Positions 1-64,000 of a stretch of DNA of 64,000 bases are shown piece by piece. The position numbers and the translations under genes are program-made. Under the pieces are notes generated by a model. That model saw only the letters and a list, made by a program, of their open reading frames with translations. It was not told the origin of the DNA and ran no database searches. Positions within the stretch are counted from its first letter, which is position 1; each line of letters starts with the position of its first letter. This DNA is from Candidatus Omnitrophota bacterium (lineage in GTDB: Bacteria; Omnitrophota; Gorgyraeia; Zapsychrales; Zapsychraceae): the NCBI GenBank assembly GCA_015233115.1, contig JADFYJ010000006.1, positions 65,801 to 129,800 on the forward strand. The letters are read 5' to 3'.

Positions 1-1
1 A

Positions 2-169
2 TACGGCATGCACACTATGGATAAAAGTTTGGCGGTTCTTTACGAACGCGGATTGATTACCTATGAGGATGCTTTTGCTCAGGTTAAAGATCTTCAGGAA
101 TTTAAACAATTGCTGCATCAAAATTTGAGTCAGCAAAAAGGGCCAGGTAAGGAAAAAGACGAGAGATGA
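2..169 (+). CDS. 3' fragment (C-terminus) of a PilT/PilU-type twitching-motility ATPase. Partial at the window edge.
   Basis: Frame 2 translates to YGMHTMDKSLAVLYERGLITYEDAFAQVKDLQEF...*, typical of a PilT C-terminus. Stop TGA at 167-169. Confidence 0.45.
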   Translation, partial: YGMHTMDKSLAVLYERGLITYEDAFAQVKDLQEFKQLLHQNLSQQKGPGKEKDER

Positions 170-272
170 GGCTGTCCGTATATCTTCTGTAAAATAATCC
201 GCATAAATTCTTTATACTTTATCTTTTTTAAACTATATTCTATACTTTATATTTAATAGTTTGTAATCTGTT

Positions 273-420
273 GTAGGGGCGATCTCCCGATCGCCCGCAC
301 TATAAAAGATTTATAAATTTAACATTCCAGGGGTTTTTGGTTTAGTTTCATTTAAGTAAAAAAAACGAAAATTTTGTAAGCGGGCGATCGGGAGATCGCC
401 CCTACGACCAAGGACGTAAT
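273..420. repeat. GC-hairpin repeat element. Two perfect inverted copies of GTAGGGGCGATCTCCCGATCGCCCGC (273-300 and 380-406) around an 80-bp AT-rich spacer, then the tail GACCAAGGACGTAAT.
   Basis: Exact reverse complements were read directly. The same unit recurs at 15731-15859 and 48719-48757. Confidence 0.8.
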
Positions 421-497
421 GTCCGCGTAGTACCAGGAGCTCCGCGAGTGGTGCAAAACTTTGTGCTCTCTACTTTTTTATCAAGAAAGGTTTTTTT

Positions 498-1694
498 ATG
501 CATGAATCAATGATTGAAGAAGCAAAACAAAAATTTGGGGCTTTACTTTTGGACCAGTGCAAACGGGTAGAGAAGATGAAGCAGAATGCTGAAAAAGTTG
601 ATTTTTCTAAACTTAAACCTATTGTAATAGGGTCTTGCTGGGGAGATGGCATCGGGGAAGTTATTTCAAAATTAAGCCAGGAAGTTCTGACGTTTGTTTT
701 AAAGGATGATATGAAGGCCGGACGAGTGGTGATCAAGGATATCGCGGGCTTGACCATAGAGAACCGAGTCAAACACATGAAAGCAATTCCCGATGCTGTT
801 TTAGAAGAAATTAAGTCATGTCACGTTATTTTAAAAGGCCCGACGACTACACCGCAGGCCGGAGATCCCTGGCCTAACATCGAAAGCGCGAATGTCGCCA
901 TGCGCCGCGCTTTAGATTTATTTGCGAATGTCCGGCCGGTAAAAATTCCGCAAATGGGAATTGATTGGTGTTTTTTTCGGGAGAATACTGAAGGGGCATA
1001 CGTGCTGGGATCAAAAGGTTTTGATGTCACCGAAGATATCAGTGTCGATTTTACCGTAGCTACGGAGCAAGGTTCAGAACGGATCATTCGGATGGGATTT
1101 GAATACGCGCGGATGAACGGAAAGACGCAAATTACGATTGTGACCAAGTCAAATATAATTAAAACCACTGACGGCCGTTTTTCTAAAGTGGCCAAACGTA
1201 TAGCGCAAGAATATCCCGGAATCAAAATGGAAGAATGGTATGTGGATATTATGTCCGCGAAATTGATTGATCCGGAACGGCAAAAAGATTTCCAAGTGAT
1301 TATTCTGCCGAATTTATACGGCGATATTTTAACGGATGAAGCCGCGCAGATTCAAGGCGGAGTAGGGACAGCGGGAAGCGCCAATATTGGAAATCGGTGG
1401 TCCATGTTTGAAGCCATTCATGGCAGTGCGCCGCGCATGGTTAAAGAAGGCAGAGCCAAGTATGCTGACCCTTGTTCCATGATCCGCGCCAGCGCAATGT
1501 TGTTACGTCATATCGGATATATGGAGCAAGCGGAAAAAATTGAAATGGCTTTGGATGTGTGCGGTCAGTTTGAAAAGAACATGGTCATAACCGGGCGGGA
1601 TACCGGAGTGACGGGTAAAGAATTTACCGAGTATGTGTTGTCATGGATTAATAATCCGAAGTTGAAGCAAGCGTGGATGGATGGAATCGCGTAG
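498..1694 (+). CDS. Isocitrate/isopropylmalate dehydrogenase family protein (NAD(P)-dependent beta-decarboxylating dehydrogenase).
   Basis: GDGIGEV nucleotide-binding motif and NLYGDILTDEAAQIQGGVGTAGSANIG family signature. The N-terminal 30-40 aa may be over-called; an alternative start is M27. Confidence 0.75.
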   Translation: MHESMIEEAKQKFGALLLDQCKRVEKMKQNAEKVDFSKLKPIVIGSCWGDGIGEVISKLSQEVLTFVLKDDMKAGRVVIKDIAGLTIENRVKHMKAIPDAVLEEIKSCHVILKGPTTTPQAGDPWPNIESANVAMRRALDLFANVRPVKIPQMGIDWCFFRENTEGAYVLGSKGFDVTEDISVDFTVATEQGSERIIRMGFEYARMNGKTQITIVTKSNIIKTTDGRFSKVAKRIAQEYPGIKMEEWYVDIMSAKLIDPERQKDFQVIILPNLYGDILTDEAAQIQGGVGTAGSANIGNRWSMFEAIHGSAPRMVKEGRAKYADPCSMIRASAMLLRHIGYMEQAEKIEMALDVCGQFEKNMVITGRDTGVTGKEFTEYVLSWINNPKLKQAWMDGIA

Positions 1695-1972
1695 AGTGAC
1701 AAAGTAACCGAGTAACAGAGTAACAGAGAAAATGCGATTGATGGTAAAGCGATGATGGCACAGCAATAATAAAACTTTGTTATTTGTTTTAAAATTTTTT
1801 GAAAATATATTTTTTAGTTATACTCGTTTTATTAAATTATTTTTTGCAACGCCACGTTTATGCTTTGTTTTATAAATTTAACGTTTTTGTGCTGTCACAA
1901 TATTACGTTGTTGCTTTGTATTTCTGTTACGCTGTTGCTTTGTTACTCTGTTACTCGGTTACTCTGTTACTA
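1694..1972. repeat. Intergenic palindromic element, GTAACNGA arm subfamily. Forward arm 1694-1728, core AAAATGCGATTGATG, reverse arm about 1908-1970.
   Basis: Tandem GTAACCGA/GTAACAGA units and their reverse complement TCTGTTAC/TCGGTTAC. Fills the whole idh-lipB intergenic space. Confidence 0.8.
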
Positions 1973-1978
1973 TAAATT

Positions 1979-2623
1979 ATGACAAATTATTTGTGCCAAT
2001 TCTTGGATTGGGGTTTGATTTCTTACCAGGATGCGTATCAGCGTCAGAAAGAATTGGTTGATAAAGTCAGCAGGAATGATCCGCAGAAATTAATAGTCTG
2101 CGAGCATCCGGCGGTTTTGACGTGCGGCCGGACATCCAAACCCGGCAATCTTCTGGTGAATGAAGAGATCCTTAAATCCCGGGGGATTGAGGTTCTTCGC
2201 GTTGACCGAGGCGGGGATATTACTCTGCACAGTCCGGGGCAAATGGTGATTTACCCGATATTTGATCTTAATTTTTATGGACGGGATCTGCATGTTTTTT
2301 TGAGAAAATTAGAGCAAGTAGTCATTGATTTATTAAGTGATTTTGATATAGTGGCTATAAGAATTCCCGGGAAGACGGGTGTATGGGTCGGCGGGAAAAA
2401 GATCGCGTCAATCGGTATCGGGGTTCGTAAATGGGTTTCTTTTCACGGCGTGGGTCTTAATATTGACACGGAATTATCTTTGTTTTCTGTGATGCGGCCC
2501 TGCGGACTTGATGTGGAAATGACTTCTTTGGCGCGGATTAAGGCAACATCAATTGATAAAATTAAACTTGTATCCCGTTTGAAAGAAAACTTTCGGCGGG
2601 AATTTAATTTAACATTTGGTTGA
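1979..2623 (+). CDS. lipB: Lipoyl(octanoyl) transferase LipB.
   Basis: RGGDITLHSPGQMVIYPI motif (LipB RGGxxTxHGPGQ), catalytic C/K context, about 214 aa. Confidence 0.85.
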   Translation: MTNYLCQFLDWGLISYQDAYQRQKELVDKVSRNDPQKLIVCEHPAVLTCGRTSKPGNLLVNEEILKSRGIEVLRVDRGGDITLHSPGQMVIYPIFDLNFYGRDLHVFLRKLEQVVIDLLSDFDIVAIRIPGKTGVWVGGKKIASIGIGVRKWVSFHGVGLNIDTELSLFSVMRPCGLDVEMTSLARIKATSIDKIKLVSRLKENFRREFNLTFG

Positions 2624-2626
2624 AAC

Positions 2627-2771
2627 GGTAATAGGTGAAAGGTGAGACGTGAAAGGTTAATTGTATTGTTCGCTGGTGCTCCAATGAAAAAACAATTGAT
2701 TTTAAAAAAGAATAATCCAAAATAATCAGCTAAACATTTTTTTACATTTCACTTTTCACATTTCACTTTTT
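2627..2771. repeat. Intergenic palindromic element, GTGAAAG arm subfamily. Forward GGTGAAAGGTGAGACGTGAAAGG, core AAAAAACAATTGATT, reverse CATTTCACTTTTCACATTTCAC.
   Basis: Inverted tandem heptamers flank an AT-rich spacer between lipB and the lipoyl-domain gene. Confidence 0.7.
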
Positions 2772-2788
2772 TCTTTTTAGGATAAGAT

Positions 2789-3040
2789 ATGTCAAAACAT
2801 ACATTATACGAATTAAAATTGCCCTCTTTGGGAGAAGGCATCAAATCGGCCACGGTCGTGGAATGGCTGGTCAAAGAGGGCGACATGGTTCAAGTTGACG
2901 ACGATCTGCTGGAGATTGCCACGGACAAAGCGACGTTCAATGTTCCGTCTGAGCATAAGGGACAATTGAAAAAAATAGCTGTAAAAGCAGGCGAAGACAT
3001 AGTGATCGGCGGGAAATTAGCGATCATTGAGGAGGCATAG
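2789..3040 (+). CDS. Stand-alone lipoyl-attachment domain protein (E2-type lipoyl domain, 83 aa).
   Basis: LPSLGEGI...EIATDKAT: lipoyl-lysine in a TDKA context. Immediately downstream of lipB. Confidence 0.6.
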   Translation: MSKHTLYELKLPSLGEGIKSATVVEWLVKEGDMVQVDDDLLEIATDKATFNVPSEHKGQLKKIAVKAGEDIVIGGKLAIIEEA

Positions 3041-3043
3041 ATC

Positions 3044-4177
3044 ATGACCGCGGTTGAAACAAAACGCAAACGTGTTTTATTAATGTATATCACCAAAGTA
3101 TCCGGCCATAGGCAGGCGACGATTGCGATTCAAAAATCTCTCAAAGCCATTGATCCGACGCTGGAAACGCCGGCGATTAATGGTTTTGGTTATACTTATC
3201 CCATCCTTGAAAAAATGGTCAATCAGGCCTATATGAGCGTGATCAAAACCACGCCTCAATTATGGGATTATTTATACGATAATCCGAAATTTTTTAAACG
3301 GTCGCAGAATATAAAAAAGTTTTTGTTTAAAAGCAGTCATGCCAAACTTGAGCGTTTATTTAAGCGGCATGATCCCAGTGTGGTGGTATGCACCCAAGCT
3401 TTCCCGTGCGGAATGGTCGCGGACTTTAAACGCCAGCACAATTTGGATTTCAAAATTGTCGGGGTATTAACGGATTTCGCGCCGCATTCTTATTGGATTA
3501 ATGACGGGGTGGATTATTATGTGGTGCCGTCTCAAGATTCTAAAGAGCGTTTTATGGCCAAAGGCGTCCCCGCGCCAATGATTAAAGTATACGGGATTCC
3601 GGTTAAGCATAAATTCGCGCAAAAGCATGAACAGCATACGGCGGCTCGCAACCTGGGATTAGATCCGTCCATTCCTTTGATTTTAGTGATGGGCGGAGGA
3701 CAAGGGTTGGGACCGATTAAAAAAATTGTTAAATCTTTGAGCAAAATTAATACAGCGGTTCAGATTGTGGTTTTGGCCGGTAATAACAAAAAGGTTATTG
3801 ATAAATTAAAAAAACTGGTTAAAAAATCTGAAAATAAAATTATGCCGATGGGTTTTTTAAAGAATGTGGATGAGTATATGGACGCGGCCTCAGTCATCAT
3901 CACGAAACCCGGCGGGATCACCACAGCTGAATCGCTGGTTAAGGGTTTGCCTATGGCGATCATTGATCCTTTGCCTGGCCAGGAAATGAGGAATACGGAT
4001 TTTTTAATTAAAAATGGCATCGCGATCCGTGTAGACAGCGCCAGTGATATTGGGGAAGAGATCGAAGTGTTATTGAAGACTCCGTCCCGGCTGGCCGCGA
4101 TGCGTAAAGCCGCGTTGGAATTTTCTTATCCTGATTCCTCCATGGATATCGCGCGTTTGATCATGGAACAACTGTAA
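3044..4177 (+). CDS. MGDG-synthase / MurG-like (GT28) glycosyltransferase, a diacylglycerol glycosyltransferase-like protein.
   Basis: N-terminal MGDG_synth-like region. C-terminal GT-B motif ITKPGGITTAESL...PGQE. Confidence 0.6.
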   Translation: MTAVETKRKRVLLMYITKVSGHRQATIAIQKSLKAIDPTLETPAINGFGYTYPILEKMVNQAYMSVIKTTPQLWDYLYDNPKFFKRSQNIKKFLFKSSHAKLERLFKRHDPSVVVCTQAFPCGMVADFKRQHNLDFKIVGVLTDFAPHSYWINDGVDYYVVPSQDSKERFMAKGVPAPMIKVYGIPVKHKFAQKHEQHTAARNLGLDPSIPLILVMGGGQGLGPIKKIVKSLSKINTAVQIVVLAGNNKKVIDKLKKLVKKSENKIMPMGFLKNVDEYMDAASVIITKPGGITTAESLVKGLPMAIIDPLPGQEMRNTDFLIKNGIAIRVDSASDIGEEIEVLLKTPSRLAAMRKAALEFSYPDSSMDIARLIMEQL

Positions 4178-4183
4178 AAAATC

Positions 4184-4317
4184 GGTTGATGGTTGTTGGT
4201 TTGTGGTTAAAACATTAGTTTTTTTTAAAAGCACAATGTCATTATATTATTGGTTTTTAGTTGTTGGTTAAATTATTCGTTTTGTCCAAAAACCAAAAAC
4301 AATCAACCATCAACCAT
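4184..4317. repeat. Intergenic palindromic element, GGTTGTTGG subfamily. Outer perfect 12-bp IR GGTTGATGGTTG / CAACCATCAACC; inner 68-bp unit 4251-4317.
   Basis: Inner unit GGTTTTTAGTTGTTGGTT...TTGTCCAAAAACCAAAAAC...CATCAACCAT is nearly identical to 6873-6940. Confidence 0.8.
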
Positions 4318-4334
4318 AATAATTTTTTAATACC

Positions 4335-5204
4335 ATGCTCAGATTTATATTTTTTAAATTTTTCAAATTTCTGGTCAATGTTCTTCCGTTAACATGGTCT
4401 TATAAAGCGGCGGAAGGGATAGCCAAAGTTTATTGTTTTTTTAAACGAACCGAGCAAGAGGCTGTTAAACGCAATCTCCTCGCCATTGATCCGGAGATGA
4501 AGAATTTAGACGCGGCATCCCGGGCCGTGTTTCAGAATTTTAGTTGTTATCTGGTCGAATTTTTAATGATGTTCCGGTTGGTTAATGATAAGGATTTGGG
4601 TCAGAGGTTTGAATTCCGGGGTTTTGAGCATATTGAGCAATATGTCAAAACAGGCAAGCCGGCGATTATATTAACGGCGCACATCGGGAATTGGGAATTG
4701 GGCGGCGCTCTGCTGGCTAAAAAAGGGTGCGCGGTTACGGCTGTGGCCTTACAGCACAAAGAATCATTAGTTAATAATTTTTTTGATCAGCAACGCTTGT
4801 TGTGCGGTATCGAAGTGGCGTCAACTGCTTACGCGGTCAAGGAGTGTTTGAAGGCTTTAAAAAACAACCGCATTGTCGCCATTGTCGGCGATAAGGATTT
4901 TACGGGAAGCGGCAGTCCGGCTGATTTGTTCGGGCACAAAATTGTTCTTCCTCGCGGCGCGGCATTGTTCGCCCAGCGTGCCCATGTTCCGGTTATCCCG
5001 ACATTTTTAATTAGGCAGGGGCAAGGGCATTTTGTTTTGCATGTTTATCCGCCGGTCACGCCTGAAGATATTAAACTTGAAAAAAATAAAAAATTCGGGG
5101 TTTATGAAGATTTAATTATCCATCAGTATACCGAGGCATTGGAAGACATTATTAAAAAATATCCATCGCAATGGATTGTTTTTAAGGAGTTTTGGCAATC
5201 ATGA
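4335..5204 (+). CDS. Lipid A biosynthesis lauroyl/myristoyl acyltransferase family protein (LpxL/HtrB-like).
   Basis: HIGNWE acyltransferase motif, family size, overlapping stop/start with the downstream GT2 gene. Confidence 0.7.
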   Translation: MLRFIFFKFFKFLVNVLPLTWSYKAAEGIAKVYCFFKRTEQEAVKRNLLAIDPEMKNLDAASRAVFQNFSCYLVEFLMMFRLVNDKDLGQRFEFRGFEHIEQYVKTGKPAIILTAHIGNWELGGALLAKKGCAVTAVALQHKESLVNNFFDQQRLLCGIEVASTAYAVKECLKALKNNRIVAIVGDKDFTGSGSPADLFGHKIVLPRGAALFAQRAHVPVIPTFLIRQGQGHFVLHVYPPVTPEDIKLEKNKKFGVYEDLIIHQYTEALEDIIKKYPSQWIVFKEFWQS

Positions 5205-5875
5205 GAGTTTGTATTTTGATCCCAGCTCATAATGAGATCAGAGCTATTGGTGTTTTGGTAACAACTTTACGGGCCCAAAATCTGGAAGTGTTGGTGGTTG
5301 ATGACGGGTCAACGGATGGCACATCAGACGCGGCTAAAAATGCCGGTGCAGTTGTGCTTCGCAATGAAGAATGCAAAGGCAAAGGATTTTCGCTCAGACA
5401 AGGATTTAATTGGGTTCTCAATCGTGGTTATCAGGGAGTGGTAACTATGGATGGCGACGGTCAGCATGATCCGGAGGATTTATCTAAATTTTTAGCTAAA
5501 GCTGAATCTAAAGAATGCGGGATTATCAATGGTGACCGCCTCTCGAATGCTAAGGGTATGCCATTACTGCGATATACTGTCAATTGCTTGATGTCATGGA
5601 TAATTTCATTGGTATGTAAACAAAAAATTGCTGATAGTCAATGCGGGTACCGGTATATATGTTGCGATGTCTTGAAATATTTCGAACTCAATACGGACGG
5701 ATTTGAAATTGAATCTGAACTTTTGATCAAGGCCGCCAGGAGGCGGATAAAAATTGACGCGGTCCCGGTCAAGACGATCTACGGCCAGGAACTTAGCAAA
5801 GTCCGTCCCGTCCGTGATACAATAAAATTCATCCAGTTTTTAACAAAACAATTAATAGGAGACAAAAGGCAATAA
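5201..5875 (+). CDS. Family 2 glycosyltransferase (DPM1/bactoprenol-glycosyltransferase-like).
   Basis: ILIPAHNE...VVDDGSTDGT...TMDGDGQHDP motifs. ATG at 5201 preferred over the TTG at 5192. Confidence 0.75.
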   Translation: MRVCILIPAHNEIRAIGVLVTTLRAQNLEVLVVDDGSTDGTSDAAKNAGAVVLRNEECKGKGFSLRQGFNWVLNRGYQGVVTMDGDGQHDPEDLSKFLAKAESKECGIINGDRLSNAKGMPLLRYTVNCLMSWIISLVCKQKIADSQCGYRYICCDVLKYFELNTDGFEIESELLIKAARRRIKIDAVPVKTIYGQELSKVRPVRDTIKFIQFLTKQLIGDKRQ

Positions 5876-5905
5876 GAGGGCATAGCCTATCGCCTGTTTT
5901 ATTAT

Positions 5906-6598
5906 ATGTCCAATCGTATTTTTACATTTTGTTTGATAAGTTCTTTGGTGATCCATATCGTTTTGATACTGGGGTTGAGCTGGCATATCCATTTGCTTTC
6001 TGTTCATCAGAAACAAGCTGTTGAAGTGACTTATAATGTGTCCCGGAATAAATCCAAAGCGATTATTGAAAAACAACTGGAAATGGCGAAAAAAAACTTT
6101 AAACCGGATCCTAAAAAAGATTTGGATATTCTTTCTAAAGATTCTTCCAAATTAGCTTTTGATAAAACTAGTTTTAAAAGTATCGAAAAAACTCCGACAG
6201 ATTTTAAACTGGACCACGATTTTAGTCATGTCACCCGGCACATGACAAAAGAAAAAGTATCCATTCCGCTTTTAGATTCCCAGGAAATTAGTAATCCTAA
6301 ATATCAGAATTATAATCAGGTGATACGCCAACGCATCAAAGAGCATGCATATTATTATGTGGATCATCCGGATTTTCGTTCAGGAGAAGTTTATTTGACT
6401 TTTGTGATTAATGGTCGCGGCGAATTAGCGGCAGTGCGGGTGATTGAATCCCGTACGCGGGCGAATGATTATTTAAAGACTATTGCCATGCAAAGTGTAA
6501 AAGATTCCGCTCCATTTCCGGCGTTCCCAACAGATTTGAAATATCCGGAATTGACGTTTAATGTGGTGATATCATTTGAAGTGGATGGACAGAAATAG
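5906..6598 (+). CDS. TonB-family energy transducer-like protein: N-terminal TM helix and TonB C-terminal domain.
   Basis: Hydrophobic N-terminus, a K/D/P-rich linker, and a C-terminal YYVDHP...GEVYLTFVINGRGEL...FPAFP TonB_C-like segment. Confidence 0.55.
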   Translation: MSNRIFTFCLISSLVIHIVLILGLSWHIHLLSVHQKQAVEVTYNVSRNKSKAIIEKQLEMAKKNFKPDPKKDLDILSKDSSKLAFDKTSFKSIEKTPTDFKLDHDFSHVTRHMTKEKVSIPLLDSQEISNPKYQNYNQVIRQRIKEHAYYYVDHPDFRSGEVYLTFVINGRGELAAVRVIESRTRANDYLKTIAMQSVKDSAPFPAFPTDLKYPELTFNVVISFEVDGQK

Positions 6599-6619
6599 GA
6601 TAATATTGAAAGGAGATAT

Positions 6620-6868
6620 ATGGAAATTGATTTTTTGAATTATGTTTTGAGTTTGGGATATCAAGCTATGGTTTTCTTAGGAGAAATACCTAATCCGTCG
6701 ACCAACAAAGAAGAAAAAAATTTGGATCAGGCGAAATTATTGATTGATACCTTGGTGATGTTGAAAGAAAAAACCCGGGGCAATCTTACTGAAGAAGAAG
6801 CGAATTTGTTAGAAAATTCACTCGCTGAATTGCAAATGAAGTACGTGGAGGCTGGAGCCAAAATATAA
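6620..6868 (+). CDS. DUF1844-family small protein.
   Basis: 82 aa; MEIDFLNYVLSLGYQAMVFLGEIPNP pattern typical of DUF1844. Confidence 0.5.
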   Translation: MEIDFLNYVLSLGYQAMVFLGEIPNPSTNKEEKNLDQAKLLIDTLVMLKEKTRGNLTEEEANLLENSLAELQMKYVEAGAKI

Positions 6869-6872
6869 AAGC

Positions 6873-6940
6873 GGTTTTTAGTTGTTGGTTGTTGAAAGTG
6901 TTTTTGTCCAAAAACCAAAAACTATAATCCATCAACCATG
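6873..6940. repeat. 68-bp GGTTGTTGG-subfamily repeat unit, near-copy of 4251-4317.
   Basis: GGTTTTTAGTTGTTGGTTGTTGAAAGTGTTTTTGTCCAAAAACCAAAAACTATAATCCATCAACCATG compared against 4251-4317. Confidence 0.8.
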
Positions 6941-6954
6941 AAAAGAGACAAGAC

Positions 6955-7392
6955 ATGAAAAGAATTCTTGTAATCAATGGACCGAATTTGAATTTGCTGG
7001 GCGAGCGGGAGACTGGTATTTACGGAAAAGTCTCGCTCGAAGATATTAATAAACTTCTTACTGTCGCAGCCAAAACGCATCAGGTATCTTTGGAGTTTTT
7101 CCAATCTAATCATGAAGGTGAAATTGTAGATAAAATTGGTCAAGTTAAAGCCGAAGGTTTTAGCGGCATCTTGATCAACCCCGCCGCTTACACTCATACC
7201 AGCATCGCGATCCGTGACGCGGTTGCTGCTGTTGTGATTCCTACTGTCGAAGTCCATTTATCCAATATCCATGCCCGGGAAGAATTTCGTCATAAATCGC
7301 TTATTGCACCTGTGGCACAAGGCCAAATCAGCGGTTTTGGCCCCCAAAGTTATGTCTTAGGTCTGCAAGCATTGGCAGGGATAATAAAATAA
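6955..7392 (+). CDS. aroQ: Type II 3-dehydroquinate dehydratase.
   Basis: [16 protein letters not shown]...[14 protein letters not shown] signature motifs; about 145 aa. Confidence 0.92.
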
Positions 7393-7425
7393 ATAGGTCT
7401 GTCCCTAATTATTGGAGCTAAACAT

Positions 7426-7923
7426 ATGAACAAAAAAAATGGCATTGTTTTACTTGGATTGCTCTTATCAGTTTCTTTGGCATGGGCACAAGCACAAAAT
7501 TTAGATTCCGCTGATACAAAAATTATCCTGGAGCGCAGAGGGTGCTTTGGGACTTGCCCTGCTTATAAATTAACCATTTATCCTGACGGGAAAATTAATT
7601 TTTTAGGAAAAGAATATGTGAAGGCCATGGGGCCGCATGTTAAAAGAATATCTTCCGATAAGCTGGCTCTGATATGGCGTGAACTGGAGAATACAAAATT
7701 TTTTGATTTGGATGGCAAATATGATTGTGAAGATGTGACAGATCAGGCGACAACTATAACAACGGTTATAAAAGACGGCAGTATAAAACAAATTGTCCAT
7801 TACCAGGGCTGTATGTCCGCGAATAAAAAAGAACTCTCTGCGTTGACTAAATTGGAAGATAAAATAGATAAGCTGGCAGGGATTGATGATTGGCTTTTAT
7901 ATGAAAAAAGAAAAAAGAAGTGA
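7426..7923 (+). CDS. Secreted or lipoprotein-like hypothetical protein with a C-x-G-x-C motif.
   Basis: Signal peptide MNKKNGIVLLGLLLSVSLAWAQA. No recognisable family. First gene of the putative inserted cassette. Confidence 0.45.
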   Translation: MNKKNGIVLLGLLLSVSLAWAQAQNLDSADTKIILERRGCFGTCPAYKLTIYPDGKINFLGKEYVKAMGPHVKRISSDKLALIWRELENTKFFDLDGKYDCEDVTDQATTITTVIKDGSIKQIVHYQGCMSANKKELSALTKLEDKIDKLAGIDDWLLYEKRKKK

Positions 7924-7940
7924 GAAGTAGATCCTTGATT

Positions 7941-7962
7941 GTGTACGGGATTTGTAGTACAC
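7941..7962. promoter_or_regulatory. Inverted repeat GTGTACgggatttgtaGTACAC upstream of relB, a candidate TA autoregulation operator.
   Basis: Palindrome lies 23 bp upstream of the antitoxin start codon. Confidence 0.4.
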
Positions 7963-7984
7963 TTTATTTGGAAAGGATAAAGAG

Positions 7985-8245
7985 ATGATAAAGCAATCAA
8001 GGGTTGAGGCCAGAGTCGCTTTGAAATTAAAAAATGAAGTCGGATCTGTATTAAAAAGACTGGACATTTCTGAATCGGAAGCGATTCGGATATATTTTAG
8101 GCAAATTGCTCTTACCAAAGGCATTCCTTTTGAAATAAAAATCCCTAATAAAGAAACGATCAGCGCGTTAAATGAAGTAACCACGGCTAAGTTAAGGGAA
8201 TTCAAAAGTTTTGATGAGTATCTTAAAGGTATCGATGCCGAATGA
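7985..8245 (+). CDS. RelB/DinJ-family antitoxin.
   Basis: 86 aa; ribbon-helix-helix-like N-terminus; overlaps the downstream RelE/YafQ toxin gene (ATGA). Confidence 0.65.
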   Translation: MIKQSRVEARVALKLKNEVGSVLKRLDISESEAIRIYFRQIALTKGIPFEIKIPNKETISALNEVTTAKLREFKSFDEYLKGIDAE

Positions 8246-8508
8246 GAATTATTTCTCCTACCAGACAATTTGACCGTGATTTAAAAAAATTATTAAAACG
8301 CAAAAAAGAAATATCAAAATTAAAAGCTGTGGTTGATTTGCTTTCGGGTGAAGGCCGACTGCCTTTAAAATATAAACCGCATGCATTAGTCGGTGATTGG
8401 ATCCCGTGTTGGGATTGTCATATAGAACCAGATTGGCTATTAATTTATCAAGTGACTGAGACTCACGTGTATTTATTCCGAATCGGTAGTCATTCAGATT
8501 TGTTTTAA
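8242..8508 (+). CDS. RelE/YafQ-family type II toxin (mRNA interferase).
   Basis: 88 aa; C-terminal HVYLFRIGSHSDLF resembles YafQ/RelE; 4-bp overlap with the antitoxin. Confidence 0.7.
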   Translation: MRIISPTRQFDRDLKKLLKRKKEISKLKAVVDLLSGEGRLPLKYKPHALVGDWIPCWDCHIEPDWLLIYQVTETHVYLFRIGSHSDLF

Positions 8509-8581
8509 TATATAGGGACAGTCCGTATTTATTCAAAGTTGTGTGTTAAGGCAGGAAGCGTTGGCAGGGATAATAAAATAA

Positions 8582-9595
8582 ATGAAATTAACTAAACGAT
8601 TTGACCATCAATTTTCAGACGTCATTAAGATGATTCACGCGTCTCGGTATAACGCCATCAAAAGCGTTAATGCTGAGCTTGTGAAGCTGTATTGGAGTGT
8701 GGGTGAGTACATCAGCAAGAAACTTGCTTCGGCTGAATGGGGAGATTCTGTTGTTGACAATCTTGCTGATTTTATCCAGGCTCACCACCCTGAATTTAAA
8801 GGTTTTACCCGTCGCGGTCTTTATCGGATGCGGCAGTTTTACGAATCCTATCGGGGTAGTAAATTTGTGTCAACACTGTTGACACAAATAAGCTGGTCCA
8901 GTCACTTGCATATACTTGCCAAAACTAAAACCATTGAAGAAAAAGAATTTTATCTGCGCCTCGCTATTAAAGAGAAATATTCTGTTCGTGAACTGGAGCG
9001 TCAGATTGATAGCGGCTATTTTGAGCGAGTGATGATCTCAAAGAAAAAAGTGTCACCACTGTTGACACAAATTCGTCCGGATGCTGTAGATGTGTTCAAA
9101 GATACCTATATCCTCGATTTTCTCAACCTCCCCGAAGCGCACAGCGAGAGCGATTTAAATCGAAGTATTGTTTCTAACCTTAAAGACTTTATTCTTGAAT
9201 TCGGCAAGGATTTTGCGTTTGTCGGCCAAGAATATCGTTTGCAAATAGGGAAAAGCGATTATTTCATTGATCTGCTATTCTTTCATCGTGGTCTGCGTTG
9301 CCTGGTTTTATTCGAGTTGAAAATAGACGATTTCAAGCCGGGATATATCGGTCAGTTGAATTTTTATCTTGAAGCGCTTGACCGTGATGTCAAAAAGCCG
9401 GATGAAAATCCCAGTGTAGGCATCATTCTGTGTAAGTCGAAAGATGATGAAGTGGTAGAATACGCGCTGAGCCGAAATCTTTCTCCAGCCTTGGTAGCTG
9501 AGTATAAAACAAAGCTTATTCCTAAAAAGATATTGGAAAAGAAATTGCATGAATATTACTTATTGGGCGAGTCTGTGAGAGAGAAGGAAAAATGA
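8582..9595 (+). CDS. YhcG-like PDDEXK nuclease (DUF1016 family).
   Basis: Internal duplicated LLTQI segments and a C-terminal D...EYK PD-(D/E)xK-like core; about 337 aa. Confidence 0.65.
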   Translation: MKLTKRFDHQFSDVIKMIHASRYNAIKSVNAELVKLYWSVGEYISKKLASAEWGDSVVDNLADFIQAHHPEFKGFTRRGLYRMRQFYESYRGSKFVSTLLTQISWSSHLHILAKTKTIEEKEFYLRLAIKEKYSVRELERQIDSGYFERVMISKKKVSPLLTQIRPDAVDVFKDTYILDFLNLPEAHSESDLNRSIVSNLKDFILEFGKDFAFVGQEYRLQIGKSDYFIDLLFFHRGLRCLVLFELKIDDFKPGYIGQLNFYLEALDRDVKKPDENPSVGIILCKSKDDEVVEYALSRNLSPALVAEYKTKLIPKKILEKKLHEYYLLGESVREKEK

Positions 9596-9643
9596 AGAGT
9601 TGGGGGCGAAATACTTACTGCGCGGAATTGCCGAGATAAGTCC

Positions 9644-9967
9644 GTGTCCCCGGAATACCATTCTTTGGAGGAATCAGGAATGCATACAAATGAATACTAT
9701 GCAGCTCTCGAAAAAGAATTGAAGGAAATCTTGCTCGTTGTCGGCGGCTCCTTGCCTGCCGATGATCAAGAAGAAATCACGGGATTTATTGCGCATGGGG
9801 AATATGGTTTGGCTTTTGAAACCTTGTGCCTGAGCTTTAAACTAAAATGCTCCAAAATGCCTTTGGAAGTGCGAGCCTCGGTTGAGCGGCTCGGCCGAAA
9901 GATGAAATTAGAACCTTCGTTGTGGGAAGAAATTATTTCTGAAAACAACTCAGGGACCTGTATTTGA
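9644..9967 (+). CDS. Hypothetical small protein, possibly immunity-protein-like. Local GC is visibly higher than surrounding sequence.
   Basis: 107 aa; no confident family. Last gene before the conserved pepP-efp-accBC block resumes. Confidence 0.35.
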   Translation: MSPEYHSLEESGMHTNEYYAALEKELKEILLVVGGSLPADDQEEITGFIAHGEYGLAFETLCLSFKLKCSKMPLEVRASVERLGRKMKLEPSLWEEIISENNSGTCI

Positions 9968-9998
9968 ATTCAGTTAATTCAGGACACAATACATAATT

Positions 9999-11060
9999 AT
10001 GCCAAAGCATATTTCCACCTTAAAATCTAATTTCCATAAACATCAAATCAACGCCTATCTGATCAACCGTGATGTGAATATCCGGTATCTGACCGGGTTT
10101 CCTGCCAGCGAATCATGGTTTTTGGTTACGAGTAAACAAGATTTTTACATCACCGATGGCCGGTATAAGCTCGAAGCCCAGAAAGGTTTACCTAAGTCTG
10201 TAAAAGTTCAGCTTTTTGAAAATTCTAAGTTTGAAGAAAGCTTAAAACTGGCTCATAGCCAAGGGGTTAAGGTCTTGGGATATGATAGCCGTTATGTGAC
10301 GGTTTTTGAGTTTTCACATTTAGAACGATTTGCTAAAAAGGCGAAAATTAAACTCAAAGCTTGCAATAATTTGGTGGAAGATATGCGGGCGATCAAGACT
10401 CCGGAAGAGGTGGATTATATCCGCCAGGCTTTGCAGATTCACCAAAAGGTATTAAGTATGCTAAAACGCCGGATCAAGCCTGGACTTACGGAAAAAGACA
10501 TACTTATCTATTTGAAGAAGTTTATTGAAACAAATAATACTAATTTTTCTTTTGATTCTATTATTGCTTCGGGGGGCAATTCCTGCTATCCTCATGCCCT
10601 GGTAACTGAGCGGAAAATCCTTGATAATGAAGCAGTTCTGGTGGATATCGGTTTCGAATATAAAGGTTACAAGTCTGACTTGACACGTATGTTTGTTTTG
10701 GGTAGAATAGCCGAACTTCAAAAGGAAGTTATTGAGCATGTTCGTCAGGCTCAAGCGTGTGCGATACGAATTATCCGGGATGGCGTTCCAGTAGCAGAAG
10801 TGGATCGGCAAGCTCGTAATTATCTGGAAAAGAATGGTTTGGCGAAGTATTTTTGTCATTCAACCGGTCATGGTGTGGGGCTGGAGATTCATGAGGCGCC
10901 GGCTTTATCTTCAAAAAGTGACGCGGTCTTAAGAGCGGGTATGGTTGTAACTGTGGAACCGGGGGTGTATATACCGGGAAAATTTGGGGTTAGATTAGAA
11001 GAAATGATTTTAGTCAAAAAGCAGGAAGGAGAATTGTTAAGTGGCAATTTCAATCAATGA
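9999..11060 (+). CDS. pepP: Xaa-Pro aminopeptidase (M24B family).
   Basis: Creatinase/M24 motifs HSTGHGVGLEIHEAP and GMVVTVEPGVY. Confidence 0.8.
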   Translation: MPKHISTLKSNFHKHQINAYLINRDVNIRYLTGFPASESWFLVTSKQDFYITDGRYKLEAQKGLPKSVKVQLFENSKFEESLKLAHSQGVKVLGYDSRYVTVFEFSHLERFAKKAKIKLKACNNLVEDMRAIKTPEEVDYIRQALQIHQKVLSMLKRRIKPGLTEKDILIYLKKFIETNNTNFSFDSIIASGGNSCYPHALVTERKILDNEAVLVDIGFEYKGYKSDLTRMFVLGRIAELQKEVIEHVRQAQACAIRIIRDGVPVAEVDRQARNYLEKNGLAKYFCHSTGHGVGLEIHEAPALSSKSDAVLRAGMVVTVEPGVYIPGKFGVRLEEMILVKKQEGELLSGNFNQ

Positions 11061-11607
11061 GATCAGTAGCGGCATCGGGTTAATGGTAGACGGCAATATT
11101 TTTGTGGTTGAAGATTATAGCCACGTGAAGCCTGGTAAAGGCAGTGCTTTTGTCCGCGTCCGCATGCGTAACATGAAAACCCAGCAGGTTTTGGAAAGAA
11201 CCTTTAAAACTTCGGAAAGATTAGAAGACCTTCCTTTAGAAGAACGCAAACTGCAGAGCCTCTACCGCAGCGGTGATGACTATCATTTTATGGATTTGAC
11301 TTCTTATGAAGAAAAAATTGTTCCAGTTAGTATGATGGGAGATGGGGTTCGTTTTTTACAGGAAAATTTGGAAGTGGTTGGCACAGTTTATAATGAAAAT
11401 ATTTTGAAAGTGCATTTACCGACTTTTATCATCACGGAAATTGTTCAATCAGATCCTGGTCTTAAAGGGGATTCTTCTAAATCAAGCACTAAAGCGGCGA
11501 CGATTGACACGGGCGCGACAGTGCAAGTGCCTTTGTTCATTAATGTGGGGGATAAAATCAAAGTTGATACCCGCAGCGGTACTTATATCGAAAGGGTCAA
11601 GCAATGA
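11041..11607 (+). CDS. efp: Elongation factor P.
   Basis: HVKPGKGSAFVRVRMRN KOW/EF-P N-terminal motif; GTG start overlapping the pepP stop. Confidence 0.85.
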   Translation: MAISINEISSGIGLMVDGNIFVVEDYSHVKPGKGSAFVRVRMRNMKTQQVLERTFKTSERLEDLPLEERKLQSLYRSGDDYHFMDLTSYEEKIVPVSMMGDGVRFLQENLEVVGTVYNENILKVHLPTFIITEIVQSDPGLKGDSSKSSTKAATIDTGATVQVPLFINVGDKIKVDTRSGTYIERVKQ

Positions 11608-12065
11608 ACCTAAAAGAAATTAAAGAACTTATTAAATTGATGAATGAGAATGAGCTTGGAGAAGTGGAAGTTGAACAGGAAGGGTCTAAGCTTAAACTCA
11701 AGAAATTAGCTGCCAGTTTACCTACATCAGTGGCTATGCATCCGTCATATATGGCGGCCCCAGCCCTAGCGGTTAAAGGACCAGCAGAGGCGGAAGTCAA
11801 GCCGGAAGCCGCTTCAAAAGATCATTTAAAAAAGATTATTTCTCCGATGGTGGGAACTTTTTATCGTGCTCCATCACCGGATGCCTCGCCTTACGTGGAA
11901 ATCGGGCAGGTCGTGGAACCCGGACAAGTGGTTTGTATCGTTGAAGCTATGAAGTTGATGAACGAGATCAAATCTGAAGTCCGCGGTAAAGTGGTAGAAA
12001 TTCCGGCGGAAAATGCCCATCCAGTCGAATTTGGCCAAGTATTATTCTATCTCGAACCAGTTTAA
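11604..12065 (+). CDS. accB: Acetyl-CoA carboxylase biotin carboxyl carrier protein.
   Basis: C-terminal biotinyl domain with the EAMKLMNEI (AMKM-type) biotinylation motif. Confidence 0.85.
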   Translation: MNLKEIKELIKLMNENELGEVEVEQEGSKLKLKKLAASLPTSVAMHPSYMAAPALAVKGPAEAEVKPEAASKDHLKKIISPMVGTFYRAPSPDASPYVEIGQVVEPGQVVCIVEAMKLMNEIKSEVRGKVVEIPAENAHPVEFGQVLFYLEPV

Positions 12066-12135
12066 CCTTTGAATTTGCGATAAATTTTGGCAAATGCAAA
12101 ATTCAGGTTTAATCAAAAAGAGAGTTTTATAAAAT

Positions 12136-13488
12136 ATGTTTTCGAAAATTTTAATCGCTAATCGCGGTGAAATTGCTTTACGTATTATCCGTGCTTGCCG
12201 TGAATTAGGAGTCAGGACTGTCGCCGTTTATTCTGAAGCTGACCGGGATTCTTTGCATGTGCGCCTGGCTGATGAAGCCGTCTGTATAGGTCCGGCCAAA
12301 AGTAAAGATAGTTATTTAAATATTCCGGCGATTATTTCTGCCGCTGAAGTGACGGATGTGGAAGCGATTCATCCGGGATACGGATTTTTATCTGAGAACG
12401 CACATTTCGCGGAGATCTGTGAGTCTTGTAAGATTACGTTTATCGGTCCGTCGCCAGAGAGTATCCGGATGATGGGGGATAAAGTGGTAGCTAGAGAGAC
12501 GGTCAGAAAAGCTGGAGTGCCGGTCACGCCGGGCTGTGAAGGTATTATTGAGGATAAAGAACAAGCTTTGGCCATTGCTAAACAAATCAAATATCCAGTT
12601 ATTATCAAAGCTGCCTCAGGCGGCGGTGGTAAAGGGATGAGGGTTTGTCATAATGATGTGAGTTTGGTGAGTTCATTTATCGTCGCGCAGAATGAAGCGG
12701 AAGCGAATTTCGGTAATCCAAATGTTTATATTGAAAAATATATTGAGGATCCCCGTCATATAGAGTTTCAGATCATGGCTGACCAATTCGGAAATACCAT
12801 CCATTTGGGAGAACGTGATTGCAGTATTCAAAGACGGCATCAAAAACTGCTGGAAGAAGCTCCTTCGCCTGCACTCACTCCGGAATTAAGAAAACAAATG
12901 GGAGACGTAGCTGTCAAGGCGGCAAAAGCGGCTCATTATAAAAGCGTAGGAACGATAGAATTTTTACTTGATAAGCACGGTGATTTCTTTTTTATGGAAA
13001 TGAATACCCGGATTCAGGTCGAGCATCCTGTCACAGAAATGGTGACTGGGGTCGATCTGGTCAAGGAACAGATCAAGATTGCGTGCGGAGAAAAATTAGC
13101 GTATACTCAAGAAGATATTGTCATCAGAGGCGCGGCTATTGAATGCCGCATTAACGCTGAAGATCCGGATAAAAATTTTATGCCGTCGCCCGGAACGATC
13201 GAACATCTCAATCTTCCCGGCGGTAATGGTGTGAGAATTGATACGCATATTTATCCGGGATATAAAATTAGTCCTTTTTATGATTCGATGGTCGCGAAAT
13301 TGGTCACTTATGGGCGTAACCGTAATGAGGCCATAGCGATTATGAACCGGGCTTTGCAGGAGTTTTATATCAGCCCGATTAAAACGACGATTCCGTTGCA
13401 GTTAAAGATTATGAACCACCCTTCGTTTATTCAAGGGAAGGTTTCAACTCATTTTCTTGAGAAGTTCATGAAGGACCACGAGGGCTAG
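12136..13488 (+). CDS. accC: Acetyl-CoA carboxylase biotin carboxylase subunit.
   Basis: ATP-grasp biotin carboxylase motifs ([40 protein letters not shown]); 450 aa. Confidence 0.95.
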
Positions 13489-13510
13489 TGCGTCGAAGGA
13501 TTTCTAAAGC

Positions 13511-13864
13511 ATGGAAGACAAGAGTCAAGAAATTGGTGTTGTTCAGGTACACAATGTTGTCTTAGCGCAGATTATCCGAGCTGCGGTGGACAAAGTCGAC
13601 GGAGCACATCTATACCGTTCTGGAAGTTTTTGGTCCAAGATCCTATCTATTTTTGATAAATCTGCAGCTGAGGGTTTATCAATTCGGGTTGATTCCACTA
13701 ATAATTTCACAGTTAAAGTTAATTTGGCTGTTCGTTATGGCTTAAATGTTAATGACACGGCCAAGTTAGTTCAAAATCAAATCAAAGAAGATATTCTTAA
13801 ATCTGTCACCATTAATATCAAAACCATTGATATTCGCGTTTGGAGCATCGAAAGGGGGAAGTGA
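13511..13864 (+). CDS. Asp23/Gls24-family alkaline-shock or envelope-stress protein.
   Basis: 117 aa; VVLAQIIRAAVDKVDG pattern typical of Asp23. Confidence 0.7.
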   Translation: MEDKSQEIGVVQVHNVVLAQIIRAAVDKVDGAHLYRSGSFWSKILSIFDKSAAEGLSIRVDSTNNFTVKVNLAVRYGLNVNDTAKLVQNQIKEDILKSVTINIKTIDIRVWSIERGK

Positions 13865-14478
13865 TGAAATTTTTTATGAGATTGGCGGTTTTGTTTTATG
13901 TAACTTTGGTTTTATTCTTAACAGCCTTTTTATTATTGTTTGTTTTCCGCTGGTTGGATTTTCGCTATTTGGTGAAATTGGCGGCTATGGCGTATACCAT
14001 GGACCAGATCCGTTTAATCATTGCGATCACTGCAGGTGTTATGCTTTTTATTAATTTCTTGTTTTATCGTTTTTGTTCCGTCAATGTCAGACGGGATAAG
14101 ATCATTGCGTTTGACAATCCTTATGGCCGGGTGAGTGTGTCATTAGCCGCGCTGGAAGAATCTGCCCGCCGGGCTGTACTCCGGTTGGATGAGATCAAAG
14201 AAGTGAGAGCCAGTATTGAAGCCTCCCGCGGACATCTGCGTTGCCGTCTTAAAATTAATTTAAATAAAGAAGTTAATATTCCTGAATTAACCTCGCGTGT
14301 TCAAGTGTTAGTGAGGGATAAAATTCAAGACGCGATCGGTTTGGAAGAAAAGATCGATGTCATGGTGTATGTCAGTCGGATTATTCCTTCGTATGTCAGC
14401 CGTACGCCGAATGAAGAAAAGAAAACCGACTCAACAAATGCGGAACCTCATATTCCGTTTAGAGGATACCGAATATAG
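13864..14478 (+). CDS. Membrane protein downstream of Asp23 (AmaP-like anchor protein candidate).
   Basis: Two N-terminal TM helices. Strong SD (AGGGGGA) before the ATG at 13864, so start trimmed from 13840. Confidence 0.45.
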   Translation: MKFFMRLAVLFYVTLVLFLTAFLLLFVFRWLDFRYLVKLAAMAYTMDQIRLIIAITAGVMLFINFLFYRFCSVNVRRDKIIAFDNPYGRVSVSLAALEESARRAVLRLDEIKEVRASIEASRGHLRCRLKINLNKEVNIPELTSRVQVLVRDKIQDAIGLEEKIDVMVYVSRIIPSYVSRTPNEEKKTDSTNAEPHIPFRGYRI

Positions 14479-14486
14479 AAATTTAA

Positions 14487-14663
14487 GTAACAAAGTAACC
14501 GAGTAACAGAGAAAAAACGATTGGTTGAAAAAACATTGGGGTAGAAAACTTATATCCGGGTTTAGTTAATTTTTTTGTTTGGGATTTTTTAATGACTGAG
14601 TTTTTGTTTTTTATGTTTTTTTGTTGCTTTGTTACTCGGTTACTTTGTTACTCGGTTACTTTT
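14487..14663. repeat. Intergenic palindromic element, GTAACNGA subfamily. Forward arm 14487-14511, core AAAAAACGATTGGTTG, reverse arm 14621-14663.
   Basis: Tandem GTAACAAA/GTAACCGA/GTAACAGA units with their inverse at the other end; ends 17 bp before the pfkA ATG. Confidence 0.8.
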
Positions 14664-14679
14664 AAAATGAGGAGAAGTT

Positions 14680-15696
14680 ATGCGAAAGATTGGTATATTG
14701 ACAGGCGGTGCGGATTGTCCCGGACTGAATTCTGTAATCCGGGCGGTGGTGAGAAAAGCTATGCAGGAAGGGTTTGTAGTTACTGGAATTAAAAATGGCT
14801 GGAACGGGTTGATTGACAATGACATGAAGATTTTGGATCTTCGTATGACGTCAGGCATTTTAGACCGTGGTGGTACGATTTTGGGAACCAGCCGTTTAAA
14901 GCCGCCGTTATATCCGGAAAAAGAAGCTAAAGTTGTGGAAAATTTTAGGCGTAGCGGCATCGACGCCATCATAGCTGTGGGCGGCGAAAATACTCTACAG
15001 ATTGGGCTGGATCTTTATAAAAAACACTCTATTCCAGTTGTCGGTGTTCCGAAATCTATTGATAATGCTTTGTGCGGGACTGATTACGCGTTTGGATTTG
15101 ATACAGCTGTCAACGTGGCAACGGAATGCATTGACCGTTTGCATACTACTGCCGAAAGCCATCATCGGATTATTGTCATCGAAGTTATGGGCAGATATAC
15201 AGGGTGGATTGCTCTTGAAGCAGGGATTGCCGGTGGCGCGGATATTATTTTAGTTCCGGAAATTCCGATCGATATCGAAGAAACATGTGCTTTAGTTAAG
15301 GCTCGTCATCGCCGAGGAAAAAATTTCAGCTTGATCGTGGTATCTGAAGGTGCCAAAATTAAAGGAACGGTTGAGCCTGAACGGGGGCAAACGCTCATCC
15401 ATACTCCCCACATTGGCGAGATTATTGGTAAATGCGTTGAAGAAGAAACCGGTTATGAAACCCGGGTCAGTGTTTTAGGACATATTCAACGGGGCGGGAC
15501 GCCAAGCGCGTATGACCGTTTGATTGGGACACAGTTCGGAGTGAAAGCGGTTGATCTGGTTAAAGAAAGCAATTTTGGCCAAATGGTGAGTTTACATGAT
15601 GGTCAAATCTGCTCAGTAAGTATCGCCGAAGCGGTAAGAAAACATAAAGCCATAGATCAGGCTTTGTTTGAAATCGCGAAATTGTTTTCTGATTAA
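14680..15696 (+). CDS. pfkA: 6-phosphofructokinase (ATP- or PPi-dependent PFK-A family).
   Basis: GGADCPGLNSVIR, GGENT and MGRYTGWIA motifs; 338 aa. Confidence 0.85.
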   Translation: MRKIGILTGGADCPGLNSVIRAVVRKAMQEGFVVTGIKNGWNGLIDNDMKILDLRMTSGILDRGGTILGTSRLKPPLYPEKEAKVVENFRRSGIDAIIAVGGENTLQIGLDLYKKHSIPVVGVPKSIDNALCGTDYAFGFDTAVNVATECIDRLHTTAESHHRIIVIEVMGRYTGWIALEAGIAGGADIILVPEIPIDIEETCALVKARHRRGKNFSLIVVSEGAKIKGTVEPERGQTLIHTPHIGEIIGKCVEEETGYETRVSVLGHIQRGGTPSAYDRLIGTQFGVKAVDLVKESNFGQMVSLHDGQICSVSIAEAVRKHKAIDQALFEIAKLFSD

Positions 15697-15697
15697 A

Positions 15698-15912
15698 ATA
15701 GGTAATAGGCAATAGGCTAGAGGTGACGCTGTTGTAGGGGAGATCTCCTGATCTCCCGTTGCAAAATTATCGTTTTTTGGTTTTTATTTAAAAACGATTG
15801 ATGCGGGCGATCAGGAGATCGCCCCTACGAATAATTTTGTATGCGACCAAGGACGTAATTTAAAAAAGTTTTTTATTGGATTTTTTACCTATAGCCTATC
15901 GCCTATGACCTC
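15698..15912. repeat. Composite nested element. Outer ATAGGC-type inverted arms (15698-15724 / 15890-15912) enclose a GC-hairpin pair (15731-15758 / 15804-15829), core AAAAACGATTGATG and tail GCGACCAAGGACGTAAT.
   Basis: Read directly. Unit 1 carries compensatory changes (GGGAGATC...GATCTCCC) relative to the GGGCGATC...GATCGCCC unit. Confidence 0.8.
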
Positions 15913-15925
15913 GTAAGGAATATAT

Positions 15926-16489
15926 ATGTTAAATAAATTAAAAAAAATTTGCGATGAATCCAATGCCGTAAAAACAGCGGCGTTTTCTGAAAATGCCGAT
16001 ACGATTGTGCGGGTGGTCAACGCCATCATAAAGGCTTTAAAAGCGGGTCATAAAGTTTTATTTTTTGGGAATGGTGGGTCAGCTGCGGATTCTCAGCATT
16101 TGGCCGCGGAACTGATCGGCCGTTTTCAGAAAGAACGCGTTGCTTTTCCCTCGATCGCTTTAACGACAGATACTTCGATTATTACTGCTTTAGGGAATGA
16201 TTATGGTTTTGACGTGATTTTTGAACGGCAGATGGAGGCTTTAGGAAATGCCGGAGATGTCGCGGTCGGCTTATCAACGAGCGGGAATTCTGAAAATGTC
16301 ATTCGCGCCATTAAAAAAGCCAAAGCTAAAGGATTGATCACTGTATCCATGACCGGCCGTGACGGCGGTAAATTAAAATCCCTGACGGATATGAGTATTG
16401 TCGTTCGCGATCAAAACACTGCCCGCGTCCAGGAATCACACATCTGCATCGGCCATGCTATATGTGAATTGGTGGAAAGTGGTATTTAA
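15926..16489 (+). CDS. gmhA: Phosphoheptose isomerase (SIS domain).
   Basis: SIS-domain motifs FGNGGSAADSQHLAAEL and GLSTSGNSENV; about 187 aa. Confidence 0.85.
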   Translation: MLNKLKKICDESNAVKTAAFSENADTIVRVVNAIIKALKAGHKVLFFGNGGSAADSQHLAAELIGRFQKERVAFPSIALTTDTSIITALGNDYGFDVIFERQMEALGNAGDVAVGLSTSGNSENVIRAIKKAKAKGLITVSMTGRDGGKLKSLTDMSIVVRDQNTARVQESHICIGHAICELVESGI

Positions 16490-16492
16490 AAT

Positions 16493-16978
16493 ATGGACAG
16501 TTCCAAGAAAATTTTATCTCCGGCAGCGTTGAAGCGTAAATTGAATGCGCTGAAAAAATCCGGCAAGAAAATTGCGTTTACAAACGGTTGTTTTGATATT
16601 TTACATTTCGGGCATGTGACGTATTTGGAGCAAACGAAAAAAAATAACCGGATTTTGGTGATCGGGGTCAATAGTGATAAATCTGTGCGATCTATTAAAG
16701 GAACCAAGCGTCCGATTATCGCAGAAGGCGGACGTTTAAGATTATTGGCTGGTTTAGAGTGTGTGGATTTTGTGACGTTTTTTGACGAAGATACTCCGCA
16801 AAAGTTAATTGAATTTTTAAAGCCGGATATTTTGATTAAAGGAGCGGATTGGAAAGGGAAACCTGTCGCCGGCTCAGACGCGGTCATTGCTAGCGGCGGC
16901 AAAGTTGAATTTGTCGAATATGTGGATGGGTTTTCAACAACGAATATAATAAAAAAGATTTTAGATTGTGAAAGTTAA
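16493..16978 (+). CDS. rfaE: D-glycero-beta-D-manno-heptose 1-phosphate adenylyltransferase (RfaE domain II / HldE C-terminal-type cytidylyltransferase).
   Basis: AFTNGCFDILHFGHVTYL nucleotidyltransferase motif; next to gmhA. Confidence 0.8.
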   Translation: MDSSKKILSPAALKRKLNALKKSGKKIAFTNGCFDILHFGHVTYLEQTKKNNRILVIGVNSDKSVRSIKGTKRPIIAEGGRLRLLAGLECVDFVTFFDEDTPQKLIEFLKPDILIKGADWKGKPVAGSDAVIASGGKVEFVEYVDGFSTTNIIKKILDCES

Positions 16979-17384
16979 AACCGCAGACCCAATTATCCGC
17001 GTCATCGACGCGAATTTAAACCGCGCTAAAGAAGGGTTGCGGGTTTGTGAAGATATTTGCCGGTTTATTTTGGATAGCAAGCCGCTCAGCCGGCAATGCA
17101 AAGATTTACGGCACCAGTTAAATGCGGTGGTTGAAAAATTAGGGCCAGCGGCCCTGGTAAATAGTCGCGATATAGAAAATGATGTGGGCAAACCGTCCAC
17201 AACGACCGAGATGGCGCGCAGTAAAGTGGCGGATATTTTTTATGCCAATTGCCAAAGAGTCAAAGAATCCGTACGGGTGCTGGAAGAATTTTTTAAATTA
17301 GTGGACAAAAAATTGGCGGAAGATTTGAAGAAAATCCGCTATCAGGTCTATGCCGTTGAAAAAAAAGTTGTTGAACGAATCTAA
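16968..17384 (+). CDS. Hypothetical protein translationally coupled to thiE, possibly a ThiE-associated accessory domain.
   Basis: 138 aa; GTG start overlapping the rfaE stop; overlaps the thiE start. No confident family assignment. Confidence 0.35.
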   Translation: MKVKTADPIIRVIDANLNRAKEGLRVCEDICRFILDSKPLSRQCKDLRHQLNAVVEKLGPAALVNSRDIENDVGKPSTTTEMARSKVADIFYANCQRVKESVRVLEEFFKLVDKKLAEDLKKIRYQVYAVEKKVVERI

Positions 17385-17985
17385 TTTATACGTGATCTTG
17401 GATGCTCAAGTTAACACGTATGAAGAATTGTTTGAAATTGTGAAAAAGTCCGTCGGAAGCGGAGTAGATATTCTGCAATTAAGGGATAAGATTTCGTCGG
17501 CGAAAAAGGTGTTGGAATTTTCGCGGAAAATTGTAGAATATATAAATCATAAACTGCTTTTTATCGTAAATGATCGGGTGGATATTGCCTTGTTAAGCGG
17601 GGCTGACGGCGTGCACGTGGGGCAAAACGATATTTCTGCAGGGGATGTGCGGCGATTAACGGGGAAAAATTTTTTGATCGGAACCTCGGCGCAAAGGTTG
17701 GAACATTGCCGGGCGGCTGAAGAGGCAGGAGCGGATTATATTGGATTGGGATCAGTTTATAAAACGAAAACCAAACCTGAACGCTGTCCGATGGATCAAA
17801 CGCTTCTAACTGAGGTAGCACGGTCAATCCAGATACCGGTTTTTGCGATTGGCGGAATTGATCAGACCAATGTCCGGCAAATCGTCGATAAAGGTTTAAA
17901 ACGGGTTGCGGTATGCCGTTCATTATGCTGCTCAGATAATTTTTTGGAAGAAGTAAGTTTATTAAAGAAAATTTTGCGAGGGTAA
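17350..17985 (+). CDS. thiE: Thiamine-phosphate synthase.
   Basis: ILQLRDK, GADGVHVGQND, IGLGSVYKTKTK and IPVFAIGGI motifs. Confidence 0.85.
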   Translation: MPLKKKLLNESNLYVILDAQVNTYEELFEIVKKSVGSGVDILQLRDKISSAKKVLEFSRKIVEYINHKLLFIVNDRVDIALLSGADGVHVGQNDISAGDVRRLTGKNFLIGTSAQRLEHCRAAEEAGADYIGLGSVYKTKTKPERCPMDQTLLTEVARSIQIPVFAIGGIDQTNVRQIVDKGLKRVAVCRSLCCSDNFLEEVSLLKKILRG

Positions 17986-18046
17986 TTCAGTGGCAGAATG
18001 TAAGCTTCCCAAGCTTAATATGCGGGTTCGATTCCCGTCCCTCGCT
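17976..18046 (+). tRNA. tRNA-Gly (anticodon CCC).
   Basis: Manual cloverleaf: acceptor GCGAGGG/CCCTCGC, D arm ATTC-AGTGGCA-GAAT, anticodon stem TAAGC/GCTTA with loop TTCCCAA, T arm GCGGG-TTCGATT-CCCGT; 71 nt, no encoded CCA. The 5' end overlaps the last three codons of thiE. Confidence 0.8.
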
Positions 18047-18056
18047 CTGAAAAAAT

Positions 18057-18228
18057 CGTATGTGGTATGGGGCATGTAGTATGTAGTAAAAAACGATTGT
18101 GTGAAATGAAAAGGATAGAGAATATAATCTAAATACTTAATGTTTTTTGGGGTGATTAATTTTAAATTCTTTATTTTTTTATCAGTTGATTTTACTACAT
18201 ACGACATACTACGTACTACATACTTAGG
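18057..18228. repeat. Intergenic palindromic element, GTATGTRG subfamily. Forward arm 18057-18089, core AAAAAACGATTGTGTGAAATG, reverse arm 18191-18228.
   Basis: GTATGTGG/GTATGTAG tandem units and the inverse CTACATAC units; between tRNA-Gly and the M23 peptidase gene. Confidence 0.8.
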
Positions 18229-18242
18229 ATGCGATAAATTTT

Positions 18243-18929
18243 ATGACTTTTAAAAAACTGACTTTACTGATTTTAGTCGCATCCTTAGGATTGTTGGCCG
18301 GATGCTCTACTGTTACTCCGACGGAAAATGGGGGGATGGCGAATTATCCGGAGCCGGAACGGCGCGGGGTGTATCATAAAATCCGGGGTAATGAAACGCT
18401 TTGGAATATTTCAAAAACTTATGGGGTGGCTTTAGAAGATATTATCCGGGTTAATAATATTCCAGATGTGGCGAAGCTGGAAAAAGATCAGTTGCTTTTT
18501 ATACCAGGTGCAGATACAGTAAAAGAAATTGTTCCTCAAGTATCGTCCAAAGATAAAGAGTCAGGGGATTTTTCCTGGCCGGTTAATGGAAAAGTGACAG
18601 GATATTTTGGGAACCGGCGGCAGTATTTGGCGAACAAAGGGATTGATATTCAAGTTCCCGGAGGCACCAGGGTCAGGGCCGCACGTTCTGGGAAAGTTGT
18701 TTTAGCTGGTTATTTGCCGGGTTATGGTAATTCATTGATTCTTGATCACGGCGACGGATATCGGACAGTTTACGCGAACAATGCGCAGTTGAAAGTCCGG
18801 TTGAATGATCGAGTGGCTAAAGGACAAGAAATAGCGGTGGTAGGGGGGGACAGCGGTAAAGGGTCGTATTTGCATTTTCAGATACGAAAAGGTTCGATTG
18901 AGCATAATCCGTTATTTTATTTGCCATAG
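18243..18929 (+). CDS. LysM-domain M23 family metallopeptidase lipoprotein (NlpD/EnvC-like).
   Basis: Lipobox LLAGCS, LysM (YHKIRGNETLWNISKTYGV), M23 motifs (GIDIQVPGGTRVRAARSGKV, LILDHGDGYRTVYANN). Confidence 0.8.
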   Translation: MTFKKLTLLILVASLGLLAGCSTVTPTENGGMANYPEPERRGVYHKIRGNETLWNISKTYGVALEDIIRVNNIPDVAKLEKDQLLFIPGADTVKEIVPQVSSKDKESGDFSWPVNGKVTGYFGNRRQYLANKGIDIQVPGGTRVRAARSGKVVLAGYLPGYGNSLILDHGDGYRTVYANNAQLKVRLNDRVAKGQEIAVVGGDSGKGSYLHFQIRKGSIEHNPLFYLP

Positions 18930-18952
18930 GGATTGATGCCTGCGTCCCCGAA

Positions 18953-20602
18953 GTGCAATTAGGTTTTTTTATGACTATTGATAATGACCAAAATTTTTTT
19001 GGCCGTCGAGAGGCCATAGATTTATTACGTAAAAGGATTAGCGATTGTAAAGAAGGCTGCCGGCAGAATGTCGCCCTTCTAGGCGCTCCTTTTGTAGGTA
19101 AAAGTTCACTTCTGCAATATTTATACCACAATTCCGACGACACGAGTGTAGTAACCGTCTATTTAGACTTGGAAAATAAAGATTTTTCTTATTTCTGCAT
19201 TAAATTCATCACCTGTCTTCTTTATGATTTTGGCCGGATTAAAAATATCCCTTTGCACGACGATATTTCGCTTTTGATGGAAAGCCTGAAGAAAACGATT
19301 CCGCATTCTATTGAATTGATCCGGGGTATTCAGAAAAATCTTACCGACGGAAAATGGAATGACTGTTATTTGGGTTTATTGATGCTCATTGAGGTGTTCA
19401 CCGCGGAAGCCAATAAATGTTGTGTGCTGATGATCGATGAGTTTCAAGTGATTGATAGTTTTGGTCTGCCCCACGCGTTTCAGGTTTTGGGGAAAAAGAT
19501 TATGACTCAGAAAAAATGTTTGTATATTATCGCGAGCTCTCATCCGACGCAGGCGCGCGAGATCCTGGGTGAAAAACTTTCCTTATTGTTTGGGAGTTTT
19601 GAGGAGGTGGAAATATTTCCATTAGATCCACAAGTGAGTCAGGATTTTATAGGTTTTCATTTAAAAGATTTGCGGATTAGTGAGCTTTTAAAAAGTTTTT
19701 TAGCGGATTTTTGTGGCGGGTATCCATTATATTTAAATCTGATTTGTCAGGAATTGATCAATTTAAGCGCCGTCCTCTCTCAATCTGAAGTGTACTTGCC
19801 GATTTTGACCCAGGCGGTCGAAGATACTATTTTCAACCGTTGGGGGGTCATCAGCCGGCATTTTGAGCTGATAATTAATGAGCTCTGCCATGATAAGCAC
19901 CGTCCAATGATGTCGTCGGTTTTGATGGTAATCGCCAATGGCAAAAGTAAGTTTCAGGATATTGTGGATGAAACCGGGTTTTCAAAATCGCAGGTGAATC
20001 TTAAAATCAACCGGCTTTTAGAACAGGGAGTGGTGCGCAAGAACGGTAATTATTATTATTTTCAGGATAAACTTTTTAAATATTGGGTTAAATATGTGTT
20101 TCAGCGCCGGTTAAAAGATGTGGTGGTTTTTCCTGAGAAACAACGGCTTTCATTTAACGCGGAATTTTACGCCATATTCGATAATTTTAAACTTTGCGCT
20201 CAAAAAACTTTACCGGATCGGATTGTGGATTTGTTGATGTGTTTTGATAATGAATCATTTGATCTGAATGGACGCAAGTATAAATTGCCGGTATTTTCCG
20301 AAGTTGAAATCGTGCAATTAGAGAGCAAAACCGGAGGAGTATTTGACGCGATTATGGCCAAAACTGCGGAACAGAGTTGGTTTATTATCACCAAAAAAGA
20401 ACATCTGGCGGAAAGTGATGTTTCGGAAATCCTTTTAGCTTCTCAAAAGATTCCGCGGCCGGAACGATGCGTTATTATTTCATTGGCGCATATTGAAGAT
20501 AATGTCCGTATCCGCGCCCTGCAAGAACATTTTTGGGTTTGGAATGAATGTGAACTGAATATTTTATTAGCCTTATTTGACAAACCATTGATATCGATAT
20601 GA
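18953..20602 (+). CDS. Archaeal-type ATPase (ATPase_2/Arch_ATPase-like P-loop NTPase) with a DUF234-like C-terminal domain.
   Basis: FFGRREAIDLLRKRI...VALLGAPFVGKSSLLQYL (N-terminal FxxRxxEl + Walker A), DE Walker B (VLMIDEFQ), winged-helix-like middle, DUF234-like tail. Start may be M7 (18971). Confidence 0.6.
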   Translation: MQLGFFMTIDNDQNFFGRREAIDLLRKRISDCKEGCRQNVALLGAPFVGKSSLLQYLYHNSDDTSVVTVYLDLENKDFSYFCIKFITCLLYDFGRIKNIPLHDDISLLMESLKKTIPHSIELIRGIQKNLTDGKWNDCYLGLLMLIEVFTAEANKCCVLMIDEFQVIDSFGLPHAFQVLGKKIMTQKKCLYIIASSHPTQAREILGEKLSLLFGSFEEVEIFPLDPQVSQDFIGFHLKDLRISELLKSFLADFCGGYPLYLNLICQELINLSAVLSQSEVYLPILTQAVEDTIFNRWGVISRHFELIINELCHDKHRPMMSSVLMVIANGKSKFQDIVDETGFSKSQVNLKINRLLEQGVVRKNGNYYYFQDKLFKYWVKYVFQRRLKDVVVFPEKQRLSFNAEFYAIFDNFKLCAQKTLPDRIVDLLMCFDNESFDLNGRKYKLPVFSEVEIVQLESKTGGVFDAIMAKTAEQSWFIITKKEHLAESDVSEILLASQKIPRPERCVIISLAHIEDNVRIRALQEHFWVWNECELNILLALFDKPLISI

Positions 20603-21081
20603 GAATCGGTGTTTTATCGGATACCCATTCAAAAATTTTACCTTCCGTGATGATTGAAGATTTCAAAACAGTTGATCTCATCATCCACGCGGGTGACATC
20701 TGCACTTTAGATGATTTAAAAGTCCTTCAGCCTTTGGCGAAATTAGAAGGAGTTCAGGGCAACATGGATGATGCTGGGGTCAAGAATATGTTCCCCCGGA
20801 AAAAGATATTGCGCTGCGGTAAAAAATTAATTGGCGTGTATCATGGCGAAGGCCCGTCGAAACGTGTTTTGGATTTTGTTAAAAAAGAATTCGCTGATGA
20901 CAAGGTGGATGTGGTGGTGTTTGGCCACTCTCATTGCCCGTGTCAGGAAAAAATTAATGGAGTTTTGTATTTTAACCCGGGCAGTCCGACGGATCAAGTT
21001 TGCGCGCCATATTGTTCATATGGAATATTAGATATTGAAGATGATCAGGTGACAGGGAGGATCATAAAAATTGAAGAGTGA
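20599..21081 (+). CDS. YfcE/MJ0936-family metallophosphoesterase.
   Basis: MRIGVLSDTHS, HAGDI, GNMD and GHSHCP motifs; 4-bp overlap with the ATPase gene. Confidence 0.75.
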   Translation: MRIGVLSDTHSKILPSVMIEDFKTVDLIIHAGDICTLDDLKVLQPLAKLEGVQGNMDDAGVKNMFPRKKILRCGKKLIGVYHGEGPSKRVLDFVKKEFADDKVDVVVFGHSHCPCQEKINGVLYFNPGSPTDQVCAPYCSYGILDIEDDQVTGRIIKIEE

Positions 21082-21580
21082 AAATCAAAGATTATGGGCG
21101 CCTTGGCGGGATAAATATATCACACAGGATATTAAAAATAATAAAGAATGTGTATTCTGCCGGATGCTTAAACAGAAAAAAGATAAACAAAATTTTATTG
21201 TGATGAGAGGCGAGGCATGTTTTGCGGTATTGAATTTATATCCGTATAACAACGGCCATCTTTTGATTATGCCGATCCGTCATGTGAGCGAGCTGGAAAA
21301 AATGACTCCGGCGGAAAAAAAAGAACTTTTTGGTTTAGTAGAGCGGTTTAAATTAATTCTCGATGAGGTTTTAGAGCCGGCAGGTTATAATATCGGGATC
21401 AATTTGGGGCATGTGGCCGGTGCCGGGGTTCCGGGTCATTTGCATGTTCATATTGTTCCGCGCTGGTGCGGCGATGTTAATTTTATGCCGGTGATTACCG
21501 GTACCAAAGTTATATCTCAATCATTAATAACCTTACACAAAATGCTAAGCGATGCGTACCAGAGAAGAAATAGAAAGTAA
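21071..21580 (+). CDS. HIT-superfamily nucleotide hydrolase/transferase (Ap4A phosphorylase / GalT-like branch).
   Basis: CVFC...NLYPYNNGHLLIMPIRH...VPGHLHVHIVPRW histidine-triad-like motifs; TTG start overlapping upstream gene by 11 bp. Confidence 0.6.
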   Translation: MKSENQRLWAPWRDKYITQDIKNNKECVFCRMLKQKKDKQNFIVMRGEACFAVLNLYPYNNGHLLIMPIRHVSELEKMTPAEKKELFGLVERFKLILDEVLEPAGYNIGINLGHVAGAGVPGHLHVHIVPRWCGDVNFMPVITGTKVISQSLITLHKMLSDAYQRRNRK

Positions 21581-22730
21581 TGAAAATAAAGTTTTAGCTC
21601 CTTACGCCATGCATAGCCGGGACTGCGTTGGCCGCGAATTTGCGGAACCGCTTAGCAGCAACCGGACGTGTTATCAGCGTGATCGGGATCGAATTGTGCA
21701 TTCGGAGGCGTTTAGGAAACTCGAATATAAGACGCAGGTTTTTGTTATATTCGAGGGAGATTATTACCGCACCCGTCTGACGCATACGATCGAAGTGGCG
21801 CAGATCGCGCGTACCATTGGGCGTAATCTAGGGCTTAACGAAGATTTAATCGAGGCGATCGCGTTGGCGCATGACTTGGGCCATTCACCATTTGGCCATG
21901 CCGGCGAAACCGCGCTTAACGATATCATGAAAGAAGTGGGCTTAGGCTTTGACCATAATTTCCGTAGTTTTGAAATTGTGACCCGTCTGGAAAAAAGGTA
22001 TCCTCAATTTGACGGACTTAATTTGACGGAAGACGTTCTGGTGGGAATATTGAAGCATGAGACAGATTACGATCACCACGGCCCAACCGGCCGCTTTAAA
22101 GATAAAGGCCCGACTTTGGAAGCTAAGGTCGTGGATATCGCGGATTCTTTAGCGTATTTATCGCATGATATTGACGATGGAATAACGTCAGGATGTATAA
22201 CGCCGGAAGATTTGAAAGAAAGTATTTTGTGGCAGGAGGCTTGCCGCAGTCTGCCAGTGACGGTGGGGCAGGACAATAAAGAAATGTTTAAATATCAAAT
22301 CGTGCGGGCCTTGATTGACCGCCAGGTTAGCGATTTGTTGAACGCGTCAGAAAAAAAACTTATCCAATTAAATTTTCTTTCTTCGCAAGACATAAAAGAC
22401 TATAATTTGAAATATATAGATAATCCGGTGATTAATTTTAGCGACGGGATAAAAACCCAGCGTGATTATTTACAGAAATTAGTTGAGGAAAAATTTTATT
22501 TTCATTATCGTATCTTAGGTATGACAGCGCAGGCCCAGCGGGTTATCCAGACATTGTTTGAAACGTATTTAAATAATCCTAAACAATTGCCGTATAGCAT
22601 TTACCCGCGGGATAAAAAATTCGACAAAAAAGAGAAGCACGAAATCATTTGCAATTATATTGCCTCCATGACGGATAGAATGGCGTTAAATGAGTATAGA
22701 AAAATCTTCGAGCCATATCAAAAGATATAA
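21552..22730 (+). CDS. dGTP triphosphohydrolase-like HD-domain protein.
   Basis: AHDLGHSPFGHAGE HD motif and dGTPase-family architecture; overlaps upstream gene by about 29 bp. Confidence 0.75.
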   Translation: MRTREEIESNENKVLAPYAMHSRDCVGREFAEPLSSNRTCYQRDRDRIVHSEAFRKLEYKTQVFVIFEGDYYRTRLTHTIEVAQIARTIGRNLGLNEDLIEAIALAHDLGHSPFGHAGETALNDIMKEVGLGFDHNFRSFEIVTRLEKRYPQFDGLNLTEDVLVGILKHETDYDHHGPTGRFKDKGPTLEAKVVDIADSLAYLSHDIDDGITSGCITPEDLKESILWQEACRSLPVTVGQDNKEMFKYQIVRALIDRQVSDLLNASEKKLIQLNFLSSQDIKDYNLKYIDNPVINFSDGIKTQRDYLQKLVEEKFYFHYRILGMTAQAQRVIQTLFETYLNNPKQLPYSIYPRDKKFDKKEKHEIICNYIASMTDRMALNEYRKIFEPYQKI

Positions 22731-23760
22731 ACGGTTATTGTCAGCCGTGCATATGGTTTACCGACTGGTCAATTCGACCTACAATTTGCGTGAGCTGACG
22801 CTGCGGCTGACGCGTCTGTTATGCCAATTTATTGATTCTAGCTACGCGTCCGTGCATATCTTAAATCGCGAGAACAATAAAGTTGAGCTGATCGCTGTTT
22901 TTAACAATAAAATTAATATTCTTCTTACCAAGAAAAAAGAACTGCAGCAAATAACCGCTAAAGAAAAAAAGATTTCGAAAGGGTTTGTAGTTTTTGAAGA
23001 ACATTTTATCGGTCTACCTCTGGTTGCCGACGACAATATTGGCGCTATTTTTGTTAAACGGGAAAAAAATAAACCGGCTTTTACCGAAGCGGACTGGGAA
23101 ATGCTGAAGGTCGTGGCGGAGCAATCTGTAACCGCGATCCGTAATATTCAGCTCAGCGAGCAGCAGCAAAAAATTATTTTAAGCAGTGTGAAATTTATTG
23201 GACAGCTTTTGGAGCGGCATGGACATTCCTTTGCCACGCCGCATACCCCGGCGTATTTTAAGATCGTCGAGGCTTTGGCTAAAAAATTAAATGTCGGGCA
23301 GGAAGGGCTGGATGCCTTGTTTTACGCGAGTGTGCTGCGTGACGCGGGGGCGGTGGATGTCCCTTATGAAATTTTATCCAAACGCAGTCAATTGACGCCG
23401 CAGGAATTTAAAGTTATTCAGGAACAGCCAACGAAATGCGCGGAGCTGATTCGGCCCGTCGAATTTTTAAAACCGGTTTTGCCGATTATTCTTTACCGTC
23501 ATGAAAAGTATGATGGTTCAGGTTATCCGTCGGGGTTAAAAAAAGAACAGATCCCGCTCGGAGCCAGTGTCATGGCGGTCGTGGACGCGTTTGAAGCGAT
23601 GACGACGGAACGGCCATATAAAAAGTCTTTGTCCGTCGATTCAGCTATCGCGGAATTGAAAACTCATAGCGGCACGCAATTTAATCCGGATGTGGTCAAC
23701 GCATTCATAGATTTAGCTCAACAAAAAAAAATAAAAAATTACTTGAGTTTTAGAGAGTAA
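22690..23760 (+). CDS. GAF-domain plus HD-GYP-domain protein. The HD dyad reads RD, so it is probably a degenerate c-di-GMP phosphodiesterase.
   Basis: C-terminal YRHEKYDGSGYPSGL...VDAFEAMTTERPYKK (HD-GYP core) but ASVLRDAG where (A)LLHD(I)GK is expected. Start may be 22753. Confidence 0.65.
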   Translation: MSIEKSSSHIKRYKRLLSAVHMVYRLVNSTYNLRELTLRLTRLLCQFIDSSYASVHILNRENNKVELIAVFNNKINILLTKKKELQQITAKEKKISKGFVVFEEHFIGLPLVADDNIGAIFVKREKNKPAFTEADWEMLKVVAEQSVTAIRNIQLSEQQQKIILSSVKFIGQLLERHGHSFATPHTPAYFKIVEALAKKLNVGQEGLDALFYASVLRDAGAVDVPYEILSKRSQLTPQEFKVIQEQPTKCAELIRPVEFLKPVLPIILYRHEKYDGSGYPSGLKKEQIPLGASVMAVVDAFEAMTTERPYKKSLSVDSAIAELKTHSGTQFNPDVVNAFIDLAQQKKIKNYLSFRE

Positions 23761-23790
23761 AACAAATATAATGATCTCTGGGGGGAGAAC

Positions 23791-24387
23791 ATGGGATACG
23801 AATCGCAATTCGAATTGTTTCCAGATTCGGCGAAACAGGCTAGCCAATCTGTCGAAACTCGCTATCAATTAAAAAGCTTGACAGTAACCGCGGAAAACAT
23901 TATTGTCTTATGCATTATTTTCGTGGTTACAGGTGTGATCTGTTTTTCGGTAGGAGTTGAACGCGGAAAGAACGTGGCGGTACAAGATTTTGTTTCCGGG
24001 TCTTCACCTAAGGAAACAGCTTTACCGGTGGTTCCAAAACCGATTTCCGCTAATGCTGAAAATTTAGAGCTTTTGGCTGCCAGTCGCGGCCCGGTTGATT
24101 CATCGCAGTCGAGAGTCAAGACGGATAAGCCGCAAGGGCCTATGCGGCTCGCGGAAGTGAACACGGAAAACGTTTATACGGTTCAGGTTGCTTCGTATCA
24201 ACAGGGAGGAATGGCTCAAAAAGCCGCTTCCAACTTGAAAGGCGCGACCGGCCAAGAAACTTTTGTGATGAACAAGGGTAAGCACGTGATCGTGTGCGTT
24301 GGTAAGTTCGATGGAAAACAGGCGGCTTTGCAGTTTACTTCAAAATTAAAAAAGAAATACAAAGATTGTTTAGTAAGGAGAATTTAG
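23791..24387 (+). CDS. SPOR-domain membrane protein (DedD/FtsN-like).
   Basis: Single TM helix (IIVLCIIFVVTGVICF), C-terminal SPOR-like YTVQVASYQQGGMAQKAASNLK. Confidence 0.55.
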   Translation: MGYESQFELFPDSAKQASQSVETRYQLKSLTVTAENIIVLCIIFVVTGVICFSVGVERGKNVAVQDFVSGSSPKETALPVVPKPISANAENLELLAASRGPVDSSQSRVKTDKPQGPMRLAEVNTENVYTVQVASYQQGGMAQKAASNLKGATGQETFVMNKGKHVIVCVGKFDGKQAALQFTSKLKKKYKDCLVRRI

Positions 24388-24390
24388 AAA

Positions 24391-24624
24391 ATGTCGTTAC
24401 ACCCCTCATTAAGAGTATCATTGGCAGGATCTGAGCAGCGTTCGGTTATGACCCGTATTGAACGCATCAAAGATATGATGAAAAAAGGTTCTTGGGTTGA
24501 AGGTCAGGATGTGACTGCTCTGCCTAAGACAAAAAGTATACGGGTAAAAGCTAGACGTAAAGCGGCTAAAGCTCCGGAAGAAGCAGACAAGAAAGACGAA
24601 AAGAAACCAGCGGCTAAAAAGTAG
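24391..24624 (+). CDS. Small basic hypothetical protein (Lys-rich C-terminus).
   Basis: ORF of 77 aa in an operonic position; no family recognised. Confidence 0.3.
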   Translation: MSLHPSLRVSLAGSEQRSVMTRIERIKDMMKKGSWVEGQDVTALPKTKSIRVKARRKAAKAPEEADKKDEKKPAAKK

Positions 24625-24641
24625 TTTTCTGATTTGTCTTC

Positions 24642-25472
24642 ATGAGTATGTCTTTAAAAAAAATAGTTATATTTTCTTTTTGGTGCGTTTTCGCACTCAC
24701 TTCACTCATGTCAAATGTGGTCTCTGCCGAAGAACAGTTTCCCTTCGTTGCAGAGGCCGTTTCTGACAATACCCATATTCGGGCCGGTCAAAGCTCAGAT
24801 TTCGAATCCCTCTATCAAGCCAATCATAACACTCAGTTTGTCGTGGTCGGAAAATTATACTCTTGGTACAAGGTTGAATTGCCTGCGGATGCGGTTTCAT
24901 TCATTGCGGTGAAGTATGTCCTACCTGGCGCGGATAATAAGGAAGGTCTGGTTCTGGGAGATAAGGTGAATGTCCGTGCCAAAGCGGATATTAATGGAAC
25001 AGCGGTAGGGAAAGTCGTAAAAGGGGACACAATATCTATTATAGAAAAGAAGGATGAATGGTATAAAATTCGTTCGGTTCCTAATAGCTTTGGGTGGGTC
25101 AAAATAGATTCAGTAAAGTTTGTCAACCAGGATGTGGAAAGTTTTAAACAATCCGTACAATTAGCTTTAATAAAACCAACCCAAGAGGTTATCCCTGCGT
25201 TTTGTCCTATTCCTGCTAAATCTAATTCTGCTCCGGAGCAAATTAATAAATTGAGTTTTATAGGTATCCTTGAGCCGGTGAAAGACATATCGCTGGAAAA
25301 TGTTAAATACCAGGTGACAGATAATGGCCAGGTTGCTTGTTATATTTTTGGGTTGAATGAATTACTGCCTAAATTCGCGAATTTTACAGTTAAGGTCGAA
25401 GGGACGGCAATGGAAAAATATACCGCTTCAGCTCCTGTCCTGGAATTAGATACCATCAAATTACAATTGTAA
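24642..25472 (+). CDS. Secreted bacterial SH3-domain protein.
   Basis: Signal peptide; two SH3b-like segments (YSWYKVELP and DEWYKIRSVPNSFGWV). Confidence 0.55.
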   Translation: MSMSLKKIVIFSFWCVFALTSLMSNVVSAEEQFPFVAEAVSDNTHIRAGQSSDFESLYQANHNTQFVVVGKLYSWYKVELPADAVSFIAVKYVLPGADNKEGLVLGDKVNVRAKADINGTAVGKVVKGDTISIIEKKDEWYKIRSVPNSFGWVKIDSVKFVNQDVESFKQSVQLALIKPTQEVIPAFCPIPAKSNSAPEQINKLSFIGILEPVKDISLENVKYQVTDNGQVACYIFGLNELLPKFANFTVKVEGTAMEKYTASAPVLELDTIKLQL

Positions 25473-25479
25473 TAAAAAA

Positions 25480-25695
25480 GTATGTGGTATGTGGTATGTC
25501 GTATGTGGTGAAAAAAGCGATTTGTGAAAAGTATTAATGGTGATTACTAGCAGGAAAAATTTTGGATGTTTATATTAAATAATATATTTTAGTAGATGTT
25601 TATTTTTTAGGTTTTTTTTTAATTTATTTTTTTATTGGTCATTTGCTTATCGGTTTTTGTTTTTGCTACATACGACATACCATATACCACATACG
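25480..25695. repeat. Intergenic palindromic element, GTATGTRG subfamily. Forward arm 25480-25510, core AAAAAAGCGATTTGTGAAAAG, reverse arm 25663-25695.
   Basis: Tandem GTATGTGG units and the inverse CTACATACGACATACCATATACCACATACG. Confidence 0.8.
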
Positions 25696-25710
25696 TTACC
25701 AGGATTACTT

Positions 25711-26334
25711 ATGTTATTAGAACTTTTTTCCGTCATTATTATGTTTTTTTGTTCTATGGTTATTCACGAATATGCCCATGGGTGGGTGGCGTGTCGTTTG
25801 GGTGACCCTACGGCAAAAGAAGCAGGACGGTTGACTTTGAATCCATTGAAACATATTGATCCTCTTGGCACGATTATATTACCGGGAGTGTTAATGCTTT
25901 TAAATTATTTAGGTATGAATCTTTTTGTCTTTGGTTGGGCGAAGCCTGTACCTGTGAACTTTTTTCGCCTGAACAATCCTAGACGGGATATTATTTGGGT
26001 GGGGTTAGCTGGTCCGGTAGCTAATGTCATGTTCGCGGCTGGTTTATTAGCGATACGCAAGTTTTTTCCTATGGGAATGGCGCAGGATGGATTGGGTATT
26101 TTTGTGATTATTAATTTAGGGTTCGCGGCATTTAATATGGTTCCAATTCCACCTTTAGACGGTTCCCGCGTGGTTTTGGGTTTATTGCCTAAAGCCATAG
26201 CGCTTCAGTATGCACGGCTTGAACGTTATGGAATTATTATTATAATTATCTTGTTGTATCTGGGACTCATGAATCGCATTGTGTGGCCGTTTGTCGAATT
26301 ATTAGCTAAAATTCTTAATGTGAATTTAACTTGA
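25711..26334 (+). CDS. Site-2 protease family (peptidase M50) membrane metalloprotease.
   Basis: HEYAHGWVA (HExxH) motif and multiple TM helices. Start moved to the ATG at 25711 because 25657-25710 lies within the repeat arm. Confidence 0.7.
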   Translation: MLLELFSVIIMFFCSMVIHEYAHGWVACRLGDPTAKEAGRLTLNPLKHIDPLGTIILPGVLMLLNYLGMNLFVFGWAKPVPVNFFRLNNPRRDIIWVGLAGPVANVMFAAGLLAIRKFFPMGMAQDGLGIFVIINLGFAAFNMVPIPPLDGSRVVLGLLPKAIALQYARLERYGIIIIIILLYLGLMNRIVWPFVELLAKILNVNLT

Positions 26335-26351
26335 AATTTGTTTTAAATGGA

Positions 26352-26380
26352 TTATAAATTATAATTGAAATTATAATTTA
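26352..26380. promoter_or_regulatory. AT-rich palindrome TAAATTATAATTGAAATTATAATTTA upstream of vapB, a candidate TA operator.
   Basis: Perfect inverted repeat directly upstream of the antitoxin SD (AAGGAGGG). Confidence 0.4.
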
Positions 26381-26384
26381 TACG

Positions 26385-26645
26385 GTGTATACTTTGTTTA
26401 AGGAGGGAATAGTTATGTCGCAAGTGACAATATATTTACAAGATAATTTAATTTCTAAACTGAAAAAAAGAGCTCAACTAAAAAAAGAATCGTTATCAAA
26501 ATATATTACCAGTATTTTAGAAAAAAAAGAAATTGACGAATGGCCGGAAAAATATTTATCTTTATGCGGGAGTATCAAAGAGGATAACTTTGTCCGGGCT
26601 CATCAAGGCTCTTATGAACAGGATGTTACAAGGAAAGAAATGTGA
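26385..26645 (+). CDS. VapB-like antitoxin.
   Basis: 86 aa; stop overlaps the GTG start of the PIN-domain gene (ATGTGA). Confidence 0.55.
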   Translation: MYTLFKEGIVMSQVTIYLQDNLISKLKKRAQLKKESLSKYITSILEKKEIDEWPEKYLSLCGSIKEDNFVRAHQGSYEQDVTRKEM

Positions 26646-27040
26646 TTTTTTTCCTGGATACAAATATTTGTATTGATTTTTTAAAAGGGCATAAAGATGT
26701 TATTGAACATTTAATAAAGTATTATCATCCGAGTCAAATAAAAATATCCACTATTGTCCGCGCGGAATTGATTCATGGAGCATTTAAGAGCCAAAATAGT
26801 CATAAAAATTTAGAAAAGGTTAATTCTTTTTTAGAGCCCTTTGAAGTTGTTTCTTTTGATATAAAAGCATCAAATATTTACGGCCAAATTAGAGCGGAAT
26901 TAGAAAAAAGAGGAGAGATCATTGGGCCTATGGATTTATTAATTGCGGCTACAGTAATTAGCCATGAAGGTGTTTTGATAACTGAAAACAAAAAAGAATT
27001 TTTAAGGATTGAACAGTTAAAAATTTTTACGTCAATTTAG
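26642..27040 (+). CDS. vapC: VapC PIN-domain toxin.
   Basis: FLDTNICIDFL N-terminal PIN motif with conserved acidic residues; 132 aa. Confidence 0.75.
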   Translation: MIFFLDTNICIDFLKGHKDVIEHLIKYYHPSQIKISTIVRAELIHGAFKSQNSHKNLEKVNSFLEPFEVVSFDIKASNIYGQIRAELEKRGEIIGPMDLLIAATVISHEGVLITENKKEFLRIEQLKIFTSI

Positions 27041-27047
27041 GATCATA

Positions 27048-28130
27048 GTGAAAACAATTCAAGTCAAAATAACGTCTAATCCCTACTTTATTATCGTCGG
27101 AAACGGTATATTAAAAGATATTGGCCAGCATATCAAAGCTTTAAAATGCGGTCAGGACGCGGTCATTATCACGAATTCCGCGATTAATAAATTATACGGC
27201 GGAATAGTATCTAAGAGTTTAAAAGCGCAGGGCATATCGTCGCATGTCATTGAAGTGGCGGACGGGGAAAAGAGCAAGCAATTTAAGGTTGCCATTGATG
27301 TCATTCAAAAGATCGCGCAGTTTGATGTGTATAAAAAACCATTTATTATCGCTTTAGGCGGGGGAGTGGTGGGGGATTTGTCCGGTTTTGTCGCGTCGAT
27401 CTATAAGCGCGGCATTCCTTATATTCAAGTGCCAACGACCTTGCTCGCGCAAATTGATTCCGCGATTGGCGGAAAAACGGCGATAGACCTTCCAGTGGGG
27501 AAAAATTTGGTAGGCGCCTTTTATCAGCCGCGGATGGTTTATTCCGATGTGGCCGTTTTAAAATCTTTGGATCAGCGGCAAATTTTAAACGGTTTTAGCG
27601 AAGCTGTAAAATACGGTGTGATTTGTGATGTCAATTTGTTTTCATTTTTGGAAAAGCATTATTCCAAATTGCTTCAAGCTGATCTGAAATTGTTAGAGTT
27701 AGTGGTGGCAGAATGCAGTAAGATCAAAGCCGAGGTTGTTGCTCTAGATGAAAAAGAAACCATAGGCTTACGCACGATTCTTAATTTTGGCCATACAGTG
27801 GGGCATGCGGTCGAGGCCGCCAGTAAGTTTGGCCGTTACCAGCATGGAGAGGCAGTAGCGCTTGGTATGCGCGCGGCAGCCATGATTTCTCTAGAATTAA
27901 AATTAGTTCCTAAAAAAGATGTTGTCCGCTTAAATCAACTCTTAACTGATATGGGCCTTCCGGAAACTATTCAAAATGTCCAATTATCCGATATCATGAG
28001 TCTAATGCGGCGTGATAAAAAATTCATATCCGGCAAGAATCGCCTGGTTCTTATGCGTAAAATTGGTAAAGTAGAAGTGATTGAAGCCATCCCCAGTCAT
28101 ATCATTGAATCCGCTTTGCGACAGATTTAA
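27048..28130 (+). CDS. aroB: 3-dehydroquinate synthase.
   Basis: GGGVVGDLSGFVAS, the LNFGHTVGHAVE metal-binding motif, and QHGEAVALGM. Confidence 0.85.
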   Translation: MKTIQVKITSNPYFIIVGNGILKDIGQHIKALKCGQDAVIITNSAINKLYGGIVSKSLKAQGISSHVIEVADGEKSKQFKVAIDVIQKIAQFDVYKKPFIIALGGGVVGDLSGFVASIYKRGIPYIQVPTTLLAQIDSAIGGKTAIDLPVGKNLVGAFYQPRMVYSDVAVLKSLDQRQILNGFSEAVKYGVICDVNLFSFLEKHYSKLLQADLKLLELVVAECSKIKAEVVALDEKETIGLRTILNFGHTVGHAVEAASKFGRYQHGEAVALGMRAAAMISLELKLVPKKDVVRLNQLLTDMGLPETIQNVQLSDIMSLMRRDKKFISGKNRLVLMRKIGKVEVIEAIPSHIIESALRQI

Positions 28131-28295
28131 TCCTCCTTTTGAGCAGTAAAAATAAATATTTTAAATTTTTTGTGCTCTCATCGTCTAAGAAAACGTTTTC
28201 TTGATATTGGCGTTTAACCATTGTTTGAATGTTTTAATGTGGCTTACTTAGTTCAGGGGTTGAATTTTGGTAGAATGACAACAAGGAGGAATAAA

Positions 28296-28928
28296 ATGAA
28301 GAAGGTATTAAAAATCGTTTTTTTAGTTTTAATTTTGGCAGGAGCGGTGAAATTAGGGTTAGCGGATATGGTGTTTAAATATCAACCGTATGACGCAGTG
28401 ACCAAAGGAGACATTACCACAAATTCAACTTCAATGGCTGGGGAAGTTATCATAACTAATACTTCAGATAAAGATTTTTCCAATAAGATTCATTTATCAA
28501 AATTGGAAATTTATGCTGTAGGGCAAGAAGCTCCTTTGAAGAGTTTTAAAGTGGAAATGTTTCCTCGGGATGATTCGACTTTAACAGATCCCGGCGTTCC
28601 ATCATTTGGATCAAGAGCTTATATTATATATCCTATGTCCATGCGTGTGTTAACAGAAGGAAAGTATTTAGTGCGGTTATATTTTGAGAATTATGATACG
28701 ATCTTAAAGAAGTTTGCAATTGCGCAAATTATGGAAGTTAAGAGCCCGGATACTATTCAAGATGTTGCGAGGGGAATTGTTCAAGTTCAGTCAACAATGA
28801 AGACTGTTAGCACAAAAACAGATATTCAGACAGTTGGTCAGGCTATGGGAAAAGTCAATGACAATGTTAGCCAAATTTTAAGTAAAGTAAATAGTCTCGC
28901 GCCTTCATCGACGCTTGGCGGTAGATAA
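28296..28928 (+). CDS. Secreted or membrane-anchored hypothetical protein.
   Basis: SD AAGGAGG then ATG at 28296 (MKKVLKIVFLVLILAGAV signal/anchor). Start trimmed from 28221. Confidence 0.45.
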   Translation: MKKVLKIVFLVLILAGAVKLGLADMVFKYQPYDAVTKGDITTNSTSMAGEVIITNTSDKDFSNKIHLSKLEIYAVGQEAPLKSFKVEMFPRDDSTLTDPGVPSFGSRAYIIYPMSMRVLTEGKYLVRLYFENYDTILKKFAIAQIMEVKSPDTIQDVARGIVQVQSTMKTVSTKTDIQTVGQAMGKVNDNVSQILSKVNSLAPSSTLGGR

Positions 28929-28946
28929 CCTCAGATTAAAGTATAA

Positions 28947-28980
28947 CAAAAGCGCTGGTCTTAACTGACCAGCGCTTTTT
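28947..28980. terminator. Bidirectional rho-independent terminator AAAAGCGCTGGTC-ttaact-GACCAGCGCTTTTT between convergent genes.
   Basis: Perfect 11-bp stem flanked by an A-run and a T-run. Confidence 0.7.
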
Positions 28981-28988
28981 AAATAGTA

Positions 28989-29240
28989 TTACTCGCCATA
29001 ATGCGTCTTAGCGCGTTCAATGTAAACAATTTTTGCTTTTTCATCTATCGAATAAACCAGACGGTCTTTTATGTTGAGGCGAAATGAATAACTTCCAAAG
29101 AGATCACCGATTAATTTTTTTCCAGAATACGGATCTAGGGCGATCAGATTAATGAGGATTTCTTTGAGTTTTAATTTAAGCTTCGGAGTGAGTTTTTCAA
29201 TGTCTTTTTTTGCTTGGTGAGTGATTTGGATACTGTACAT
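28989..29240 (-). CDS. RelE/ParE-family type II toxin.
   Basis: 83 aa; RelE/ParE-like YSFRLNIKDRLVYSIDEKAKIVYIERAKTH; translationally coupled to the upstream Phd/YefM gene. Confidence 0.7.
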   Translation of the reverse strand: MYSIQITHQAKKDIEKLTPKLKLKLKEILINLIALDPYSGKKLIGDLFGSYSFRLNIKDRLVYSIDEKAKIVYIERAKTHYGE

Positions 29241-29245
29241 GATAG

Positions 29246-29500
29246 CTAGTCTTTAAAAACATCATCCATTGAATAAACTTTGCCTTGTTTGATTTCTTTT
29301 TTCGCTTGCTGGACGCTTTTAAGAAGTCCCGGCTCTGATAACAATTCCAGGGTTTCCATTAAATCTTCATAATCATTTTCTGACAACAAAACCGCATTCC
29401 CGTCTTTAGATGTAATATGCACAGGATTATGCCCGTTTATGGATTTTTTTATCAATTCAAACCAATTATTTCGCGCGTAGGTCGCTGTAATTAAATTCAT
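29246..29500 (-). CDS. Phd/YefM-family antitoxin.
   Basis: 84 aa; N-terminal ITATYARNNWFELIKK...VHIT and C-terminal DYEDLMETLELL Phd/YefM pattern. Confidence 0.7.
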   Translation of the reverse strand: MNLITATYARNNWFELIKKSINGHNPVHITSKDGNAVLLSENDYEDLMETLELLSEPGLLKSVQQAKKEIKQGKVYSMDDVFKD

Positions 29501-29512
29501 AATTATAACCTC

Positions 29513-29538
29513 CTTATGTACATAATATAGTACATAAG
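29513..29538. promoter_or_regulatory. Inverted repeat CTTATGTACATAATATAGTACATAAG immediately upstream of the - strand phd/relE operon, a candidate operator.
   Basis: Near-perfect palindrome adjacent to the antitoxin start. Confidence 0.4.
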
Positions 29539-29608
29539 AGCTTTATTGTCAATGTGGGTCAGTATTTTTTAGTTTTTGGCTATATGCTACATGCCATATG
29601 CTATTTAA

Positions 29609-30145
29609 TTATTTCGCCACTTTTAGCGTAAGCTCCACGCCGTCTTTCACTAATTTTACGGATTGCAGGTCTATGGATTGGATTGTGTAACCATCTATCT
29701 CTGCGCCGGTCTCGTACACTTCACCATTAATGAGCGCGACTTTTTTAGTGCCGGTTGACATGATGCCGCTAATCACAAAAGTCGGCGCTTGTGTCGGCGG
29801 AGCAGTATGCACGATAGGAGGCACCGAAGCTGTGGGTAATGCTGTGATTGCTTGAGTTGACACTTTTGATGCCGTAACCGGTGAAGGCGATTTTTGTGTT
29901 AAATTTTTTGATTTGTGATTGATCGCGACAGTGTTGTAGACCGTGATGCATAAAAGGACAAGACAGACACCCACCAAGATCTTGATCATGATTCCATGAT
30001 TTTCATTGTTGGGCTCTATTGGCAACGGCGAAATAAATGATTGGTCATTTCCAACCGGATTCGGTTGTTCAGTTGGTTGGTTGGTTTGCGTGTTCTTTTG
30101 CATAACATTTTGGGTTTTTTTAAGCGCGTCATTAATGATGCTCAT
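29609..30145 (-). CDS. GspB/ExeB-like general secretion pathway accessory protein.
   Basis: MSIINDALKK N-terminus typical of GspB, one TM helix, and partnered with gspA upstream with 4-bp overlap. Confidence 0.5.
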   Translation of the reverse strand: MSIINDALKKTQNVMQKNTQTNQPTEQPNPVGNDQSFISPLPIEPNNENHGIMIKILVGVCLVLLCITVYNTVAINHKSKNLTQKSPSPVTASKVSTQAITALPTASVPPIVHTAPPTQAPTFVISGIMSTGTKKVALINGEVYETGAEIDGYTIQSIDLQSVKLVKDGVELTLKVAK

Positions 30146-30954
30146 TTGATAAATACCTCCTCGGCACTGTTCTGTACCATATTTTCATCGATGACGGTTG
30201 ATTCCGCGATAAAACCCGCCAATAAAGCCCGGTCGCACAAAATGTTGACCAGCCGTGGTGTGCCGTTGGATAACTGGTAAATTTGTTCAAGCGCTTTAGA
30301 TGAAAAGGTAATTTTACAAGGGAGAGAGTGGGAGGCGATTTTTATGCGGTGATGAATATAGTCCGACATGTCAGCTTTTTCTAAAGGCGCTAAGTGATAC
30401 CGTACAAAAATACGTTGATTGAGTTGGGTCAATTCCGGAAGATTTAGCATGTAATTGAGTTCCGGCTGTCCGACGAGAATTATTTGCAATAATTTTTCTT
30501 TTTCTGTTTCCAGATTGGAAAGCATGCGGATTTGTTCCAGCTGTCGCGGCTTTAAGTTTTGCGCTTCGTCAATGATTAGGACGACATTATGATTTTTATT
30601 CGTCTCTTCAATGAGAAAATCATTTAAGGCGTTCATCAGATCAAATTTATTTTTAAATTTACCGGTAATACCGAGATCTTTGAGGATTAGGTTTAAAAGC
30701 TGAAGGTCTGTGAAGCTGGGATTTAAAATCAGCGCGGTCTTGACGGTTTTATCTAGTTTATTGAGGAGTATCCGGCAAAGCGTAGTTTTTCCGGTTCCAA
30801 TCTCACCAGAAATAACAATAATCCCTTTCCGGTTCATGATCCCGTACTTGAGGTGACTGAACGCTTCCTCATGTTTAGGACTGGAAAAATAAAATCCCGG
30901 ATCAGCTGTGATACTGAAAGGATTTTCCTTAAGATGGTAAAAGGCTTTATACAT
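30142..30954 (-). CDS. gspA: GspA/ExeA-family AAA ATPase.
   Basis: FYHLKENPFSITADP...GIIVISGEIGTGKTTLCR (ExeA N-terminal motif and Walker A), Walker B VVLIIDEAQ. Confidence 0.8.
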   Translation of the reverse strand: MYKAFYHLKENPFSITADPGFYFSSPKHEEAFSHLKYGIMNRKGIIVISGEIGTGKTTLCRILLNKLDKTVKTALILNPSFTDLQLLNLILKDLGITGKFKNKFDLMNALNDFLIEETNKNHNVVLIIDEAQNLKPRQLEQIRMLSNLETEKEKLLQIILVGQPELNYMLNLPELTQLNQRIFVRYHLAPLEKADMSDYIHHRIKIASHSLPCKITFSSKALEQIYQLSNGTPRLVNILCDRALLAGFIAESTVIDENMVQNSAEEVFIK

Positions 30955-31093
30955 TAAGTGAATTATAGCACAGATTAAAAATAAAGATTAAGCAAAAAAA
31001 GCAAAATTTTATTTTTGCTTTTTTCGGTGAATTTTACTAGGCAAAACCCGGGTTTATGTTATAATTCACACGAAAATCGGGAAGAGGTGAAAA

Positions 31094-31414
31094 GTGTTTG
31101 CACAGTATGAGAAACGACAAAGTAACCGTATTCGGTTTCATGAGCCAGTGCAATATCAACTGAAAAAGCCCGGGCATTTTGGCGGGTGTTTATCATGCGA
31201 TTTAAGCGTGGGCGGATTGCAGATCAATTTTTCTCAATTTGTGCCGGTGGGGACTGAAATGTTGCTGACTGTTCCGCTGGGTCGGGAACAGATCGTGGAA
31301 TGTGAAGGAAAAGTGGCGTGGGTGGAACAGCTCGCGGATGACCGTTTTCATGTGGGCGTCAAGTTTGTGCAGGATACATTTTCCTCGAAAGTATTAAAAA
31401 AATTTTTAGAATAA
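31094..31414 (+). CDS. PilZ-domain protein.
   Basis: RQSNRIRF (RxxxR) and DLSVGGLQI (DxSxxG) c-di-GMP-binding motifs. Confidence 0.65.
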   Translation: MFAQYEKRQSNRIRFHEPVQYQLKKPGHFGGCLSCDLSVGGLQINFSQFVPVGTEMLLTVPLGREQIVECEGKVAWVEQLADDRFHVGVKFVQDTFSSKVLKKFLE

Positions 31415-31440
31415 CATAATTAGCAAGGAGTAGAATCAAA

Positions 31441-31593
31441 ATGGCAGATGAAGTTGCAGTCGTTAAAAATTGTGCTGGTTGTAAAAAAATTATGAAAAAG
31501 CAGAAACGTTATTATCGTAACGGCAATTATTATTGCAACAAGAATTGTTTCAATAATAAACAAGCTGAAGAGTCAAAACCCTCAGCCGCGTAA
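31441..31593 (+). CDS. Small C4 zinc-ribbon protein (50 aa).
   Basis: SD AGGAG 9 nt upstream; CxxC-N16-CxxxC. Not in the ORF track because it is under 60 aa. Confidence 0.35.
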   Translation: MADEVAVVKNCAGCKKIMKKQKRYYRNGNYYCNKNCFNNKQAEESKPSAA

Positions 31594-31604
31594 GGAGCAG
31601 TCTT

Positions 31605-31976
31605 GTGAATGTTAATAAACCAAATACAGAACGTCGTCAGCATCAACGGATCAAGAATAATGTTCCTTTAAAGCTTTCGCATGATTTGGGGGATTCAGTC
31701 ACTGAGACTTTCAATTTAAGCCGTTCCGGCGCTTATTGCCAGGTTCAAGGTTATATCGAGCCTATGACTAAGATGAAGATCCAATTATTATTGCCTCTTC
31801 AGAAAAATGGTAAAACCGTGAGTAAAAAAATGATTTGTCAGGGCGTGGTCGTGCGGGTGGAACCGTCAGACAAAAAAGATCATTTTAACGTGGCGGTCTT
31901 TTTTAATGAGATGTCGGATAAAAATTCCGAAGCCTTGGCTGATTATGTTAATCATGTTTTGAAAAAGAATGTCTGA
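31605..31976 (+). CDS. PilZ-domain protein.
   Basis: RRQHQRIKNNV and NLSRSGAYCQV motifs. Confidence 0.6.
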   Translation: MNVNKPNTERRQHQRIKNNVPLKLSHDLGDSVTETFNLSRSGAYCQVQGYIEPMTKMKIQLLLPLQKNGKTVSKKMICQGVVVRVEPSDKKDHFNVAVFFNEMSDKNSEALADYVNHVLKKNV

Positions 31977-31983
31977 TCATTGA

Positions 31984-32679
31984 ATGGCTCAATCTATTAA
32001 ACTCATTCCGGTAGTCTATTCTGATGATGAGCTGATGATTTTTAATAAGCCTGCCCGTCTTTTGGTGATCGCCACTCCCAAGGGGGAAGATCATACTTTA
32101 ACGAATATTGTGAATGAACAGTATTCAAAAGATCAGAGTAAACTGCATCCCTGCCATAGGCTGGACCGGGATACTTCCGGTCTGATTATTTATGCCAAGG
32201 GTAAAAAAAATCAGCAGAAGATGATGGATTTGTTTCATCAGCATAAAGTGAATAAAAAATATCTTGCGTTCGTTCAGGGATTGCTGAAAAATAAAACCGG
32301 GGAATTCAAAAGTAAAGTTGTGAATTTGGAGCAGCAGCATTTTGGTATTAACGACGGAAAAATGGCAGTCACGCAATATCAGGTTATTGCTCAGGAAAAA
32401 ACTTTTGCCATTGTTTTAGTCAATATATTGACTGGACGGACAAATCAGATTAGAATTCATTTTAGCGATAAAGGGTATCCATTGCTTGGAGACCGTAAAT
32501 ATGGACGCGGCCGTGATTTTCAGTTGAGCTTTCGCAGAACCGCGCTGCACGCAATGTTTTTAGATTTCCCGCATCCGGTGACGGGTCAAGTTGTTTCCGT
32601 GAAAGCTGAGCTGCCCGAAGATATGAAAAGTTTCTTGCAAAAGCAGGGTGTGATCTTAGATAATATTTTGTTAAGTTAA
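31984..32679 (+). CDS. RluA-family pseudouridine synthase.
   Basis: HRLDRDTSGLIIYAK catalytic-Asp motif. Confidence 0.8.
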   Translation: MAQSIKLIPVVYSDDELMIFNKPARLLVIATPKGEDHTLTNIVNEQYSKDQSKLHPCHRLDRDTSGLIIYAKGKKNQQKMMDLFHQHKVNKKYLAFVQGLLKNKTGEFKSKVVNLEQQHFGINDGKMAVTQYQVIAQEKTFAIVLVNILTGRTNQIRIHFSDKGYPLLGDRKYGRGRDFQLSFRRTALHAMFLDFPHPVTGQVVSVKAELPEDMKSFLQKQGVILDNILLS

Positions 32680-32710
32680 GTTTTTTGTGACTTTATTGTT
32701 TTTATGCGTT

Positions 32711-32755
32711 TTGACTTTGTTACTCTGTTGCAGGGTTACTTTGTTACTCTGTCAT
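32711..32755. repeat. Solo reverse-type GTAACNGA arm (TTGTTACTCTGTT...GGTTACTTTGTTACTCTGTCA) with no forward partner.
   Basis: Same 8-mer units as the arms at 1936-1970, 14621-14663, 35355-35394 and 43428-43467. Confidence 0.6.
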
Positions 32756-32778
32756 TTTTTAATTCAGGAGGTTTCTGC

Positions 32779-33276
32779 ATGTTGAAGAAGCTTTTAACCA
32801 TAGGATGCGCAATATTATTGACGGGATGTTCAACGGCTTCAGTTCCGAAATATCTTCAGTCTAAAAATCCTTATGTTAAAAGATTCTACGGAAATTATGA
32901 TCAGACTCTCGATGCTGTCCGTTCCGCGATGAAAGAAACTGGCTGGGCCATTGAAAAAGAAGTGCCGCCTACGATTTATGAATATAGTACCTCATCGGAA
33001 TTTGGCGATAAACGTCAGCTTTTGATATTGAGCAATGTGAGAGCGACTCCATATTTTGTCGGCACCCGTTACAGCCGGATCAATGTGTATATCCGCGAAG
33101 GATCGGCTGATCAAACCGAGGTTGAACTGCGTTATCTGAAAGTCAATTCTTTCCCTTTCAAAGGTTTTTATCGCTACGGCCGTAAAGAATTTTCTCAGAC
33201 GTTTTTTGATTCCATCGAGAAAACACTGGCCGGACGAAGGATCAATAACCTAGACATTAATCAAACTCTAAAGTAA
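32779..33276 (+). CDS. Lipoprotein of unknown function.
   Basis: SD AGGAGG then MLKKLLTIGCAILLTGCS lipobox. Start trimmed from 32704. Confidence 0.5.
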   Translation: MLKKLLTIGCAILLTGCSTASVPKYLQSKNPYVKRFYGNYDQTLDAVRSAMKETGWAIEKEVPPTIYEYSTSSEFGDKRQLLILSNVRATPYFVGTRYSRINVYIREGSADQTEVELRYLKVNSFPFKGFYRYGRKEFSQTFFDSIEKTLAGRRINNLDINQTLK

Positions 33277-33278
33277 AA

Positions 33279-35264
33279 TTGAACGCTTTTAAATTAAAAA
33301 GTCCATTTAAACCAGTGACTGAACAATTGGATGCGGTTGAGCGATTGTATCAGGGCATGAAAAATGGTTCCAAAGCGCAAGTGCTTTTAGGTGTCACTGG
33401 TTCCGGGAAAACTTTTACTCTGGCGAATGTCATTGAACGCTTAAACCGTCCGACCTTAGTAATTTCCCACAATAAAACTTTAGCAGCCCAACTGTATTCT
33501 GAGTTTAAAGAATTTTTTCCTGAAAACGCGGTGGAATATTTCGTAAGCTATTACGATTATTATCAGCCTGAAGCGTATGTTCCCCAAACTGATTTGTATA
33601 TTGAAAAAGACGCGGCTATTAATGACCGGCTCGACCGTCTGCGTTTATCATCAACCACCAGTCTCATGACCCGCCGGGATGTGATCGTGGTGGCCAGCGT
33701 TTCATGCATTTATAATTTAGGTTCACCGGAAGATTACACTCAATATCTGCTGCAGATGAAGGTGGGTCAGGAAATTGATCGGGATGAAATGGTTCGTCAA
33801 TTAGTGGATATCCAATATGAACGTAATGACGTGGATTTTAGCCGCGGAAAAATCCGGGTGAGAGGGGACACTGTGGAAGTGTTTCCGGCTTATCGTCAGG
33901 ATGCGTTACGGATCAGGTTTTTCGGCGATGAAATAGAACGGATTAGCCAAATCGACCCTTTAACCGGCGACGAACAAGTCCGCTTAGACCAAGCCGCGGT
34001 TTATCCGGCCAAACATTTTATTATTTCTCATCCCCGTCTGGAAATAGCTTGTCTGCAGATTGAGAATGAAATGAAAGAACAAGTTGCCTTGCTGCAGAAA
34101 GACGGAAAATTGGTGGAAGCTCAGCGATTAGAGTCCCGGACCAGATATGATTTAGAAATGATGAGGAGTATTGGGTATTGTAATGGCATTGAAAATTACT
34201 CACGGGTTTTGTCTGAGCGGCCCCCAGGCAGTCGTCCGTCTTGTTTGATTGATTATTTTCCTAAGGATTTTATTACCTTGATTGATGAATCTCATGTGAC
34301 GGTCCCGCAATTAAATGGAATGTACGCGGGCGACAGGGCAAGGAAAGAAACTCTGGTTAGATACGGCTTTCGTTTACCGTCGTGTTTGGACAACCGGCCG
34401 CTTAAATTTACGGAATTTGAAAAAGTGGTGGATCAACGCATTTATGTGTCTGCCACGCCTAGCCCGTATGAGATTAAAGATGCCCAGGGCCAAGTCGTGG
34501 AACAGATTATCCGTCCGACCGGGATCGTTGACCCCATGATTGAAGTCCGCCCGACCACTGGCCAGATTGAGGATTTGTTAAAAGAAATTAACAGCCGCGC
34601 AGAGCGTAATGAACGCGTTTTAGTGACGACCTTAACCAAACGAATGTCTGAGGACTTAAGTGAATTTTTAGCGGATCGCGGCGTTAAAGTGAAATATCTG
34701 CATTCGGATATTCAAACCATAGACCGGACTAAAATTTTAAAAGATCTACGGTTGAAGAAATACGATTGTCTGGTGGGAGTGAATTTGTTAAGGGAAGGGC
34801 TTGATTTACCTGAGGTGTCTCTCGTCGCGATTTTGGATGCGGATAAGCAAGGTTTTTTACGTTCTGAAACCTCTTTGATTCAGACTTCAGGCCGCGCCGC
34901 GCGTAATGTGAACGGCATTGTCATCATGTACGCGGATACAGTCAGCCAGGCTATGGCCAAGACTATTTTTGAATGCCAGCGTCGAAGAAAAATTCAGCTG
35001 GCGTTTAACATGGAGCATCATATTACACCAACCACCATTATTAGAGCTTTGAGTGAAGGGATTGAAAGTTTGGCCGTTGAAGAGGGTGACGAAGTGCTAC
35101 TTGACGCAGTAGGCCAAAGTGAGGCAGAATATAACCTTAGTTCTTATATCAGTGAACTTGAAGCAGACATGGAACAGGCCGCGCGAAATTTACATTTCGA
35201 AAAAGCCGCGCAAATAAGGGATAAGATTGAAGAAGTAAAAAAAAGTAACCGAGTAACAGAGTAA
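33279..35264 (+). CDS. uvrB: Excinuclease ABC subunit B.
   Basis: GVTGSGKTF Walker A, helicase motifs, beta-hairpin region, C-terminal UVR domain (LHFEKAAQIRDKIEE). The last 6 codons (SNRVTE) lie inside the repeat arm. Confidence 0.95.
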   Translation: MNAFKLKSPFKPVTEQLDAVERLYQGMKNGSKAQVLLGVTGSGKTFTLANVIERLNRPTLVISHNKTLAAQLYSEFKEFFPENAVEYFVSYYDYYQPEAYVPQTDLYIEKDAAINDRLDRLRLSSTTSLMTRRDVIVVASVSCIYNLGSPEDYTQYLLQMKVGQEIDRDEMVRQLVDIQYERNDVDFSRGKIRVRGDTVEVFPAYRQDALRIRFFGDEIERISQIDPLTGDEQVRLDQAAVYPAKHFIISHPRLEIACLQIENEMKEQVALLQKDGKLVEAQRLESRTRYDLEMMRSIGYCNGIENYSRVLSERPPGSRPSCLIDYFPKDFITLIDESHVTVPQLNGMYAGDRARKETLVRYGFRLPSCLDNRPLKFTEFEKVVDQRIYVSATPSPYEIKDAQGQVVEQIIRPTGIVDPMIEVRPTTGQIEDLLKEINSRAERNERVLVTTLTKRMSEDLSEFLADRGVKVKYLHSDIQTIDRTKILKDLRLKKYDCLVGVNLLREGLDLPEVSLVAILDADKQGFLRSETSLIQTSGRAARNVNGIVIMYADTVSQAMAKTIFECQRRRKIQLAFNMEHHITPTTIIRALSEGIESLAVEEGDEVLLDAVGQSEAEYNLSSYISELEADMEQAARNLHFEKAAQIRDKIEEVKKSNRVTE

Positions 35265-35394
35265 CAGAGCAAAAGCGATTGCTGGAAAAAACGATAGGCG
35301 ATATAAAATAATTTTTTTGAGGTTTTGTTTAGAGATTTTATATAATTTTTTTGTTTTTACTTTGTTACTCTGTCACTTGGTTACTTTGTTACTA
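35244..35394. repeat. Intergenic palindromic element, GTAACNGA subfamily. Forward arm 35244-35269 overlaps the uvrB 3' end; core CAAAAGCGATTGCTGG; reverse arm 35355-35394.
   Basis: AGTAACCGAGTAACAGAGTAACAGAG versus AGTAACAAAGTAACCAAGTGACAGAGTAACAAAG (reverse complement). Confidence 0.8.
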
Positions 35395-35426
35395 TTTAAA
35401 CCTTTCAGGCAAGATCGGATAATAAT

Positions 35427-36197
35427 ATGTTACTAGGGATTGATATTGGAAATACCTCGATTTCATTCGGGGTAATGAGAAAAGGAAAGGTGGTTGACAA
35501 TTTCTCCATCCTTTCCAAACAAACCAAAACTGCTTTGGCTTCATCATTGGACAAGGTTTTATCCCGGATCCATAAACAATATCCCTTGATTACCCAATGT
35601 TTGATGTGCAGTGTTGTGCCCAAAATTAATTCCATTGTTATCCGCTATGTTCAAGGAATTGTGGATATTAATGTGGAACGAATTGGGAAAGATATTATCG
35701 TGCCTATTGCCAATCATTATCATGAGCCTTCACAAGTTGGGCAAGACCGTTTGCTGGTAGCTTATGCCGCGAAATGTTTATATGGGACCCCTACTGTGGT
35801 CATTGATTTAGGTACAGCCATAACTTTTGATGTGGTTTCGAAAAAAGGAACTTACGAGGGAGGAATGATTGTGCCCGGTATCCGCTTGTCAGCCGAATCG
35901 CTTTTTAAAGGAACAGCTTTACTTCCGCAATTAAAAGAATTTACCAAGCCTAAACATTTGATTGGCAAAAACACTAAAGACAGTATTTTGAGTGGTTTGT
36001 TCAACGGTTATTCCGCCATGTGCGACGGGTTAATAAAACAATTTCAGGAAATATTGGGACCCAAAACCAAGGTTATCCTTACCGGCGGTTACGCGCCATT
36101 AATCCGCAAAGGTTTGCCTCCGTATTGTGTGTATGATCAGGATTTGGTGTTTAGGGGCATGAGTATGCTAGTCTTCGGTATGAAATGTTTTAGTTGA
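35427..36197 (+). CDS. coaX: Type III pantothenate kinase.
   Basis: MLLGIDIGNTSISFGV N-terminal ASKHA motif; 256 aa. Confidence 0.8.
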   Translation: MLLGIDIGNTSISFGVMRKGKVVDNFSILSKQTKTALASSLDKVLSRIHKQYPLITQCLMCSVVPKINSIVIRYVQGIVDINVERIGKDIIVPIANHYHEPSQVGQDRLLVAYAAKCLYGTPTVVIDLGTAITFDVVSKKGTYEGGMIVPGIRLSAESLFKGTALLPQLKEFTKPKHLIGKNTKDSILSGLFNGYSAMCDGLIKQFQEILGPKTKVILTGGYAPLIRKGLPPYCVYDQDLVFRGMSMLVFGMKCFS

Positions 36198-36246
36198 CAA
36201 ATTCATTTTTTTTGGTAAATTAGCACTCTGGCGAAAGTAGTGCTAA
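36194..36246 (+). promoter_or_regulatory. groESL promoter region with a CIRCE operator TTAGCACTC-N9-TAGTGCTAA (36220-36246) downstream of a TTGACA -35 box (36194-36199).
   Basis: CIRCE consensus TTAGCACTC-N9-GAGTGCTAA matched with one mismatch; 54 bp upstream of groES. Confidence 0.7.
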
Positions 36247-36299
36247 TAACGTATTTTTATACATTTTTCGTTTAATTCCATAAATCAAGGAGGAGGAGC

Positions 36300-36593
36300 A
36301 TGAACATTCAACCATTAGGAGACAGGATCCTGGTCAAAGTACTAGCAGCAATGGAAACGACCAAGGGCGGTATTGTGTTGCCTGACACAGCCAAAGAAAA
36401 ACCACAAGAGGGTGAAATCGTGGCAGTTGGTAAAGGCCGCAAAGATGACAAAGGCAATGTGATCGCGTTGGAAGTCAAAGTGGGCGATAAGGTTTTGTAT
36501 GGCAAATATAGCGGTACTGAACTGACCACCAAAGAAGGCGAAGAATATTTAATTATGCGCGAAGAAGATGTTTTCGCAATAGTCAAAAAATAA
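36300..36593 (+). CDS. groES: Co-chaperonin GroES.
   Basis: [12 protein letters not shown]...GGIVLPD...GEIVAVG pattern. Confidence 0.95.
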
Positions 36594-36617
36594 TAAATAG
36601 GGGAACATGATGTTTTA

Positions 36618-36702
36618 TTGTTGATGGTTGATAGTTTTTGGTTTTTGGAAAAAACGGATGATTTCAACAGCAAAATCAACAACCAACAACCAAAAACCGA
36701 CA
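36618..36702. repeat. Intergenic palindromic element, GGTTGTTGG subfamily. Forward TTGTTGATGGTTGATAGTTTTTGGTTTTTGG, core AAAAAACGGATGATTTC, reverse AACAACCAACAACCAAAAACC.
   Basis: Lies between groES and groEL. Confidence 0.75.
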
Positions 36703-36749
36703 CTTTAAATTTCGTGTCCCCCGACAAATAAAAATACGGAGGATATAAA

Positions 36750-38402
36750 ATGGCTAAACAATTAATTTATGATGATGAAGCAAGACGCGCGATATTGCGC
36801 GGCGTGGAACAATTGGCCCGCGCTGTCAAAGTGACATTAGGACCAAAAGGCCGTAATGTGGCGATTGACAAAAAATTCGGCTCACCGACTGTCACCAAAG
36901 ACGGTGTGACTGTAGCCAAAGAAGTTGAGTTAGATGACCCATTCGAAAATATGGGCGCGCAAATGGTCAAAGAAGTCGCTGAAAAAACTTCTGATATCGC
37001 TGGCGATGGTACTACCACAGCCACCATTTTGGCTGAAGCGATTTATAAGGAAGGTTTGAAAAACGTAACAGCCGGCGCTAATCCAATGGCTTTAAAACGC
37101 GGTATTGATAAAGCCGTGATTAAAGTGATTGAAAAAATTGGTAAATTAGCCAAGAAAATTGATGCCCGCAACACTAAAGAAGTTGAACAAGTGGCATGCA
37201 TCGCGGCTAACGGTGATGCTGAGATCGGTAAAAAAATTGCTGAAGCTTTCGACAAAGTAGGCAAAGATGCTCCAATTACGGTCGAAGAATCTAAAACCAT
37301 CCATACTGAATTAAAAGTGGTTGAAGGGATGCAATTCGATCAAGGATATCTTTCTCCGTATTTTTCAACAGATATGGAAAAGATGACTTGCTCAATGGAA
37401 GATCCTTTCATTTTGATCTACGAAAAAAAGATCTCCAATATTAAAGACATGCTTCCGCTTTTGGAAAAAGTCGCTAAAGCTGGCCGTTCTTTAGTCATTA
37501 TCGCTGAAGATGTGGAAGGTGAAGCATTAGCTACTTTAGTTGTGAACAATATGCGCAAAACCTTATCTTGCGTAGCTGTTAAAGCTCCGGGTTATGGCGA
37601 TCGTCGTAAGGCGATGTTGGAAGATATCGCTGTTTTGACCGGCGGCAAAGCTATTACGGAAGAATTAGGTATCAAGTTAGAAAATGTGAATGAAACTTAT
37701 TTAGGAAGCGCAAAAAAAGTGCAGGTTGATAAAGATAATACCACCATCGTAGAAGGTCACGGCGATCAAACCGCGATCAAAGGCCGTATTAAACAAATCA
37801 CCGCGCAGATTGACGCGACTGATTCTTCTTATGATAAAGAAAAATTAGTAGAGCGCAAAGCTAAATTAGCCGGTGGCGTGGCCATTATCAGTATCGGTGC
37901 TGCGACTGAAACCGAAATGAAAGAAAAGAAAGCCCGCGTAGAAGACGCGTTACATGCAACCCGCGCGGCCTTAGAAGAAGGTATTGTTCCTGGAGGCGGA
38001 GTGGCATTACTGCGCACCTTAGGTGTATTCGATACTTTGAAATTAGATGGCGACGAGAAAACCGGCGCGGAAATTGTTAAACGCGCGATAGAAGAACCGA
38101 TCCGCCAATTAGCCAAGAATGCTGGTGTCGAAGGTTCTGTGATTGTCGACAAATTAAAGAATGAAAAAGATAACATTGGTTATGACATGAACAAAGATGT
38201 TTACGGCGACATGATCGAATCCGGTATTATCGATCCGGCCAAGGTGACCCGTACTGCGTTACAAAACGCCGCATCTATCGCGTCATTATTGTTAACCACT
38301 GAAGCCTTAATTACTGACCTTCCTGAAAAAGATAAGGGCGGAATGCCGGGTGGAATGCCTCCGGGTATGGGCGGCATGGGTGGCATGGGCGGAATGATGT
38401 AA
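36750..38402 (+). CDS. groEL: Chaperonin GroEL.
   Basis: Full-length Cpn60 with a C-terminal GGM repeat tail ([10 protein letters not shown]). Confidence 0.97.
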
Positions 38403-38503
38403 AAAAAATGGTGTCTGCTCTCGACTAAAAAACATAAGACAGCGCTTTGCGCTGTCTTATGTTTTTTAAACAAGTGTTTAAAGTCGAGATCTGACACCAT
38501 TTT
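38403..38503. terminator. Compound terminator. Inner hairpin CATAAGACAGCGC-tttg-GCGCTGTCTTATG (38437-38466) with a T-run, nested inside the outer inverted repeat AAAAATGGTGTCTGCTCTCGAC / GTCGAGATCTGACACCATTTTTTT.
   Basis: Both pairings were read directly. The outer-arm motif GGTGTCTG.TCTCGA recurs at 39901-39926. Confidence 0.65.
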
Positions 38504-38504
38504 T

Positions 38505-39689
38505 TTGGAAGATAGACAAGCAACAAAAAACAAAATAACATCAACAATCGCTTCTAATCTATCTTCTCCCGTCTATTCTCTATCATCTGACAATTTAGCC
38601 ATTCCTCCAGATCTATTAAGCAAGGTCTGGATCGTTCCAGCCCACGCGAAAGTGTATGAAAACGGCTCAACTGCGTATGTGGTAGAGGCTAAATTGAAGG
38701 TCATGCTGGAAGATGAATATTTTAAAGAAAATAGAAAAGAGAAAATAGACGATAGACAAGCCACAAAAAACAAAACAACATCATCAGCCGCTTCTAATCT
38801 ATCTTCTCCCATCTATCGTCTATCATCTTTTACAAAACAAATTATCATTCCTGCCATAGAAAAAGAAGTCAATGAAGGCGCGCATTTTGCCCAGCTTCGG
38901 CAAATTTATAGCGCTATGGTTTTGGCTACCTGGTATAAACAAAGAATGAAAGAGTCTCTGCTCGGCCAAATCTTTGTTAATAAAAATAAAACCAAAGGGT
39001 TTGATACGAGCGACAAACAGATCACCCGAAAAATTTATGACCAGTATTTAGAATCTTTTAAAAAAGGTGTGGCGAATTATATTAAAGAAGAATATGACCC
39101 TCTTAAACAGGAAATGGTCAGCCGCAAATATTTTACCGGTGGAGAGGATTATGCTCAGTTGAATGAGACAACAGCAATTGTTCCTATAAGTCAAATCTCG
39201 GATCAGGATAAAGCGGTTTTAAGTCAAACGAATAACAGTTTGGTCGTAGTTTCTTTGCATGAACTGAATGTTAGTCTGAAAGGGGCGAATCAAGTTGTCA
39301 GAGAACAAGTTATTCATCCGGAAATGGTAGAAGAACTTTGGCGGCGAATTCAAGAAATTGATAGACGCTTATCTATTTCCAGAGCGGCTATGAATGGTGA
39401 AAAAGTAGCAATAACAAATATTTTTGAAGAATTATTGCGTATTATAAATTTTGATAAGAAAAATTTAACTACAGGAAAAGATCAAAAAAATCAATTAACA
39501 TTGCTAAAACGCGCTAAAATTGCGGCATTTTACGTAATTTTGAATGCCGGCTCAGATAAGATTCACCGTGTTGAAATCCGCACATTCATAAAATCCTTGA
39601 CTCTGGACCATCGGTGTTTTAAAGTTTCAAAAGTGTTATACATGGCGTATCCTTTCTGTTCTGGGCTGACATGGGTCAACCCTGGTTGA
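38505..39689 (+). CDS. Hypothetical protein carrying the same unassigned conserved domain as residues about 175-330 of the 2696-aa protein, plus an internal 82-bp in-frame duplication.
   Basis: Both proteins share LSKVWIVP, AKLKV, IPAIEK.VNEG, LRQIY, LATW, DKQ, KIY.QYL and FIKEEYDP...YFTGG. No ATG in frame near the 5' end (TTG at 38505), so the start is uncertain. Confidence 0.5.
   Translation: MEDRQATKNKITSTIASNLSSPVYSLSSDNLAIPPDLLSKVWIVPAHAKVYENGSTAYVVEAKLKVMLEDEYFKENRKEKIDDRQATKNKTTSSAASNLSSPIYRLSSFTKQIIIPAIEKEVNEGAHFAQLRQIYSAMVLATWYKQRMKESLLGQIFVNKNKTKGFDTSDKQITRKIYDQYLESFKKGVANYIKEEYDPLKQEMVSRKYFTGGEDYAQLNETTAIVPISQISDQDKAVLSQTNNSLVVVSLHELNVSLKGANQVVREQVIHPEMVEELWRRIQEIDRRLSISRAAMNGEKVAITNIFEELLRIINFDKKNLTTGKDQKNQLTLLKRAKIAAFYVILNAGSDKIHRVEIRTFIKSLTLDHRCFKVSKVLYMAYPFCSGLTWVNPG
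38507..38829 (+). repeat. Two 82-bp direct repeats (38507-38588 and 38748-38829, about 90% identical) inside the CDS. Each encodes DRQATKNK.TS..ASNLSSP.Y.LSS.
   Basis: GATAGACAAGC.ACAAAAAACAAAA.AACATCA.CA..CGCTTCTAATCTATCTTCTCCC.TCTAT..TCTATCATCT was read in both copies. Confidence 0.8.
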
Positions 39690-39946
39690 TATATCCAAAC
39701 AGAAAGATACGCCTTTTTAAAAATCTTGCAACTGGATCCCCGATTAAAGCGTTCGGGGATGACAAAGATCGAATTTACACACTTTATGGTATATCACCTT
39801 AAAAAATCAAAAGTTGACAATTGAAGGCAAAACTAATATAGTATATCTTTCCAAATAATATATATTTAGCCCTTAAAAGAGATAATAATCGCATAAACAT
39901 GGTGTCTGATCTCGATCTGACACCTTTTTTAAAATGGAGGATTTAC

Positions 39947-41107
39947 ATGGGTGAATGGATCGGGATAGACCGGCGGGCTCGTAGATGTTACGGTTTTGAT
40001 GAAATTTCGCTTGTGCCGGGCATGCAAACTATAAATCCCAATGAAGTGGATGTGACTCTTAAAATTGGTAATATGAAATTTGGCATCCCCATTATGGCTG
40101 CGGCCATGGATGGTGTGGTTGATGTGAACTTTTTGATTGCTATGGGTAAGTTAGGCGGTATTGCGGTGTTGAACTTAGACGGTGTTCAGACCCGCTATGA
40201 AGATCCCAGCCAGATTTTAAATGAAATCGCAGAAGCTTCGACTGAAAAAGCTACGGAACTTCTTCAAAAATTATATCAGCCCGCTATAAAAGAATCTTTG
40301 ATTTCAAAACGGATTGAGCAGATTAAAGCGGCGAATGTACCGGCTTTTATCAGCTGTATTCCTCAGCACGCGGAACGTTTTGGTAAAATATCTCAAGAAG
40401 CCGGGGCAGACTGCTTTGTGGTTCAATCCCAGGTATCTTCAGCCAAACATATTTCCACGGAATATAAAGTGTGTGATTACGGTGAGTTATGTTCGGGATT
40501 AAAAATTCCGGTTATGATTGGTAATGCTGTTACATACAAAATGACGTTATCTCTTTTGGAATTAGGCGCCAGCGGGGTTTTGATTGGTGTTGGTCCTGGA
40601 GCGGCATGTACGACCCGCGGGGTGTTGGGAATTGGTGTACCGCAGATTACAGCTACGATAGACGCGTCAGCAGCCCGCGATCATTATTATAAGAGGACCG
40701 GACGCTATGTTCCGATTATCACAGATGGCGGCATGCGTATAGGAGGAGAAATTTGTAAAGCTTTTGCTTCAGGTGCTGACGGGGTCATGGTCGGGTCGGC
40801 TTTTGCTAAAGCGAAAGAAGCTCCGGGCCATGGTAATCATTGGGGTATGGCTACGTCTCACGCGAATTTACCACGCGGTACACGGGTCAGGGTGGGAACG
40901 ACCGGAACTTTAGAGCAAATTCTTTTGGGACCAGCGAATGTGGATGATGGTTCACAAAATTTGGTCGGTGCTTTAAAAACGTCCATGGGATCTTTGGGTG
41001 CTAAAAATTTGAAAGAAATGCATGATGTGGAGATGATTATTGCTCCATCGATTCAGACCGAAGGAAAAGTGTTTCAGGTAGGCCAGCGGGTGGGGATGGG
41101 GAAATAG
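39947..41107 (+). CDS. IMP dehydrogenase/GMP reductase family protein without a CBS pair (GuaB-like).
   Basis: TIM-barrel IMPDH motifs (GVGPGAACTTRGVLGIGVPQ catalytic Cys loop; ITDGGMRIGGEI). SD GGAGG before the ATG at 39947; 39899-39946 lies in the hairpin repeat. Confidence 0.7.
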   Translation: MGEWIGIDRRARRCYGFDEISLVPGMQTINPNEVDVTLKIGNMKFGIPIMAAAMDGVVDVNFLIAMGKLGGIAVLNLDGVQTRYEDPSQILNEIAEASTEKATELLQKLYQPAIKESLISKRIEQIKAANVPAFISCIPQHAERFGKISQEAGADCFVVQSQVSSAKHISTEYKVCDYGELCSGLKIPVMIGNAVTYKMTLSLLELGASGVLIGVGPGAACTTRGVLGIGVPQITATIDASAARDHYYKRTGRYVPIITDGGMRIGGEICKAFASGADGVMVGSAFAKAKEAPGHGNHWGMATSHANLPRGTRVRVGTTGTLEQILLGPANVDDGSQNLVGALKTSMGSLGAKNLKEMHDVEMIIAPSIQTEGKVFQVGQRVGMGK

Positions 41108-41114
41108 TGAAACA

Positions 41115-41279
41115 GTATGTGGTATGTGGCATGTAGTATGTAGTATGTAGTATGTAGTATGTAGGGAAAAGCGATTGGTGTGAAATGCTATGGAGAACTC
41201 AGCTCTTCCTGTATAAAAATTTTTTTTATATTTTTTAATTTTTTTACTACATACGACATACTACGAACTACATACTATC
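41115..41279. repeat. Intergenic palindromic element, GTATGTRG subfamily. Forward arm 41115-41164 with 6 or more tandem TATGTAG units, core GGAAAAGCGATTGGTGTGAAATG, reverse arm 41240-41279.
   Basis: Read directly. Confidence 0.85.
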
Positions 41280-41305
41280 AAAACTATTAAATGAGGCATG
41301 CATCT

Positions 41306-43036
41306 ATGGTAAAAAAACAAGTGAAAAAAGAACAAAAAAAACAGGCAGTCGCAGCGAAAAAGCAAGTGATGAAACCCGCACAAGTCATGAAACCGGCTAA
41401 ACGTAAAGGCCTTTTTAGATCTGGCCATCATGCTGGACTTGGATCTAAGGTCAAGGTCAAAGGTTTTGGACTTTCTGTCCGGGTTAAAAAACAGAAAAGC
41501 AAAGATCTGATCATTGTGCTTGATTTTGGTTCTCAATATACTCAGCTGATTGCCCGGCGTATCCGCGAAGCTAAAGTATACAGCAAGATTGTTCCTTACA
41601 CTATTACGGTAGATGAAATAAAAGAGATGCAGCCGAAAGGGATTATTTTGTCCGGCGGGCCGATGAGCGTTTATGATCAAGGCGCGCCTATTCCTCAAAA
41701 AGGGTTATTCGAATTAGGCATTCCGGTTTTGGGTATTTGTTACGGGATGCAGGTGATTAGTCATATATTCGGTGGAAAAGTTCAGGGAAGTAAAGAACGC
41801 GAATTTGGACGCGCGGAGTTATTTGTGGATAGTAATTTAGATTTGTTCGCGAATCTACCGACGAACATGACCTGCTGGATGAGTCACAGCGATGAAATCA
41901 AGGTTATGCCAAAAGGTTTCATGAAGATTGCCCATACTCTGAACGCGGAAGTCGCGGCGATTGCTAACCGGAGTAAGAAAATATATGGGGTACAGTTTCA
42001 TCCGGAAGTTATTCACACGCAGCGCGGCGCTCAGATATTGAGCAACTTCGCGAATAGTATTTGTGGATGTTTACCTCGTTGGACCATGGATAAATTTATT
42101 GATAATGCTATCCGTTTGATTAAAGAACAGGTTAAAGATGGCAAAGTGGTGTTGGGTTTAAGCGGCGGAGTTGATTCATCCGTGGCTGCGATTTTACTTC
42201 ATAAAGCCATAGGGAACCGTTTGTATTGCATTTTTGTTGATAACGGTCTTTTGCGTAAAGATGAAGCGTCTAAAGTTCAAAAAACTTTTAAGACTAACTT
42301 TAACATGAACATGAGCACAGTGAACGCTGAAACCAATTTCTTGAAGCGGTTGAAAGGCGTGACTGATCCGGAAGAAAAACGTAAAATTATTGGCGATGAA
42401 TTTATCAATGTGTTCACGGAAAAAGCCAATAAGATTAAGAATGTAAAATTTTTAGCTCAAGGCACATTATATCCTGACGTGATCGAATCCATATCACCCA
42501 AAGGCGGGCCTTCAGCTGTGATCAAGTCGCATCACAATGTGGGCGGGCTTCCTAAGTCTTTGAAAATGGAATTGATTGAGCCTTTTAGAGAATTGTTTAA
42601 AGATGAAGTGCGAATTATCGGCAAACATTTGGCTATGCCGGATACAGTGTTGAACCGTCAGCCATTCCCAGGACCTGGATTAGGAATACGTATTTTGGGC
42701 GAGGTTACGCGCGAACGTTTGGAGATTTTGCGCGAAGCCGATGAACGGGTGGTGGAAGAGATTAAAAAAGCTGGTTTATATAATCAAGTATGGCAGTCAT
42801 TCGCGGTATTGCTTCCGGTCAAGACTGTTGGAGTCATGGGTGACCAGCGTACATATGAAAATGTCATCGCGATCCGCTGCGTGACTAGTATTGACGGCAT
42901 GACAGCTGACTGGGCGCAAATTCCTTATGAAGTGTTAGGAAAAATATCCAATCGCATTATCAATGAAGTCAAAGGCGTGAATCGTGTCGTATATGACATT
43001 AGCTCGAAACCGCCGGCAACGATTGAGTGGGAATAG
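41306..43036 (+). CDS. guaA: GMP synthase (glutamine-hydrolysing) with a Lys-rich N-terminal extension of about 65 aa.
   Basis: GATase (GICYGMQ), ATP-PPase SGGVDSSV, C-terminal dimerisation domain. SD GAGG before the ATG at 41306; the canonical GuaA start ([12 protein letters not shown]) is about 70 aa in. Confidence 0.9.
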
Positions 43037-43042
43037 GAAAAA

Positions 43043-43467
43043 GTAACCGAGTAACCGAGTAACAGAGTGACAAAGAAAAAACGATTAATGCTAAAAACGT
43101 CTATGGGAAAAAGGTTACAAGATATAGGCAAAAAAATATATTTGGATGATAGAAAACAAGCAATAGGAAAAATTGTATTTAATTTGTTAATTTTGTGATT
43201 TTGGTTTAAATTTTATATAAGATTATTAATTATTTATATTATTGTTTTTATCGGTTGTTTTGGGTTTTTATGGTTGCTATAATTTTTAAATTTTATTTTA
43301 GGTTTGTAAGGCTATTTTTTTAATTTTTGGGTTATTGATAACCTTTCACTTTGTTGCTTTTTGAGGGGATTTTTGTAATTTTTTAAAGCTTTATTTTTTT
43401 TTGTTTTTTTAAAGTTTTATTATAAATTTTGCTCTGTTACTCGGTTACTCGGTTACTTTGTTACTCT
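43043..43467. repeat. Intergenic palindromic element, GTAACNGA subfamily, with a long (about 350 bp) AT-rich spacer. Forward arm 43043-43075, core AAAAAACGATTAATGC, reverse arm 43428-43467.
   Basis: GTAACCGAGTAACCGAGTAACAGAGTGACAAAG versus its inverse. Occupies the entire guaA-dnaE intergenic region. Confidence 0.8.
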
Positions 43468-43489
43468 TTTACGAGCTGCCCATTTTAAT

Positions 43490-46400
43490 ATGTCCAATTT
43501 CGTCCATCTTCATGTCCACACCCAATATAGTCTTCTCGACGGTGCTTGTCGGGTAGATGACATTATGCGTAAAGCTGTTGAATATCAGATGCCAGCTGTG
43601 GCCATGACGGATCATGGCAACATGTTCGGCGCTCTGGATTTTTATTTAGCGGCTAAGAAGAAAAATATTAAGCCTATCTTGGGCTGCGAAGGATATGTCG
43701 TAAAAAAAGGCAGCCGGTTTGACCGCTCCAATGAACAACGGGGGAATTTGTCGCATCTCGTCCTGTTCGCCAAAAATAATCAAGGGTATCACAATCTCAT
43801 TAAATTAGTTTCGCATGGTTATCTGGACGGATTTTATTATCATCCGCGCATGGATAAAGAATTGCTGGCTCAGCATTCAGAAGGATTGATCGCCTCATCC
43901 GCGTGTTTAAAAGGGGAAATCGCGCAATGCATCAGAGACGGCAATTTTAATTCCGCGTTAAAAATCGCGGATGAAATGCAATCATTATTCGGACGGGGAA
44001 ATTTTTATCTTGAACTCATGGACCATGGGATTTCCGAACAAATGGTGGTGAACCGGGAAATTTTAAAAATCGCCAAAACTTTGGATATACCGGTGATCGC
44101 GACCAATGATGTGCATTATATTGAGCAGAGTCAATCCCGCGCGCATGACGCGCTGTTATGTATCCAAACGCAAACCACTCTCGATGATCCCAAGCGGATG
44201 CGCATGTCGTCCGACCAGTTTTATTTCAAAAGTCCGGATGAAATGTTTTATCTTTTTAAGGAAGTTCCAGAGGCATTGTCGAATACGTTAAAGATCGCGG
44301 AGCAATGCGCGGTTGATTTTAAATTTGGTGAATATCATCTGCCTGTTTTTACCCCGCCTGAAGGCAAGACTCAATCTCAATATATCCGGGAATTATGTGA
44401 ACAAGGGATGGTTCGCCGTTATCCTAACGCGACACCGGAATTGAAAGAGCGTTTAGATTATGAATTACGGGTTATTGAAAAAATGGGATTCATTCCATAT
44501 TTTTTAATTGTCTGGGATTTTATCGCGTATGCCAAGAGTCAGGGAATTCCGGTTGGTCCAGGCCGCGGTTCTGCCGCCGGAAGTATTATCAGTTATCTGC
44601 TGGGCATTACAGATTTGGATCCGATTAAATACGGTCTTATCTTTGAACGGTTTATGAATCCTGACCGGAAAGGGATGCCGGATATTGATATCGATTTTTG
44701 CTTCGAACGCAGGCAGGAAGTTATTGACTATGTGAACCGCAAGTATGGCAGGGAAAATGTTGCCCAAATTATCACGTTCGGAACTATGAAAGCGAAAGCT
44801 GTGATTCGTGACGTGGGACGGGCTTTTGGCGTCCCTTACTCGGATGTGGACCGGATCGCGAAATTAGTGCCGAACGAATTAGGGATCACGCTTGATCAGG
44901 CTTTGGAAAAAGAACCGAAATTAAAAGAGCTTTGTGAGACGGACCGGGCTGCCGCGGATATTATGGAGATTGCTAAAGTGCTGGAAGGATTGAACCGTCA
45001 CGCCGGAATGCACGCGGCAGGAGTCGTGATCGCGGATAAACCATTGATGGAATATGTGCCGTTGTATAAAACGGCTGATGACCAGATTACGACAGGGTTT
45101 GAAAAAGATTTTGTGGAGAAGATCGGCCTCTTAAAAATGGATTTTCTGGGGCTAAAGACTCTGACGCTTATTCATGACGCTTTGCGGATTATCAAAGAAC
45201 GGAAAAAACTGGATATCAATATTCTTAATATTCCGCTGGATGACAAGAAAACTTTTCAGCTATTGTGTGCGGGAAACGCGTTTGGAGTGTTTCAGTTGGA
45301 AAGCGCGGGTATGCGTGATTTGTTGCGCAAATCTCAACCGGATCAGTTCGAGGATATCATCGCTATTGAAGCGCTTTACCGTCCTGGTCCTATGGGCAGC
45401 GGCATGCTGGATGACTTTGTGAAACGTAAACGCGGGGAAATGTCTTTTCAATATGATCACCCCAAGATGGAGCCGATCCTGAAAGACACTTACGGCATCA
45501 TGGTCTATCAAGAACAGGTTATGAAAATTCCAGTCGCGCTGGCCAATTTTACCATGACTCAGGCAGACCATTTACGCCGGGCTATGAGCAAAAAAGACCA
45601 GGGTGTTATGCAGGACATGCGTAAATCTTTTGTTGAGGGATGCCAGACCCACAGTCAGATTCCGCCGGAAAAAGCGGAACGTTTATTTGATCTGATTGAC
45701 CATTTTTCCGGATATGGTTTTAACCGAAGCCATTCCGCGACTTATGCTTTGATCTCTTATCAGACGGCTTATTTGAAGGCCAATTATCCGGTTGAATTTA
45801 TGTGTGCTTTGCTTAACAGCGAAATTGCGAACACGGATAAAATCGTGGAATACGTCAAAGAAACTGACGCTATGGGAATTGAAGTCCTGCCTCCGGATGT
45901 TAATGAGAGTCAGAAACGGTTTAGTGTGATCAATGAAAAAGCCATCCGTTTTGGATTGTTAGCCATAAAAAATGTCGGAGGGACAGCTATTGACTCTTTG
46001 ATTGAAAACCGGGGCAGCGGGTACAAGACACTTTTTCAATTATGTGAAAAGGCTGATTTGCGTTTAGTCAACAGGAAGGTATTGGAAAGTCTCATTAAAG
46101 CCGGGGCTTTGGATTGTTTAAAAATATTCCGTTCCCAGCTTATGGCTGTGTTGGATCGTCATTTGGAACTGGCGGGAAAGAATCAGAAAGAAAAATCCAG
46201 CGGCCAGGTTTCGTTTTTTGATATTTTGGGAAGTGATAACAGTTTTAATAATGATGTGGGAAAAATTCCTGATATCCGTGAATGGGACAAGAATCAAATG
46301 CTGGCTTTTGAAAAAGAAATTTTGGGCTTTTACGTGAGCGGACATCCTTTGATGCAGTATCAGGTTGAAATACAAGAGTTTACGGGAATGAACACCAAGA

Positions 46401-46918
46401 AATTAAAGGTGGCTTCAGATGGAGAAAATGTCCGGTTGGTCGGCATGATTATAGGTGTTAAATTGACAGTGACGAAACGCACGCAGGAGAGAATGGCGAT
46501 CCTCAAAGTCGAGGATATGGAAGGCGAGACTGAAGTGGTCTTGTTTCCATCAACGTATGAAAAAATCGGCGACCAGATTCTAGACGGAGAAGTGGTTTTT
46601 ATTACCGGAAAGATCAATATCCGCGATGGTTCAGCCAATATTATTGCCGATGACATCAAACATATACATGACATTTATTCGTCGATCAAGGCCATTAATG
46701 TAGATCTGGCTTTTTCCGGAAGGTCCGTATTTGAAAATTTGAAAGACCGTTTGAGCCATTATCCTGGAAGTGTCCCTGTGTATCTTAAAGTAAAAACCAA
46801 AGATAACCGAGCTGTTCAGATTTTAGTAGAAAAAAATCTATACGTTTCCCCGAATGAAAAATTAATGACAGAACTGAAAACGCTGGTAGGCAAAGAGAAT
46901 GTGACCTTGACGTTTTAA
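43490..46918 (+). CDS. dnaE: DNA polymerase III alpha subunit.
   Basis: PHP domain (FVHLHVHTQYSLLDG), polymerase core, OB fold; 1142 aa. Confidence 0.95.
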   Translation: MSNFVHLHVHTQYSLLDGACRVDDIMRKAVEYQMPAVAMTDHGNMFGALDFYLAAKKKNIKPILGCEGYVVKKGSRFDRSNEQRGNLSHLVLFAKNNQGYHNLIKLVSHGYLDGFYYHPRMDKELLAQHSEGLIASSACLKGEIAQCIRDGNFNSALKIADEMQSLFGRGNFYLELMDHGISEQMVVNREILKIAKTLDIPVIATNDVHYIEQSQSRAHDALLCIQTQTTLDDPKRMRMSSDQFYFKSPDEMFYLFKEVPEALSNTLKIAEQCAVDFKFGEYHLPVFTPPEGKTQSQYIRELCEQGMVRRYPNATPELKERLDYELRVIEKMGFIPYFLIVWDFIAYAKSQGIPVGPGRGSAAGSIISYLLGITDLDPIKYGLIFERFMNPDRKGMPDIDIDFCFERRQEVIDYVNRKYGRENVAQIITFGTMKAKAVIRDVGRAFGVPYSDVDRIAKLVPNELGITLDQALEKEPKLKELCETDRAAADIMEIAKVLEGLNRHAGMHAAGVVIADKPLMEYVPLYKTADDQITTGFEKDFVEKIGLLKMDFLGLKTLTLIHDALRIIKERKKLDINILNIPLDDKKTFQLLCAGNAFGVFQLESAGMRDLLRKSQPDQFEDIIAIEALYRPGPMGSGMLDDFVKRKRGEMSFQYDHPKMEPILKDTYGIMVYQEQVMKIPVALANFTMTQADHLRRAMSKKDQGVMQDMRKSFVEGCQTHSQIPPEKAERLFDLIDHFSGYGFNRSHSATYALISYQTAYLKANYPVEFMCALLNSEIANTDKIVEYVKETDAMGIEVLPPDVNESQKRFSVINEKAIRFGLLAIKNVGGTAIDSLIENRGSGYKTLFQLCEKADLRLVNRKVLESLIKAGALDCLKIFRSQLMAVLDRHLELAGKNQKEKSSGQVSFFDILGSDNSFNNDVGKIPDIREWDKNQMLAFEKEILGFYVSGHPLMQYQVEIQEFTGMNTKKLKVASDGENVRLVGMIIGVKLTVTKRTQERMAILKVEDMEGETEVVLFPSTYEKIGDQILDGEVVFITGKINIRDGSANIIADDIKHIHDIYSSIKAINVDLAFSGRSVFENLKDRLSHYPGSVPVYLKVKTKDNRAVQILVEKNLYVSPNEKLMTELKTLVGKENVTLTF

Positions 46919-46924
46919 AATCGC

Positions 46925-46953
46925 TTGACACTATAAGATGTTGTTGCTACTAT
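46925..46953 (+). promoter_or_regulatory. Sigma70-like promoter for the HU gene: -35 TTGACA (46925-46930), 17-bp spacer, -10 TACTAT (46948-46953).
   Basis: Consensus-like hexamers with correct spacing; SD AAGGAG follows. Confidence 0.5.
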
Positions 46954-46981
46954 ACTTACCGCATTGCAAGGAGAAAATAAA

Positions 46982-47254
46982 ATGACGAAAAAAGATATAG
47001 TTTTGAAGATTACCGACATGACTGGCATCAAACAAGTTGATGTTAAAAAAATTGTTCAAAAGACATTTGATGTTATCATTGAGAGTTTAATGCGGAATGA
47101 AAAGGTTGAGTTGCGTAATTTTGGGGTTTTTAAGATCAAAGAACGCCGTGCCCGTTTTGGCCGGAATCCGCGGACAGGGGACAGTGTTCCGGTTCCTCCC
47201 CGTAAAGTAGTAGTTTTTAAGCCCGGCCTTGAAATGAAACAAAAAATAAAATAA
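46982..47254 (+). CDS. HU/IHF-family DNA-binding protein.
   Basis: MTKKDIVLKITD...RNPRTGDSVPVPPRKVVVFKPG, the HU arm motif. ATG at 46982 with SD preferred over the TTG at 46964. Confidence 0.85.
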   Translation: MTKKDIVLKITDMTGIKQVDVKKIVQKTFDVIIESLMRNEKVELRNFGVFKIKERRARFGRNPRTGDSVPVPPRKVVVFKPGLEMKQKIK

Positions 47255-47289
47255 TTAAAAATTTAGTTTTTATTAAAAATAAATTCTAA

Positions 47290-47315
47290 AAAAGCGGAGT
47301 TGATACTCCGCTTTT
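47290..47315 (+). terminator. Rho-independent terminator AAAAGCGGAGT-tgat-ACTCCGCTTTT.
   Basis: Perfect 7-bp GC-rich stem followed by a T-run, 36 bp after the HU stop. Confidence 0.7.
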
Positions 47316-47320
47316 GAATT

Positions 47321-47390
47321 TAAACAACCACAAATTTACAAAATTTCAATCCAAAAACCAACAACCAAAAACCATTAACCAATCAAAATT
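47321..47390. repeat. Solo reverse-type GGTTGTTGG-subfamily arm (CCAAAAACCAACAACCAAAAACC...).
   Basis: Matches the right arms of 4184-4317, 6873-6940 and 36618-36702. Confidence 0.55.
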
Positions 47391-47396
47391 TATCTT

Positions 47397-48707
47397 ATGA
47401 GTGAAATTTTTTCAGTTCCCAGAGGCACCGCCGATATCCTTCCTGCGGAGATTGGTTTGTGGAATAAAGTCAATTGCCAGGCGCGGTCTGTGCTTAACGC
47501 GTATAATTACAAAGAAATCCGTACTCCTATTTTTGAAGAGACCGGCCTTTTTGCCCGTTCTATGGGGCAGACCAGTGATGTGGTGCAGAAACAAATGTTG
47601 AACTTGGCGAGTCAGGCCAAAGATGAACAGGGACAAATTCAATTATCCGGTTTATCATTACGGCCTGAAGGCACGGCTGCAGTCGTACGTTCCTATATCG
47701 AAAACCGTTTGGATAAAAAAGAAAGCTTAACCAAACTTTTTTATGTGGGGCCCATGTTTCGCGGCGAGCGTCCACAAAAAGGGCGTTTGCGTCAATTTCA
47801 TCAAATCGGGGTGGAAGCGATTGGACCTCAATCCGGTTCGCCTTATTTAGACGCTGAAGTCATATCTTTGAGCATCAATATCTTAAAAAGTTTAGGTTTG
47901 TCCCAGCCAAAATTAAAAATCAATACATTAGGTAGCGCGGAAGATAAAGACAATTTCGCGAAAATTTTAAAAGAAAGAATTCAGCCGTCCGTCATAGAAT
48001 TATGCCCGGATTGTCAAAACCGTTTCGAGCGCAATGTGTTCCGCATTTTGGATTGTAAGAATGAAGCCTGTAAAGCCGTGGTGCGTAAAGTTCAGATTGA
48101 CCGATCTTATTTATCTGAAGCGAGTTTGAAATATTACGAGACAGTGAAAAATCTTTTAACGGATTTGGGCGTGGTTTATGAGGAAAGTTTGAATTTGGTG
48201 CGGGGATTAGATTATTATACTCATACGGTTTTTGAGATTTCAGATTCGTCATTAGGCAGTCAGGATGCTTTGGGCGCGGGCGGCCGTTATAATACTTTAG
48301 TCAGTCAGCTGGGCGGGCCTGAAGTGGAAGCTGTGGGTTTTGCTCTGGGTATGGAACGGATTATGCTTGCTTTAGCTCAACTGCCGGGAGTTGCGTTAAT
48401 TGAAGAGGACAGGGTTGATTTTTATTTTGTCGCTTTTGATGAAAAAACCTTTAAAATAGCGTTTGATCTTATGGCTTTAGCCCGCAGTCAGGGATTTGTG
48501 TGCGATATGGATTTTCGTTCAGGTTCCATGAAAGCTCAAATGCGTCAGGCCGATAAAGCCAAAGCGCGCTTTGTCATGATTATCGGCGAGGATGAAGTGA
48601 ACAAGCAAGCTGTATCCGTAAAAAACATGGATGAACATTCGCAATTCGAATTAGCCTTTGAAGCAGTAAAAAATTTAAGAGGAACCGAATTTTTTAGTGG
48701 TAAGTGA
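47397..48707 (+). CDS. hisS: Histidine--tRNA ligase.
   Basis: Class II aaRS motifs (FRGERPQKGRLRQFHQ, GGRYNTLV), C-terminal anticodon-binding domain. Confidence 0.9.
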   Translation: MSEIFSVPRGTADILPAEIGLWNKVNCQARSVLNAYNYKEIRTPIFEETGLFARSMGQTSDVVQKQMLNLASQAKDEQGQIQLSGLSLRPEGTAAVVRSYIENRLDKKESLTKLFYVGPMFRGERPQKGRLRQFHQIGVEAIGPQSGSPYLDAEVISLSINILKSLGLSQPKLKINTLGSAEDKDNFAKILKERIQPSVIELCPDCQNRFERNVFRILDCKNEACKAVVRKVQIDRSYLSEASLKYYETVKNLLTDLGVVYEESLNLVRGLDYYTHTVFEISDSSLGSQDALGAGGRYNTLVSQLGGPEVEAVGFALGMERIMLALAQLPGVALIEEDRVDFYFVAFDEKTFKIAFDLMALARSQGFVCDMDFRSGSMKAQMRQADKAKARFVMIIGEDEVNKQAVSVKNMDEHSQFELAFEAVKNLRGTEFFSGK

Positions 48708-48718
48708 GTGAACGTCGC

Positions 48719-48757
48719 TGTTGTAGGGGCGATCTCCTGATCGCCCGAACCATAAAA
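48719..48757. repeat. Solo GC-hairpin unit GTTGTAGGGGCGATCTCCTGATCGCCCGAACCATAAAAG.
   Basis: About 90% identical to 271-308, including the ATAAAAG tail; begins 12 bp after the hisS stop. Confidence 0.75.
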
Positions 48758-48880
48758 GAATAAATTTTAATACGATAATATTTTTTGATAAAGAAAATAA
48801 AATCTGTATAATATTACCTTAATCTGTTTGTTTTTGTTAAATGCGTGAAGTATAAAATTTTTTGAAAGGATTTTAAATAA

Positions 48881-50281
48881 ATGTTGCGTACACATACTTG
48901 CGGAGAGCTCCGCAAAGAGCAGGCTAATCAGGAAGTGACGTTGTGCGGTTGGGTTGCGGCACGCCGTGATCACGGGAAATTGATTTTTATTGATATCCGC
49001 GACCGTTACGGGATTACTCAGGTGGTGTTTGTGCCGTCGGTCAGTAAAGAGGCGCATGCTACGGCTGAGAAATTGGGGCCGGAATTTGTGGTCAAAATCA
49101 CGGGAAAAGTTTCAGCGCGCCCTGCCAAAATGGTTAACGCGGATGTCCCGACCGGCGAGATTGAACTTTGCGCGGAAAAATTGACAATATTAAATGCCAG
49201 CGAAGTGCCGGTGTTTGAAATAGAAGATGAAGTTAATGTGGCGGAAGAATTGCGGTTAAAATACCGTTATTTAGATCTCCGTCGTAAAAAAGTATTTAAT
49301 GTGCTGCAGGTGCGGCATAAAATGTGTTCCATTATCAGGGAATGTTTAAATAAACAGCAGTTTATTGAAGTGGAAACTCCGGTGTTAACGAAATCTACTC
49401 CTGAAGGCGCGCGCGATTTTCTGGTGCCTTGCCGTTTGAATCCTGGAACATTTTACGCTTTGCCACAATCGCCGCAATTATTCAAACAAATTTTAATGGT
49501 TTCAGGTTTTGACCGTTATTATCAGATTGTTAAATGTTTCCGCGACGAAGATTTACGGGCTGACCGCCAGCCGGAATTCACCCAGCTGGATATGGAAATG
49601 TCTTTTGTCGACGAAGAAGATATATTCGCATTGACGGAAGGGTTATACAAAGAAATATTCAAACAGATCAAGGGTGTTGATCTTCCGACGCCGTTCCCGC
49701 GCATGACTCACCATGAGGCTATGGAAAAATATCAGAGCGATAAACCGGATATCCGCCAGCCGGGGCAGGAATATGCCTTTTTATGGGTTACGGATTTTCC
49801 GATGTTTAAATATAATGCCGAAGAAAAGCGCTGGGAAAGCGAGCATCATCCGTTCACGTCGTGCAATGACGCGGATATGGAATTATTAAACAAGGGCGAA
49901 TATGCCAAGGCTACGTCTAGAGCGTATGATCTGGTGTTAAACGGAATGGAGATCGGCAGCGGTTCGATCCGTATTCATAACCGGGACATGCAGAAGAAAA
50001 TTTTTGAAATTATTGGCATTGACGAGAAACAGGCATTGGATCGTTTTGGTTTCTTGTTAAAAGCTTTCGAATATGGCGCGCCGCCTCACGCGGGTGTGGC
50101 CTATGGTATTGATCGCCTGGTGTCGGTATTGACCGGTTGTGAATCGATCCGGGATACGATCGCGTTCCCGAAAACACAAAAAGGCAGTTGTCCTATTTCT
50201 GATGCTCCTTCGACGGTGGATCAGAAACAGTTACAGGAATTGGGCATAATGACTATTAAAAAAGGAGATAAAAATGCGTAA
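48881..50281 (+). CDS. aspS: Aspartate--tRNA ligase, a short (466 aa) bacterial-type form without the GAD insertion domain.
   Basis: N-terminal OB fold, class II motifs (FRDEDLRADRQPEFTQLD, GSGSIRIH), bacterial-type C-terminus AFPKTQKG. Confidence 0.9.
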   Translation: MLRTHTCGELRKEQANQEVTLCGWVAARRDHGKLIFIDIRDRYGITQVVFVPSVSKEAHATAEKLGPEFVVKITGKVSARPAKMVNADVPTGEIELCAEKLTILNASEVPVFEIEDEVNVAEELRLKYRYLDLRRKKVFNVLQVRHKMCSIIRECLNKQQFIEVETPVLTKSTPEGARDFLVPCRLNPGTFYALPQSPQLFKQILMVSGFDRYYQIVKCFRDEDLRADRQPEFTQLDMEMSFVDEEDIFALTEGLYKEIFKQIKGVDLPTPFPRMTHHEAMEKYQSDKPDIRQPGQEYAFLWVTDFPMFKYNAEEKRWESEHHPFTSCNDADMELLNKGEYAKATSRAYDLVLNGMEIGSGSIRIHNRDMQKKIFEIIGIDEKQALDRFGFLLKAFEYGAPPHAGVAYGIDRLVSVLTGCESIRDTIAFPKTQKGSCPISDAPSTVDQKQLQELGIMTIKKGDKNA

Positions 50282-50903
50282 CTTATTCGTGAAATTTGCA
50301 GGAGTTGCGTTCTGCACATTAATGTTAAGCGCTTGTTCAACAACTAAAGGCGTCGAGGTCAAGGCTTTTATTGATGACCGTCAACGCGTAGACCAGGATT
50401 TGACTCAGGGAAATGCCGGATATATGGCTGGTACTCCGTCTGCTGCGGAATTGAATAAAGATCGTGAGAAAACCCGTAAAGTTTTTGTCATGGAAGTTAC
50501 CAAACCGGCAAAAGGCGTTGACCAGAAATTTTACGAATATAATTATCAAACCGCAAAAGGCCAGGTAGCAAGCGAGTCGCAACCAAGTGAAGCTTCACAG
50601 CCGGTAGTAGAACACAAAACTGCGGTCGAAGAAGAAGCTCCTAAATTAAATATTCCTAATTTTGATGATCAGGCTCCGGCGGTAAAAGCACATAAAACGG
50701 AAACTGAAGCTGTTGCTCAGCCGTCAGGTGATGGGACTTATACGGCATATACCGTTGAAAAAGATGATACCTTGCAGAAGATTGCTGTGAAGTTTTATAA
50801 GTCGAGTAAAAAATGGTACAAGATTTATCAATTCAACAAAGATGTCATTAAAAATCCTGATCATGTCAAAGCGGGTTTAAAAATTAAGATTCCTAACCTG
50901 TAA
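50274..50903 (+). CDS. Lipoprotein with a C-terminal LysM domain.
   Basis: Lipobox LSACST; C-terminal YTVEKDDTLQKIAVKFY...YQFN LysM. Confidence 0.6.
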   Translation: MRNLFVKFAGVAFCTLMLSACSTTKGVEVKAFIDDRQRVDQDLTQGNAGYMAGTPSAAELNKDREKTRKVFVMEVTKPAKGVDQKFYEYNYQTAKGQVASESQPSEASQPVVEHKTAVEEEAPKLNIPNFDDQAPAVKAHKTETEAVAQPSGDGTYTAYTVEKDDTLQKIAVKFYKSSKKWYKIYQFNKDVIKNPDHVKAGLKIKIPNL

Positions 50904-50915
50904 ACTTGGAGGCTC

Positions 50916-51869
50916 ATGGAACGCAATCTCATTTTTGAAAGTAATTATGATCTTCAGGCGATATTTGGAAAATATGATAAGAATTTGATTTTGATTGAAA
51001 AAGAATTAAACGTCAAGATTTCTCGTCAGAATGAGGGTCTTAAGATTATTGGCGATGAGAAACAGGTGGAAAAATCCTGCCAGTTCTTTGAGTATTTATT
51101 CGGCATAGTTAAAAGTGGTGTCAGCATCAAGACTCGCGATATTGCTTATGCTCTCCGCATGGTTAAAGGCGACGGCGCTGTTGATTTTAAAAAATTGGCC
51201 AAAGGACAGATTGATGTTTCGGTTAAGGGACAGTTGGTCATGCCCAAGACCAAAGGTCAGTTTGAATATGTGGAAGCCATTAAGCAAAATGATATTGTGT
51301 TCGGTATTGGACCGGCAGGCACGGGTAAAACCTACTTGGCTATGGCCATGGCTGTTAACGCGTTTAAAAAAGGCTTAGTCCGCCGTATTGTATTGACCCG
51401 CCCGGCTATTGAAGCCGGCGAAAGTTTAGGATTTTTACCCGGCGATATGGTTGAAAAAGTTTCCCCGTATCTGCGTCCGTTATACGACGCGCTGTATGAC
51501 ATGATGGAAGGGGATAAGGTTGAAGAATTGACTGAGCAGGGTATCATTGAAGTCGCGCCTTTGGCTTTTATGCGGGGACGCACCTTGAACGACGCGTTTG
51601 TTATTTTGGACGAGGCTCAGAATACCACTCCTTACCAGATGAAAATGTTTCTGACCCGTCTGGGTTTTGATTCCAAGACCGTTATTACCGGGGATCCGAC
51701 GCAAAGCGATCTTCCTAAAGGAATCCCTAATGGTTTATCAGATGCTCAAAAAGTTTTAAAAAGCATTGAGGGCATTAAATTCGTTCCTTTGACCGCGGAA
51801 GACGTGGTCAGGCATGAATTAGTGCAGAAGATCATTGAGGCATACGAACATGACCATTCCCGAGCATAA
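50916..51869 (+). CDS. phoH: PhoH-family ATPase.
   Basis: GIGPAGTGKTYLAMA Walker A, DEAQN Walker B; 317 aa. Confidence 0.9.
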   Translation: MERNLIFESNYDLQAIFGKYDKNLILIEKELNVKISRQNEGLKIIGDEKQVEKSCQFFEYLFGIVKSGVSIKTRDIAYALRMVKGDGAVDFKKLAKGQIDVSVKGQLVMPKTKGQFEYVEAIKQNDIVFGIGPAGTGKTYLAMAMAVNAFKKGLVRRIVLTRPAIEAGESLGFLPGDMVEKVSPYLRPLYDALYDMMEGDKVEELTEQGIIEVAPLAFMRGRTLNDAFVILDEAQNTTPYQMKMFLTRLGFDSKTVITGDPTQSDLPKGIPNGLSDAQKVLKSIEGIKFVPLTAEDVVRHELVQKIIEAYEHDHSRA

Positions 51870-53211
51870 AAGCGACAAGGAAAATTTTTCCGGGCCTTTG
51901 ACGGGGTTTTCGTTTTTTGTCTTATTTACTTTTTTTTGCTGGAAAATCGGTTTTCCTTTAAGCATCCCGATTTTATATTTCATCGTCGCGATTTATCTTA
52001 ATTACTTCCATAAAGCCACCACGAAATTGTTCCTCAATTTGGGATTGCTCCTGGCATTATTAATGTTTGTCACGGATTTCATCAGCCACTATACCCAGTT
52101 GTCCGGTTATTATGTTCCGGTCGCGGGATTCTCTATGCTGGTGATTTTGCTGTTTAATGACATCCAATTGACTTTTTTGATAACTTTATTGAGCAGTATG
52201 ACCGCCAGCTTGATCATGGGTGGTAATTTTAATATGATGGTGATCTTTTTAGTGAGCGGGCTGACCGCGGCCATGATCGTTAAAGGTGCCCGCACCCGCG
52301 GCCACTTGATTGGCGCCGGAATCATGGTCAGCGCGGCAGGAGCCATGAGTTTGTTTATTACCGGTTGTGGACTGGAACAGTTTATAACGCAGGATTTTCT
52401 TAATAGTAAATTATATCCTCTGGTATGGAATGGTTTGATATCCGCGGCTATGGTAGCGGCCACACTCAAAATTTTTGAGACTATGTTTGGGGTACTGACC
52501 AATTACAGCCTTTTTGAACTGTCCGATTCCAATCAGCCGCTTTTAAAACGTTTAATCATGGAAGCGCCGGGAACCTATCATCATTCGTTGGTCGTCGGTA
52601 ATTTGGCTGAGGCAGCCGCGGATGAAATTGGCGCGAATCCCTTGCTGGCCAGAGTCGGCGCTTATTATCATGATGCCGGCAAAATAATTAAAGCGGATTA
52701 CTTCGCGGAAAATCAGTTTAATACCCCAAGCAATAAACATGATTTTATCGAGCCTACCATGAGCCGTTTGGTGATTTTAAACCACGTCAAAGAAGGCGTT
52801 GAAATAGCTAAAAAATATAAACTGAACCCCCGTCTGGTTGATTTTATCACCGAACATCATGGTACCAGCCTGGTCCATTTTTTTTATCAGCGTGCCCTGG
52901 AATCTGCTGAGGAAGGGGAAGTGGTTAAGGAAGAAGATTACCGTTATCCCGGCCCTAAACCGCAAAGCCCTGAAACCGCGATCTGCATGCTGGCCGATTC
53001 CGTGGAAGGAGCGGTTCGCTCTGTGGATGATCCTAATCCGGCTAGAATTGAAGAAACAGTTAAGAAAGTGGTTAATAATAAATTCATCGACGGACAATTA
53101 GATGAATGCACCTTGACCTTACAGCAAATCGATAAAATTTCCAAGACGTTTACGCGTATTTTATCAGCTATGCACCACGCTCGTGTTAGGTATCCTGATA
53201 AGAAAACGTAA
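51850..53211 (+). CDS. 7TM-receptor with intracellular HD hydrolase (YqfF/PgpH-like).
   Basis: Seven N-terminal TM helices, C-terminal HD domain (HHSLVVGNLAE...YYHDAGK). Start at 51835 or 51850; overlaps the phoH 3' end. Confidence 0.75.
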   Translation: MTIPEHKSDKENFSGPLTGFSFFVLFTFFCWKIGFPLSIPILYFIVAIYLNYFHKATTKLFLNLGLLLALLMFVTDFISHYTQLSGYYVPVAGFSMLVILLFNDIQLTFLITLLSSMTASLIMGGNFNMMVIFLVSGLTAAMIVKGARTRGHLIGAGIMVSAAGAMSLFITGCGLEQFITQDFLNSKLYPLVWNGLISAAMVAATLKIFETMFGVLTNYSLFELSDSNQPLLKRLIMEAPGTYHHSLVVGNLAEAAADEIGANPLLARVGAYYHDAGKIIKADYFAENQFNTPSNKHDFIEPTMSRLVILNHVKEGVEIAKKYKLNPRLVDFITEHHGTSLVHFFYQRALESAEEGEVVKEEDYRYPGPKPQSPETAICMLADSVEGAVRSVDDPNPARIEETVKKVVNNKFIDGQLDECTLTLQQIDKISKTFTRILSAMHHARVRYPDKKT

Positions 53212-53270
53212 CAACGTGCGCCGTTCGCGGGAGCTCACGGCACTACTCGGACATTGCGTCCTCGGTCGCA

Positions 53271-53345
53271 GAGTAACCGAGTAACAGAGTAACAGAGTCT
53301 AATCAAAAAAAAGCAAAACGCGATAAGCAATAAAATAAAAAATTG
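53271..53345. repeat. Forward-type GTAACNGA arm (GAGTAACCGAGTAACAGAGTAACAGAGT) plus an A-rich core, with no reverse partner.
   Basis: Same units as the other GTAACNGA-subfamily forward arms; preceded by a GC-rich stretch containing CGCGGGAGCTC. Confidence 0.6.
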
Positions 53346-53759
53346 GAAATACACGTTACTAATCTTCAGAATAAAATCAAAATCGACTCCAAGCGGGTCA
53401 TCTTGAACGTCCAGAAAATCTTAAACCAGCAAAAAATTGTAAAAGCATCTTTAAATTTTGTTTTTGTGTCCGGACGGAAAATGCGGTTTTTGAACAGCCG
53501 GTACATGAATCATCATGATACGACGGATGTTCTGACCTTTGACTTAAAGGATAAACCGGACGATCAGCGCGTGCGTGGTGAAATATTTATTTCTGCTGAT
53601 GAGGCGGTTAAAAACGCCCGCATTTATAAAACATCTCCAGATCAAGAACTCAAACTTTATATCATTCACGGCATATTGCATTTATTAGGCTATGATGATC
53701 ACCGTCCAAGTGATATTAAAAAAATGAGAGAAAAAGAGCAACAATTGTTGGGTATATGA
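53343..53759 (+). CDS. ybeY: rRNA maturation endoribonuclease YbeY.
   Basis: HGILHLLGYDH metal-binding motif; TTG start. Confidence 0.85.
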   Translation: MEIHVTNLQNKIKIDSKRVILNVQKILNQQKIVKASLNFVFVSGRKMRFLNSRYMNHHDTTDVLTFDLKDKPDDQRVRGEIFISADEAVKNARIYKTSPDQELKLYIIHGILHLLGYDDHRPSDIKKMREKEQQLLGI

Positions 53760-54487
53760 TTATATCTACAGATGCTATAGTTTTACGAACTTTTGATTAC
53801 CGCGAAACCAGCAAGATTGCGACTTTTTTCACCCTTGAAAAAGGCAAAGTTTCCGGCGTTATGAAAGGGATCCGCAAAGATCCCCGCAAATTCGGCAGCA
53901 GCGTGGACCGATTTTCCGTCAACGGAATTGTTTATTACGAATATAGTCACAGCACTCTGCACCTGATCAGCCAATGCGATTTAAAACAATATTTTTTTAA
54001 ATTGCGGGAAGAATATCGGAAAAATGTGGCGGCAAATTATATTTTGGAATTAGTGGACAGCATTATGGCTCCGGAATTGCCGAATCAGCAAATTTATGAA
54101 TTGATGGTGGATTATTTGAACACTTTGGAGGTATCATCTGATATTGACAAATTGGTCCACGCGTTTCAGATTAAGGTGTTATTATATTCAGGTTTCCGCC
54201 CGCATATTGATTCATGCGTCAAATGCGGCAAAAAAATTGACGGCCGGGTGCGTTTCAGCATGCGGCTAGGCGGGTTGGTTTGCCCGACTTGCCCGACCAG
54301 AGAAACATCTTTTGTAGTCGTATCCAAAGGCGCGATCGCCTCTATGCTCTATATCGAATCGCATAAATGGTCAGAATGCATAAAATTGAAATTGCATAAA
54401 GAAATCCAACAGGAATTAAAATTTATCCTCAATAACTTTTTGGTGTATCATCTGGAGAAACGAATTAAGGCGGGGAAATACCTATGA
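53756..54487 (+). CDS. recO: DNA repair protein RecO.
   Basis: N-terminal OB fold (AIVLRTFDYRETSKI), C-terminal zinc motif CxxC...CxxC; ATGA overlap with ybeY. Confidence 0.8.
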   Translation: MIISTDAIVLRTFDYRETSKIATFFTLEKGKVSGVMKGIRKDPRKFGSSVDRFSVNGIVYYEYSHSTLHLISQCDLKQYFFKLREEYRKNVAANYILELVDSIMAPELPNQQIYELMVDYLNTLEVSSDIDKLVHAFQIKVLLYSGFRPHIDSCVKCGKKIDGRVRFSMRLGGLVCPTCPTRETSFVVVSKGAIASMLYIESHKWSECIKLKLHKEIQQELKFILNNFLVYHLEKRIKAGKYL

Positions 54488-54885
54488 AACTTTGGTACCT
54501 CGTCATGCGCGGGATTTTTATTAATGAGCAAAAACAAGTGCTCATGCTGCAGCGTTCTGCTAAAAGCCGTACTTTTCCTTTGCTGTGGGAATTCCCGGGA
54601 GGGAAAGTTGATCCTGAAGAACATTTTATGGATGCTTTAAAACGTGAATTCCGGGAAGAAACCGGAATGGTCGTCGAACCAGAAAAAGTATTAGGTTCTG
54701 CTGAAATGGATTTTAGCGATTATCAGATGGCCTATTTATTTGCCCTTGTTTCAGGTGACTCCCAAGAAGTCAAAATTACTTCTGAACATGAACAATTCCT
54801 CTGGGCGGATCAAAATATTTTAAAAAATTTACAAATATCATCCCCGCATCTCAATATTTTGCCGTTAGTTTTGTCTTTGTTGTAA
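54484..54885 (+). CDS. NUDIX hydrolase.
   Basis: Nudix box GGKVDPEEHFMDALKREFREETG. Confidence 0.7.
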   Translation: MKLWYLVMRGIFINEQKQVLMLQRSAKSRTFPLLWEFPGGKVDPEEHFMDALKREFREETGMVVEPEKVLGSAEMDFSDYQMAYLFALVSGDSQEVKITSEHEQFLWADQNILKNLQISSPHLNILPLVLSLL

Positions 54886-54963
54886 AAATTTTCAGAGCCT
54901 TGCCAAATCAAGATTATATGGCATACTTGACGTAAATTCCCTTATATATATTAGGTATCTTTC

Positions 54964-57900
54964 ATGTTTAAGCGTGTCCTTAGTTTAATTTTAAGTATTA
55001 CTTTTATATTTTCCGCGTTTGCGCCCTATGCCAATGCGGTCGAACCGCTTTTTGCCGCACCCGCGGTCATGCCATTACTTGCACCGGCCAACATAGAAGT
55101 GCCTTTGCTGAAAGGATTGCGGATCGATCCGGCTTCTCCTTTAAAAATAGATTTCATTTTGGAGGCAGGGAAATCTGAACAAAATGCCAATTATTTAAAA
55201 ATTGAATCTAACCGTTTAATTAAATATTTCCTCGCCGGATTAACTGTCCCAGCTAATGAACTTTGGGTCAACTTAAATCCTAAAGAGCCAAACCGCATCA
55301 CGAGTGAAAAATTCGGCCAAACCGAAATGGGCCGCGACCTCTTAGCCCAGGATTACGTCCTCAAACAATTAAGCGCGAGTCTGCTAAACCCGGACAATGA
55401 AACCGGCCGAAAATTCTGGGATGGTGTGTATAAAAATGTTTCCTCTCCCCTCCGGGGAGAGGGCAGGGTGAGGGGTTTAGATATCCCCATTGGAATTTTA
55501 AGCAAAGTCTGGATCGTCCCAGGTGAAGCTGTAGTGGTCGAAAAAGAGAATGCGGCGTATGTCAAAAGCGCAAAATTAAAAGTGTTATTTGAGGGGGCGG
55601 AGAATACTCAATTAATCAAACAGTTAATTCTTCCCGCCATTGAAAAACAAGTCAACGAAGGCTCCGAATTCTCCCTGCTTCGTCAAATATATCATTCTTT
55701 GATTTTGGCAACATGGATGAAACGTAAAATTGGATTATTACAAAAAAATTATATTAACCAAAACAAAATCTCCGGCATCGACGTTGCCGACAAACAAGCC
55801 AAACAAAAAATTTACGCCCAATATCTCAAAGCCTTTACGGATGGCCTGCATAAATTTATTAAAGAAGAATACGACCCCCAAACCCGGCAGATCGTAGCCC
55901 GTCAATATTTCACCGGAGGAGCAGGATTTGAAAATTTAGACTCAGCCATGGTGGTCAACACTATGCAGGGACCTGTGGTTGCTCAATTTGAAAAACCGTA
56001 TGAAGTTGACGTAGATTTGAAACCGCAAAATTCTGTTGCCATTGATCAGGCCGCATTAGCCGGAACTTTAAAAATGGGGAAAGGGATAAAAGGGTTTTTA
56101 GACCGGGTTTTTGTTGCAGAGGAAGATAAGGAAAAAAAAGAGCGGACGCGCGTGTTAATTGAAAGTTTTTTAAACTCCGATTTTGAGCCAGCAGTCAAAA
56201 TGTTTGAAGAAATAAATCAATTAAGCAATGACAAAAAAATTATTTTAGCCCGCCAGTTATTGAAAACCGCGCCTGGCGCGTTAGCAGAAAATTTAACCTT
56301 AGAGCAATTTTTAATGTTAAAACCGAATGATAATAATGCGTCTTTCTTTCATATTTTTGGACGCTTTATTCTGGCCTTTCATTCTGAGTACAAAGCTGAA
56401 TACCTGAAAATGTATCAAGGTAATCCTTTAGTTTTAAATAATGATATCACCCGTTGGAAAACAGTTTACGCGCTTCTTTGGGCGGCGGAAATTTTAGGCT
56501 CAGACCAAGCCCTGCTGGCGCGTCAAAATATGGACGATATATCGCGCGATTTAATCAATAAACATCAAGCCTTAAGTGACGATGAAATAGCAGCTTTTGA
56601 AAAGGAACTGCCGAATTTTAATTGGCGAATGGCAACTGATGTGCCTTGGGAAGAAGTCATCAGGTCGCCTTCACTACAACCATATGGCCCTACGGATGAT
56701 GAACAATCAGTGCGGCGGTGGGGTTCAATTTATAATCAACAAAATTATTGGAATAATAATGTTGTGGTCCGCAGATATTTTTTGTTTTTAGTCAGAGATA
56801 TGATTCTTAATCCGGAATTTTTTACCCATGATTACGTTCAGCGGATATCGCAGATGCATTCGGCCCTGCGAAGAGCACGCGGTCTTTATGCCTCTGATTC
56901 AGGGCATGATGATGGTTTGCAAACAGGAATTTTAAATTCAACGTCAGAACAAAATAAAAAATTATTCTTAAGCTTAAAAGAATTATTGCAAGAACATAAT
57001 GGCGTTAACAAAAATCTATCTAAAGAAATATCTCAAATTGCAGGATATTATTTGGCTCTTTTACAAGGCTATCTATTCGGTCCTGGACGGGGTAACAACT
57101 CGCTTTACATGAATATGGTGAATGCTCTGATACGGCTCAATAGCTTAAATGGGATAAGTCACGAAAACCTTGATATGGTAATTGCCCTTGTGCATAACAA
57201 ACCAGAAAAATTTCTTTATCCGCGTTTCTTGTCCGAGCTTAAAAAAAGAAATCCGGAAAATAAAGCAGCCCAAAATTTATCCATCAAAGATATTCTGCCT
57301 GAATCAGATCAAGCGATGGTGCGGGATTCTAGAGATCAAGAACGCCTGGCAAAAAGAAAAAATTTATTCAGGACTTTTGATCTGGAAGGCATGCCTCCTG
57401 AAGAAATGCCGCCAGAATTGTTTGAAAACATTAAAGAGCCTTTAACCGCCAAGCAAAAAGAAAACTTAAAGAAGCAATTAGCCGATCATTTCATGATTTG
57501 GGGCTTAGAATCATTTCTTACCATGGAACACCAGGATGAAAGAGTCCTGCAATTTGCGCAAAAACAAGGCTTTAAAATAAATAAAGCATTTTTAGAGCAA
57601 GTTATTAGGGAAATGTTCGCTGAAAAAGAAAAATATTTTACGGCCAAAGTGGTAGAGATCGGAACATCCAACGCAATAAATACAGATCGTGCCTCTTTAG
57701 CCACCACAACTTCAAACGATATTAATCAAGACGACTCATGGGCAGAGAGGTTCGCTTCTTATAGGCATAAAAGAATTATTGTAGCTGATGATCACGCGGA
57801 TTTTCGTCAGGATATGCAGGGAATTTTGTCTAGATATTTTAACAAAGTGACTATAGCTTCATCCATCAACGAAGTAATGGAAGAGTACGCGGCGATGAAA

Positions 57901-60900
57901 GCGGATCAGGTGGCTGATGATGATATTTTAATTTTGATAGATTTTCAGTTTGCAGAGGGACACAATGCGTTTGAATTGGTCAATCAACTGCGCGTTGAAC
58001 GGAATTTTACCGGTAAAATCGGCATTGTTTCCGGCAGTATGGTGTCAGAACTTAATATTCCGGGGTACGATCCTGTTCATCAGGATTTGAATAATGAGGT
58101 CAAGATACGTTATGGTTTGGATTATATTCAGAAACAGCCTGCCGGATTTAAAGATAATTTGTTTGGTTTAATGGATAGGCAATTTAAACAAAAGCCTTAC
58201 CAAAAGCCAGAGGGTTTGGAGCCGTTGGTTGTAGACCATGAACTACATGGAGTTCATGGCCGTGAACCCAGCGTGGTTCACGGTTCTAATTTGGGGTATT
58301 TTTTAAGCGGCATCAATGATAGGGAAATGCATATTGGGGAAGAGTTAGAGAAATCTCTTAATGAAGTGTCTTTGGGGCAGTCTTTAAATACTGGCGCAGT
58401 GCAAAGTTTAATTGAAGAAATCAAAACAGGTATTAAATTTTCGAATGTGCGTCAAGGATTTAATGGATCAGTTGATTCCTATGCTTTTCGTCAAAGTCTC
58501 CACGATCATAAAAATAATATCGCAAGGCTAGGCAGTAAAATTGAAGACCTTCAAGGGCAAATAACAGCTGAGTCGAATGCTGCTCTGGATTCAGTATTAT
58601 CCCGTATTCATGATATGGTAAACGTGTATTTTAATTATACGGATTGGGTCTACCGCATGTTGATTTATTGCGGCCGCCTTGAGTATATTGAGATGATGGA
58701 GCCGCTGCTGCAGTCTGCCATTGTGTCTTACCAAAAAGAATTCGAACGTCGTCATTCCAATCAATTCGATCCTGACGAAGGGATTGCTCAGGCTCTTAAT
58801 CATTTGAAAAACACCAGCGCGGAATTCCGTGGTCAGCACATCGAACCTGCCATGAAATCGTGGGGGATATTATTTAAGGAATATCAGGCTGTCGAAGAAG
58901 GCATGAATAAAATTTTGGGCGATAAAATGAGTTCAAACCAAAACGCGTTTTTAAAATCATTTTCTGACAAATTAAATTTATTTTTCGGCCAATATCTCGT
59001 TACATTCGGAGCCAATGATTTGAATGGCGATTTGCCAGGTAAAGCACTAGGCAGGGTCGTGGTTTTAAGCGGCGATTCATGGGAGGCCGAACAATTTTTT
59101 AAAGATAAGGTTCAGGAAAGCGATATTGTGGTTGTTCGTCAGGATTATTCATGGATTACAGCGGCACGCAGTAAAGCCTCTGCCATTATTTTTGCTCAAT
59201 CCGGCGGTCAGCATATTATCACTCAAGCTCGGATATCAGGAATTCCATTGATATTTTTGCCCAACGCGGATGAGTTTTTTGAGGCAGTTAGGAAAGAGTA
59301 CGAAAGACAGGGAAAGAACAAAGATATTTTTGTAAGAGTAGAAGTTGAAGATGGAAAAGGACGGATTATTCCGGTCAATGAAGTAGGAGAAAAAGTAAAC
59401 CCAATTGACTCTTTACAGGAAATTCAAAAAGTAGAGGTTGATAAGGTCGATGGTTACTCTGGCCCGGATATCATCAGTTCAGAGAGTCCTCTTGATGATT
59501 ACGCGGATACCATGGAAGAATTGCGACCCTGGATGGGAACTAAAGCGCTAAATCAATACATCGTAAAAAAAGACAAAATTTCCGACGTACCGCAGTTTTT
59601 GATGCAAACCTTCCGATTAATGGAACGGTGTTTTAAATTTTCCGACAAATATTATGAAATATTAGATAAGATCCGCGGTTTTTCCGACACATCTTCAAGA
59701 CATGAAGTGGAAACAGTTTTAAAGGAAATGCAAGATTATATTTTCTCTCAGTCGCTCAATGAATTGGATGAAATGTTTTATAAGGCCAGAGCCATTGAAT
59801 GGATTTTTGAAAATCCCTTGGCTATTCGTCTGATTACTAATGATCAGGATTTGGAAAAATATCCCGGTGTGGGCGCGGGGACGTATCTATCACTCGAAAA
59901 TATCCGGGTGAAAAATGTGCAAGAATTAAAGCCCTATTTAAAAGAAGTTTACGCGTCTATGTGGAGTTATGAAGCGTATAAACAGCGGCTGGACCGCGGC
60001 ATCCCTCAGGATGCGGTTTACGGCGCGATTGAAATTCAAGAATATAAATCTGACGCGATATATTCTATGCACATTGAGACGCAAGTTGAAGGCAATCCGG
60101 ATATTTTAAAAATTATGTTTATGCCCGGAGCTGCCCGGTCTATTTCTGCCAAAGATCCACAGTATGGTGGAGAACCGTTTATTTTTTATTTTGATAAAAA
60201 AGCGCAAAATGGAAAAGGCGGATTGATTGGCTGGAGCGATCCCCGAACGCAATATCATCCGGTTAAGGCAGAAAAGGCATATTACGCGTCTTTCGAAAAT
60301 AAAGATCCTCAAAGTTTTAATATTAACAATTATCCTGAACTCAGGATCATGTTTAAATCAAAAAATATGAATGTCAGGCCTTTTATCAACCAATTTGAAG
60401 ATGCTGCCCGCAAGGCGATGAAAATGGAAAAACGTTTTCAATCTCCGCGTGAAATAGAGGCTACTTTAGACTTAACTGGATTTTCTGCCCATCAATGCCG
60501 GAGAATGAAAGTCGTGGGGCCTATTGATATTTCAGCTATTCCTGCAAATGCAGAACAAGATGTGGAATTTTTGGAAAGGGTGATTAGCGAATTAAAGCAA
60601 CGCTCTCCGGAAATCGGTGAATTTATTGAAAAACATGGGGTAAAAGAATTTGATCCGCGAATTGTTTCTGGCGAAGAACTGGAAGAGGTATTACAGGGCT
60701 TACGCATTTTAGATCGATCAAATACTTTAAAAACCCCTTGGGTTTTTTCAATGCTTTTAATTACGGCTGCAGGTGGATCGGAAAGAAAGTTTGATCAGGA
60801 TGCGACGAGAATACTTAAGCTTTTACAAAATAAAGAGTTTGATAGTGTGCGTGGCTCGCTAATGTTTTTGATGGCCTATTTTGTTTTTGGCGGGCATGAA

Positions 60901-63054
60901 TTTATTTGGGATTGGTTGGAATATTTGTCAAACAATGAACCTGAATTGTTTAAACATTTAGCTCCCTATTTTATTTTAAGCGACAGAATAATCAATGCTA
61001 GCCATGCTTGCCGGGATTTAATGCTGTTTCGTTTGTTATCTCCTGAATTTTATGACCGAAGAGAAATTCAAAAAAAGCCACTAAGAGAAAAATTTATTCA
61101 GGCTTTGTCCGTAGATGATATCAGCCATCTTTTAAATAATGCTTTGAAATTTCAACAATCTACTGGAAGTGATTTTAAGGATAAGTATCTCCTGGATTTG
61201 CTAAAAACCCATCCTGATTTTACAGCTATTACCCAATTGGAGAATTTTAAGAAATTATATCCAGAGGAATCAACAGTATCTGTTAAAGAACCGTCGTTGC
61301 CCAAAGATGTCGTTCTTCTCAAAAATGTACTTGAAGAAATTAAAGTAAAGTCTCCGGCTATAAAAAATTTTATTGAACGTTATTCTGGACGGAAGTTCAG
61401 CATGGACGACGTATCTTTTCAAGAGATTAAAAAGATTACTGTTGAAGTGTTCGATCTCACCCAAAGCATTGAAGATCCCAAGATGCAAAGTATTGATGGA
61501 ACATTTTTAATATATTTAATTCATAAATTTGGCAGTGAATTAGGAGATTTTGAAAAGACAAGTGAAGATATTTGTATAGCGCTTCAGCACAAAGATTTTG
61601 ATAATGTCCGCGCTCCCGTGTTGTTTTTAATTTCTTTTTTTGGTTTTAATGGACATGCGTATATGTTTCGGTTTTTGGATAGGTTAGTTGACCGGCGGCC
61701 AGAATTATTTAAAGAATTGATTCCATATTTTATCCTCTCAGATAATTTGATCCAGGGAGTTTATAATGCTCACGGCTCTTTTGGGTTGGAAATTGAAAAT
61801 CTTATGTCTGATCGCATGATCAATGATGCTTGGGGGACAAATCAGGGGAAGAACATTCAGCAGACCTTTATAAATGAATTAACTCTAGAACAGATTGAAA
61901 AATTTCTCGGAAACGCTGTTACCATCAGAGAAACGCATACCAACTATGATACCCAGCGTTTGTTGCTATTGCTTCAAAACCGAAATGATTTCAAGCAGAT
62001 TACAGTGTTGAATAATTTTAAACAACTTTACCCGGATTATAAAGAGCCGGGACCAGATGTCATGACGGATCAAAATAATTCTGGTCTCTCGTCTGAAAAA
62101 ATTGCTTGGCTGCATAAATTAATTGATAATATGAAAAACATGGATTCGGACGACTTTTTAAAAGATTTCTTGGAGAGGCACGCGGGTGGTTCTTTTGATT
62201 TAAAAAATATTTCTCCGGACGATTTTGAGTTAATACGTTTTTGGTTTTGGAACGTGCTTAAGAATTTTAAAAATCAACATGTTGAGGTTGACATGCCTAC
62301 CATGTTTTTAGCATTCGCGATTTATATTTCAGGAGAGAGGCTGGATGATTATAAAAAGGTTTGGACGGATATTCTTCAAACATTGCAAAGCCCTGAGTTT
62401 GACGATGTCCGGGGACCGATAATGTTTTTAATGTCATTTTTTGTTGAAGGCGGACACGAATTTATCTTAGAATGGCTGGATGACCTTTCTGTTCAAAATC
62501 CGGATTTGTTTAAAAAAATAGTGCCATATTTTATCGTGCCGAATGAGATTGTTTATCTCATGCAGGAGCAAAGCACTGGATTTTGGAAGCATAAAGATTT
62601 TATACTTTATCGGCTTTTGTTTGAAAAAGACGCGGAAAGAAGATGGGGAAATCTGCAAAAAAGGTTTATCGCGGATTTAAGCGTTGAAGATGTGAGGAAA
62701 TTGATGGACAATGTGGAAGTTTTTGGAAAACTGGATGAAAAAAATTATAAAGTCACTTTGCTTCACCTGATAGAGCCGCACCAGGAATTTTTAACTATAA
62801 AAGGAACAACAGAATTTAAAAAACTCTATCCGTATTCAGATCAAGCGCAGTTGGCCGATGAAAAAAATAAAGGCGGTATTGACTTAAACACCGAAACCAT
62901 GAATGTGAAAGTCGAATCTGATTCCGCAGTAATTGCTGATCAGGGAAAATTCGATCAGGCCCTTTTAGCCTCTATCCAAAGCATGACAGGTTTTGAACCC
63001 GTCATCGTTTCCATCCGGCCATTAACCAACGTTAACGCGTTTTTTGGCATATGA
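54964..63054 (+). CDS. Giant (2696 aa) secreted or anchored multidomain protein. In order: signal peptide, an unassigned domain shared with the 38505 protein, a receiver-like domain, a PEP-utilizer swivel-His-like segment, a degenerate PPDK_N-like ATP-grasp-like segment, and three C-terminal tandem repeats of about 240 aa.
   Basis: Uninterrupted 8091-nt ORF. MFKRVLSLILSITFIFSAFAPYANA signal. REC-like RIIVADDHADFR...ILILIDFQFAEGHNAFELVNQLR...KIGIVSG (about aa 934-1035). SGGQHIITQARISGIPLIF (aa about 1410-1430). KEVYASMWSYEAYKQRLDRGI...AIEIQEY...YSMHIET (aa about 1640-1720). Repeats at about aa 1870-2105, 2112-2360 and 2375-2630. Confidence 0.7.
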   Translation: MFKRVLSLILSITFIFSAFAPYANAVEPLFAAPAVMPLLAPANIEVPLLKGLRIDPASPLKIDFILEAGKSEQNANYLKIESNRLIKYFLAGLTVPANELWVNLNPKEPNRITSEKFGQTEMGRDLLAQDYVLKQLSASLLNPDNETGRKFWDGVYKNVSSPLRGEGRVRGLDIPIGILSKVWIVPGEAVVVEKENAAYVKSAKLKVLFEGAENTQLIKQLILPAIEKQVNEGSEFSLLRQIYHSLILATWMKRKIGLLQKNYINQNKISGIDVADKQAKQKIYAQYLKAFTDGLHKFIKEEYDPQTRQIVARQYFTGGAGFENLDSAMVVNTMQGPVVAQFEKPYEVDVDLKPQNSVAIDQAALAGTLKMGKGIKGFLDRVFVAEEDKEKKERTRVLIESFLNSDFEPAVKMFEEINQLSNDKKIILARQLLKTAPGALAENLTLEQFLMLKPNDNNASFFHIFGRFILAFHSEYKAEYLKMYQGNPLVLNNDITRWKTVYALLWAAEILGSDQALLARQNMDDISRDLINKHQALSDDEIAAFEKELPNFNWRMATDVPWEEVIRSPSLQPYGPTDDEQSVRRWGSIYNQQNYWNNNVVVRRYFLFLVRDMILNPEFFTHDYVQRISQMHSALRRARGLYASDSGHDDGLQTGILNSTSEQNKKLFLSLKELLQEHNGVNKNLSKEISQIAGYYLALLQGYLFGPGRGNNSLYMNMVNALIRLNSLNGISHENLDMVIALVHNKPEKFLYPRFLSELKKRNPENKAAQNLSIKDILPESDQAMVRDSRDQERLAKRKNLFRTFDLEGMPPEEMPPELFENIKEPLTAKQKENLKKQLADHFMIWGLESFLTMEHQDERVLQFAQKQGFKINKAFLEQVIREMFAEKEKYFTAKVVEIGTSNAINTDRASLATTTSNDINQDDSWAERFASYRHKRIIVADDHADFRQDMQGILSRYFNKVTIASSINEVMEEYAAMKADQVADDDILILIDFQFAEGHNAFELVNQLRVERNFTGKIGIVSGSMVSELNIPGYDPVHQDLNNEVKIRYGLDYIQKQPAGFKDNLFGLMDRQFKQKPYQKPEGLEPLVVDHELHGVHGREPSVVHGSNLGYFLSGINDREMHIGEELEKSLNEVSLGQSLNTGAVQSLIEEIKTGIKFSNVRQGFNGSVDSYAFRQSLHDHKNNIARLGSKIEDLQGQITAESNAALDSVLSRIHDMVNVYFNYTDWVYRMLIYCGRLEYIEMMEPLLQSAIVSYQKEFERRHSNQFDPDEGIAQALNHLKNTSAEFRGQHIEPAMKSWGILFKEYQAVEEGMNKILGDKMSSNQNAFLKSFSDKLNLFFGQYLVTFGANDLNGDLPGKALGRVVVLSGDSWEAEQFFKDKVQESDIVVVRQDYSWITAARSKASAIIFAQSGGQHIITQARISGIPLIFLPNADEFFEAVRKEYERQGKNKDIFVRVEVEDGKGRIIPVNEVGEKVNPIDSLQEIQKVEVDKVDGYSGPDIISSESPLDDYADTMEELRPWMGTKALNQYIVKKDKISDVPQFLMQTFRLMERCFKFSDKYYEILDKIRGFSDTSSRHEVETVLKEMQDYIFSQSLNELDEMFYKARAIEWIFENPLAIRLITNDQDLEKYPGVGAGTYLSLENIRVKNVQELKPYLKEVYASMWSYEAYKQRLDRGIPQDAVYGAIEIQEYKSDAIYSMHIETQVEGNPDILKIMFMPGAARSISAKDPQYGGEPFIFYFDKKAQNGKGGLIGWSDPRTQYHPVKAEKAYYASFENKDPQSFNINNYPELRIMFKSKNMNVRPFINQFEDAARKAMKMEKRFQSPREIEATLDLTGFSAHQCRRMKVVGPIDISAIPANAEQDVEFLERVISELKQRSPEIGEFIEKHGVKEFDPRIVSGEELEEVLQGLRILDRSNTLKTPWVFSMLLITAAGGSERKFDQDATRILKLLQNKEFDSVRGSLMFLMAYFVFGGHEFIWDWLEYLSNNEPELFKHLAPYFILSDRIINASHACRDLMLFRLLSPEFYDRREIQKKPLREKFIQALSVDDISHLLNNALKFQQSTGSDFKDKYLLDLLKTHPDFTAITQLENFKKLYPEESTVSVKEPSLPKDVVLLKNVLEEIKVKSPAIKNFIERYSGRKFSMDDVSFQEIKKITVEVFDLTQSIEDPKMQSIDGTFLIYLIHKFGSELGDFEKTSEDICIALQHKDFDNVRAPVLFLISFFGFNGHAYMFRFLDRLVDRRPELFKELIPYFILSDNLIQGVYNAHGSFGLEIENLMSDRMINDAWGTNQGKNIQQTFINELTLEQIEKFLGNAVTIRETHTNYDTQRLLLLLQNRNDFKQITVLNNFKQLYPDYKEPGPDVMTDQNNSGLSSEKIAWLHKLIDNMKNMDSDDFLKDFLERHAGGSFDLKNISPDDFELIRFWFWNVLKNFKNQHVEVDMPTMFLAFAIYISGERLDDYKKVWTDILQTLQSPEFDDVRGPIMFLMSFFVEGGHEFILEWLDDLSVQNPDLFKKIVPYFIVPNEIVYLMQEQSTGFWKHKDFILYRLLFEKDAERRWGNLQKRFIADLSVEDVRKLMDNVEVFGKLDEKNYKVTLLHLIEPHQEFLTIKGTTEFKKLYPYSDQAQLADEKNKGGIDLNTETMNVKVESDSAVIADQGKFDQALLASIQSMTGFEPVIVSIRPLTNVNAFFGI

Positions 63055-63132
63055 TAAAAGCGGCATGGTTGCATGTAGCAAGCGAAAAAGATTTTTTACT
63101 CATTATCGAATGTTTGATATAATGAAATACAA

Positions 63133-63732
63133 TTGAAAGTTAAAGAATTCATGAAAGACAAAAATATTTATATCATCGCGGGACCCAATGGGGCAGGGAA
63201 AACAACTTTCGCGGTAAAGTTTTTGCCTGATTATGTGAAGTGCCCTAATTTTGTAAACGCGGATCTTATCGCGCTGGGATTGGCTCCGTTTTCTCCCAAT
63301 ACGGCGGCTATTAAGGCAGGGAAATTGGTTCTTCAGCAAATTGATAATTTTGCTAATCAGGGAGTCGAATTTGCTTTTGAGACGACGTTGTCCGGTAAAA
63401 CTTATCTGAGATTATTGAAGGAGTTGAAATTAAAAGGATATAAATTACATCTATTTTTTTTGTGGGTTCCGGATAAACGGCTAGCTTTGGCACGAATCAA
63501 AGATCGAGTCGCAGAAGGCGGGCATAATATCCCGGCTAATGACGCGCGCAGAAGATTTGTCCGAAGTATTTATAATTTTTTATCGGTTTATCGACCCATT
63601 TTTGATTCTTGGATGTTGTTTGATAATTCGGGTACTGCTCCCCGATTAATTGCAGAAGAAAAAGACGGTAAACTTTATGTTGCTGACAAAAAAATGTTTG
63701 ATATAATCACTCGTTCGGTGGAGGCAATTTAA
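63133..63732 (+). CDS. Zeta-toxin-family P-loop kinase-like protein (AAA/zeta toxin domain).
   Basis: IYIIAGPNGAGKTTF Walker A, FVNADLIA, FETTLSGK, and LHLFFLWVP...RIKDRVAEGGHNIP, consistent with the zeta toxin / UNAG kinase family. Confidence 0.65.
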   Translation: MKVKEFMKDKNIYIIAGPNGAGKTTFAVKFLPDYVKCPNFVNADLIALGLAPFSPNTAAIKAGKLVLQQIDNFANQGVEFAFETTLSGKTYLRLLKELKLKGYKLHLFFLWVPDKRLALARIKDRVAEGGHNIPANDARRRFVRSIYNFLSVYRPIFDSWMLFDNSGTAPRLIAEEKDGKLYVADKKMFDIITRSVEAI

Positions 63733-63734
63733 TG

Positions 63735-63902
63735 AAAAAAAATATGACTCTTCAAGCCATGGCCATGTGCGCGCTTAGGAAAGCTGTGCGTGGTGTAATA
63801 TTGCAACATCAAAAGACTGGTCGCCCGTTGTCGATTTGGCGTGACGGAAAGGTCGTCCGTGTTTCTGCAGATGATGTTTTGTTAGGTAACAGAAGATAAG
63901 TA
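63735..63902 (+). CDS. Small ORF (55 aa) immediately downstream of the zeta-like gene, a possible cognate partner.
   Basis: ATG 3 bp after the upstream stop; basic protein; below the ORF-track size cutoff. Confidence 0.2.
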
Positions 63903-64000
63903 ACCGCTTTCCCCAACCTCCGGTTTTACCCCCCAAACAGTAATTTTATATTTTATACTTGTCTTGTAGCGAAAAGGGGCAAGTATGAATAGAAAAGTAT

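Follow-up and report, generated by a model that had tools for sequence, protein, structure and literature searches.

We analysed a 64-kb stretch of DNA (the window) from one metagenome-assembled Candidatus Omnitrophota genome, in which a lineage-specific hairpin-forming repeat fills most of the long intergenic gaps. Complete elements occupy 12 intergenic loci and solo arms about six more, roughly one per 3 kb; the shared inverted-arm architecture that a first-pass annotation had reported at about 18 intergenic loci was indeed present at the places it named. Read in order, each element has tandem 7- or 8-mers as its left arm, then an A-run containing the core AAAARCGATTG, then an AT-rich and T-run-rich spacer of 30-360 nt, and finally a right arm that is the reverse complement of the left. 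A sub-terminal module, an A-run plus CGATTG-N-TG-AAA, lies at one arm. At least five arm families share the one core. The complete and partial elements are:

1692-1974, plus strand: complete octamer GTAACNGA element in the icd/lipB gap; arms 1692-1736/1930-1974 (45-nt inverted repeat, 84% complementary, tandem period 8), the right arm degenerate and longer; core variant AAATGCGATTG at 1730-1740; fold z = -6.8
2621-2770, plus strand: complete heptamer TGAAAGG element that separates lipB from a lipoyl-domain ORF (2789-3040; Pfam); tandem repeats 2621-2657 and 2739-2770; core variant AAAAACAATTG at 2688-2698
4184-4315, minus strand: complete heptamer GGTTGTT element, reversed, upstream of a lipid A acyltransferase gene; arms 4184-4208/4291-4315 (25-nt inverted repeat, 88% complementary); core-like ACAAAACGAAT on the minus strand; matches the 36618 element in reverse orientation
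6866-6940, minus strand: partial GGTTGTT copy with tandem repeats, upstream of aroQ; the right two-thirds of the 4184 element (by blastn, a 38-nt match of 92% with the 4178 intergenic region)
14486-14662, plus strand: complete GTAACNGA element between an asp23-like gene and pfk; arms 14486-14517/14621-14652 (inverted repeat, tandem repeats); core 14513-14523
15700-15911, plus strand: complete heptamer AATAGGC element between pfk and gmhA; arms 15700-15724/15887-15911; a REP doublet is nested within it (15734-15828), with the core (15790-15800) in the doublet's loop
18058-18223, plus strand: complete heptamer GTATGTR element, flanked by tRNA-Gly(CCC) and an M23 peptidase gene; arms 18058-18091/18190-18223 (inverted repeat); core 18089-18099
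25477-25697, plus strand: complete GTATGTR element ahead of an M50-like peptidase gene, which probably starts at the ATG near 25711; arms 25477-25514/25660-25697 (inverted repeat); core 25513-25523
35239-35390, plus strand: complete GTAACNGA element in the uvrB/coaX gap; arms 35239-35274/35355-35390 (inverted repeat), the left arm including the final codons and stop codon of uvrB; core 35271-35281
36618-36706, plus strand: short GGTTGTT/CCAAAAA element, flanked by groES (36300-36593) and groEL (36750-38402); core variant AAAAAACGGATG starting at 36649; the CIRCE-bearing promoter region lies only upstream of groES
41114-41277, plus strand: complete GTATGTR element in the guaB/guaA gap; arms 41134-41170/41241-41277 (inverted repeat); core 41167-41177
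43038-43472, plus strand: complete GTAACNGA element between guaA and dnaE; arms 43038-43080/43427-43469, including a 28-bp perfect inverted repeat; core 43077-43087; loop of about 350 nt

Solo arms lie at:

5882-5895, plus strand: reverse-type fragment ATAGCCTATCGCCT of the AATAGGC family, 10 nt ahead of a start codon; an exact 14-nt match to the right arm of the 15700 element
29579-29604, plus strand: reverse-type heptamer arm (GCTATAT/GCATGTA-like) at the edge of the sole minus-strand block
32714-32752, plus strand: reverse-type GTTAC arm with a T-run ahead, followed by AGGAGG and the ATG at 32779
47351-47382, plus strand: reverse-type CCAAAAA/CCAACAA arm between the HU gene terminator and hisS
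53269-53298, plus strand: forward GTAACNGA arm whose A-rich core is degenerate, between an HD-domain gene and ybeY

Both the arm and the core motifs are far more frequent than chance predicts, and they are confined to gaps or extreme gene ends. In the window GTAACNRAGTRAC occurs 23 times (0.01 expected), always in intergenic DNA or at an extreme gene end, and one such array encodes the final codons of uvrB. GTATGTNGTATG occurs 18 times (0.58 expected), and the 8-mers AAAAACGA and AAAAAACG are confined to six intergenic regions. Nine copies of the core AAAARCGATTD were found against 1.43 expected, a number reached in 0 of 100 shuffles; seven are on the plus strand, six of them immediately 3' of a left tandem-repeat arm and the seventh (15790) within the nested REP doublet. 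Per 100 kb the window has 21.9 long inverted repeats, whereas 1.24 Mb of relatives gave 1.13. Some details of the first-pass annotation needed adjustment. Its arms of 6-8-mers are indeed tandem units, but Tandem Repeats Finder gave period 8 for the GTAAC arms only; the GTATGTR, GGTTGTT, AATAGGC and TGAAAGG arms are heptamers. The listed cores do recur, those at 1731, 2690 and 36651 as variants. The arrays at 32711 and 47321 are reverse-type solo arms adjoining start codons.

A GC hairpin had been counted as part of the same construct. Judged by its sequence, it is a separate and known kind, the GTAG-tagged REP, and no part of the tandem-arm family. Such REPs are defined by a GTAG tag followed by a palindrome and form inverted doublets (PMC3733652). 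The GC hairpin has the GTAG tag, then an 8-bp stem with a 4-nt loop, and is present as inverted doublets and a singlet among co-directional genes. In addition to the nested doublet, these are:

270-408, plus strand: REP inverted doublet, GTAG + GGGCGATC-tccc-GATCGCCC, with GGTTTTTGGTTT...AAAAAAAACGA in the loop; 29-nt inverted repeat, 97% complementary; fold z = -12.2
48723-48745, plus strand: single GTAG-tagged REP between hisS and aspS (pattern match)

Likeness to GTAG REPs, REPINs or BIMEs is restricted to the GC-hairpin loci; the tandem-arm elements differ in having simple-repeat arms with neither a GTAG tag nor an internal palindrome. The GC hairpins are a second family that shares the window with the first, namely classical GTAG-tagged REP doublets. 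No RAYT gene was found in the window. REP-related GTAGGGGCG palindromes are present in two relatives, L024 and L079. The earlier statement that no named element fits was too strong, given the GTAG REP (PMC3733652) and a precedent for the tandem arms in the short tandemly repeated repetitive (STRR) hairpins of cyanobacteria (PMC2670836).

Are the elements old fixtures of these junctions? The first-pass annotation had singled out orthologous junctions for comparison, and in relatives these lacked the elements and had short spacers. The gene order asp23|pfk|gmhA is kept in about 80 relatives, with corresponding junctions of 10-30 nt: the asp23|pfk spacer has a median of 22 nt (78 relatives) versus 201 nt here, and the pfk|gmhA spacer a median of 9.5 nt versus 229 nt. 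The syntenic genome L201 has no elements at uvrB|coaX, groES|groEL, guaB|guaA or hisS|aspS. The core has 24 matches in 1.24 Mb of relatives, none adjoining a tandem-repeat arm, and on this comparison is private to the genome studied. Other Omnitrophota do carry sporadic short-loop heptamer-arm hairpins, with different sequences at the same junctions. Hairpins of unrelated sequence lie at asp23|pfk in L012, L024, L067, L071 and L079 and at guaA|dnaE in L201; L035 has a long, non-periodic hairpin at asp23|pfk. Because orthologous junctions in relatives are compact, we conclude that the elements are lineage-specific insertions. The comparison demonstrates, at the sequence level, insertion into very short spacers of housekeeping genes, operon-internal ones included.

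Among copies, arms and core are 80-97% identical, whereas loops are barely alignable; set side by side, identity was 0.8-0.88 for arms and core and 0-0.5 for loops. This pattern indicates spread by duplication. Two copies, E18048 and E41108 (the GTATGTR elements at 18058 and 41114), align over their whole length if indels are allowed. Their left arms are 94% and their right arms 97% identical, yet within each copy the arms are just 78-81% complementary. Different copies have arm mismatches in common, which speaks for the copying of an imperfect ancestor and against compensatory evolution. The complementarity of the arms, previously taken as a sign of selection, loses its force on these figures. 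What spread, the alignments indicate, was a palindrome already imperfect. Both orientations occur: the copies at 4184, 6873 and 36618, annotated as one subfamily, do match in sequence, but the first two are inverted relative to the third.

Our preferred reading, to which we assign a probability of about 0.55, is that the constructs are a lineage-amplified, MITE-like family of small, non-coding foldback elements with a conserved sub-terminal module and a fast-evolving interior, tolerated in transcripts. Several observations count against it. Copies with near-identical arms have loops far more diverged than recent copy-and-paste would lead one to expect, and at least five arm families on one core are unusual for MITEs, since MITE termini normally define the family. 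The window also holds no transposase gene, no target-site duplication is visible at the elements, no autonomous partner was found in these 64 kb of one genome, and no Rfam family matched the elements.

Elements lie within groES|groEL, guaB|guaA and asp23|pfk|gmhA and so would be transcribed together with the flanking genes. At 12 of 12 loci the predicted minimum-energy fold has the arms as its outer stem (z -2.2 to -12). The alternatives first proposed, a long hairpin or a MITE with simple-repeat termini, were therefore the right frame, given also the dispersed insertions; a cruciform is improbable with loops of 30-360 nt. In mRNA, the arms would pair as a 25-45 bp stem with the interior looped out, which would bring the upstream stop codon beside the downstream ribosome-binding site. 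The stop codon is 0-10 nt away from the left arm (about 25 nt for groES; the uvrB stop is inside the arm), and the ribosome-binding site 7-20 nt away from the right arm (49 nt for groEL). This juxtaposition would account for tolerance of the insertions. The stem might also plausibly be processed by a double-strand-specific nuclease (RNase III type), or it might stabilise the mRNA. We infer that the elements may function at the RNA level.

Perhaps, instead, the host selected them as RNA cis-elements, intercistronic hairpins kept for processing, 3' end protection or translation coupling in polycistronic mRNAs? A sequence-specific factor would then read arms and core, the arm families would be different "addresses", and duplication would explain origin only. 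This possibility, which we hold tentatively and as the less probable one, draws on the conservation of arms and core well above that of loops, the position of elements at operon junctions of essential genes, the recurrence of unrelated heptamer hairpins at asp23|pfk (five relatives) and guaA|dnaE, the sense orientation of 10 of 12 cores (p = 0.039), the four right-arm solos that adjoin start codons, and equal roles proposed for STRR hairpins (PMC2670836). However, most relatives have no hairpin at the corresponding junctions, two copies are inverted, and there are no compensatory changes beyond those that copying explains. Sense-strand arm mismatches favour G.U over A.C (37:18, p = 0.014), but base composition accounts for this excess (strand-composition-adjusted null, p = 0.41). 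A master lineage with intact termini also predicts arms more conserved than loops.

Local origin without mobility is unlikely. Slippage would make the 7- and 8-mers and intrastrand template switching would invert them, independently at each junction. Heptamers are, as PMC4679880 relays from Mrazek et al. 2007, the commonest long simple repeats in bacteria; one junction bears unrelated arm sequences in different lineages; and (GTAACCGA)n arrays, some with an inverted partner, occur in unrelated genomes of GC 0.37 to 0.72. Yet arm unit order, arm mismatches and the 11-nt core all recur at 4 + 3 + 4 loci, which rules out independent slippage as the source, and paralogous copies within the window already sit at non-orthologous sites.

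Slightly more doubtful still is a role at the DNA level, in which a nucleoid-associated, replication or topology protein would bind the arrays formed by the tandem-unit arms and phased A/T tracts, with orientation set by replication direction. Gyrase and IHF binding have been proposed for REP/BIME sequences. With two exceptions the cores follow the strand whose GC skew is positive, loops show a 10-20-fold enrichment of T6-T8 runs, and elements co-occur and nest with REP doublets. Against this, we found no candidate protein or known binding motif, replication and transcription are co-directional here so that their effects are inseparable, and element spacing is irregular and tracks gene boundaries.

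Loops contain no consistent sigma-70 promoter or intrinsic terminator. In 1-20000, promoter-like (47 versus 48.3 shuffled) and terminator-like (20 versus 20.6) matches are not enriched; in 24001-44000, promoter-like matches somewhat exceed those in shuffled sequence (72 versus a mean of 53.1, SD 8.3) but are dispersed, with no consistent placement in loops. Gaps that lack complete elements hold canonical promoters (39814, 26365, and 36194 with CIRCE) and terminators (28948-28979, 38426-38468). Regulatory cassettes, in which the loop would be a promoter and/or terminator insulated by the arms, or the arms recombination sites of invertible promoters, are thus very improbable despite the AT-rich loops and 10-of-12 sigma-70 matches in two of them (18101-18128, 35317-35346), as no recombinase gene was found nearby and an internal promoter is not normally required at groES|groEL or guaB|guaA.

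The nearest known analogues are cyanobacterial STRR hairpins, transcribed bacterial MITEs and eukaryotic foldback elements. Among the MITEs, Neisseria Correia/NEMIS and enterobacterial ERIC/IRU are likewise small, non-coding sequences with terminal inverted repeats that form long RNA hairpins, dispersed in intergenic DNA and often within transcription units. Their termini are unique and non-tandem and their interiors conserved, and Correia has a TA target duplication; the present elements, in contrast, have tandem-repeat arms, unconserved interiors and no visible target duplication. Eukaryotic foldback (FB) transposons have long inverted termini of short tandem repeats, variable arm length and central loops that are heterogeneous or unrelated, and are kilobase-scale, some with transposase; they resemble the elements in arm/loop design, with no homology implied. 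STRR hairpins, such as that at hupS-hupL, for which transcript stability and translational coupling were proposed, are also intergenic tandem 7-nt units in inverted arrays with hairpin potential between co-transcribed genes (PMC2670836), and also vary in sequence from lineage to lineage. They differ in phylum and unit sequences, whereas the Omnitrophota elements include one octameric family, have a common core and AT-rich loops as long as about 360 nt, and recur roughly every 3 kb. In Beggiatoaceae, cyanobacteria and Bacteroidetes, direct repeats of the TAACTGA heptamer likewise form short intergenic tandem units with stop codons at gene boundaries, often without a Shine-Dalgarno sequence; these arrays are direct and sense, end a few nucleotides ahead of start codons, and form an inverted pair in just 1 of 170 sets (PMC4679880). 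Here, unlike there, forward arrays follow stop codons and a paired reverse-complement array precedes the start codon. The (G)TAAC(N)GA unit nevertheless resembles TAACTGA.

A repeat search found long inverted repeats flanking whole intergenic regions where the first-pass annotation had described an inverted-arm construct, and the construct is real. The earlier estimate of about 18 loci agrees with our count of 12 elements that are complete or nearly so, five solo arms (one arm standing alone), two REP doublets (one of them nested in an element) and one REP singlet. The arms are 25-45 nt long and 77-100% complementary, with at least 12 complete or partial copies. Per 100 kb, the window holds 21.9 long inverted repeats, compared with 1.13 in 80 relatives (1.24 Mb); counting only those whose arms are periodic gives 14.1 and 0.24. 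The arms had been read as tandem 6-8-mers, and tandem arrays they are, but Tandem Repeats Finder gave a period of 7 for most families (GTATGTR, GGTTGTT, AATAGGC, TGAAAGG and CCAAAAA) and of 8 for the octamer AGTAACNG. Arrays reported at 32711 and 47321 are present but are reverse-type solo arms, and those at 4184 and 6873 do belong with the family at 36618, but in inverted orientation relative to it.

Arm patterns occurred 23 and 18 times against 0.01 and 0.58 expected, far above chance and in intergenic regions only; the equal frequency in coding regions that would have marked them as compositional artefacts was not seen. The core AAAARCGATTD occurred nine times where 1.43 were expected, a count reached in 0 of 100 shuffles. 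Of the nine, seven are on the + strand; six of these immediately follow a left arm on its 3' side, and the seventh lies in the nested REP doublet. This one core is common to at least five arm families. The motifs AAAAACGA and AAAAAACG were each present in six intergenic regions and nowhere else in the window, and the loops were 10-20 times enriched in T6-T8 runs.

The left arm begins 0-10 nt past the upstream stop codon (~25 nt past that of groES). It is followed by an A-run, CGATTG-N-TG-AAA, a T-run-rich loop of 30-360 nt, a T-run and the right arm, whose end is 7-20 nt upstream of the start codon (49 nt in the case of groEL). Roughly half of the genes downstream of elements lack a Shine-Dalgarno sequence. 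In predicted minimum-energy RNA folds, the arms formed the outer stem in 12 of 12 elements (z from -2.2 to -12). At the end of uvrB (35239-35264), the left arm itself supplies the last ~8 codons and the stop codon (…VKKSNRVTE*). Because the arm encodes this end, the native C-terminal end or stop codon of uvrB was probably replaced by insertion.

Might such long spacers be ancestral? The first-pass annotation had proposed a comparison with orthologous intergenic regions in relatives; at the junctions compared, the elements were absent and the spacers compact. The order asp23-pfk-gmhA is kept in essentially all 80 relatives, with median spacers of 22 nt (asp23/pfk) and 9.5 nt (pfk/gmhA) against 201 and 229 nt in the window. 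PFK and GroEL place the window in a metagenome-assembled genome of Candidatus Omnitrophota (protein record MBF0478755.1); the closest relatives found through these two proteins are nDJH6bin14 (88% PFK identity, 7.7 kb contig) and L201. The latter is syntenic from aroB to aspS, at 53-83% amino-acid identity, and carries no element at uvrB/coaX, groES/groEL, guaB/guaA or hisS/aspS. From these comparisons, we take the elements to be insertions and not ancestral spacers. The core matched 24 times in the 1.24 Mb of relatives, 0 of them adjoining an arm; judged by these matches, it is private to this lineage.

When the threshold was relaxed, an inverted repeat was present in 28 of the 363 intergenic regions of relatives (2 after shuffling), and nine of the 28 had periodic arms. 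Only one of the window's arm families, GGTTGTT, was found again in relatives, in L024, a genome with four periodic-arm hairpins in seven intergenic regions (loops 12-16 nt). The asp23/pfk junction carries periodic-arm hairpins of unrelated sequence in L012, L024, L067, L071 and L079, and a long, non-periodic hairpin in L035. Heptamer-arm hairpins in other Omnitrophota lie at these sites:

L201, 14235-14338: heptamer-arm hairpin between guaA and dnaE
L024, 2011-2103, 5379-5491, 9910-10000 and 13851-13946: heptamer-arm hairpins
L040, 2642-2818 and 8273-8369: heptamer-arm hairpins (also in L071 and L079)

The arm units in these five genomes are GTTGTTR, TAGCGNT, GACCAAA, AAGTCGT and GCCTTAA, with mostly short loops, and some heptamer arm families recur in distant Omnitrophota genomes at different junctions. 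We found no descriptions of such elements in Omnitrophota in the literature searched.

Pairwise identity between copies in the window was 0.8-0.88 in arms and core and 0-0.5 in loops. Two GTATGTR elements, one between tRNA-Gly and an M23 peptidase gene (18058..18223) and one between guaB and guaA (41114..41277), can be aligned over their whole length if many indels are allowed. Their left arms are 94% and their right arms 97% identical, yet each element is only 78-81% self-complementary; hence, the two share the same arm mismatches. We read this as the mark of a palindrome that was imperfect before it was duplicated. Hairpins that evolved separately toward pairing, or that arose by local slippage, would not be expected to bear this mark. 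The presence of both orientations and of solo arms fits a mobile or recombining repeat.

Like MITEs, the elements are short, non-coding and multicopy and have terminal inverted repeats. Counting against a textbook MITE are the core shared among families, interiors that are not common to copies, the lack of a visible target-site duplication and the lack of an autonomous partner in the sequence searched. At the arm ends, no consistent direct repeat is visible, flanking A-/T-runs extend the palindrome, and there is no sufficiently close empty site. Neither the window nor the 80 relatives nor L201 yielded a transposase-encoding element bounded by these termini. In behavior, the nearest counterparts of the elements are MITEs that are transcribed (Correia, ERIC) and the foldback elements of eukaryotes.

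One element separates groES from groEL, a pair whose sole CIRCE-bearing promoter region is upstream of groES. Others occupy guaB/guaA and the two junctions flanking pfk, where gene spacing is operon-tight phylum-wide. Scans for sigma-70 promoters and intrinsic terminators gave no consistent signal in the loops. Good promoters (39814, TTGACA-17-TATAGT; 26365) and GC-rich terminators (28948-28979; 38426-38468) lie in intergenic regions without complete elements. Because the sites are operon-internal and the loops show no consistent promoter or terminator, we strongly infer from operon conservation that the elements are co-transcribed with their flanking genes. Around the groEL terminator hairpin (38426-38468), a second inverted repeat with 25-30 nt arms spans 38402-38506; the sequence of its outer arm, AAAAAAATGGTGTCTGCTCTCGACT, is similar to the opening codons of guaB at 39899 (ATGGTGTCTGATCTCGATCTG).

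The closest known form to the tandem-repeat elements is the cyanobacterial STRR hairpin. STRR sequences are 7-bp repeats that form a hairpin of unknown function between hupS and hupL, for which roles in stability or in coupling translation have been suggested (PMC2670836). The elements resemble them in having tandem heptanucleotide units in intergenic DNA and inverted arrays predicted to form hairpins, at groES/groEL, guaB/guaA and asp23/pfk/gmhA, where operon conservation points to co-transcription. STRR sequences belong to heterocystous cyanobacteria and have units of their own, whereas the elements belong to Omnitrophota and have other units; they are an STRR analogue, not a member. The TAACTGA repeats of Beggiatoaceae, sense direct repeats that stop just a few nucleotides short of a start codon (PMC4679880), differ in unit, orientation and pairing: the elements here use the 8-mer GTAACNGA, in sense arrays after stop codons and reverse-complement arrays before start codons.

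We consider it most likely (probability roughly 0.55) that the elements are a lineage-amplified, MITE-like foldback family with STRR-type arms. The family would occupy gene junctions, including those inside operons, and be co-transcribed, its long mRNA hairpins setting the upstream stop codon beside the downstream start codon. Omnitrophota are uncultured, very small and probably host-dependent bacteria, and we know of nothing on how their transcripts are organized. A repeat family in nearly every long intergenic gap, inside essential operons and modular (variable arms, shared core) offers a handle on mRNA processing and genome dynamics in the phylum. It is also an independent comparator for STRR hairpins, whose function, to our knowledge, has been unsettled ever since their description around 1990. 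If only selfish, the elements still show how operons can tolerate foldback insertions, and they would also serve as strain-level markers.

Might host selection instead maintain the hairpins, as elements for processing or coupling? We think this main rival unlikely, if worth keeping in view. That arms are conserved above loops fits equally a host-level constraint or a master lineage whose termini stay intact as it generates copies. Sense-strand arm mismatches were G.U versus A.C at 16:7 in the window and 21:11 in relatives (combined p = 0.014), but this excess, as a sign of sense-strand RNA selection, was gone under a strand-composition-adjusted null (p = 0.41). Rfam returned only tRNA-Gly above the gathering threshold, and 0 elements matched at E <= 1.

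A broader proposal, which strikes us as quite improbable, is that inverted heptamer- or octamer-array hairpins are a general, overlooked class of intercistronic RNA. Here a dedicated, sequence-specific factor would read the arm families and the AAAARCGATTG core as recognition modules and organize polycistronic processing or coupled translation, so that the elements would not be merely selfish. Such hairpins have a sporadic distribution that takes in other Omnitrophota, cyanobacteria (STRR) and metagenomic genomes with no relation to these. A single metagenome scan with GTAACCGAGTAACMGAGTRAC returned mostly unrelated human-gut contigs (roughly 45 kb) and generic (GTAACCGA)n arrays, and the core was absent within 60 nt after each match. 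The (GTAACCGA)n arrays lie in unrelated genomes of GC 0.37 to 0.72 and sometimes form stop-arm-loop-arm'-ATG hairpins. In two soil contigs of GC 0.61 (L120, ~1430-1560; L139, ~8730-8860; minus-strand coordinates), a compact tandem-octamer hairpin between cysS and ruvA reads TAG-(GGTTGCTG)n-short loop-(CAACCGAG/GTAACCGA)n-ATG, the same stop-arm-loop-arm'-start layout as in the elements here; in L112, (GGTTACNG)n faces (GTAACCGA)n. Since they also occur in other Omnitrophota and in unrelated metagenomic genomes, hairpins of tandem short units are widespread. Special to this lineage are the density of the elements, their long AT-rich loops and their private core. The human-gut contigs (L082, L087 and many of L089-L200; e.g., L082 442-560) carry GTAACCGAGTAACCGAGTAAC and, 88 nt downstream of it, an inverted GTTAC array, and the context is highly conserved among them; these arrays look like iterons at a plasmid or phage origin, with no relation to Omnitrophota.

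An intrinsic terminator (a short GC-rich stem, then a U-tract) does not describe the elements, in which the T-run sits within the stem, before the right arm; in the terminator scan, terminator-like matches were not enriched and fell outside elements. A small peptide read from a core TTG or ATG was likewise rejected: the ORFs span 2-11 codons (longer in the 43037 loop) and lack a Shine-Dalgarno sequence, and the similarity among candidate peptides merely reflects the nucleotide motif. An integron attC array (RYYYAAC / GTTRRRY sites, an integrase, promoterless cassettes) is countered by housekeeping genes in phylum-conserved order, by the lack of an integrase in the window and by arms that are tandem repeats, not attC-like. 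Invertons were rejected as the identity of the elements, and the core, checked by eye, offered only partial half-sites for IHF, CRP and sigma-54.

The GC hairpin that had been counted as part of the same construct is present, but it is a separate family with the properties that define GTAG-tagged REPs, inverted doublets included (PMC3733652). Read from the sequence, GTAG plus GGGCGATC-tccc-GATCGCCC occurs at 273, 386(-), 15734, 15809(-) and 48723. Only this hairpin is an imperfect palindrome of 20-40 bp that carries an unpaired GTAG at one end; the tag is missing from the tandem-repeat arms, and so is any internal palindrome. Close inverted pairs form the doublets 270-408 and 15734-15828. A Y1_Tnp (RAYT) domain was found in 0 of the window ORFs scanned. 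Similar palindromes, GTAGGGGCG, occur in L024 and L079.

The loop module GTTTTTGGTTT...AAAAACGA also lies inside both REP doublets; one interior module is therefore common to different arm types. Doublet 15734-15828 is nested in an AATAGGC-arm element (15700-15911), and its loop holds the shared core AAAAACGATTG; doublet 270-408 is filled by a similar loop module, GGTTTTTGGTTT...AAAAAAAACGA. A further module of ~55 nt, CGACCRAGGACGYAATGTCCG...GAGCTCC...GGYGCA, adjoins REP doublets and a solo GTAAC arm:

413-470, + strand: CGACCRAGGACGYAATGTCCG module
15846-15861, + strand: CGACCRAGGACGYAATGTCCG module, partial
53224-53280, - strand: CGACCRAGGACGYAATGTCCG module

This module had no Rfam match. 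Changes between its two complete copies come in pairs (ACCA..TGGT versus GCCG..CGGC), suggesting a small element with structure.

GC content in the window is 0.40, GC skew is positive throughout, and the + strand carries nearly all genes. Housekeeping genes include icd, lipB, a lipid A acyltransferase gene, aroQ, efp-accB-accC, an asp23-like gene, pfk, gmhA, thiE, tRNA-Gly, aroB, uvrB, coaX, groES-groEL, guaB-guaA, dnaE, hup, hisS, aspS and phoH-ybeY. The window ORFs scanned for domains included no transposase, integrase or RAYT. For a 2696-aa ORF (54964-63054), Pfam gave no domain at E <= 1e-5; Omnitrophota are known for giant proteins. Small toxin-antitoxin-like modules break up the otherwise co-directional housekeeping array:

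7924-8581: module with small paired, toxin-antitoxin-like ORFs at ~8010-8570, read by eye
26335-27040: module with a PIN/VapC gene at 26642-27040
28990-29600, minus strand: module with small paired, toxin-antitoxin-like ORFs at ~29000-29600, read by eye
63133-63732: module with a zeta-toxin domain (63133-63732)

The minus-strand module adjoins a solo arm. The thiE ORF as predicted (17350-17985) overlaps the first bases of tRNA-Gly(CCC) (17976-18047).

Follow-up and report, generated by a model that had tools for sequence, protein, structure and literature searches.

The REP, REPIN and BIME elements of Proteobacteria are palindromic repeats transcribed together with the adjoining genes; they are held to influence how stable an mRNA is and how well it is translated, and the spacer of a BIME or RIP can carry an IHF site. 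Eukaryotic Foldback (FB) transposons, which are kilobase-sized and in some cases possess a transposase, have long inverted arms of short tandem repeats surrounding a variable loop. The closest published relatives of the elements described here are the convergent inverted pairs of GGGAATC heptamer arrays in Xanthomonas campestris and X. axonopodis, which number 70-75 per genome (Rehm et al. 2015, PLoS One 10:e0144275, PMC4692102). These pairs lie mostly between co-directional ORFs and vary in unit number, with the sense G-rich array up to 50 bp past the stop codon and the antisense G-rich array up to 50 bp upstream of the next ORF (PMC4692102). A REP, by definition, is a palindrome with a GTAG or CGTC tag (PMC3733652). 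Direct repeats of the TAACTGA heptamer are found in marine Beggiatoaceae, Cyanobacteria and Bacteroidetes (MacGregor 2015, PMC4679880); their distribution across phyla is patchy, and they are placed only a few nucleotides ahead of start codons, in many cases with no Shine-Dalgarno sequence present, almost always as single direct arrays, with one indirect repeat reported (PMC4679880). Heptamer arrays are the commonest long simple repeats of prokaryotes according to Mrazek 2007, as summarized in PMC4679880. The published literature yielded nothing specific on GGTTGTT/AACAACC units or on prokaryotic foldback elements.

The GGTTNTT family in an Omnitrophota genome

The window, i.e. the whole 64-kb stretch of Omnitrophota DNA that was analyzed, contains three full copies (A, B and C) and two half copies of a family typified by the heptamer GGTTNTT. 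The full copies have a common plan, with a GGTTNTT heptamer array followed by a loop and then by a complementary AANAACC array. The features discussed below are:

4184..4218, plus strand: extra copy of the long arm (GGTTGAT GGTTGTT GGTTTGT GGTT), followed by the core-like AAAACATTAG
4252..4317, minus strand: copy A, GGTTNTT foldback element, 66 bp, nhmmer 64.6 bits
6873..6939, minus strand: copy B, oriented like copy A, 67 bp, nhmmer 64.8 bits
36613..36698, plus strand: copy C, the longest, in canonical orientation, 86 bp, nhmmer 77.2 bits
47345..47385, plus strand: isolated C-type arm (CCAAAAA CCAACAA CCAAAAA CCATTAA CC) without a GGTT partner

Copy C displays the long arm GTTGATGGTTGATAGTTTTTGGTTTTTGG, the core AAAAAACGGATG, the loop and the short-arm complement AACAACCAACAACCAAAAACC, in that order. 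The blocks of copy A are, from 4252 to 4317, GGTTTTTAGTTGTTGGTT, AAATTATTCG, TTTTGTCCAAAAACCAAAAAC, AATCAAC and CATCAACCAT, corresponding on the plus strand to a short arm (4252-4269), a loop (4270-4279) and a T-run with the complement of the long arm (4280-4317). Since the degenerate core of copy A, GGACAAAACGAATAA, is read from the minus strand, this copy is inverted relative to copy C. Copy B possesses the same blocks as copy A, but has the loop GTTGAAAGTGT and the heptamer TATAATC. Its arms are weakly complementary (18/22), no inverted repeat of 10 nt or more was found in it, and its stem is weak (-13.1 kcal/mol, z -1.3). In each of the three copies two 7-nt arrays converge on opposite strands, and each site is intergenic within a run of co-directional genes. 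Site A lies between an MGDG-synthase-family gene (stop 4175-4177) and a lipid A acyltransferase-family gene (start 4335), copy B between a DUF1844 gene (stop 6866-6868) and aroQ (start 6955), and copy C between groES (stop 36593) and groEL (start 36750); the distances from stop to array are 6, 4 and 19 nt, and those from array to start 17, 15 and 51 nt, respectively.

Comparison of the copies revealed 58/63 identical aligned positions for A and B, 60/66 for A and C, and 61/66 for B and C (91-92% pairwise). Their loops are homologous apart from insertions and deletions (e.g. the loop segment is AAATTATTCG in A and AAATCATCCG in C). Matches to the 19-mer TTGTCCAAAAACCAAAAAC with up to 3 mismatches number 3 against 0.06 expected, and runs of three in-phase GGTT heptamers number 12, where 0.26 are expected and none of 50 shuffles gave more than 2. 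A chance origin of the likeness between A and B is excluded. The original prediction of two look-alikes of 68 bp with common blocks thus holds, with the boundaries corrected to 4252-4317 and 6873-6939: each copy had one end misplaced by a single base, and the variable segment that it placed between blocks measures 10-13 nt, depending on how the blocks are delimited. On the other hand, its claim that A and B match far better than other members do is contradicted by copy C, which is equally similar to both. A recent duplication from A to B is not supported for the same reason, and also since A and B, which both lack most of the loop, differ from C by different loop deletions.

The extra long arm at site A, which accounts for the 6-nt distance from the MGDG-synthase-family stop codon, forms a perfect 12-bp outer inverted repeat with copy A, in which GGTTGATGGTTG (4184-4195) pairs with CAACCATCAACC (4304-4315). 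This repeat, noticed in the earlier reading of the sequence, can be lengthened to 25 nt (4184-4208 with 4291-4315; 88% complementary), and an alternative register shifted by 7 nt is possible. The predicted fold of 4180-4320 has a free energy of -40.4 kcal/mol (z -5.4). Rather than being a new acquisition, as had been proposed, the outer arm is a second copy of the element's own long arm in the opposite orientation, with 22/25 identical positions. The isolated arm at 47345..47385 lies 16 nt ahead of the hisS start (47397) and 3' of the terminator-like hairpin and T-run of an HU-family gene at 46964-47254 (terminator read by eye).

In the whole window only a tRNA-Gly passed the Rfam gathering threshold, with no match to the elements, and a relaxed Rfam search of 4150-7000 (E-value <=10) returned chance-level matches only. 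Copies A (4252-4317), B and C are devoid of promoter-like signals and of terminator-like sites; the counts of promoter-like signals in the scanned regions do not exceed those of shuffled sequences, and the regional counts of terminator-like sites are no higher than in shuffles. A single plus-strand terminator-like stem near site A (4169-4188) overlaps the outer long arm by no more than its first bases. The elements themselves were rejected as intrinsic terminators, their stems being rich in A-U and G-U pairs with the T-run inside the stem and not after it.

A wider set of foldback elements with a common plan

The A/B pair belongs to one family among about a dozen foldback elements in the window. 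At least nine further elements have arms built of other 7- or 8-nt units, and most of these share the core motif AAAARCGATTG. This motif is present in 10 elements of different arm families, either after the left arm or in the loop, and always on the plus strand. At least five foldback families of this genome follow a single plan: a G-rich array immediately past the stop codon, the AAAARCGATTG core, a T-rich loop and a complementary array immediately before the next ribosome-binding site or start codon. Members of the 8-mer family have in common about 40 nt of non-array sequence, and the same is true of the GTATGTR family.

The arms are complementary throughout this set. Watson-Crick pairs are found at 324/374 aligned arm positions (12 elements, 13 arm alignments, with site A counted twice), and in the minimum-free-energy folds the 5' arm pairs with the 3' arm in all 12 elements, even though the arm sequences differ completely between families. 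The z-scores of the short hairpins against dinucleotide shuffles are weak (-1 to -3); shuffled GU-rich and CA-rich sequences still pair, which makes these shuffles a poor control. Stop and start codons number 39 and 43 in the left arms, as against 4 and 11 in the right arms.

Orthologous spacers in relatives

The spacer at site A is 157 bp long in the window, versus 18, -8, 7 and 24 bp in syntenic Omnitrophota (L117 and L136-L138), and at site B, where two of the relatives have a comparable gene order, it is 86 bp long as against 59 and -8 bp in these two. Similar disparities are seen at the LplA to lipoyl-protein spacer (165 bp versus 5, -4, 1 and 80 bp) and the PFK to SIS spacer (229 bp versus 2, 12 and 36 bp). 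Arrays of period 7 or 8 occur at 5.0 per 10 kb in the window and at 0-1.4 per 10 kb in the relatives. No member of the GGTTNTT family occurs in the orthologous spacers of the four relatives, which are syntenic but distant (at most 52% amino-acid identity), so that an 'empty site' here means absence and not a mapped insertion boundary. Given the long spacers at sites A and B and the short ones in these relatives, the GGTTNTT elements of the window are, as far as sequence comparison goes, lineage-specific gains.

These observations bear on the possibility that the copies are an old conserved operator for a DNA-binding regulator, with a regulon comprising the lpxL-like gene, aroQ, groEL and hisS. 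Inverted repeats upstream of genes and a core motif conserved in the wider superfamily would be in keeping with such a role. However, the sites are absent from the orthologous spacers, they lie inside conserved co-directional clusters, A, B and C contain nothing promoter-like, and groES already possesses a CIRCE operator upstream. Moreover, the architecture remains constant across families whose arm sequences are completely different, and a 7-bp periodicity is, by our own reasoning, unfit for binding along one face of the duplex. The operator explanation is largely refuted and we consider it very improbable. An ancient regulatory site confined to the two original copies, which was to have overturned the original prediction, is likewise not what was found, because the window has three full and two half copies and the spacers of the four relatives have none.

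Comparison with described repeat classes

The Omnitrophota elements resemble the Xanthomonas heptamer pairs in being intergenic tandem 7-nt units with one array on each strand, in convergent arrangement and at the same positions relative to genes. They differ from them in their unit (GGTTNTT, with GG only and no predicted quadruplex), in the homology of entire units, loop included, from one locus to another, in that 7- and 8-nt families share one core motif within the genome, and in their host, the GGTTNTT unit being spread across many phyla among the matches listed. The heptamer-pair architecture is known from Xanthomonas, and by their sequence the Omnitrophota elements are similar repeats. 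Since these closest published relatives form quadruplexes in vitro (PMC4692102), the arrays might be viewed as G-quadruplex-forming repeats that modulate transcription or translation, as proposed for GGGAATC and GGGGAYT arrays; indeed, four GG runs at 7-nt spacing are present in the outer array (4184-4208). Yet G tracts of three or more are absent, the runs being GG only with 5-nt linkers, and the ViennaRNA quadruplex model predicts no quadruplex in the folds of five arrays. The GTATGTR and AGAGTAAC arms, which have the same architecture, are without G runs, and a quadruplex-based role thus appears exceedingly improbable.

Like REP, REPIN and BIME elements, the foldback elements are small dispersed extragenic repeats in intercistronic spacers, with inverted arms around a spacer and no target-site duplication. 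Read by eye, their core further resembles ATCAA-N4-TT on the reverse strand. Unlike those elements, their arms are tandem heptamer arrays and not single 20-40-nt palindromes. When examined for REP/REPIN tags, the arms proved to be non-palindromic arrays starting with GGTT or ATGG and devoid of GTAG or CGTC, and no RAYT transposase gene was seen among the window ORFs scanned. Separately, the window contains a genuine family of GTAG-tagged REP doublets, the GTAGGGGCGATCTCCTGATCGCCC elements.

With bacterial MITEs such as Correia and ERIC the elements have in common that they are short, non-coding, hairpin-forming, intergenic and dispersed (three full and two half copies), with presence and absence between relatives, the four relatives compared being at most 52% identical. 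In contrast to MITEs, their arms are internally repetitive, and neither target-site duplications nor terminal inverted repeats ascribable to an IS family nor a cognate transposase were seen in the window. In particular, neither target-site duplications, which had been proposed as a check, nor a conserved flanking target were found by eye at A, B and C or at the other families, and no transposase is encoded among the 30 window ORFs scanned, on which grounds a classical MITE is not supported. The proposal of a small non-autonomous element is accordingly supported as far as the copies form a repeat family with homologous loops and arms, though not in the sense of a classical MITE. More generally, the family and its absence in relatives stand, while the twin duplication, the MITE and the acquired outer repeat are not supported.

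The isolated arm before hisS fits the pattern of the TAACTGA repeats, which otherwise differ in their unit and in having no complementary partner array. As for the eukaryotic FB transposons, the likeness is an analogy of form only, with no evidence of relatedness.

Arrays in other phyla and the polarity of the arms

The GGTTNTT-type unit is not peculiar to this Omnitrophota genome. A scan of genome contigs with GGTTTTTRGTTGTTGGTT recovered, among the matches listed, unrelated phyla in which the same architecture is present with the G-rich arm first. The loops of these arrays, again among the matches listed, are unrelated, and the combination of the same heptamers with unrelated loops in unrelated phyla implies that arrays can arise or grow in place. 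In the loci picked by the single 18-mer, G-first and C-first arrangements stand at 44:0 for the GGTT family (among the matches listed) and at 25:1 for other unit families. In such loci of other phyla, sense-strand G arrays start at a median of 2 nt past the stop codon and sense-strand C arrays end at a median of 13 nt before the start codon. The strict G-first polarity and the tight abutment on stop and start are notable and, if they hold, point to a constraint from transcription or translation. Eighteen metagenome matches to the junction pattern were discarded as unrelated low-complexity sequence, and none of 22 viral matches had a clear complementary partner array within the 100 nt shown.

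Growth in place could suggest that the elements are purely local simple-sequence repeats, with arrays grown in each spacer by slippage, mirror-image arms produced by template switching and nothing copied between loci, and that A, B and C are alike because the heptamer lattice allows few variants. This would agree with the prevalence of heptamer arrays among long prokaryotic simple repeats and their varying unit number (as far as summarized in PMC4679880 and PMC4692102), with the unrelated loops in many phyla among the matches listed, with the existence of isolated single arms (47345-47385), and with the lack of target-site duplications (by eye) and of a transposase in the 30 ORFs. It does not account for the off-lattice details (AGTT/GGTT, GTCC/TTCC, CWATMAW and CCATCAAC) and the order of variant units common to A, B and C, nor for the homology of their loops and degenerate core. 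Similarly, A, B and C score 65-77 bits against their own profile, whereas any foreign element, including those sharing the 18-mer, scores at most 37 bits; the exact family-specific right arm has no match in 241 million metagenome records and 138 fetched loci; and members of the 8-mer and GTATGTR families share non-array sequence as well. We therefore regard a purely local origin as unlikely.

The position of the arms raises a different alternative, namely that the elements are RNA devices maintained for function, in which the stem would juxtapose stop and start codons for translational coupling, the initiation region of the downstream gene being opened as the upstream gene is translated, or, in another form, act as an intercistronic stabilizer or RNase III processing site. 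In most window elements the arms start 0-8 nt past stop codons and finish 7-17 nt before starts, with comparable medians in the single-18-mer loci of other phyla, and the orientation is the same in 10 of the 12 window elements. Complementarity is retained while arm sequences differ between families, and the elements occupy junctions that are tight or overlapping in relatives. Nevertheless, abutment on both stop and start is expected of any sequence inserted into a spacer of about 20 nt, and relatives without the elements manage. Copies A and B are in inverted orientation with little of the loop left, and the stem of B is weak; arm mismatches are mostly transversions (29), with no clear excess of changes that are G-U-compatible on the sense strand (14 versus 7); and the genes that follow the elements have no functional relationship to one another. 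Selection as an RNA device hence appears to be quite unlikely.

Potential mechanism of spread and maintenance

A dispersed, non-autonomous family of foldback repeats appears to be the best reading of these sequences. We consider it reasonably probable that A and B are two shortened copies, and C a longer one, of a lineage-specific non-coding foldback repeat that spread between loci. Whole units would have been copied into pre-existing short intercistronic spacers by a mechanism acting in trans and without target-site duplication, which would be nearer to REP/REPIN elements than to a cut-and-paste MITE. The number of arm units may then shift by replication slippage, and arm complementarity could be kept either by template switching within the hairpin or by selection. 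Against copying it may be noted that no machinery for it was found among the 30 window ORFs scanned, that only three full copies occur in 64 kb, and that the B stem is weak.

Once inserted, the element would be co-transcribed with its neighbors and fold into a stem that loops out the insertion, an arrangement that, we propose, keeps about 20 nt between the stop codon and the following start, both located at the stem base. The same proposal might explain the polarity: ATG, GTG, TTG and the Shine-Dalgarno sequence all need G, the arm beside the start codon must for this reason lack G, and only G-first arrangements would then survive. Transcription of a C-rich arm ahead of the G-rich one might also allow Rho to load. 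On balance, expression is probably little affected, perhaps through mRNA stability or coupling.

A bolder and in our view doubtful reading is that inverted pairs of 7-8-nt arrays constitute a widespread, unnamed class of bacterial intergenic elements with one cross-phylum rule of stop/start polarity, in which a G-rich, C-poor array would come right after the stop and a complementary G-poor array right before the start. Self-growing 'lattice palindromes' of this kind would allow foreign or expanding DNA to sit in tight operon junctions, with the stem looping out the insert so that stop and start codons would stay adjacent. The 5' arm would provide stop codons in all frames, and the 3' arm would serve as a leader that has neither start codons nor Shine-Dalgarno sequences and is shielded from Rho. 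The core-sharing arm families, at least five in number, would be mobilized or organized by a single factor, possibly an HU/IHF-type protein as candidate binder of the core at the putative site AAAAACGATTGGTG.

[quoted passage not shown]

A GGTTNTT foldback element in three copies

The original prediction singled out two near-identical stretches, copies A and B, as a special pair that would fit recent duplication or transposition of a small nonautonomous element. Both stretches exist as described (66 and 67 nt, with three common blocks), and the finding is real and exceeds a duplication:

4252-4317: copy A, 66 nt, junction of an MGDG-synthase-family and a lipid A acyltransferase-family gene (site A)
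6873-6939: copy B, 67 nt, junction of a DUF1844 gene and aroQ (site B)
36613-36698: copy C, 86 nt, on the strand opposite to A and B, groES/groEL junction
16 nt upstream of hisS: an isolated C-type arm

The common blocks of A and B, GGTTTTTAGTTGTTGGTT, TTTTGTCCAAAAACCAAAAAC and CATCAACCAT, are identical at 18/18, 21/21 and 10/10 positions, and the differences are confined to a 10-11-nt loop and one heptamer (AATCAAC vs TATAATC). A 7-nt lattice underlies every block, the order on the plus strand being a GGTTNTT (G-type) array, a loop and an AANAACC (C-type) array, with these arrays forming the arms. The two arms of the element are unequal, the long one comprising about 4.5 heptamers and the short one 3, and the stem of copy B is weak. 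Chance is ruled out for the A/B likeness, as the 19-mer TTGTCCAAAAACCAAAAAC has 3 matches in the window against 0.06 expected, and in-phase GGTT triplets number 12 against 0.26 expected. The third match of the 19-mer is the full copy C, and a profile search with A, B and C added no other full copy within the window. Across aligned positions the identities are 58/63 (A-B), 60/66 (A-C) and 61/66 (B-C), with loop indels as the main difference; hence A and B are no special recent pair. The longer loop of C contains segments matching both the A loop (AAATTATTCG vs AAATCATCCG) and the B loop (GTTGAAA), and A and B resemble C-like units shortened in two different ways.

The outer inverted repeat that copy A was said to have acquired is real and perfect over 12 bp (4184-4195/4304-4315), and extends to 25 nt with 88% complementarity and an alternative register offset by 7 nt. 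Rather than an acquisition, it represents an extra long-arm copy in opposite orientation (22/25 identical), with a degenerate core after it. When the two long arms at site A pair, the resulting fold is strong (-40.4 kcal/mol, z -5.4).

A, B and C are homologous over arms and loop, and are set in formerly short spacers within runs of co-directional genes. On balance, we lean towards regarding them as a dispersed foldback repeat family, the functional parts of the explanation being weaker than this claim of identity. These observations derive their value less from the A-B pair than from the foldback set across the window and from the testable cross-phylum polarity rule described below.

A window-wide foldback set and its core motif

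Tandem Repeats Finder, combined with inspection of every long spacer, located at least nine more foldback elements in the window, with the same plan as A, B and C and different arm units:

18055-18226, 25480-25697, 41114-41282: GTATGTR arm elements (GTATGTR and YACATAC arrays)
1693-1971, 14485-14665, 35238-35395, 43042-43475: 8-mer arm elements (AGAGTAAC and GTTACTCT types)
53269-53298, 32714-32752: half copies of the 8-mer family
2621-2775: GGTGAAA/TTTCACC arm element (spacer in relatives -4 to 80 bp)
15697-15912: AATAGGC/GCCTATT arm element (spacer in relatives 2 to 36 bp)

Non-array sequence is held in common within single arm families. Thus, the three GTATGTR elements, of which one follows tRNA-Gly, one follows an SH3-domain gene and one occupies the guaB-guaA junction, have the internal sequence GAAAAGCGATTGGTGTGAAATG in common, while the 8-mer family, one member of which lies directly upstream of dnaE, conserves about 40 nt of its left part, including two copies of AAAAACGATTGRTGG, and its arms match at up to 28/28 positions. 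In minimum-free-energy folds the 5' arm pairs with the 3' arm in 12/12 elements, and 324/374 aligned arm-to-arm positions are Watson-Crick; the mismatches show no clear G-U bias (14 vs 7; 29 transversions).

Ten elements of different arm families contain a core motif, AAAARCGATTG(R)TG, on the plus strand every time. Plus-strand positions of AAAARCGATTG, common to elements with unrelated arms, are 1730, 2688, 14513, 15790, 18089, 25513, 35271, 35287, 41167 and 43077. In most elements the motif comes directly behind the left arm, in two it is part of the loop, and often there are two copies in direct orientation, each about 16 nt long. Exact AAAARCGATTG occurs 5 times in the window, always within elements, as against 4 times in other loci totalling about 1 Mb. 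The core of copy C is AAAAAACGGATG, and the degenerate core of A and B is on the minus strand, implying that these two are inverted relative to the remaining elements. By eye, the reverse complement of the motif resembles the IHF core ATCAA-N4-TT; a gene of the HU/IHF family is present at 46964-47254.

A foldback left arm (35238-35264) supplies the last codons of uvrB (33279-35264) together with its stop, indicating that the repeat reshaped the C-terminus of the protein. Two mechanically called starts, TTG 25657 and ATG 32704, lie inside or upstream of right-arm arrays, the real starts probably being an ATG near 25713 and the ATG at 32780 after CAGGAGG. Gene callers will be misled by repeats of this kind.

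Gain in the window lineage

The window belongs to an Omnitrophota MAG, and its gene order is kept in four distant Omnitrophota relatives. One window ORF has a 100% identical database entry (P0001); the next relative shows 52% amino-acid identity. About 60/65 window genes are on the plus strand; GC skew is positive throughout 1-64000 (0.03-0.23), and an ORF of 2696 aa occupies 54964-63054.

Spacer lengths in the window and in syntenic relatives
Site A: window 157 bp; relatives 18, -8, 7, 24 bp
Site B: window 86 bp; relatives 59, -8 bp
LplA to lipoyl-protein: window 165 bp; relatives 5, -4, 1, 80 bp
Upstream of PFK: window 201 bp; relatives 21, 96, 64 bp
PFK to SIS: window 229 bp; relatives 2, 12, 36 bp

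The 59-bp spacer at site B consists of plain sequence and includes a GGAGG ribosome-binding site, and no GGTT arrays occur in 73 kb of the relatives. Thus, the elements were gained in the window lineage, into spacers that had been short. A reading as a mobile MITE holds only in part: no target-site duplication or common target is visible by eye at any copy, and no transposase is encoded among the 30 ORFs scanned. Per 10 kb, the window has 5.0 arrays of period 7/8 and the relatives 0-1.4. A GCATATR/YATATGC heptamer array lies at 29579-29604, immediately downstream of a minus-strand gene's stop codon, and such an array is also found in the closest relative (GCA_015233195.1; locus L117, 6525-6561) right before the LplA start, implying that this relative has a few arrays of its own under the same positional rule.

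Occurrence in other genomes and a polarity rule

Neither 241 million metagenome records nor any of the fetched loci contain a match to the specific right arm CCAAAAACCAAAAAC-N7-CCATCAAC, and matches to the junction 21-mer were rejected as unrelated sequences. Within the collections covered, the A/B/C subfamily is private to the window lineage. A generic 18-mer, by comparison, is present at more than 116 loci among the matches listed, from Bacteroidota, Acidobacteriota, Cyanobacteria, Planctomycetota, Chloroflexota, Actinobacteria and others, many with a plan like that of A, B and C and often ending just before an ATG.

In these loci and the window a G-type array is followed by a C-type array within 100 nt in 44 cases, and the reverse order is found in 0; inverted array pairs of other units (e.g. 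GGTGAAAT, ATGTGCTG, GATGGGACA) follow the G-first rule 25 to 1. Where the flanking genes are co-directional, G arrays on the sense strand begin at a median of 2 nt after the stop codon (14/15 nearer the stop), and C arrays on the sense strand end at a median of 13 nt before the start codon (17/23 nearer the start). With all loci picked by one 18-mer and gene contexts derived from crude ORF logic, these polarity and distance numbers are indicative and no survey. The GC-rich Thermoanaerobaculia MAG SMAG_U3390 (L016, L024, L064, L066, L087, L104, L105) carries many AT-rich GGTTNTT/AANAACC pairs with unrelated, GC-rich, in some cases palindromic loops. The sequences suggest that arms in other lineages arise around whatever sequence is present locally, without whole-unit copying.

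Proposed mechanism

Whole units might be copied between loci in trans, without target-site duplication, with slippage altering unit number; heptamer arrays are known to vary in this respect (PMC4692102; PMC4679880). Arm complementarity could be maintained by template switching within the hairpin, or by selection. A co-transcribed element would fold so that only about 20 nt separate the stop codon from the following start codon at the stem base. The close fit of the elements to the flanking stop and start codons would largely be expected anyway from insertion into a 20-nt spacer. Left arms contain 39 stop and 43 start codons, and right arms 4 and 11, respectively. Possibly no arrangement other than G-first is tolerated: with a G-poor arm beside the start codon there would be neither false start codons nor Shine-Dalgarno mimics, and Rho could load onto a C-rich arm if that were transcribed first.

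Comparison with known regulatory and repeat elements

No Rfam family was recovered, and no promoter- or terminator-like sites lie within copies A (4252-4317), B or C; such sites are no more frequent in the scanned regions than in shuffles. At site A the first bases of the outer long arm fall within one terminator-like stem (4169-4188). Upstream of groES there is a CIRCE (HrcA) operator (36220-36246, TTAGCACTC-N9-tAGTGCTAA) overlapping a good sigma-70-like promoter (36194-36221), the gene's own; copy C lies downstream of it, within the groES-groEL operon.

The closest published match comes from Xanthomonas, where GGGAATC heptamer arrays form convergent inverted pairs, 70-75 per genome, located between co-directional ORFs and of unknown role (PMC4692102). 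The window elements display the same architectural features but lack the G-tract and quadruplex feature, their GG runs having 5-nt linkers and no G-quadruplex being predicted, and go beyond the Xanthomonas pairs in their homologous loops, common core and several unit families. The isolated hisS arm has a parallel in the TAACTGA arrays that precede start codons (PMC4679880). REP elements were rejected as an identity, the arms being non-palindromic and without the GTAG tag; for REP/REPIN and MITE membership in general the defining features tested fail, and any likeness is functional only. A genuine GTAG-tagged REP-like palindrome, GTAGGGGCGATCTCCTGATCGCCC, is separately present in the window in five copies (273-296/382-405, 15734-15757/15805-15828 and 48723-48746), four of them as two REPIN-like inverted doublets, whose loops hold AAAAAACGA-type sequence and which are both followed by GACCAAGGACGTAAT.

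Follow-up and report, generated by a model that had tools for sequence, protein, structure and literature searches.

An accessory islet of two modules between aroQ and pepP in a Candidatus Omnitrophota genome

The aroQ–pepP interval in a metagenome-assembled genome (MAG) of Candidatus Omnitrophota is occupied by an accessory insertion of ~2.6 kb that is absent from relatives, and this islet consists of two separately acquired modules. The interval is read as an insertion because the two genes are 2,606 nt apart here, whereas the gap ranges from −6 to 182 nt in 42 loci out of 44 related ones, which belong to several phyla. The existence of two modules is deduced from their different GC contents, from repeats that bracket module A only and from cargo homologues found in unrelated contexts. 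The islet is a real and fairly ordinary product of genome flux, namely conflict genes in a permissive spot, with unusual borders. Its interest is that a 1.19-kb recombinase-free cassette went, without breaking it, into an operon junction that ranks among the tightest and most conserved of bacteria. The features of this region, numbered within the window (the whole 64-kb stretch of DNA that was analysed), are the following.

6955..7392, + strand: aroQ (type II 3-dehydroquinase), intact (Pfam DHquinase_II, E = 1e-59)
7345..7394, + strand: DR1, functional aroQ 3′ end plus 2 nt, with core 7372–7394 (sequence comparison)
7387..7413, no strand: S_L, degenerate REP-type palindrome copy, AATAAATAGG-TCTGTCCCTAATTATT (covariance model R1)
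7395–8583, + strand: module A, DUF6438 protein and DinJ/YafQ, bracketed by repeats and low in GC
7426..7923, + strand: DUF6438 protein with signal peptide (Pfam DUF6438, E = 2e-29)
7934..7984, + strand: toxin–antitoxin promoter/operator region with GTAC...GTAC palindromes, conserved in homologous modules elsewhere
7985..8245, + strand: RelB/DinJ-family antitoxin (Pfam RelB, E = 1e-12; NCBIfam TIGR02384, 57 bits, over cutoff)
8242..8508, + strand: YafQ-family (RelE-fold) toxin (Pfam YafQ_toxin, E = 2e-31)
8507..8533, no strand: S_R, second degenerate palindrome copy, AATATATAGGGACAGTCCGTATTTATT (covariance model R1)
8534..8583, + strand: DR2, non-functional aroQ-3′-like 50-mer, with core 8561–8583 (sequence comparison)
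8584–9998, + strand: module B, YhcG nuclease and MafI-family orphan immunity protein, with native-like GC
8582..9595, + strand: YhcG-type PD-(D/E)xK nuclease, candidate defence gene PDC-S02 (Pfam DUF1016_N and YhcG_C, E = 5e-57 and 5e-41; PADLOC PDC-S02, E = 4e-133)
9680..9967, + strand: MafI-family immunity-like protein (NCBIfam NF033691, 35.6 bits, cutoff 31)
9999..11060, + strand: pepP (Xaa-Pro aminopeptidase), where the backbone resumes, followed by efp, accB and accC (Pfam, synteny)

Insertion site and cargo

The empty site looked for in a CIME-like element is given by the closest relative (L001, with a pepP 74% identical), in which the aroQ stop codon overlaps the pepP ATG, and by the gap of at most 182 nt in 42 of 44 loci. 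An accessory insertion of ~2.6 kb after aroQ, with the pepP-efp-accB-accC neighbourhood resuming behind it, had been proposed in the initial annotation. Both parts hold, since the empty site occurs in L001 and in nearly all relatives and pepP resumes at 9999–11060, with a pepP-side synteny also seen in L001 and some 40 further loci. In 80 loci, the ±8 kb around aroQ contain no homologue of any of the five insert genes. The aroQ gene of the window keeps the C-terminal SYxLGLxAL motif as in relatives. Regarding composition, module A is low in GC (36.3%), but module B is native-like (41.6%, with 41.4 ± 3.0% for window genes). At third codon positions, the yafQ gene is poor in GC (GC3 z = −3.2 versus window genes).

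The 1.19 kb of module A is filled by three intact genes and a promoter. The first gene, initially taken for that of a lipoprotein, encodes instead a DUF6438 protein with a signal peptide and no lipobox cysteine, the first Cys being residue 40. A search of 5.8 billion clusters returned only two further homologues, and the one that is 60% identical lies in an unrelated context. The RelB/RelE pair announced between the repeats is indeed present as DinJ/YafQ (Pfam RelB and YafQ_toxin, each over its cutoff), and by its sequence the 7985–8508 pair has the characters of a type II toxin–antitoxin system of that kind. Its genes overlap by 4 nt; the toxin exceeds the cutoff of TIGR02385 (RelE/StbE) and stays under that of the YafQ-specific TIGR00053 (78.6 versus 87.25 bits). 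DNA homology to two other loci (L083 and L084) spans 7934 to 8510, and YafQ homologues, 66–76% identical, are found mostly on short contigs. The closest homologues of the DUF6438 gene and of the toxin–antitoxin pair occur in different, unrelated contexts. The pair may stabilize the islet and/or abort phage infection.

In module B, the prediction of a YhcG PDDEXK nuclease past the second repeat copy is confirmed by its DUF1016_N and YhcG_C domains. The small ORF that follows is less clear-cut, its match to NF033691 aligning just 40 residues, and it has no Pfam match. It is open from a GTG at 9644, and its start is likely the ATG at 9680, after a GGAGGA ribosome-binding site. If the assignment is real, the MafI-like gene is an orphan because its upstream neighbour is YhcG and not MafB-type; no toxin gene stands beside it. 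This ORF had also been described as GC-richer, a view that must be abandoned as its 43.8% GC corresponds to only z = +0.8 versus window genes. From family membership, YhcG and MafI are presumably conflict genes. The gene content of the islet as a whole is of conflict type, with a toxin–antitoxin pair, a secreted protein, a nuclease and an orphan immunity protein.

Borders of module A

The 23-mer TTGGCAGGGATAATAAAATAAAT is present in exactly two copies in the 64-kb window, at 7372–7394 and 8561–8583, and 0 of 100 shuffles matched it with up to 3 mismatches allowed. This repeat of the aroQ end had been noticed, with its second copy correctly placed and its first copy misplaced by 1 nt; the full duplication, however, covers 50 nt (7345–7394 versus 8534–8583, 43/50 identical), with a start-to-start spacing of 1,189 nt. 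All 7 mismatches between DR1 and DR2 fall at repeat positions 8–27, the first 7 and last 23 nt being identical (P = 0.009 for all 7 within the first 27 positions). In other words, identity extends over 23 nt and then gives way to abrupt divergence on the aroQ-proximal side only. A direct repeat of the att type, as in CIME-like elements, is therefore present, its 50 nt including the aroQ 3′ end and its core being a perfect 23 nt. DR2 encodes ...SCVLRQEALAGIIK*, with C, R and Q in place of the conserved Y, G and L, and it is not a recently functional gene end because these aroQ residues are broken; its TAA directly precedes the yhcG ATG (TAAATG). Although an empty site exists in relatives, none with the identical 23-mer was found when one public metagenome collection was scanned for exact matches; the 23-mer itself is absent from that collection, with or without insert.

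Just inside the repeats, AGGTCTGTCCCTAAT at 7395–7409 faces ATATAGGGACAGTCCG at 8510–8525. Imperfect terminal inverted repeats had been reported here with coordinates off by 2; they exist and reach 27 nt with one 1-nt gap (7387–7413 versus 8507–8533, 23/26 matches), with a score of 32 versus 12 ± 2.4 for random segment pairs of the window (0/3000 equalled it). They are not transposon ends, however, but two copies of a REP-type palindrome. S_L is the best match of covariance model R1 in the window (7385–7416, 19.1–20.6 bits, E about 0.01–0.03) and S_R is the second-best locus (8504–8536, 17.8–19.2 bits). Both are at the borders of module A and are the sole R1 matches in 64 kb, while none was found in 1 Mb of aroQ loci or in loci with homologues of the cargo genes. 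The outer 8 nt of S_L are the last 8 nt of DR1, including the aroQ stop codon, and its core starts exactly where DR1 ends (7394|7395). S_R agrees at 25/27 positions with the ideal palindrome of two other loci (L085 and L092), overlaps the yafQ stop codon and ends where DR2 starts (8533|8534). A DDE transposon or MITE, recognized by terminal inverted repeats with a 2–14 bp target-site duplication and by a transposase in cis or multiple copies, was considered and rejected, there being no short duplication beside the palindromes, no transposase and no further copy in the window.

A search for the inverted repeat elsewhere, run on the 64-kb window, returned only the two border copies, but the motif is widespread in other genomes. 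The full palindrome is 27 nt long, AATAAATAGGGAC-W-GTCCCTATTTATT, and the supposed transposon ends have thus led to a widely spread REP-type family, whose 21-nt core is carried by at least 120 metagenome contigs. Its length is within the 20–40 nt looked for in a hairpin-forming REP. The assignment to the REP type comes from four independent loci (L138, L190, L113 and L174), where IS200-like Y1_Tnp genes have the palindrome on either side. As in REP, REPIN and REPtron systems (PMC6006769, PMC3116915), it sits just after stop codons, often as doublets 30–60 nt apart; compensatory A-T/T-A changes lengthen the stem across the family, and one locus (L190) has 18 copies in 12 kb. Canonical REPs show a 5′ GT[AG]G at the hairpin foot, with some atypical subclasses lacking it (PMC6006769), whereas here the foot reads A-ATAG-GGAC, with ATAG in place of GT[AG]G. 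Moreover, published accounts assign each REP family to a specific transposase of its own (PMC6006769, PMC3116915), unlike the present family, in which the same 21-nt core occurs in contigs of 39–72% GC beside Y1 proteins only 33–40% identical to each other. The REPtron arrangement belongs to the family in its four loci and not to the window, which has no Y1 transposase or RAYT and only two degenerate copies per 64 kb, without the dispersed copies of a REP; these two copies bracket cargo, as REPs bracket a RAYT gene, and are accompanied by a gene-end duplication. No description of the palindrome by sequence was found in the searchable literature. In another locus (L205), it follows gmd-like, tyrS-like and rfbB-like genes (ORFs read by eye). 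Arrangements of two palindromes around a gene elsewhere surround ordinary housekeeping genes.

Possible routes of entry of module A

The favoured explanation, tentative and judged a little short of an even chance, is that module B came first and that module A came later through a Campbell-type crossover with a circle of ~1,189 bp. Module B (8584–9998) would have been in place with the aroQ stop abutting the yhcG start (TAAATG). This junction is as tight as the usual aroQ–pepP junction. Module A (7395–8583) would have arrived second, through a single reciprocal crossover between this junction and the circle, whose joint would have carried the aroQ-3′-like 50-mer between two REP-type palindromes. 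With an exchange point inside the 23-bp block of perfect identity, the product would show, to the left of the core, the host arm in DR1 and the diverged arm of the circle in DR2, and a palindrome would border each repeat on its inner side; this geometry is proposed because the predicted arms and palindrome positions match those seen. Since the insert encodes no recombinase, the exchange would have occurred in trans, either through homologous recombination, with 23 bp as a minimal substrate, or through a site-specific enzyme, and the cassette is now non-autonomous. For the reconstructed joint (S_R, 42 nt, S_L), the computed fold is a long hairpin with imperfect pairing (−14.9 kcal/mol, z = −5). 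This hairpin resembles the palindrome doublets of other loci.

Several points weigh against a single crossover. A circle carrying an aroQ-like 50-mer presupposes an earlier stay beside an aroQ gene; with 23 bp, the substrate is about as short as RecA-dependent exchange allows, and no site-specific enzyme has been found; and the islet is known from a single instance, with neither a circle joint nor an empty site with the same 23-mer found. The sharp boundary of identity could also come from selection on the 23-mer as a mini-ORF coupling yhcG translation: it starts with TTG and ends in TAAATG, and 5 of the 7 changes upstream of the core are to G, producing a Shine–Dalgarno-like stretch (AAGGCAGGAAG). 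In addition, the palindromes and the duplication may be unrelated, because no gene-end duplication is seen at the REP-flanked Y1 transposase loci.

A rather unlikely alternative is illegitimate insertion, in which a linear 1,139-bp fragment with a REP-type palindrome at each end (7395–8533) would have been caught at a staggered break or by template switching, with duplication of a 50-nt target and later change of DR2 at 7 positions; the left joint would rely on AATAAAT, a microhomology of 7 nt that the end of aroQ has in common with the palindrome's outer arm. The exact abutment of S_R on DR2 and of the S_L core on DR1 fits such joints, the target giving precisely the 7–8 nt missing from S_L. 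REP hairpins are hot spots of recombination and insertion, which also speaks for this route, and the left side of DR2, which holds all the changes, is non-coding. Yet all 7 changes are confined to 20 nt and spare the remaining 30, a distribution with a P of about 0.001–0.02 under uniform decay. Duplications of 50 nt are not known from any bacterial transposition system, and the 35% local divergence implies an old insert, while the two copies do not differ at all in the fast-evolving aroQ tail.

Homology-facilitated illegitimate recombination is quite unlikely. It posits a donor with the order aroQ, palindrome, DUF6438, relBE, palindrome, from a genome rich in this REP family, that would have anchored in aroQ and joined by its other end 50 nt upstream of the recipient aroQ stop, so that DR1 would be the donor gene end and DR2 the displaced end of the recipient. 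No recombinase is needed, module A has a GC below that of the host, and a donor in which aroQ and yafQ are each followed by the palindrome would be typical, since in genomes with the palindrome, L205 being one example, it lies directly on or after stop codons of ordinary genes. However, DR2 should then be a working aroQ end, and it is instead altered at conserved residues with its last 23 nt untouched; furthermore, 0 of about 25 Omnitrophota aroQ loci carry the palindrome.

A very unlikely origin is a larger cis-mobilizable integrative element that would have lost its integrase and most of its cargo, with the 23-bp cores as att sites. Sites attL and attR classically look as these repeats do, with an identical core and a diverged arm around the point where a housekeeping gene ends (3′ side). 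CIMEs are defined as keeping attL and attR while losing integration and transfer genes (PMC5704250). On the other hand, no integrase fragment or pseudogene is found in the 1.19 kb of module A, filled as it is by its genes and promoter, no related integrase-bearing element is present at aroQ in 80 loci and no report of aroQ as an att site was found in a literature search. 

The initial proposal of one or two nested cassettes using the aroQ terminus as target or attachment site is partly retained: there are two modules, and the terminus is duplicated around module A in a single-crossover, att-like pattern. Module B has no repeats around it and none at the pepP-side border, and because that border is without repeat, nothing shows that it targeted the aroQ terminus. 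The use of aroQ as an attachment site by module A would have taken place with no recombinase, integrase or transposase encoded in the insert or within about 7 kb.

A cargo-carrying REPIN/REPtron derivative, with the palindromes and the cargo between them moved as single-stranded DNA by a RAYT-type Y1 transposase in trans, is very unlikely indeed. It takes support from the palindromes flanking Y1_Tnp genes in the four loci, from the spacing and position of S_L and S_R, which mimic REPs around a Y1 gene, and from the lack of palindromes elsewhere in the window. Against it, Y1 elements transpose without duplicating their target, and no duplication is visible at the four REPtron-like loci; the window has no Y1 gene, and flanking copies alone define no mobile unit, given their occurrence around housekeeping genes. 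It is likewise highly doubtful that the palindromes are the working ends of a passenger-carrying REP/RAYT derivative, Y1 in trans moving a gene block to a stop-codon region with the aroQ-like 50-mer as part of the joint. If this were true, ‘domesticated’ REP systems would be vehicles for horizontal cargo transfer, and any help of the palindromes in moving cargo would extend the presumed role of REP/RAYT systems.

Finally, the absence of any insertion, with genes ancestral and lost in relatives or a repeat created by metagenome assembly, is extremely improbable: although the source is a MAG and the contig of the closest relative breaks inside the aroQ 3′ end, a spot that can be hard to assemble, independent precise losses restoring overlapping genes are implausible given that aroQ and pepP abut in 42/44 loci, the final k-mers used by current assemblers are longer than the 23-nt repeat, and the aroQ-like copy is just 50 nt with unique sequence on both sides.

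Relation to known systems

Returning to the single-crossover reading, its scar offers a concrete case for how minimal cassettes move in uncultured phyla. CIMEs and their tandem accretion at a gene 3′ end are known from streptococcal ICE/IME sites (PMC5704250), and a report on Dehalococcoides describes tandem islands accreted at the 3′ end of ssrA (PMC3146451), which also suits an integrative remnant. Like CIMEs, module A is a short accessory segment, has neither an integrase nor transfer genes and is bracketed by direct repeats that hold the 3′ end of a housekeeping gene, and the second accessory segment in tandem at the aroQ end recalls their accretion. It differs in being only 1.19 kb long without trace of a decayed integrase, in its target, in a second module without outer repeat and in the REP-type palindrome inside each repeat.

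The prophage e14 and phage 21 integrate into E. coli icd by duplicating the gene 3′ end, the element supplying an alternative end and encoding the integrase. Likewise, the 3′ end of a metabolic gene is present twice at the islet, and only one of the two copies is functional. In the icd elements, however, identity is at the 5′ edge and a working alternative end comes from the element, whereas identity is at the 3′ edge in the islet, where the diverged aroQ copy (DR2) could never encode a working end and no integrase is present.

Two other classes were rejected. Integron cassettes are defined by attC core sites at the cassette 3′ end and an IntI/attI platform; here, the palindrome halves are at opposite ends, no RYYYAAC/GTTRRRY core sites are seen by eye and no integrase is nearby. 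IMEXs (Xer/dif elements) are recognized by a dif-like site of 28 bp that lies at the replication terminus and includes a conserved XerD arm; here, inspection by eye shows no TTATGTTAAAT-like arm in the core, and the cumulative GC skew rises steadily through the region.

As for defence or conflict islets, the likeness lies in the self-regulated toxin–antitoxin pair, the PD-(D/E)xK nuclease and the immunity gene without toxin. Unlike them, the present islet sits in a housekeeping operon (aroQ-pepP-efp-accBC) and not beside a tRNA gene or mobile element. Both modules are on the same strand as the operon, an orientation that would let read-through reach pepP-efp-accBC.

The segment between aroQ and pepP

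The interval between aroQ and pepP carries the following genes, all on the forward strand:

6955-7392, +, aroQ
7426-7923, +, gene of a DUF6438 protein
7985-8245, +, gene of a RelB/DinJ antitoxin
8242-8508, +, gene of a YafQ toxin
8582-9595, +, gene of a YhcG-type PD-(D/E)xK nuclease (yhcG)
9644/9680-9967, +, small open reading frame (ORF)
9999-11060, +, pepP, followed by efp, accB and accC

The initial annotation had proposed an insertion of about 2.6 kb after aroQ, and this was borne out when the aroQ–pepP interval was compared across relatives. Eighty aroQ loci were gathered, one genome per species, and the window proteins were then located in them. The aroQ–pepP gap spans -6 to 182 nt in 42 of the 44 loci having both genes, versus 2,606 nt in the window, the two exceptions being 552 nt (L071) and 3,628 nt (L021), and no homologue of the five inserted genes was found within 8 kb of aroQ in any of the 80 loci. 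In the closest relative (GCA_015233195.1, locus L001; pepP 74% and accC 94% identical to the window), the pepP ATG is overlapped by the aroQ stop and the downstream gene order is that of the window. Loss of ancestral genes in all relatives would need the precise restoration of overlapping genes and is not credible; insertion of the 2.6-kb segment is well supported. Same-species contigs were also sought with the aroQ and pepP products of the window, which gave no record in the contig index.

The contig of L001 starts within the last 77 nt of aroQ (L001 1-80), exactly where the window has the insertion; either variation between strains or a break in the assembly at the junction may account for this. 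A second insert, 3.6 kb long and independent of the first, occupies the aroQ–pepP junction of L021 (8441-12069), a locus of another lineage, and no notable repeats flank it. The junction thus tolerates insertions more than once. ORF reading suggests that the products of this insert include a sulfatase-modifying-factor-like protein, which would be secreted, together with a HicAB-like pair and one caspase-like protein.

The inserted genes are, by predicted function, the usual mixture of a conflict/defence islet. The DUF6438 product, initially annotated as a lipoprotein, has a signal peptide ending AWA|QAQ and its first cysteine only at residue 40, and is thus secreted. For YhcG, the PADLOC match is to PDC-S02, a candidate defence family (E = 4e-133). 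The small ORF matches the NCBIfam MafI immunity family over 40 aligned residues (35.6 bits for a curated cutoff of 31) and has no adjoining toxin gene; described earlier as GC-richer, it has a GC content of 43.8%, within the ordinary range. No Rfam family matched at E ≤ 1 between 6800 and 10100, and promoter and terminator scans gave the same counts as shuffled sequences and did not flag the repeats.

Two modules can be told apart, namely module A (7395-8583; DUF6438 gene, relB/dinJ and yafQ) and module B (8584-9998; yhcG and the small MafI-like ORF). Their GC contents are 36.3% and 41.6%, respectively, for a mean of 41.4 ± 3.0% among window genes. The three genes of module A are 1.4-2.2 sd low in GC (YafQ being 3.2 sd low in GC3), and module B is native-like except for the codon usage of yhcG (z = -2.0); the signal is weak, and base composition was not accepted as evidence that settles a foreign origin.

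Within module A, two components can be distinguished, the DUF6438 gene and the toxin–antitoxin pair, which have their homologues in different contexts. Just two other homologues of the DUF6438 protein occur in 5.8 billion clusters, one of which (L082, 60% identical) lies between unrelated genes. Homologues of the toxin–antitoxin pair are many (66-76% identity), and their DNA homology is limited to 7934-8510, in other words from the pair's own GTAC-palindrome promoter/operator to the toxin stop. In other genomes the pair lies between comEC and bamD-lptE-holA or beside other genes; neither aroQ nor a DUF6438 gene ever adjoins it among the neighbours inspected. Joint travel of cargo and borders was rejected, the contexts of L082 (DUF6438) and of L083, L084 and L214-L220 (toxin–antitoxin) being unrelated and free of palindrome or aroQ fragment. 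The YhcG-like neighbour in L214 is not a homologue of the window YhcG. In several assemblies (L215-L218, e.g. L215 3744-4270), a 66% identical DinJ/YafQ pair stands by itself as an inserted cassette, with comEC on one side and bamD-lptE-holA on the other, a further instance of this toxin–antitoxin module lying between housekeeping genes.

The duplicated aroQ end and the border palindromes

The 23-mer reported at the end of aroQ does occur twice, and exactly twice in the 64 kb, with its first copy one base further on than initially placed (7372-7394 and 8561-8583); shuffled sequences gave none, even with up to three mismatches, and it is absent from the metagenome collection searched. It is the end of a 50-nt duplication (DR1, 7345-7394; DR2, 8534-8583) with 43 of 50 positions identical, the seven mismatches all falling at positions 8-27 and the final 23 nt having none (P = 0.009 for this split). 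DR1 is the working end of aroQ. DR2 would read SCVLRQEALAGIIK followed by a stop, replacing a Y, a G and an L that are conserved in every relative inspected, and is therefore not a recently displaced functional aroQ end. It joins the yhcG start codon directly (TAAATG), and the aroQ–pepP junctions of relatives are similarly tight (ATGA, TAGATG and TAAAATG). An extension of the aroQ similarity upstream of DR2 through the adjoining palindrome was rejected (P = 0.85 with the window's own aroQ; marginal with L001, P = 0.04-0.2).

The repeats bracket module A only. A third copy of the aroQ end at the pepP border was sought and rejected (best local alignment 12, a score equalled by 2032 of 3000 random windows), so that module B is without an outer repeat. 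The proposal that the aroQ terminus served as a target or attachment site thus holds in part: there is an att-like duplication around module A and no boundary repeat for module B. The aroQ duplication can reasonably, if not conclusively, be read as att-like; full-text literature searches gave no report of an att site in aroQ. For module B, the simplest idea is a putative transfer from a related strain via flanking aroQ and pepP homology.

The inverted repeats noticed initially are both present, two bases further on than first placed, and extend to 27 nt with one 1-nt gap (S_L, 7387-7413; S_R, 8507-8533). Their score of 32 was equalled by none of 3000 random segment pairs (12 ± 2.4). Each arm is itself palindromic, a degenerate AATAAATAGGGAC-W-GTCCCTATTTATT, and what had been called terminal inverted repeats are instead two degenerate copies of a REP-type palindrome. 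A covariance model (R1), built from 100 metagenome sites of this palindrome, was used to look for further copies. S_L and S_R are its sole loci in the 64-kb window (17.8-20.6 bits, rough E 0.01-0.06; next best 12.5 bits). It gave no hit with E ≤ 1 in the aroQ loci of 80 genomes (about 1 Mb, some 25 of the genomes being Omnitrophota), and none in loci with homologues of the cargo genes. S_L and S_R therefore belong with module A; they were either imported with it from a genome with this REP family or involved in bringing it in. The window's own abundant intergenic repeat families, of which there are several, are unrelated to the palindrome.

Outside the window, at least 120 metagenome contigs have the 21-nt core AAATAGGGACWGTCCCTATTT. 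Among the matches listed, these contigs range from 39% to 72% GC (median 67%) with unrelated flanks, and the palindrome often lies directly 3′ of a stop codon and often forms doublets 30-60 nt apart. Several long contigs have more than one site, and 18 copies lie within a single 12-kb stretch. The metagenome and viral loci with the palindrome are among L085-L213; examples are L138 (9354/10101), L190 (5882-11862), L113, L174 and L205. When viral contigs were scanned with a degenerate 18-mer, the ideal 27-mer turned up as pairs, located between head-morphogenesis genes of phage-like contigs with high GC. Doublets in high-GC phage-like or GTA-like contigs include L085 8463-8541 (between portal and capsid genes), L092 1538-1627 and L093 5795-5935 (between decoration-protein and capsid genes). 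In cultured phages and plasmids only chance half-matches were seen, and the full-text literature gave no bacterial paper for the palindrome sequence, the few matches being unrelated eukaryotic or herpesvirus papers.

In L138, L190, L113 and L174, the palindrome stands on both sides of a gene matching Pfam Y1_Tnp (IS200-like, above cutoff), the four proteins being 33-40% identical to one another. This is the arrangement called a REPtron, which has been described for the tyrosine transposases associated with REPs (PMC6006769). The canonical GT[AG]G foot is absent from this family. To all appearance the palindrome is a REP family with an exact core common to very different genomes; because it is so widespread and is linked to Y1 transposases that diverge from one another, it is the most interesting by-product of the analysis. 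No direct repeats were found around the flanked Y1 genes, and a 50-nt duplication is therefore not something that the family shows in general.

Possible routes of arrival of module A

The end of S_R abuts the start of DR2 exactly, the GC-rich core of S_L begins exactly at the end of DR1, and the outer 7-8 nt of S_L (AATAAAT) are common to the end of the direct repeat. When the 1,189-bp unit is closed as a circle, its joint consists of S_R, 42 nt of aroQ-like sequence and S_L, and folds into a long hairpin with imperfect pairing (-14.9 kcal/mol, z = -5); this reconstructed joint is a palindrome doublet like those of other contigs. Module A would have arrived when such a circle and an aroQ–TAAATG–yhcG junction underwent a single reciprocal exchange inside the 23-bp identity. 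All features observed are reproduced in this way: the spacing, a divergence on one side only, a DR2 arm that is non-functional and the presence of a palindrome just inside each repeat. We consider this the most likely mechanism, at slightly less than an even chance. The model would take in homologous exchange on a minimal substrate or a site-specific enzyme, and also a remnant of a larger integrative element (CIME, as defined in PMC5704250), which is treated as a possibility of its own because nothing in the 1.19 kb resembles a decayed integrase.

Among the rival models, the exact abutment of palindromes and repeats would fit the capture of a palindrome-bounded linear fragment at a staggered break, with a 50-nt target duplication and a left joint formed on the AATAAAT microhomology; this requires that DR2 later changed at clustered positions. 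If the donor had the arrangement aroQ-S-...-S (S being the palindrome) and entered by homology-facilitated illegitimate recombination, DR2 must once have been functional. Movement of a cargo-carrying REP pair by a Y1 transposase would draw on the family's link to such enzymes; against it, the four REPtron-like loci are without flanking duplication and the S-gene-S arrangements of other genomes enclose housekeeping genes. The window encodes no Y1 transposase, and neither the insert nor the 7 kb upstream of it nor the syntenic downstream stretch has a gene for an integrase or transposase. Integron attC, dif/IMEX and DDE-transposon readings of the islet borders were all rejected on the defining features of those elements.

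One caveat holds for all models. The identical 23-mer has TTG at its start and TAAATG at its end, and the changed bases just upstream are mostly changes to G, giving AAGGCAGGAAG, so that selection for a short leader ORF coupling yhcG translation could have shaped the boundary of the 23-nt identity. The islet is of a known kind; what is unusual, and known from this single case, is a cassette bounded by REPs, free of a recombinase and accompanied by a duplicated gene end.

Other repeats of the window

One intergenic family is built of 8-nt units (GTTACTCG / GTTACTCT / GTTACTTT), whose runs form inverted pairs with runs of the reverse complement about 200-350 nt away. A second 8-nt-period family, (GTATGTGG / GTATGTAG)n with the inverted partner (CTACATAC)n, also forms inverted pairs between genes. 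Further intergenic families are GGTTGTTGGTT... paired with ...CCAAAAACCAAAAAC..CATCAACC, with one copy just upstream of aroQ, and the palindrome CTGTTGTAGGGGCGATCTCCCGATCGCCC.

Intergenic repeat families of the window and their positions
8-nt-unit runs (GTTACTCG family): 1683-1981, 14466-14678, 32680-32774, 35224-35411, 43030-43491, 53252-53317
Second 8-nt-period family: 18052-18225, 25474-25697, 41109-41278
Two further families: 4175-4322, 6864-6944, 36613-36673, 47345-47387; also 268-407, 15729-15830, 48718-48759

Within the yhcG coding sequence, a near-perfect 23-24-nt palindrome (GTGTCAACACTGTTGACACAAAT) occurs twice (8862-8889 and 9050-9073), 183 nt apart, both copies encoding VS(T/P)LLTQI. 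An 81-nt direct repeat (38508-38588 and 38748-38828) has copies that are 89% identical and 240 nt apart, and a single ORF of 2,696 codons occupies 54964-63054.
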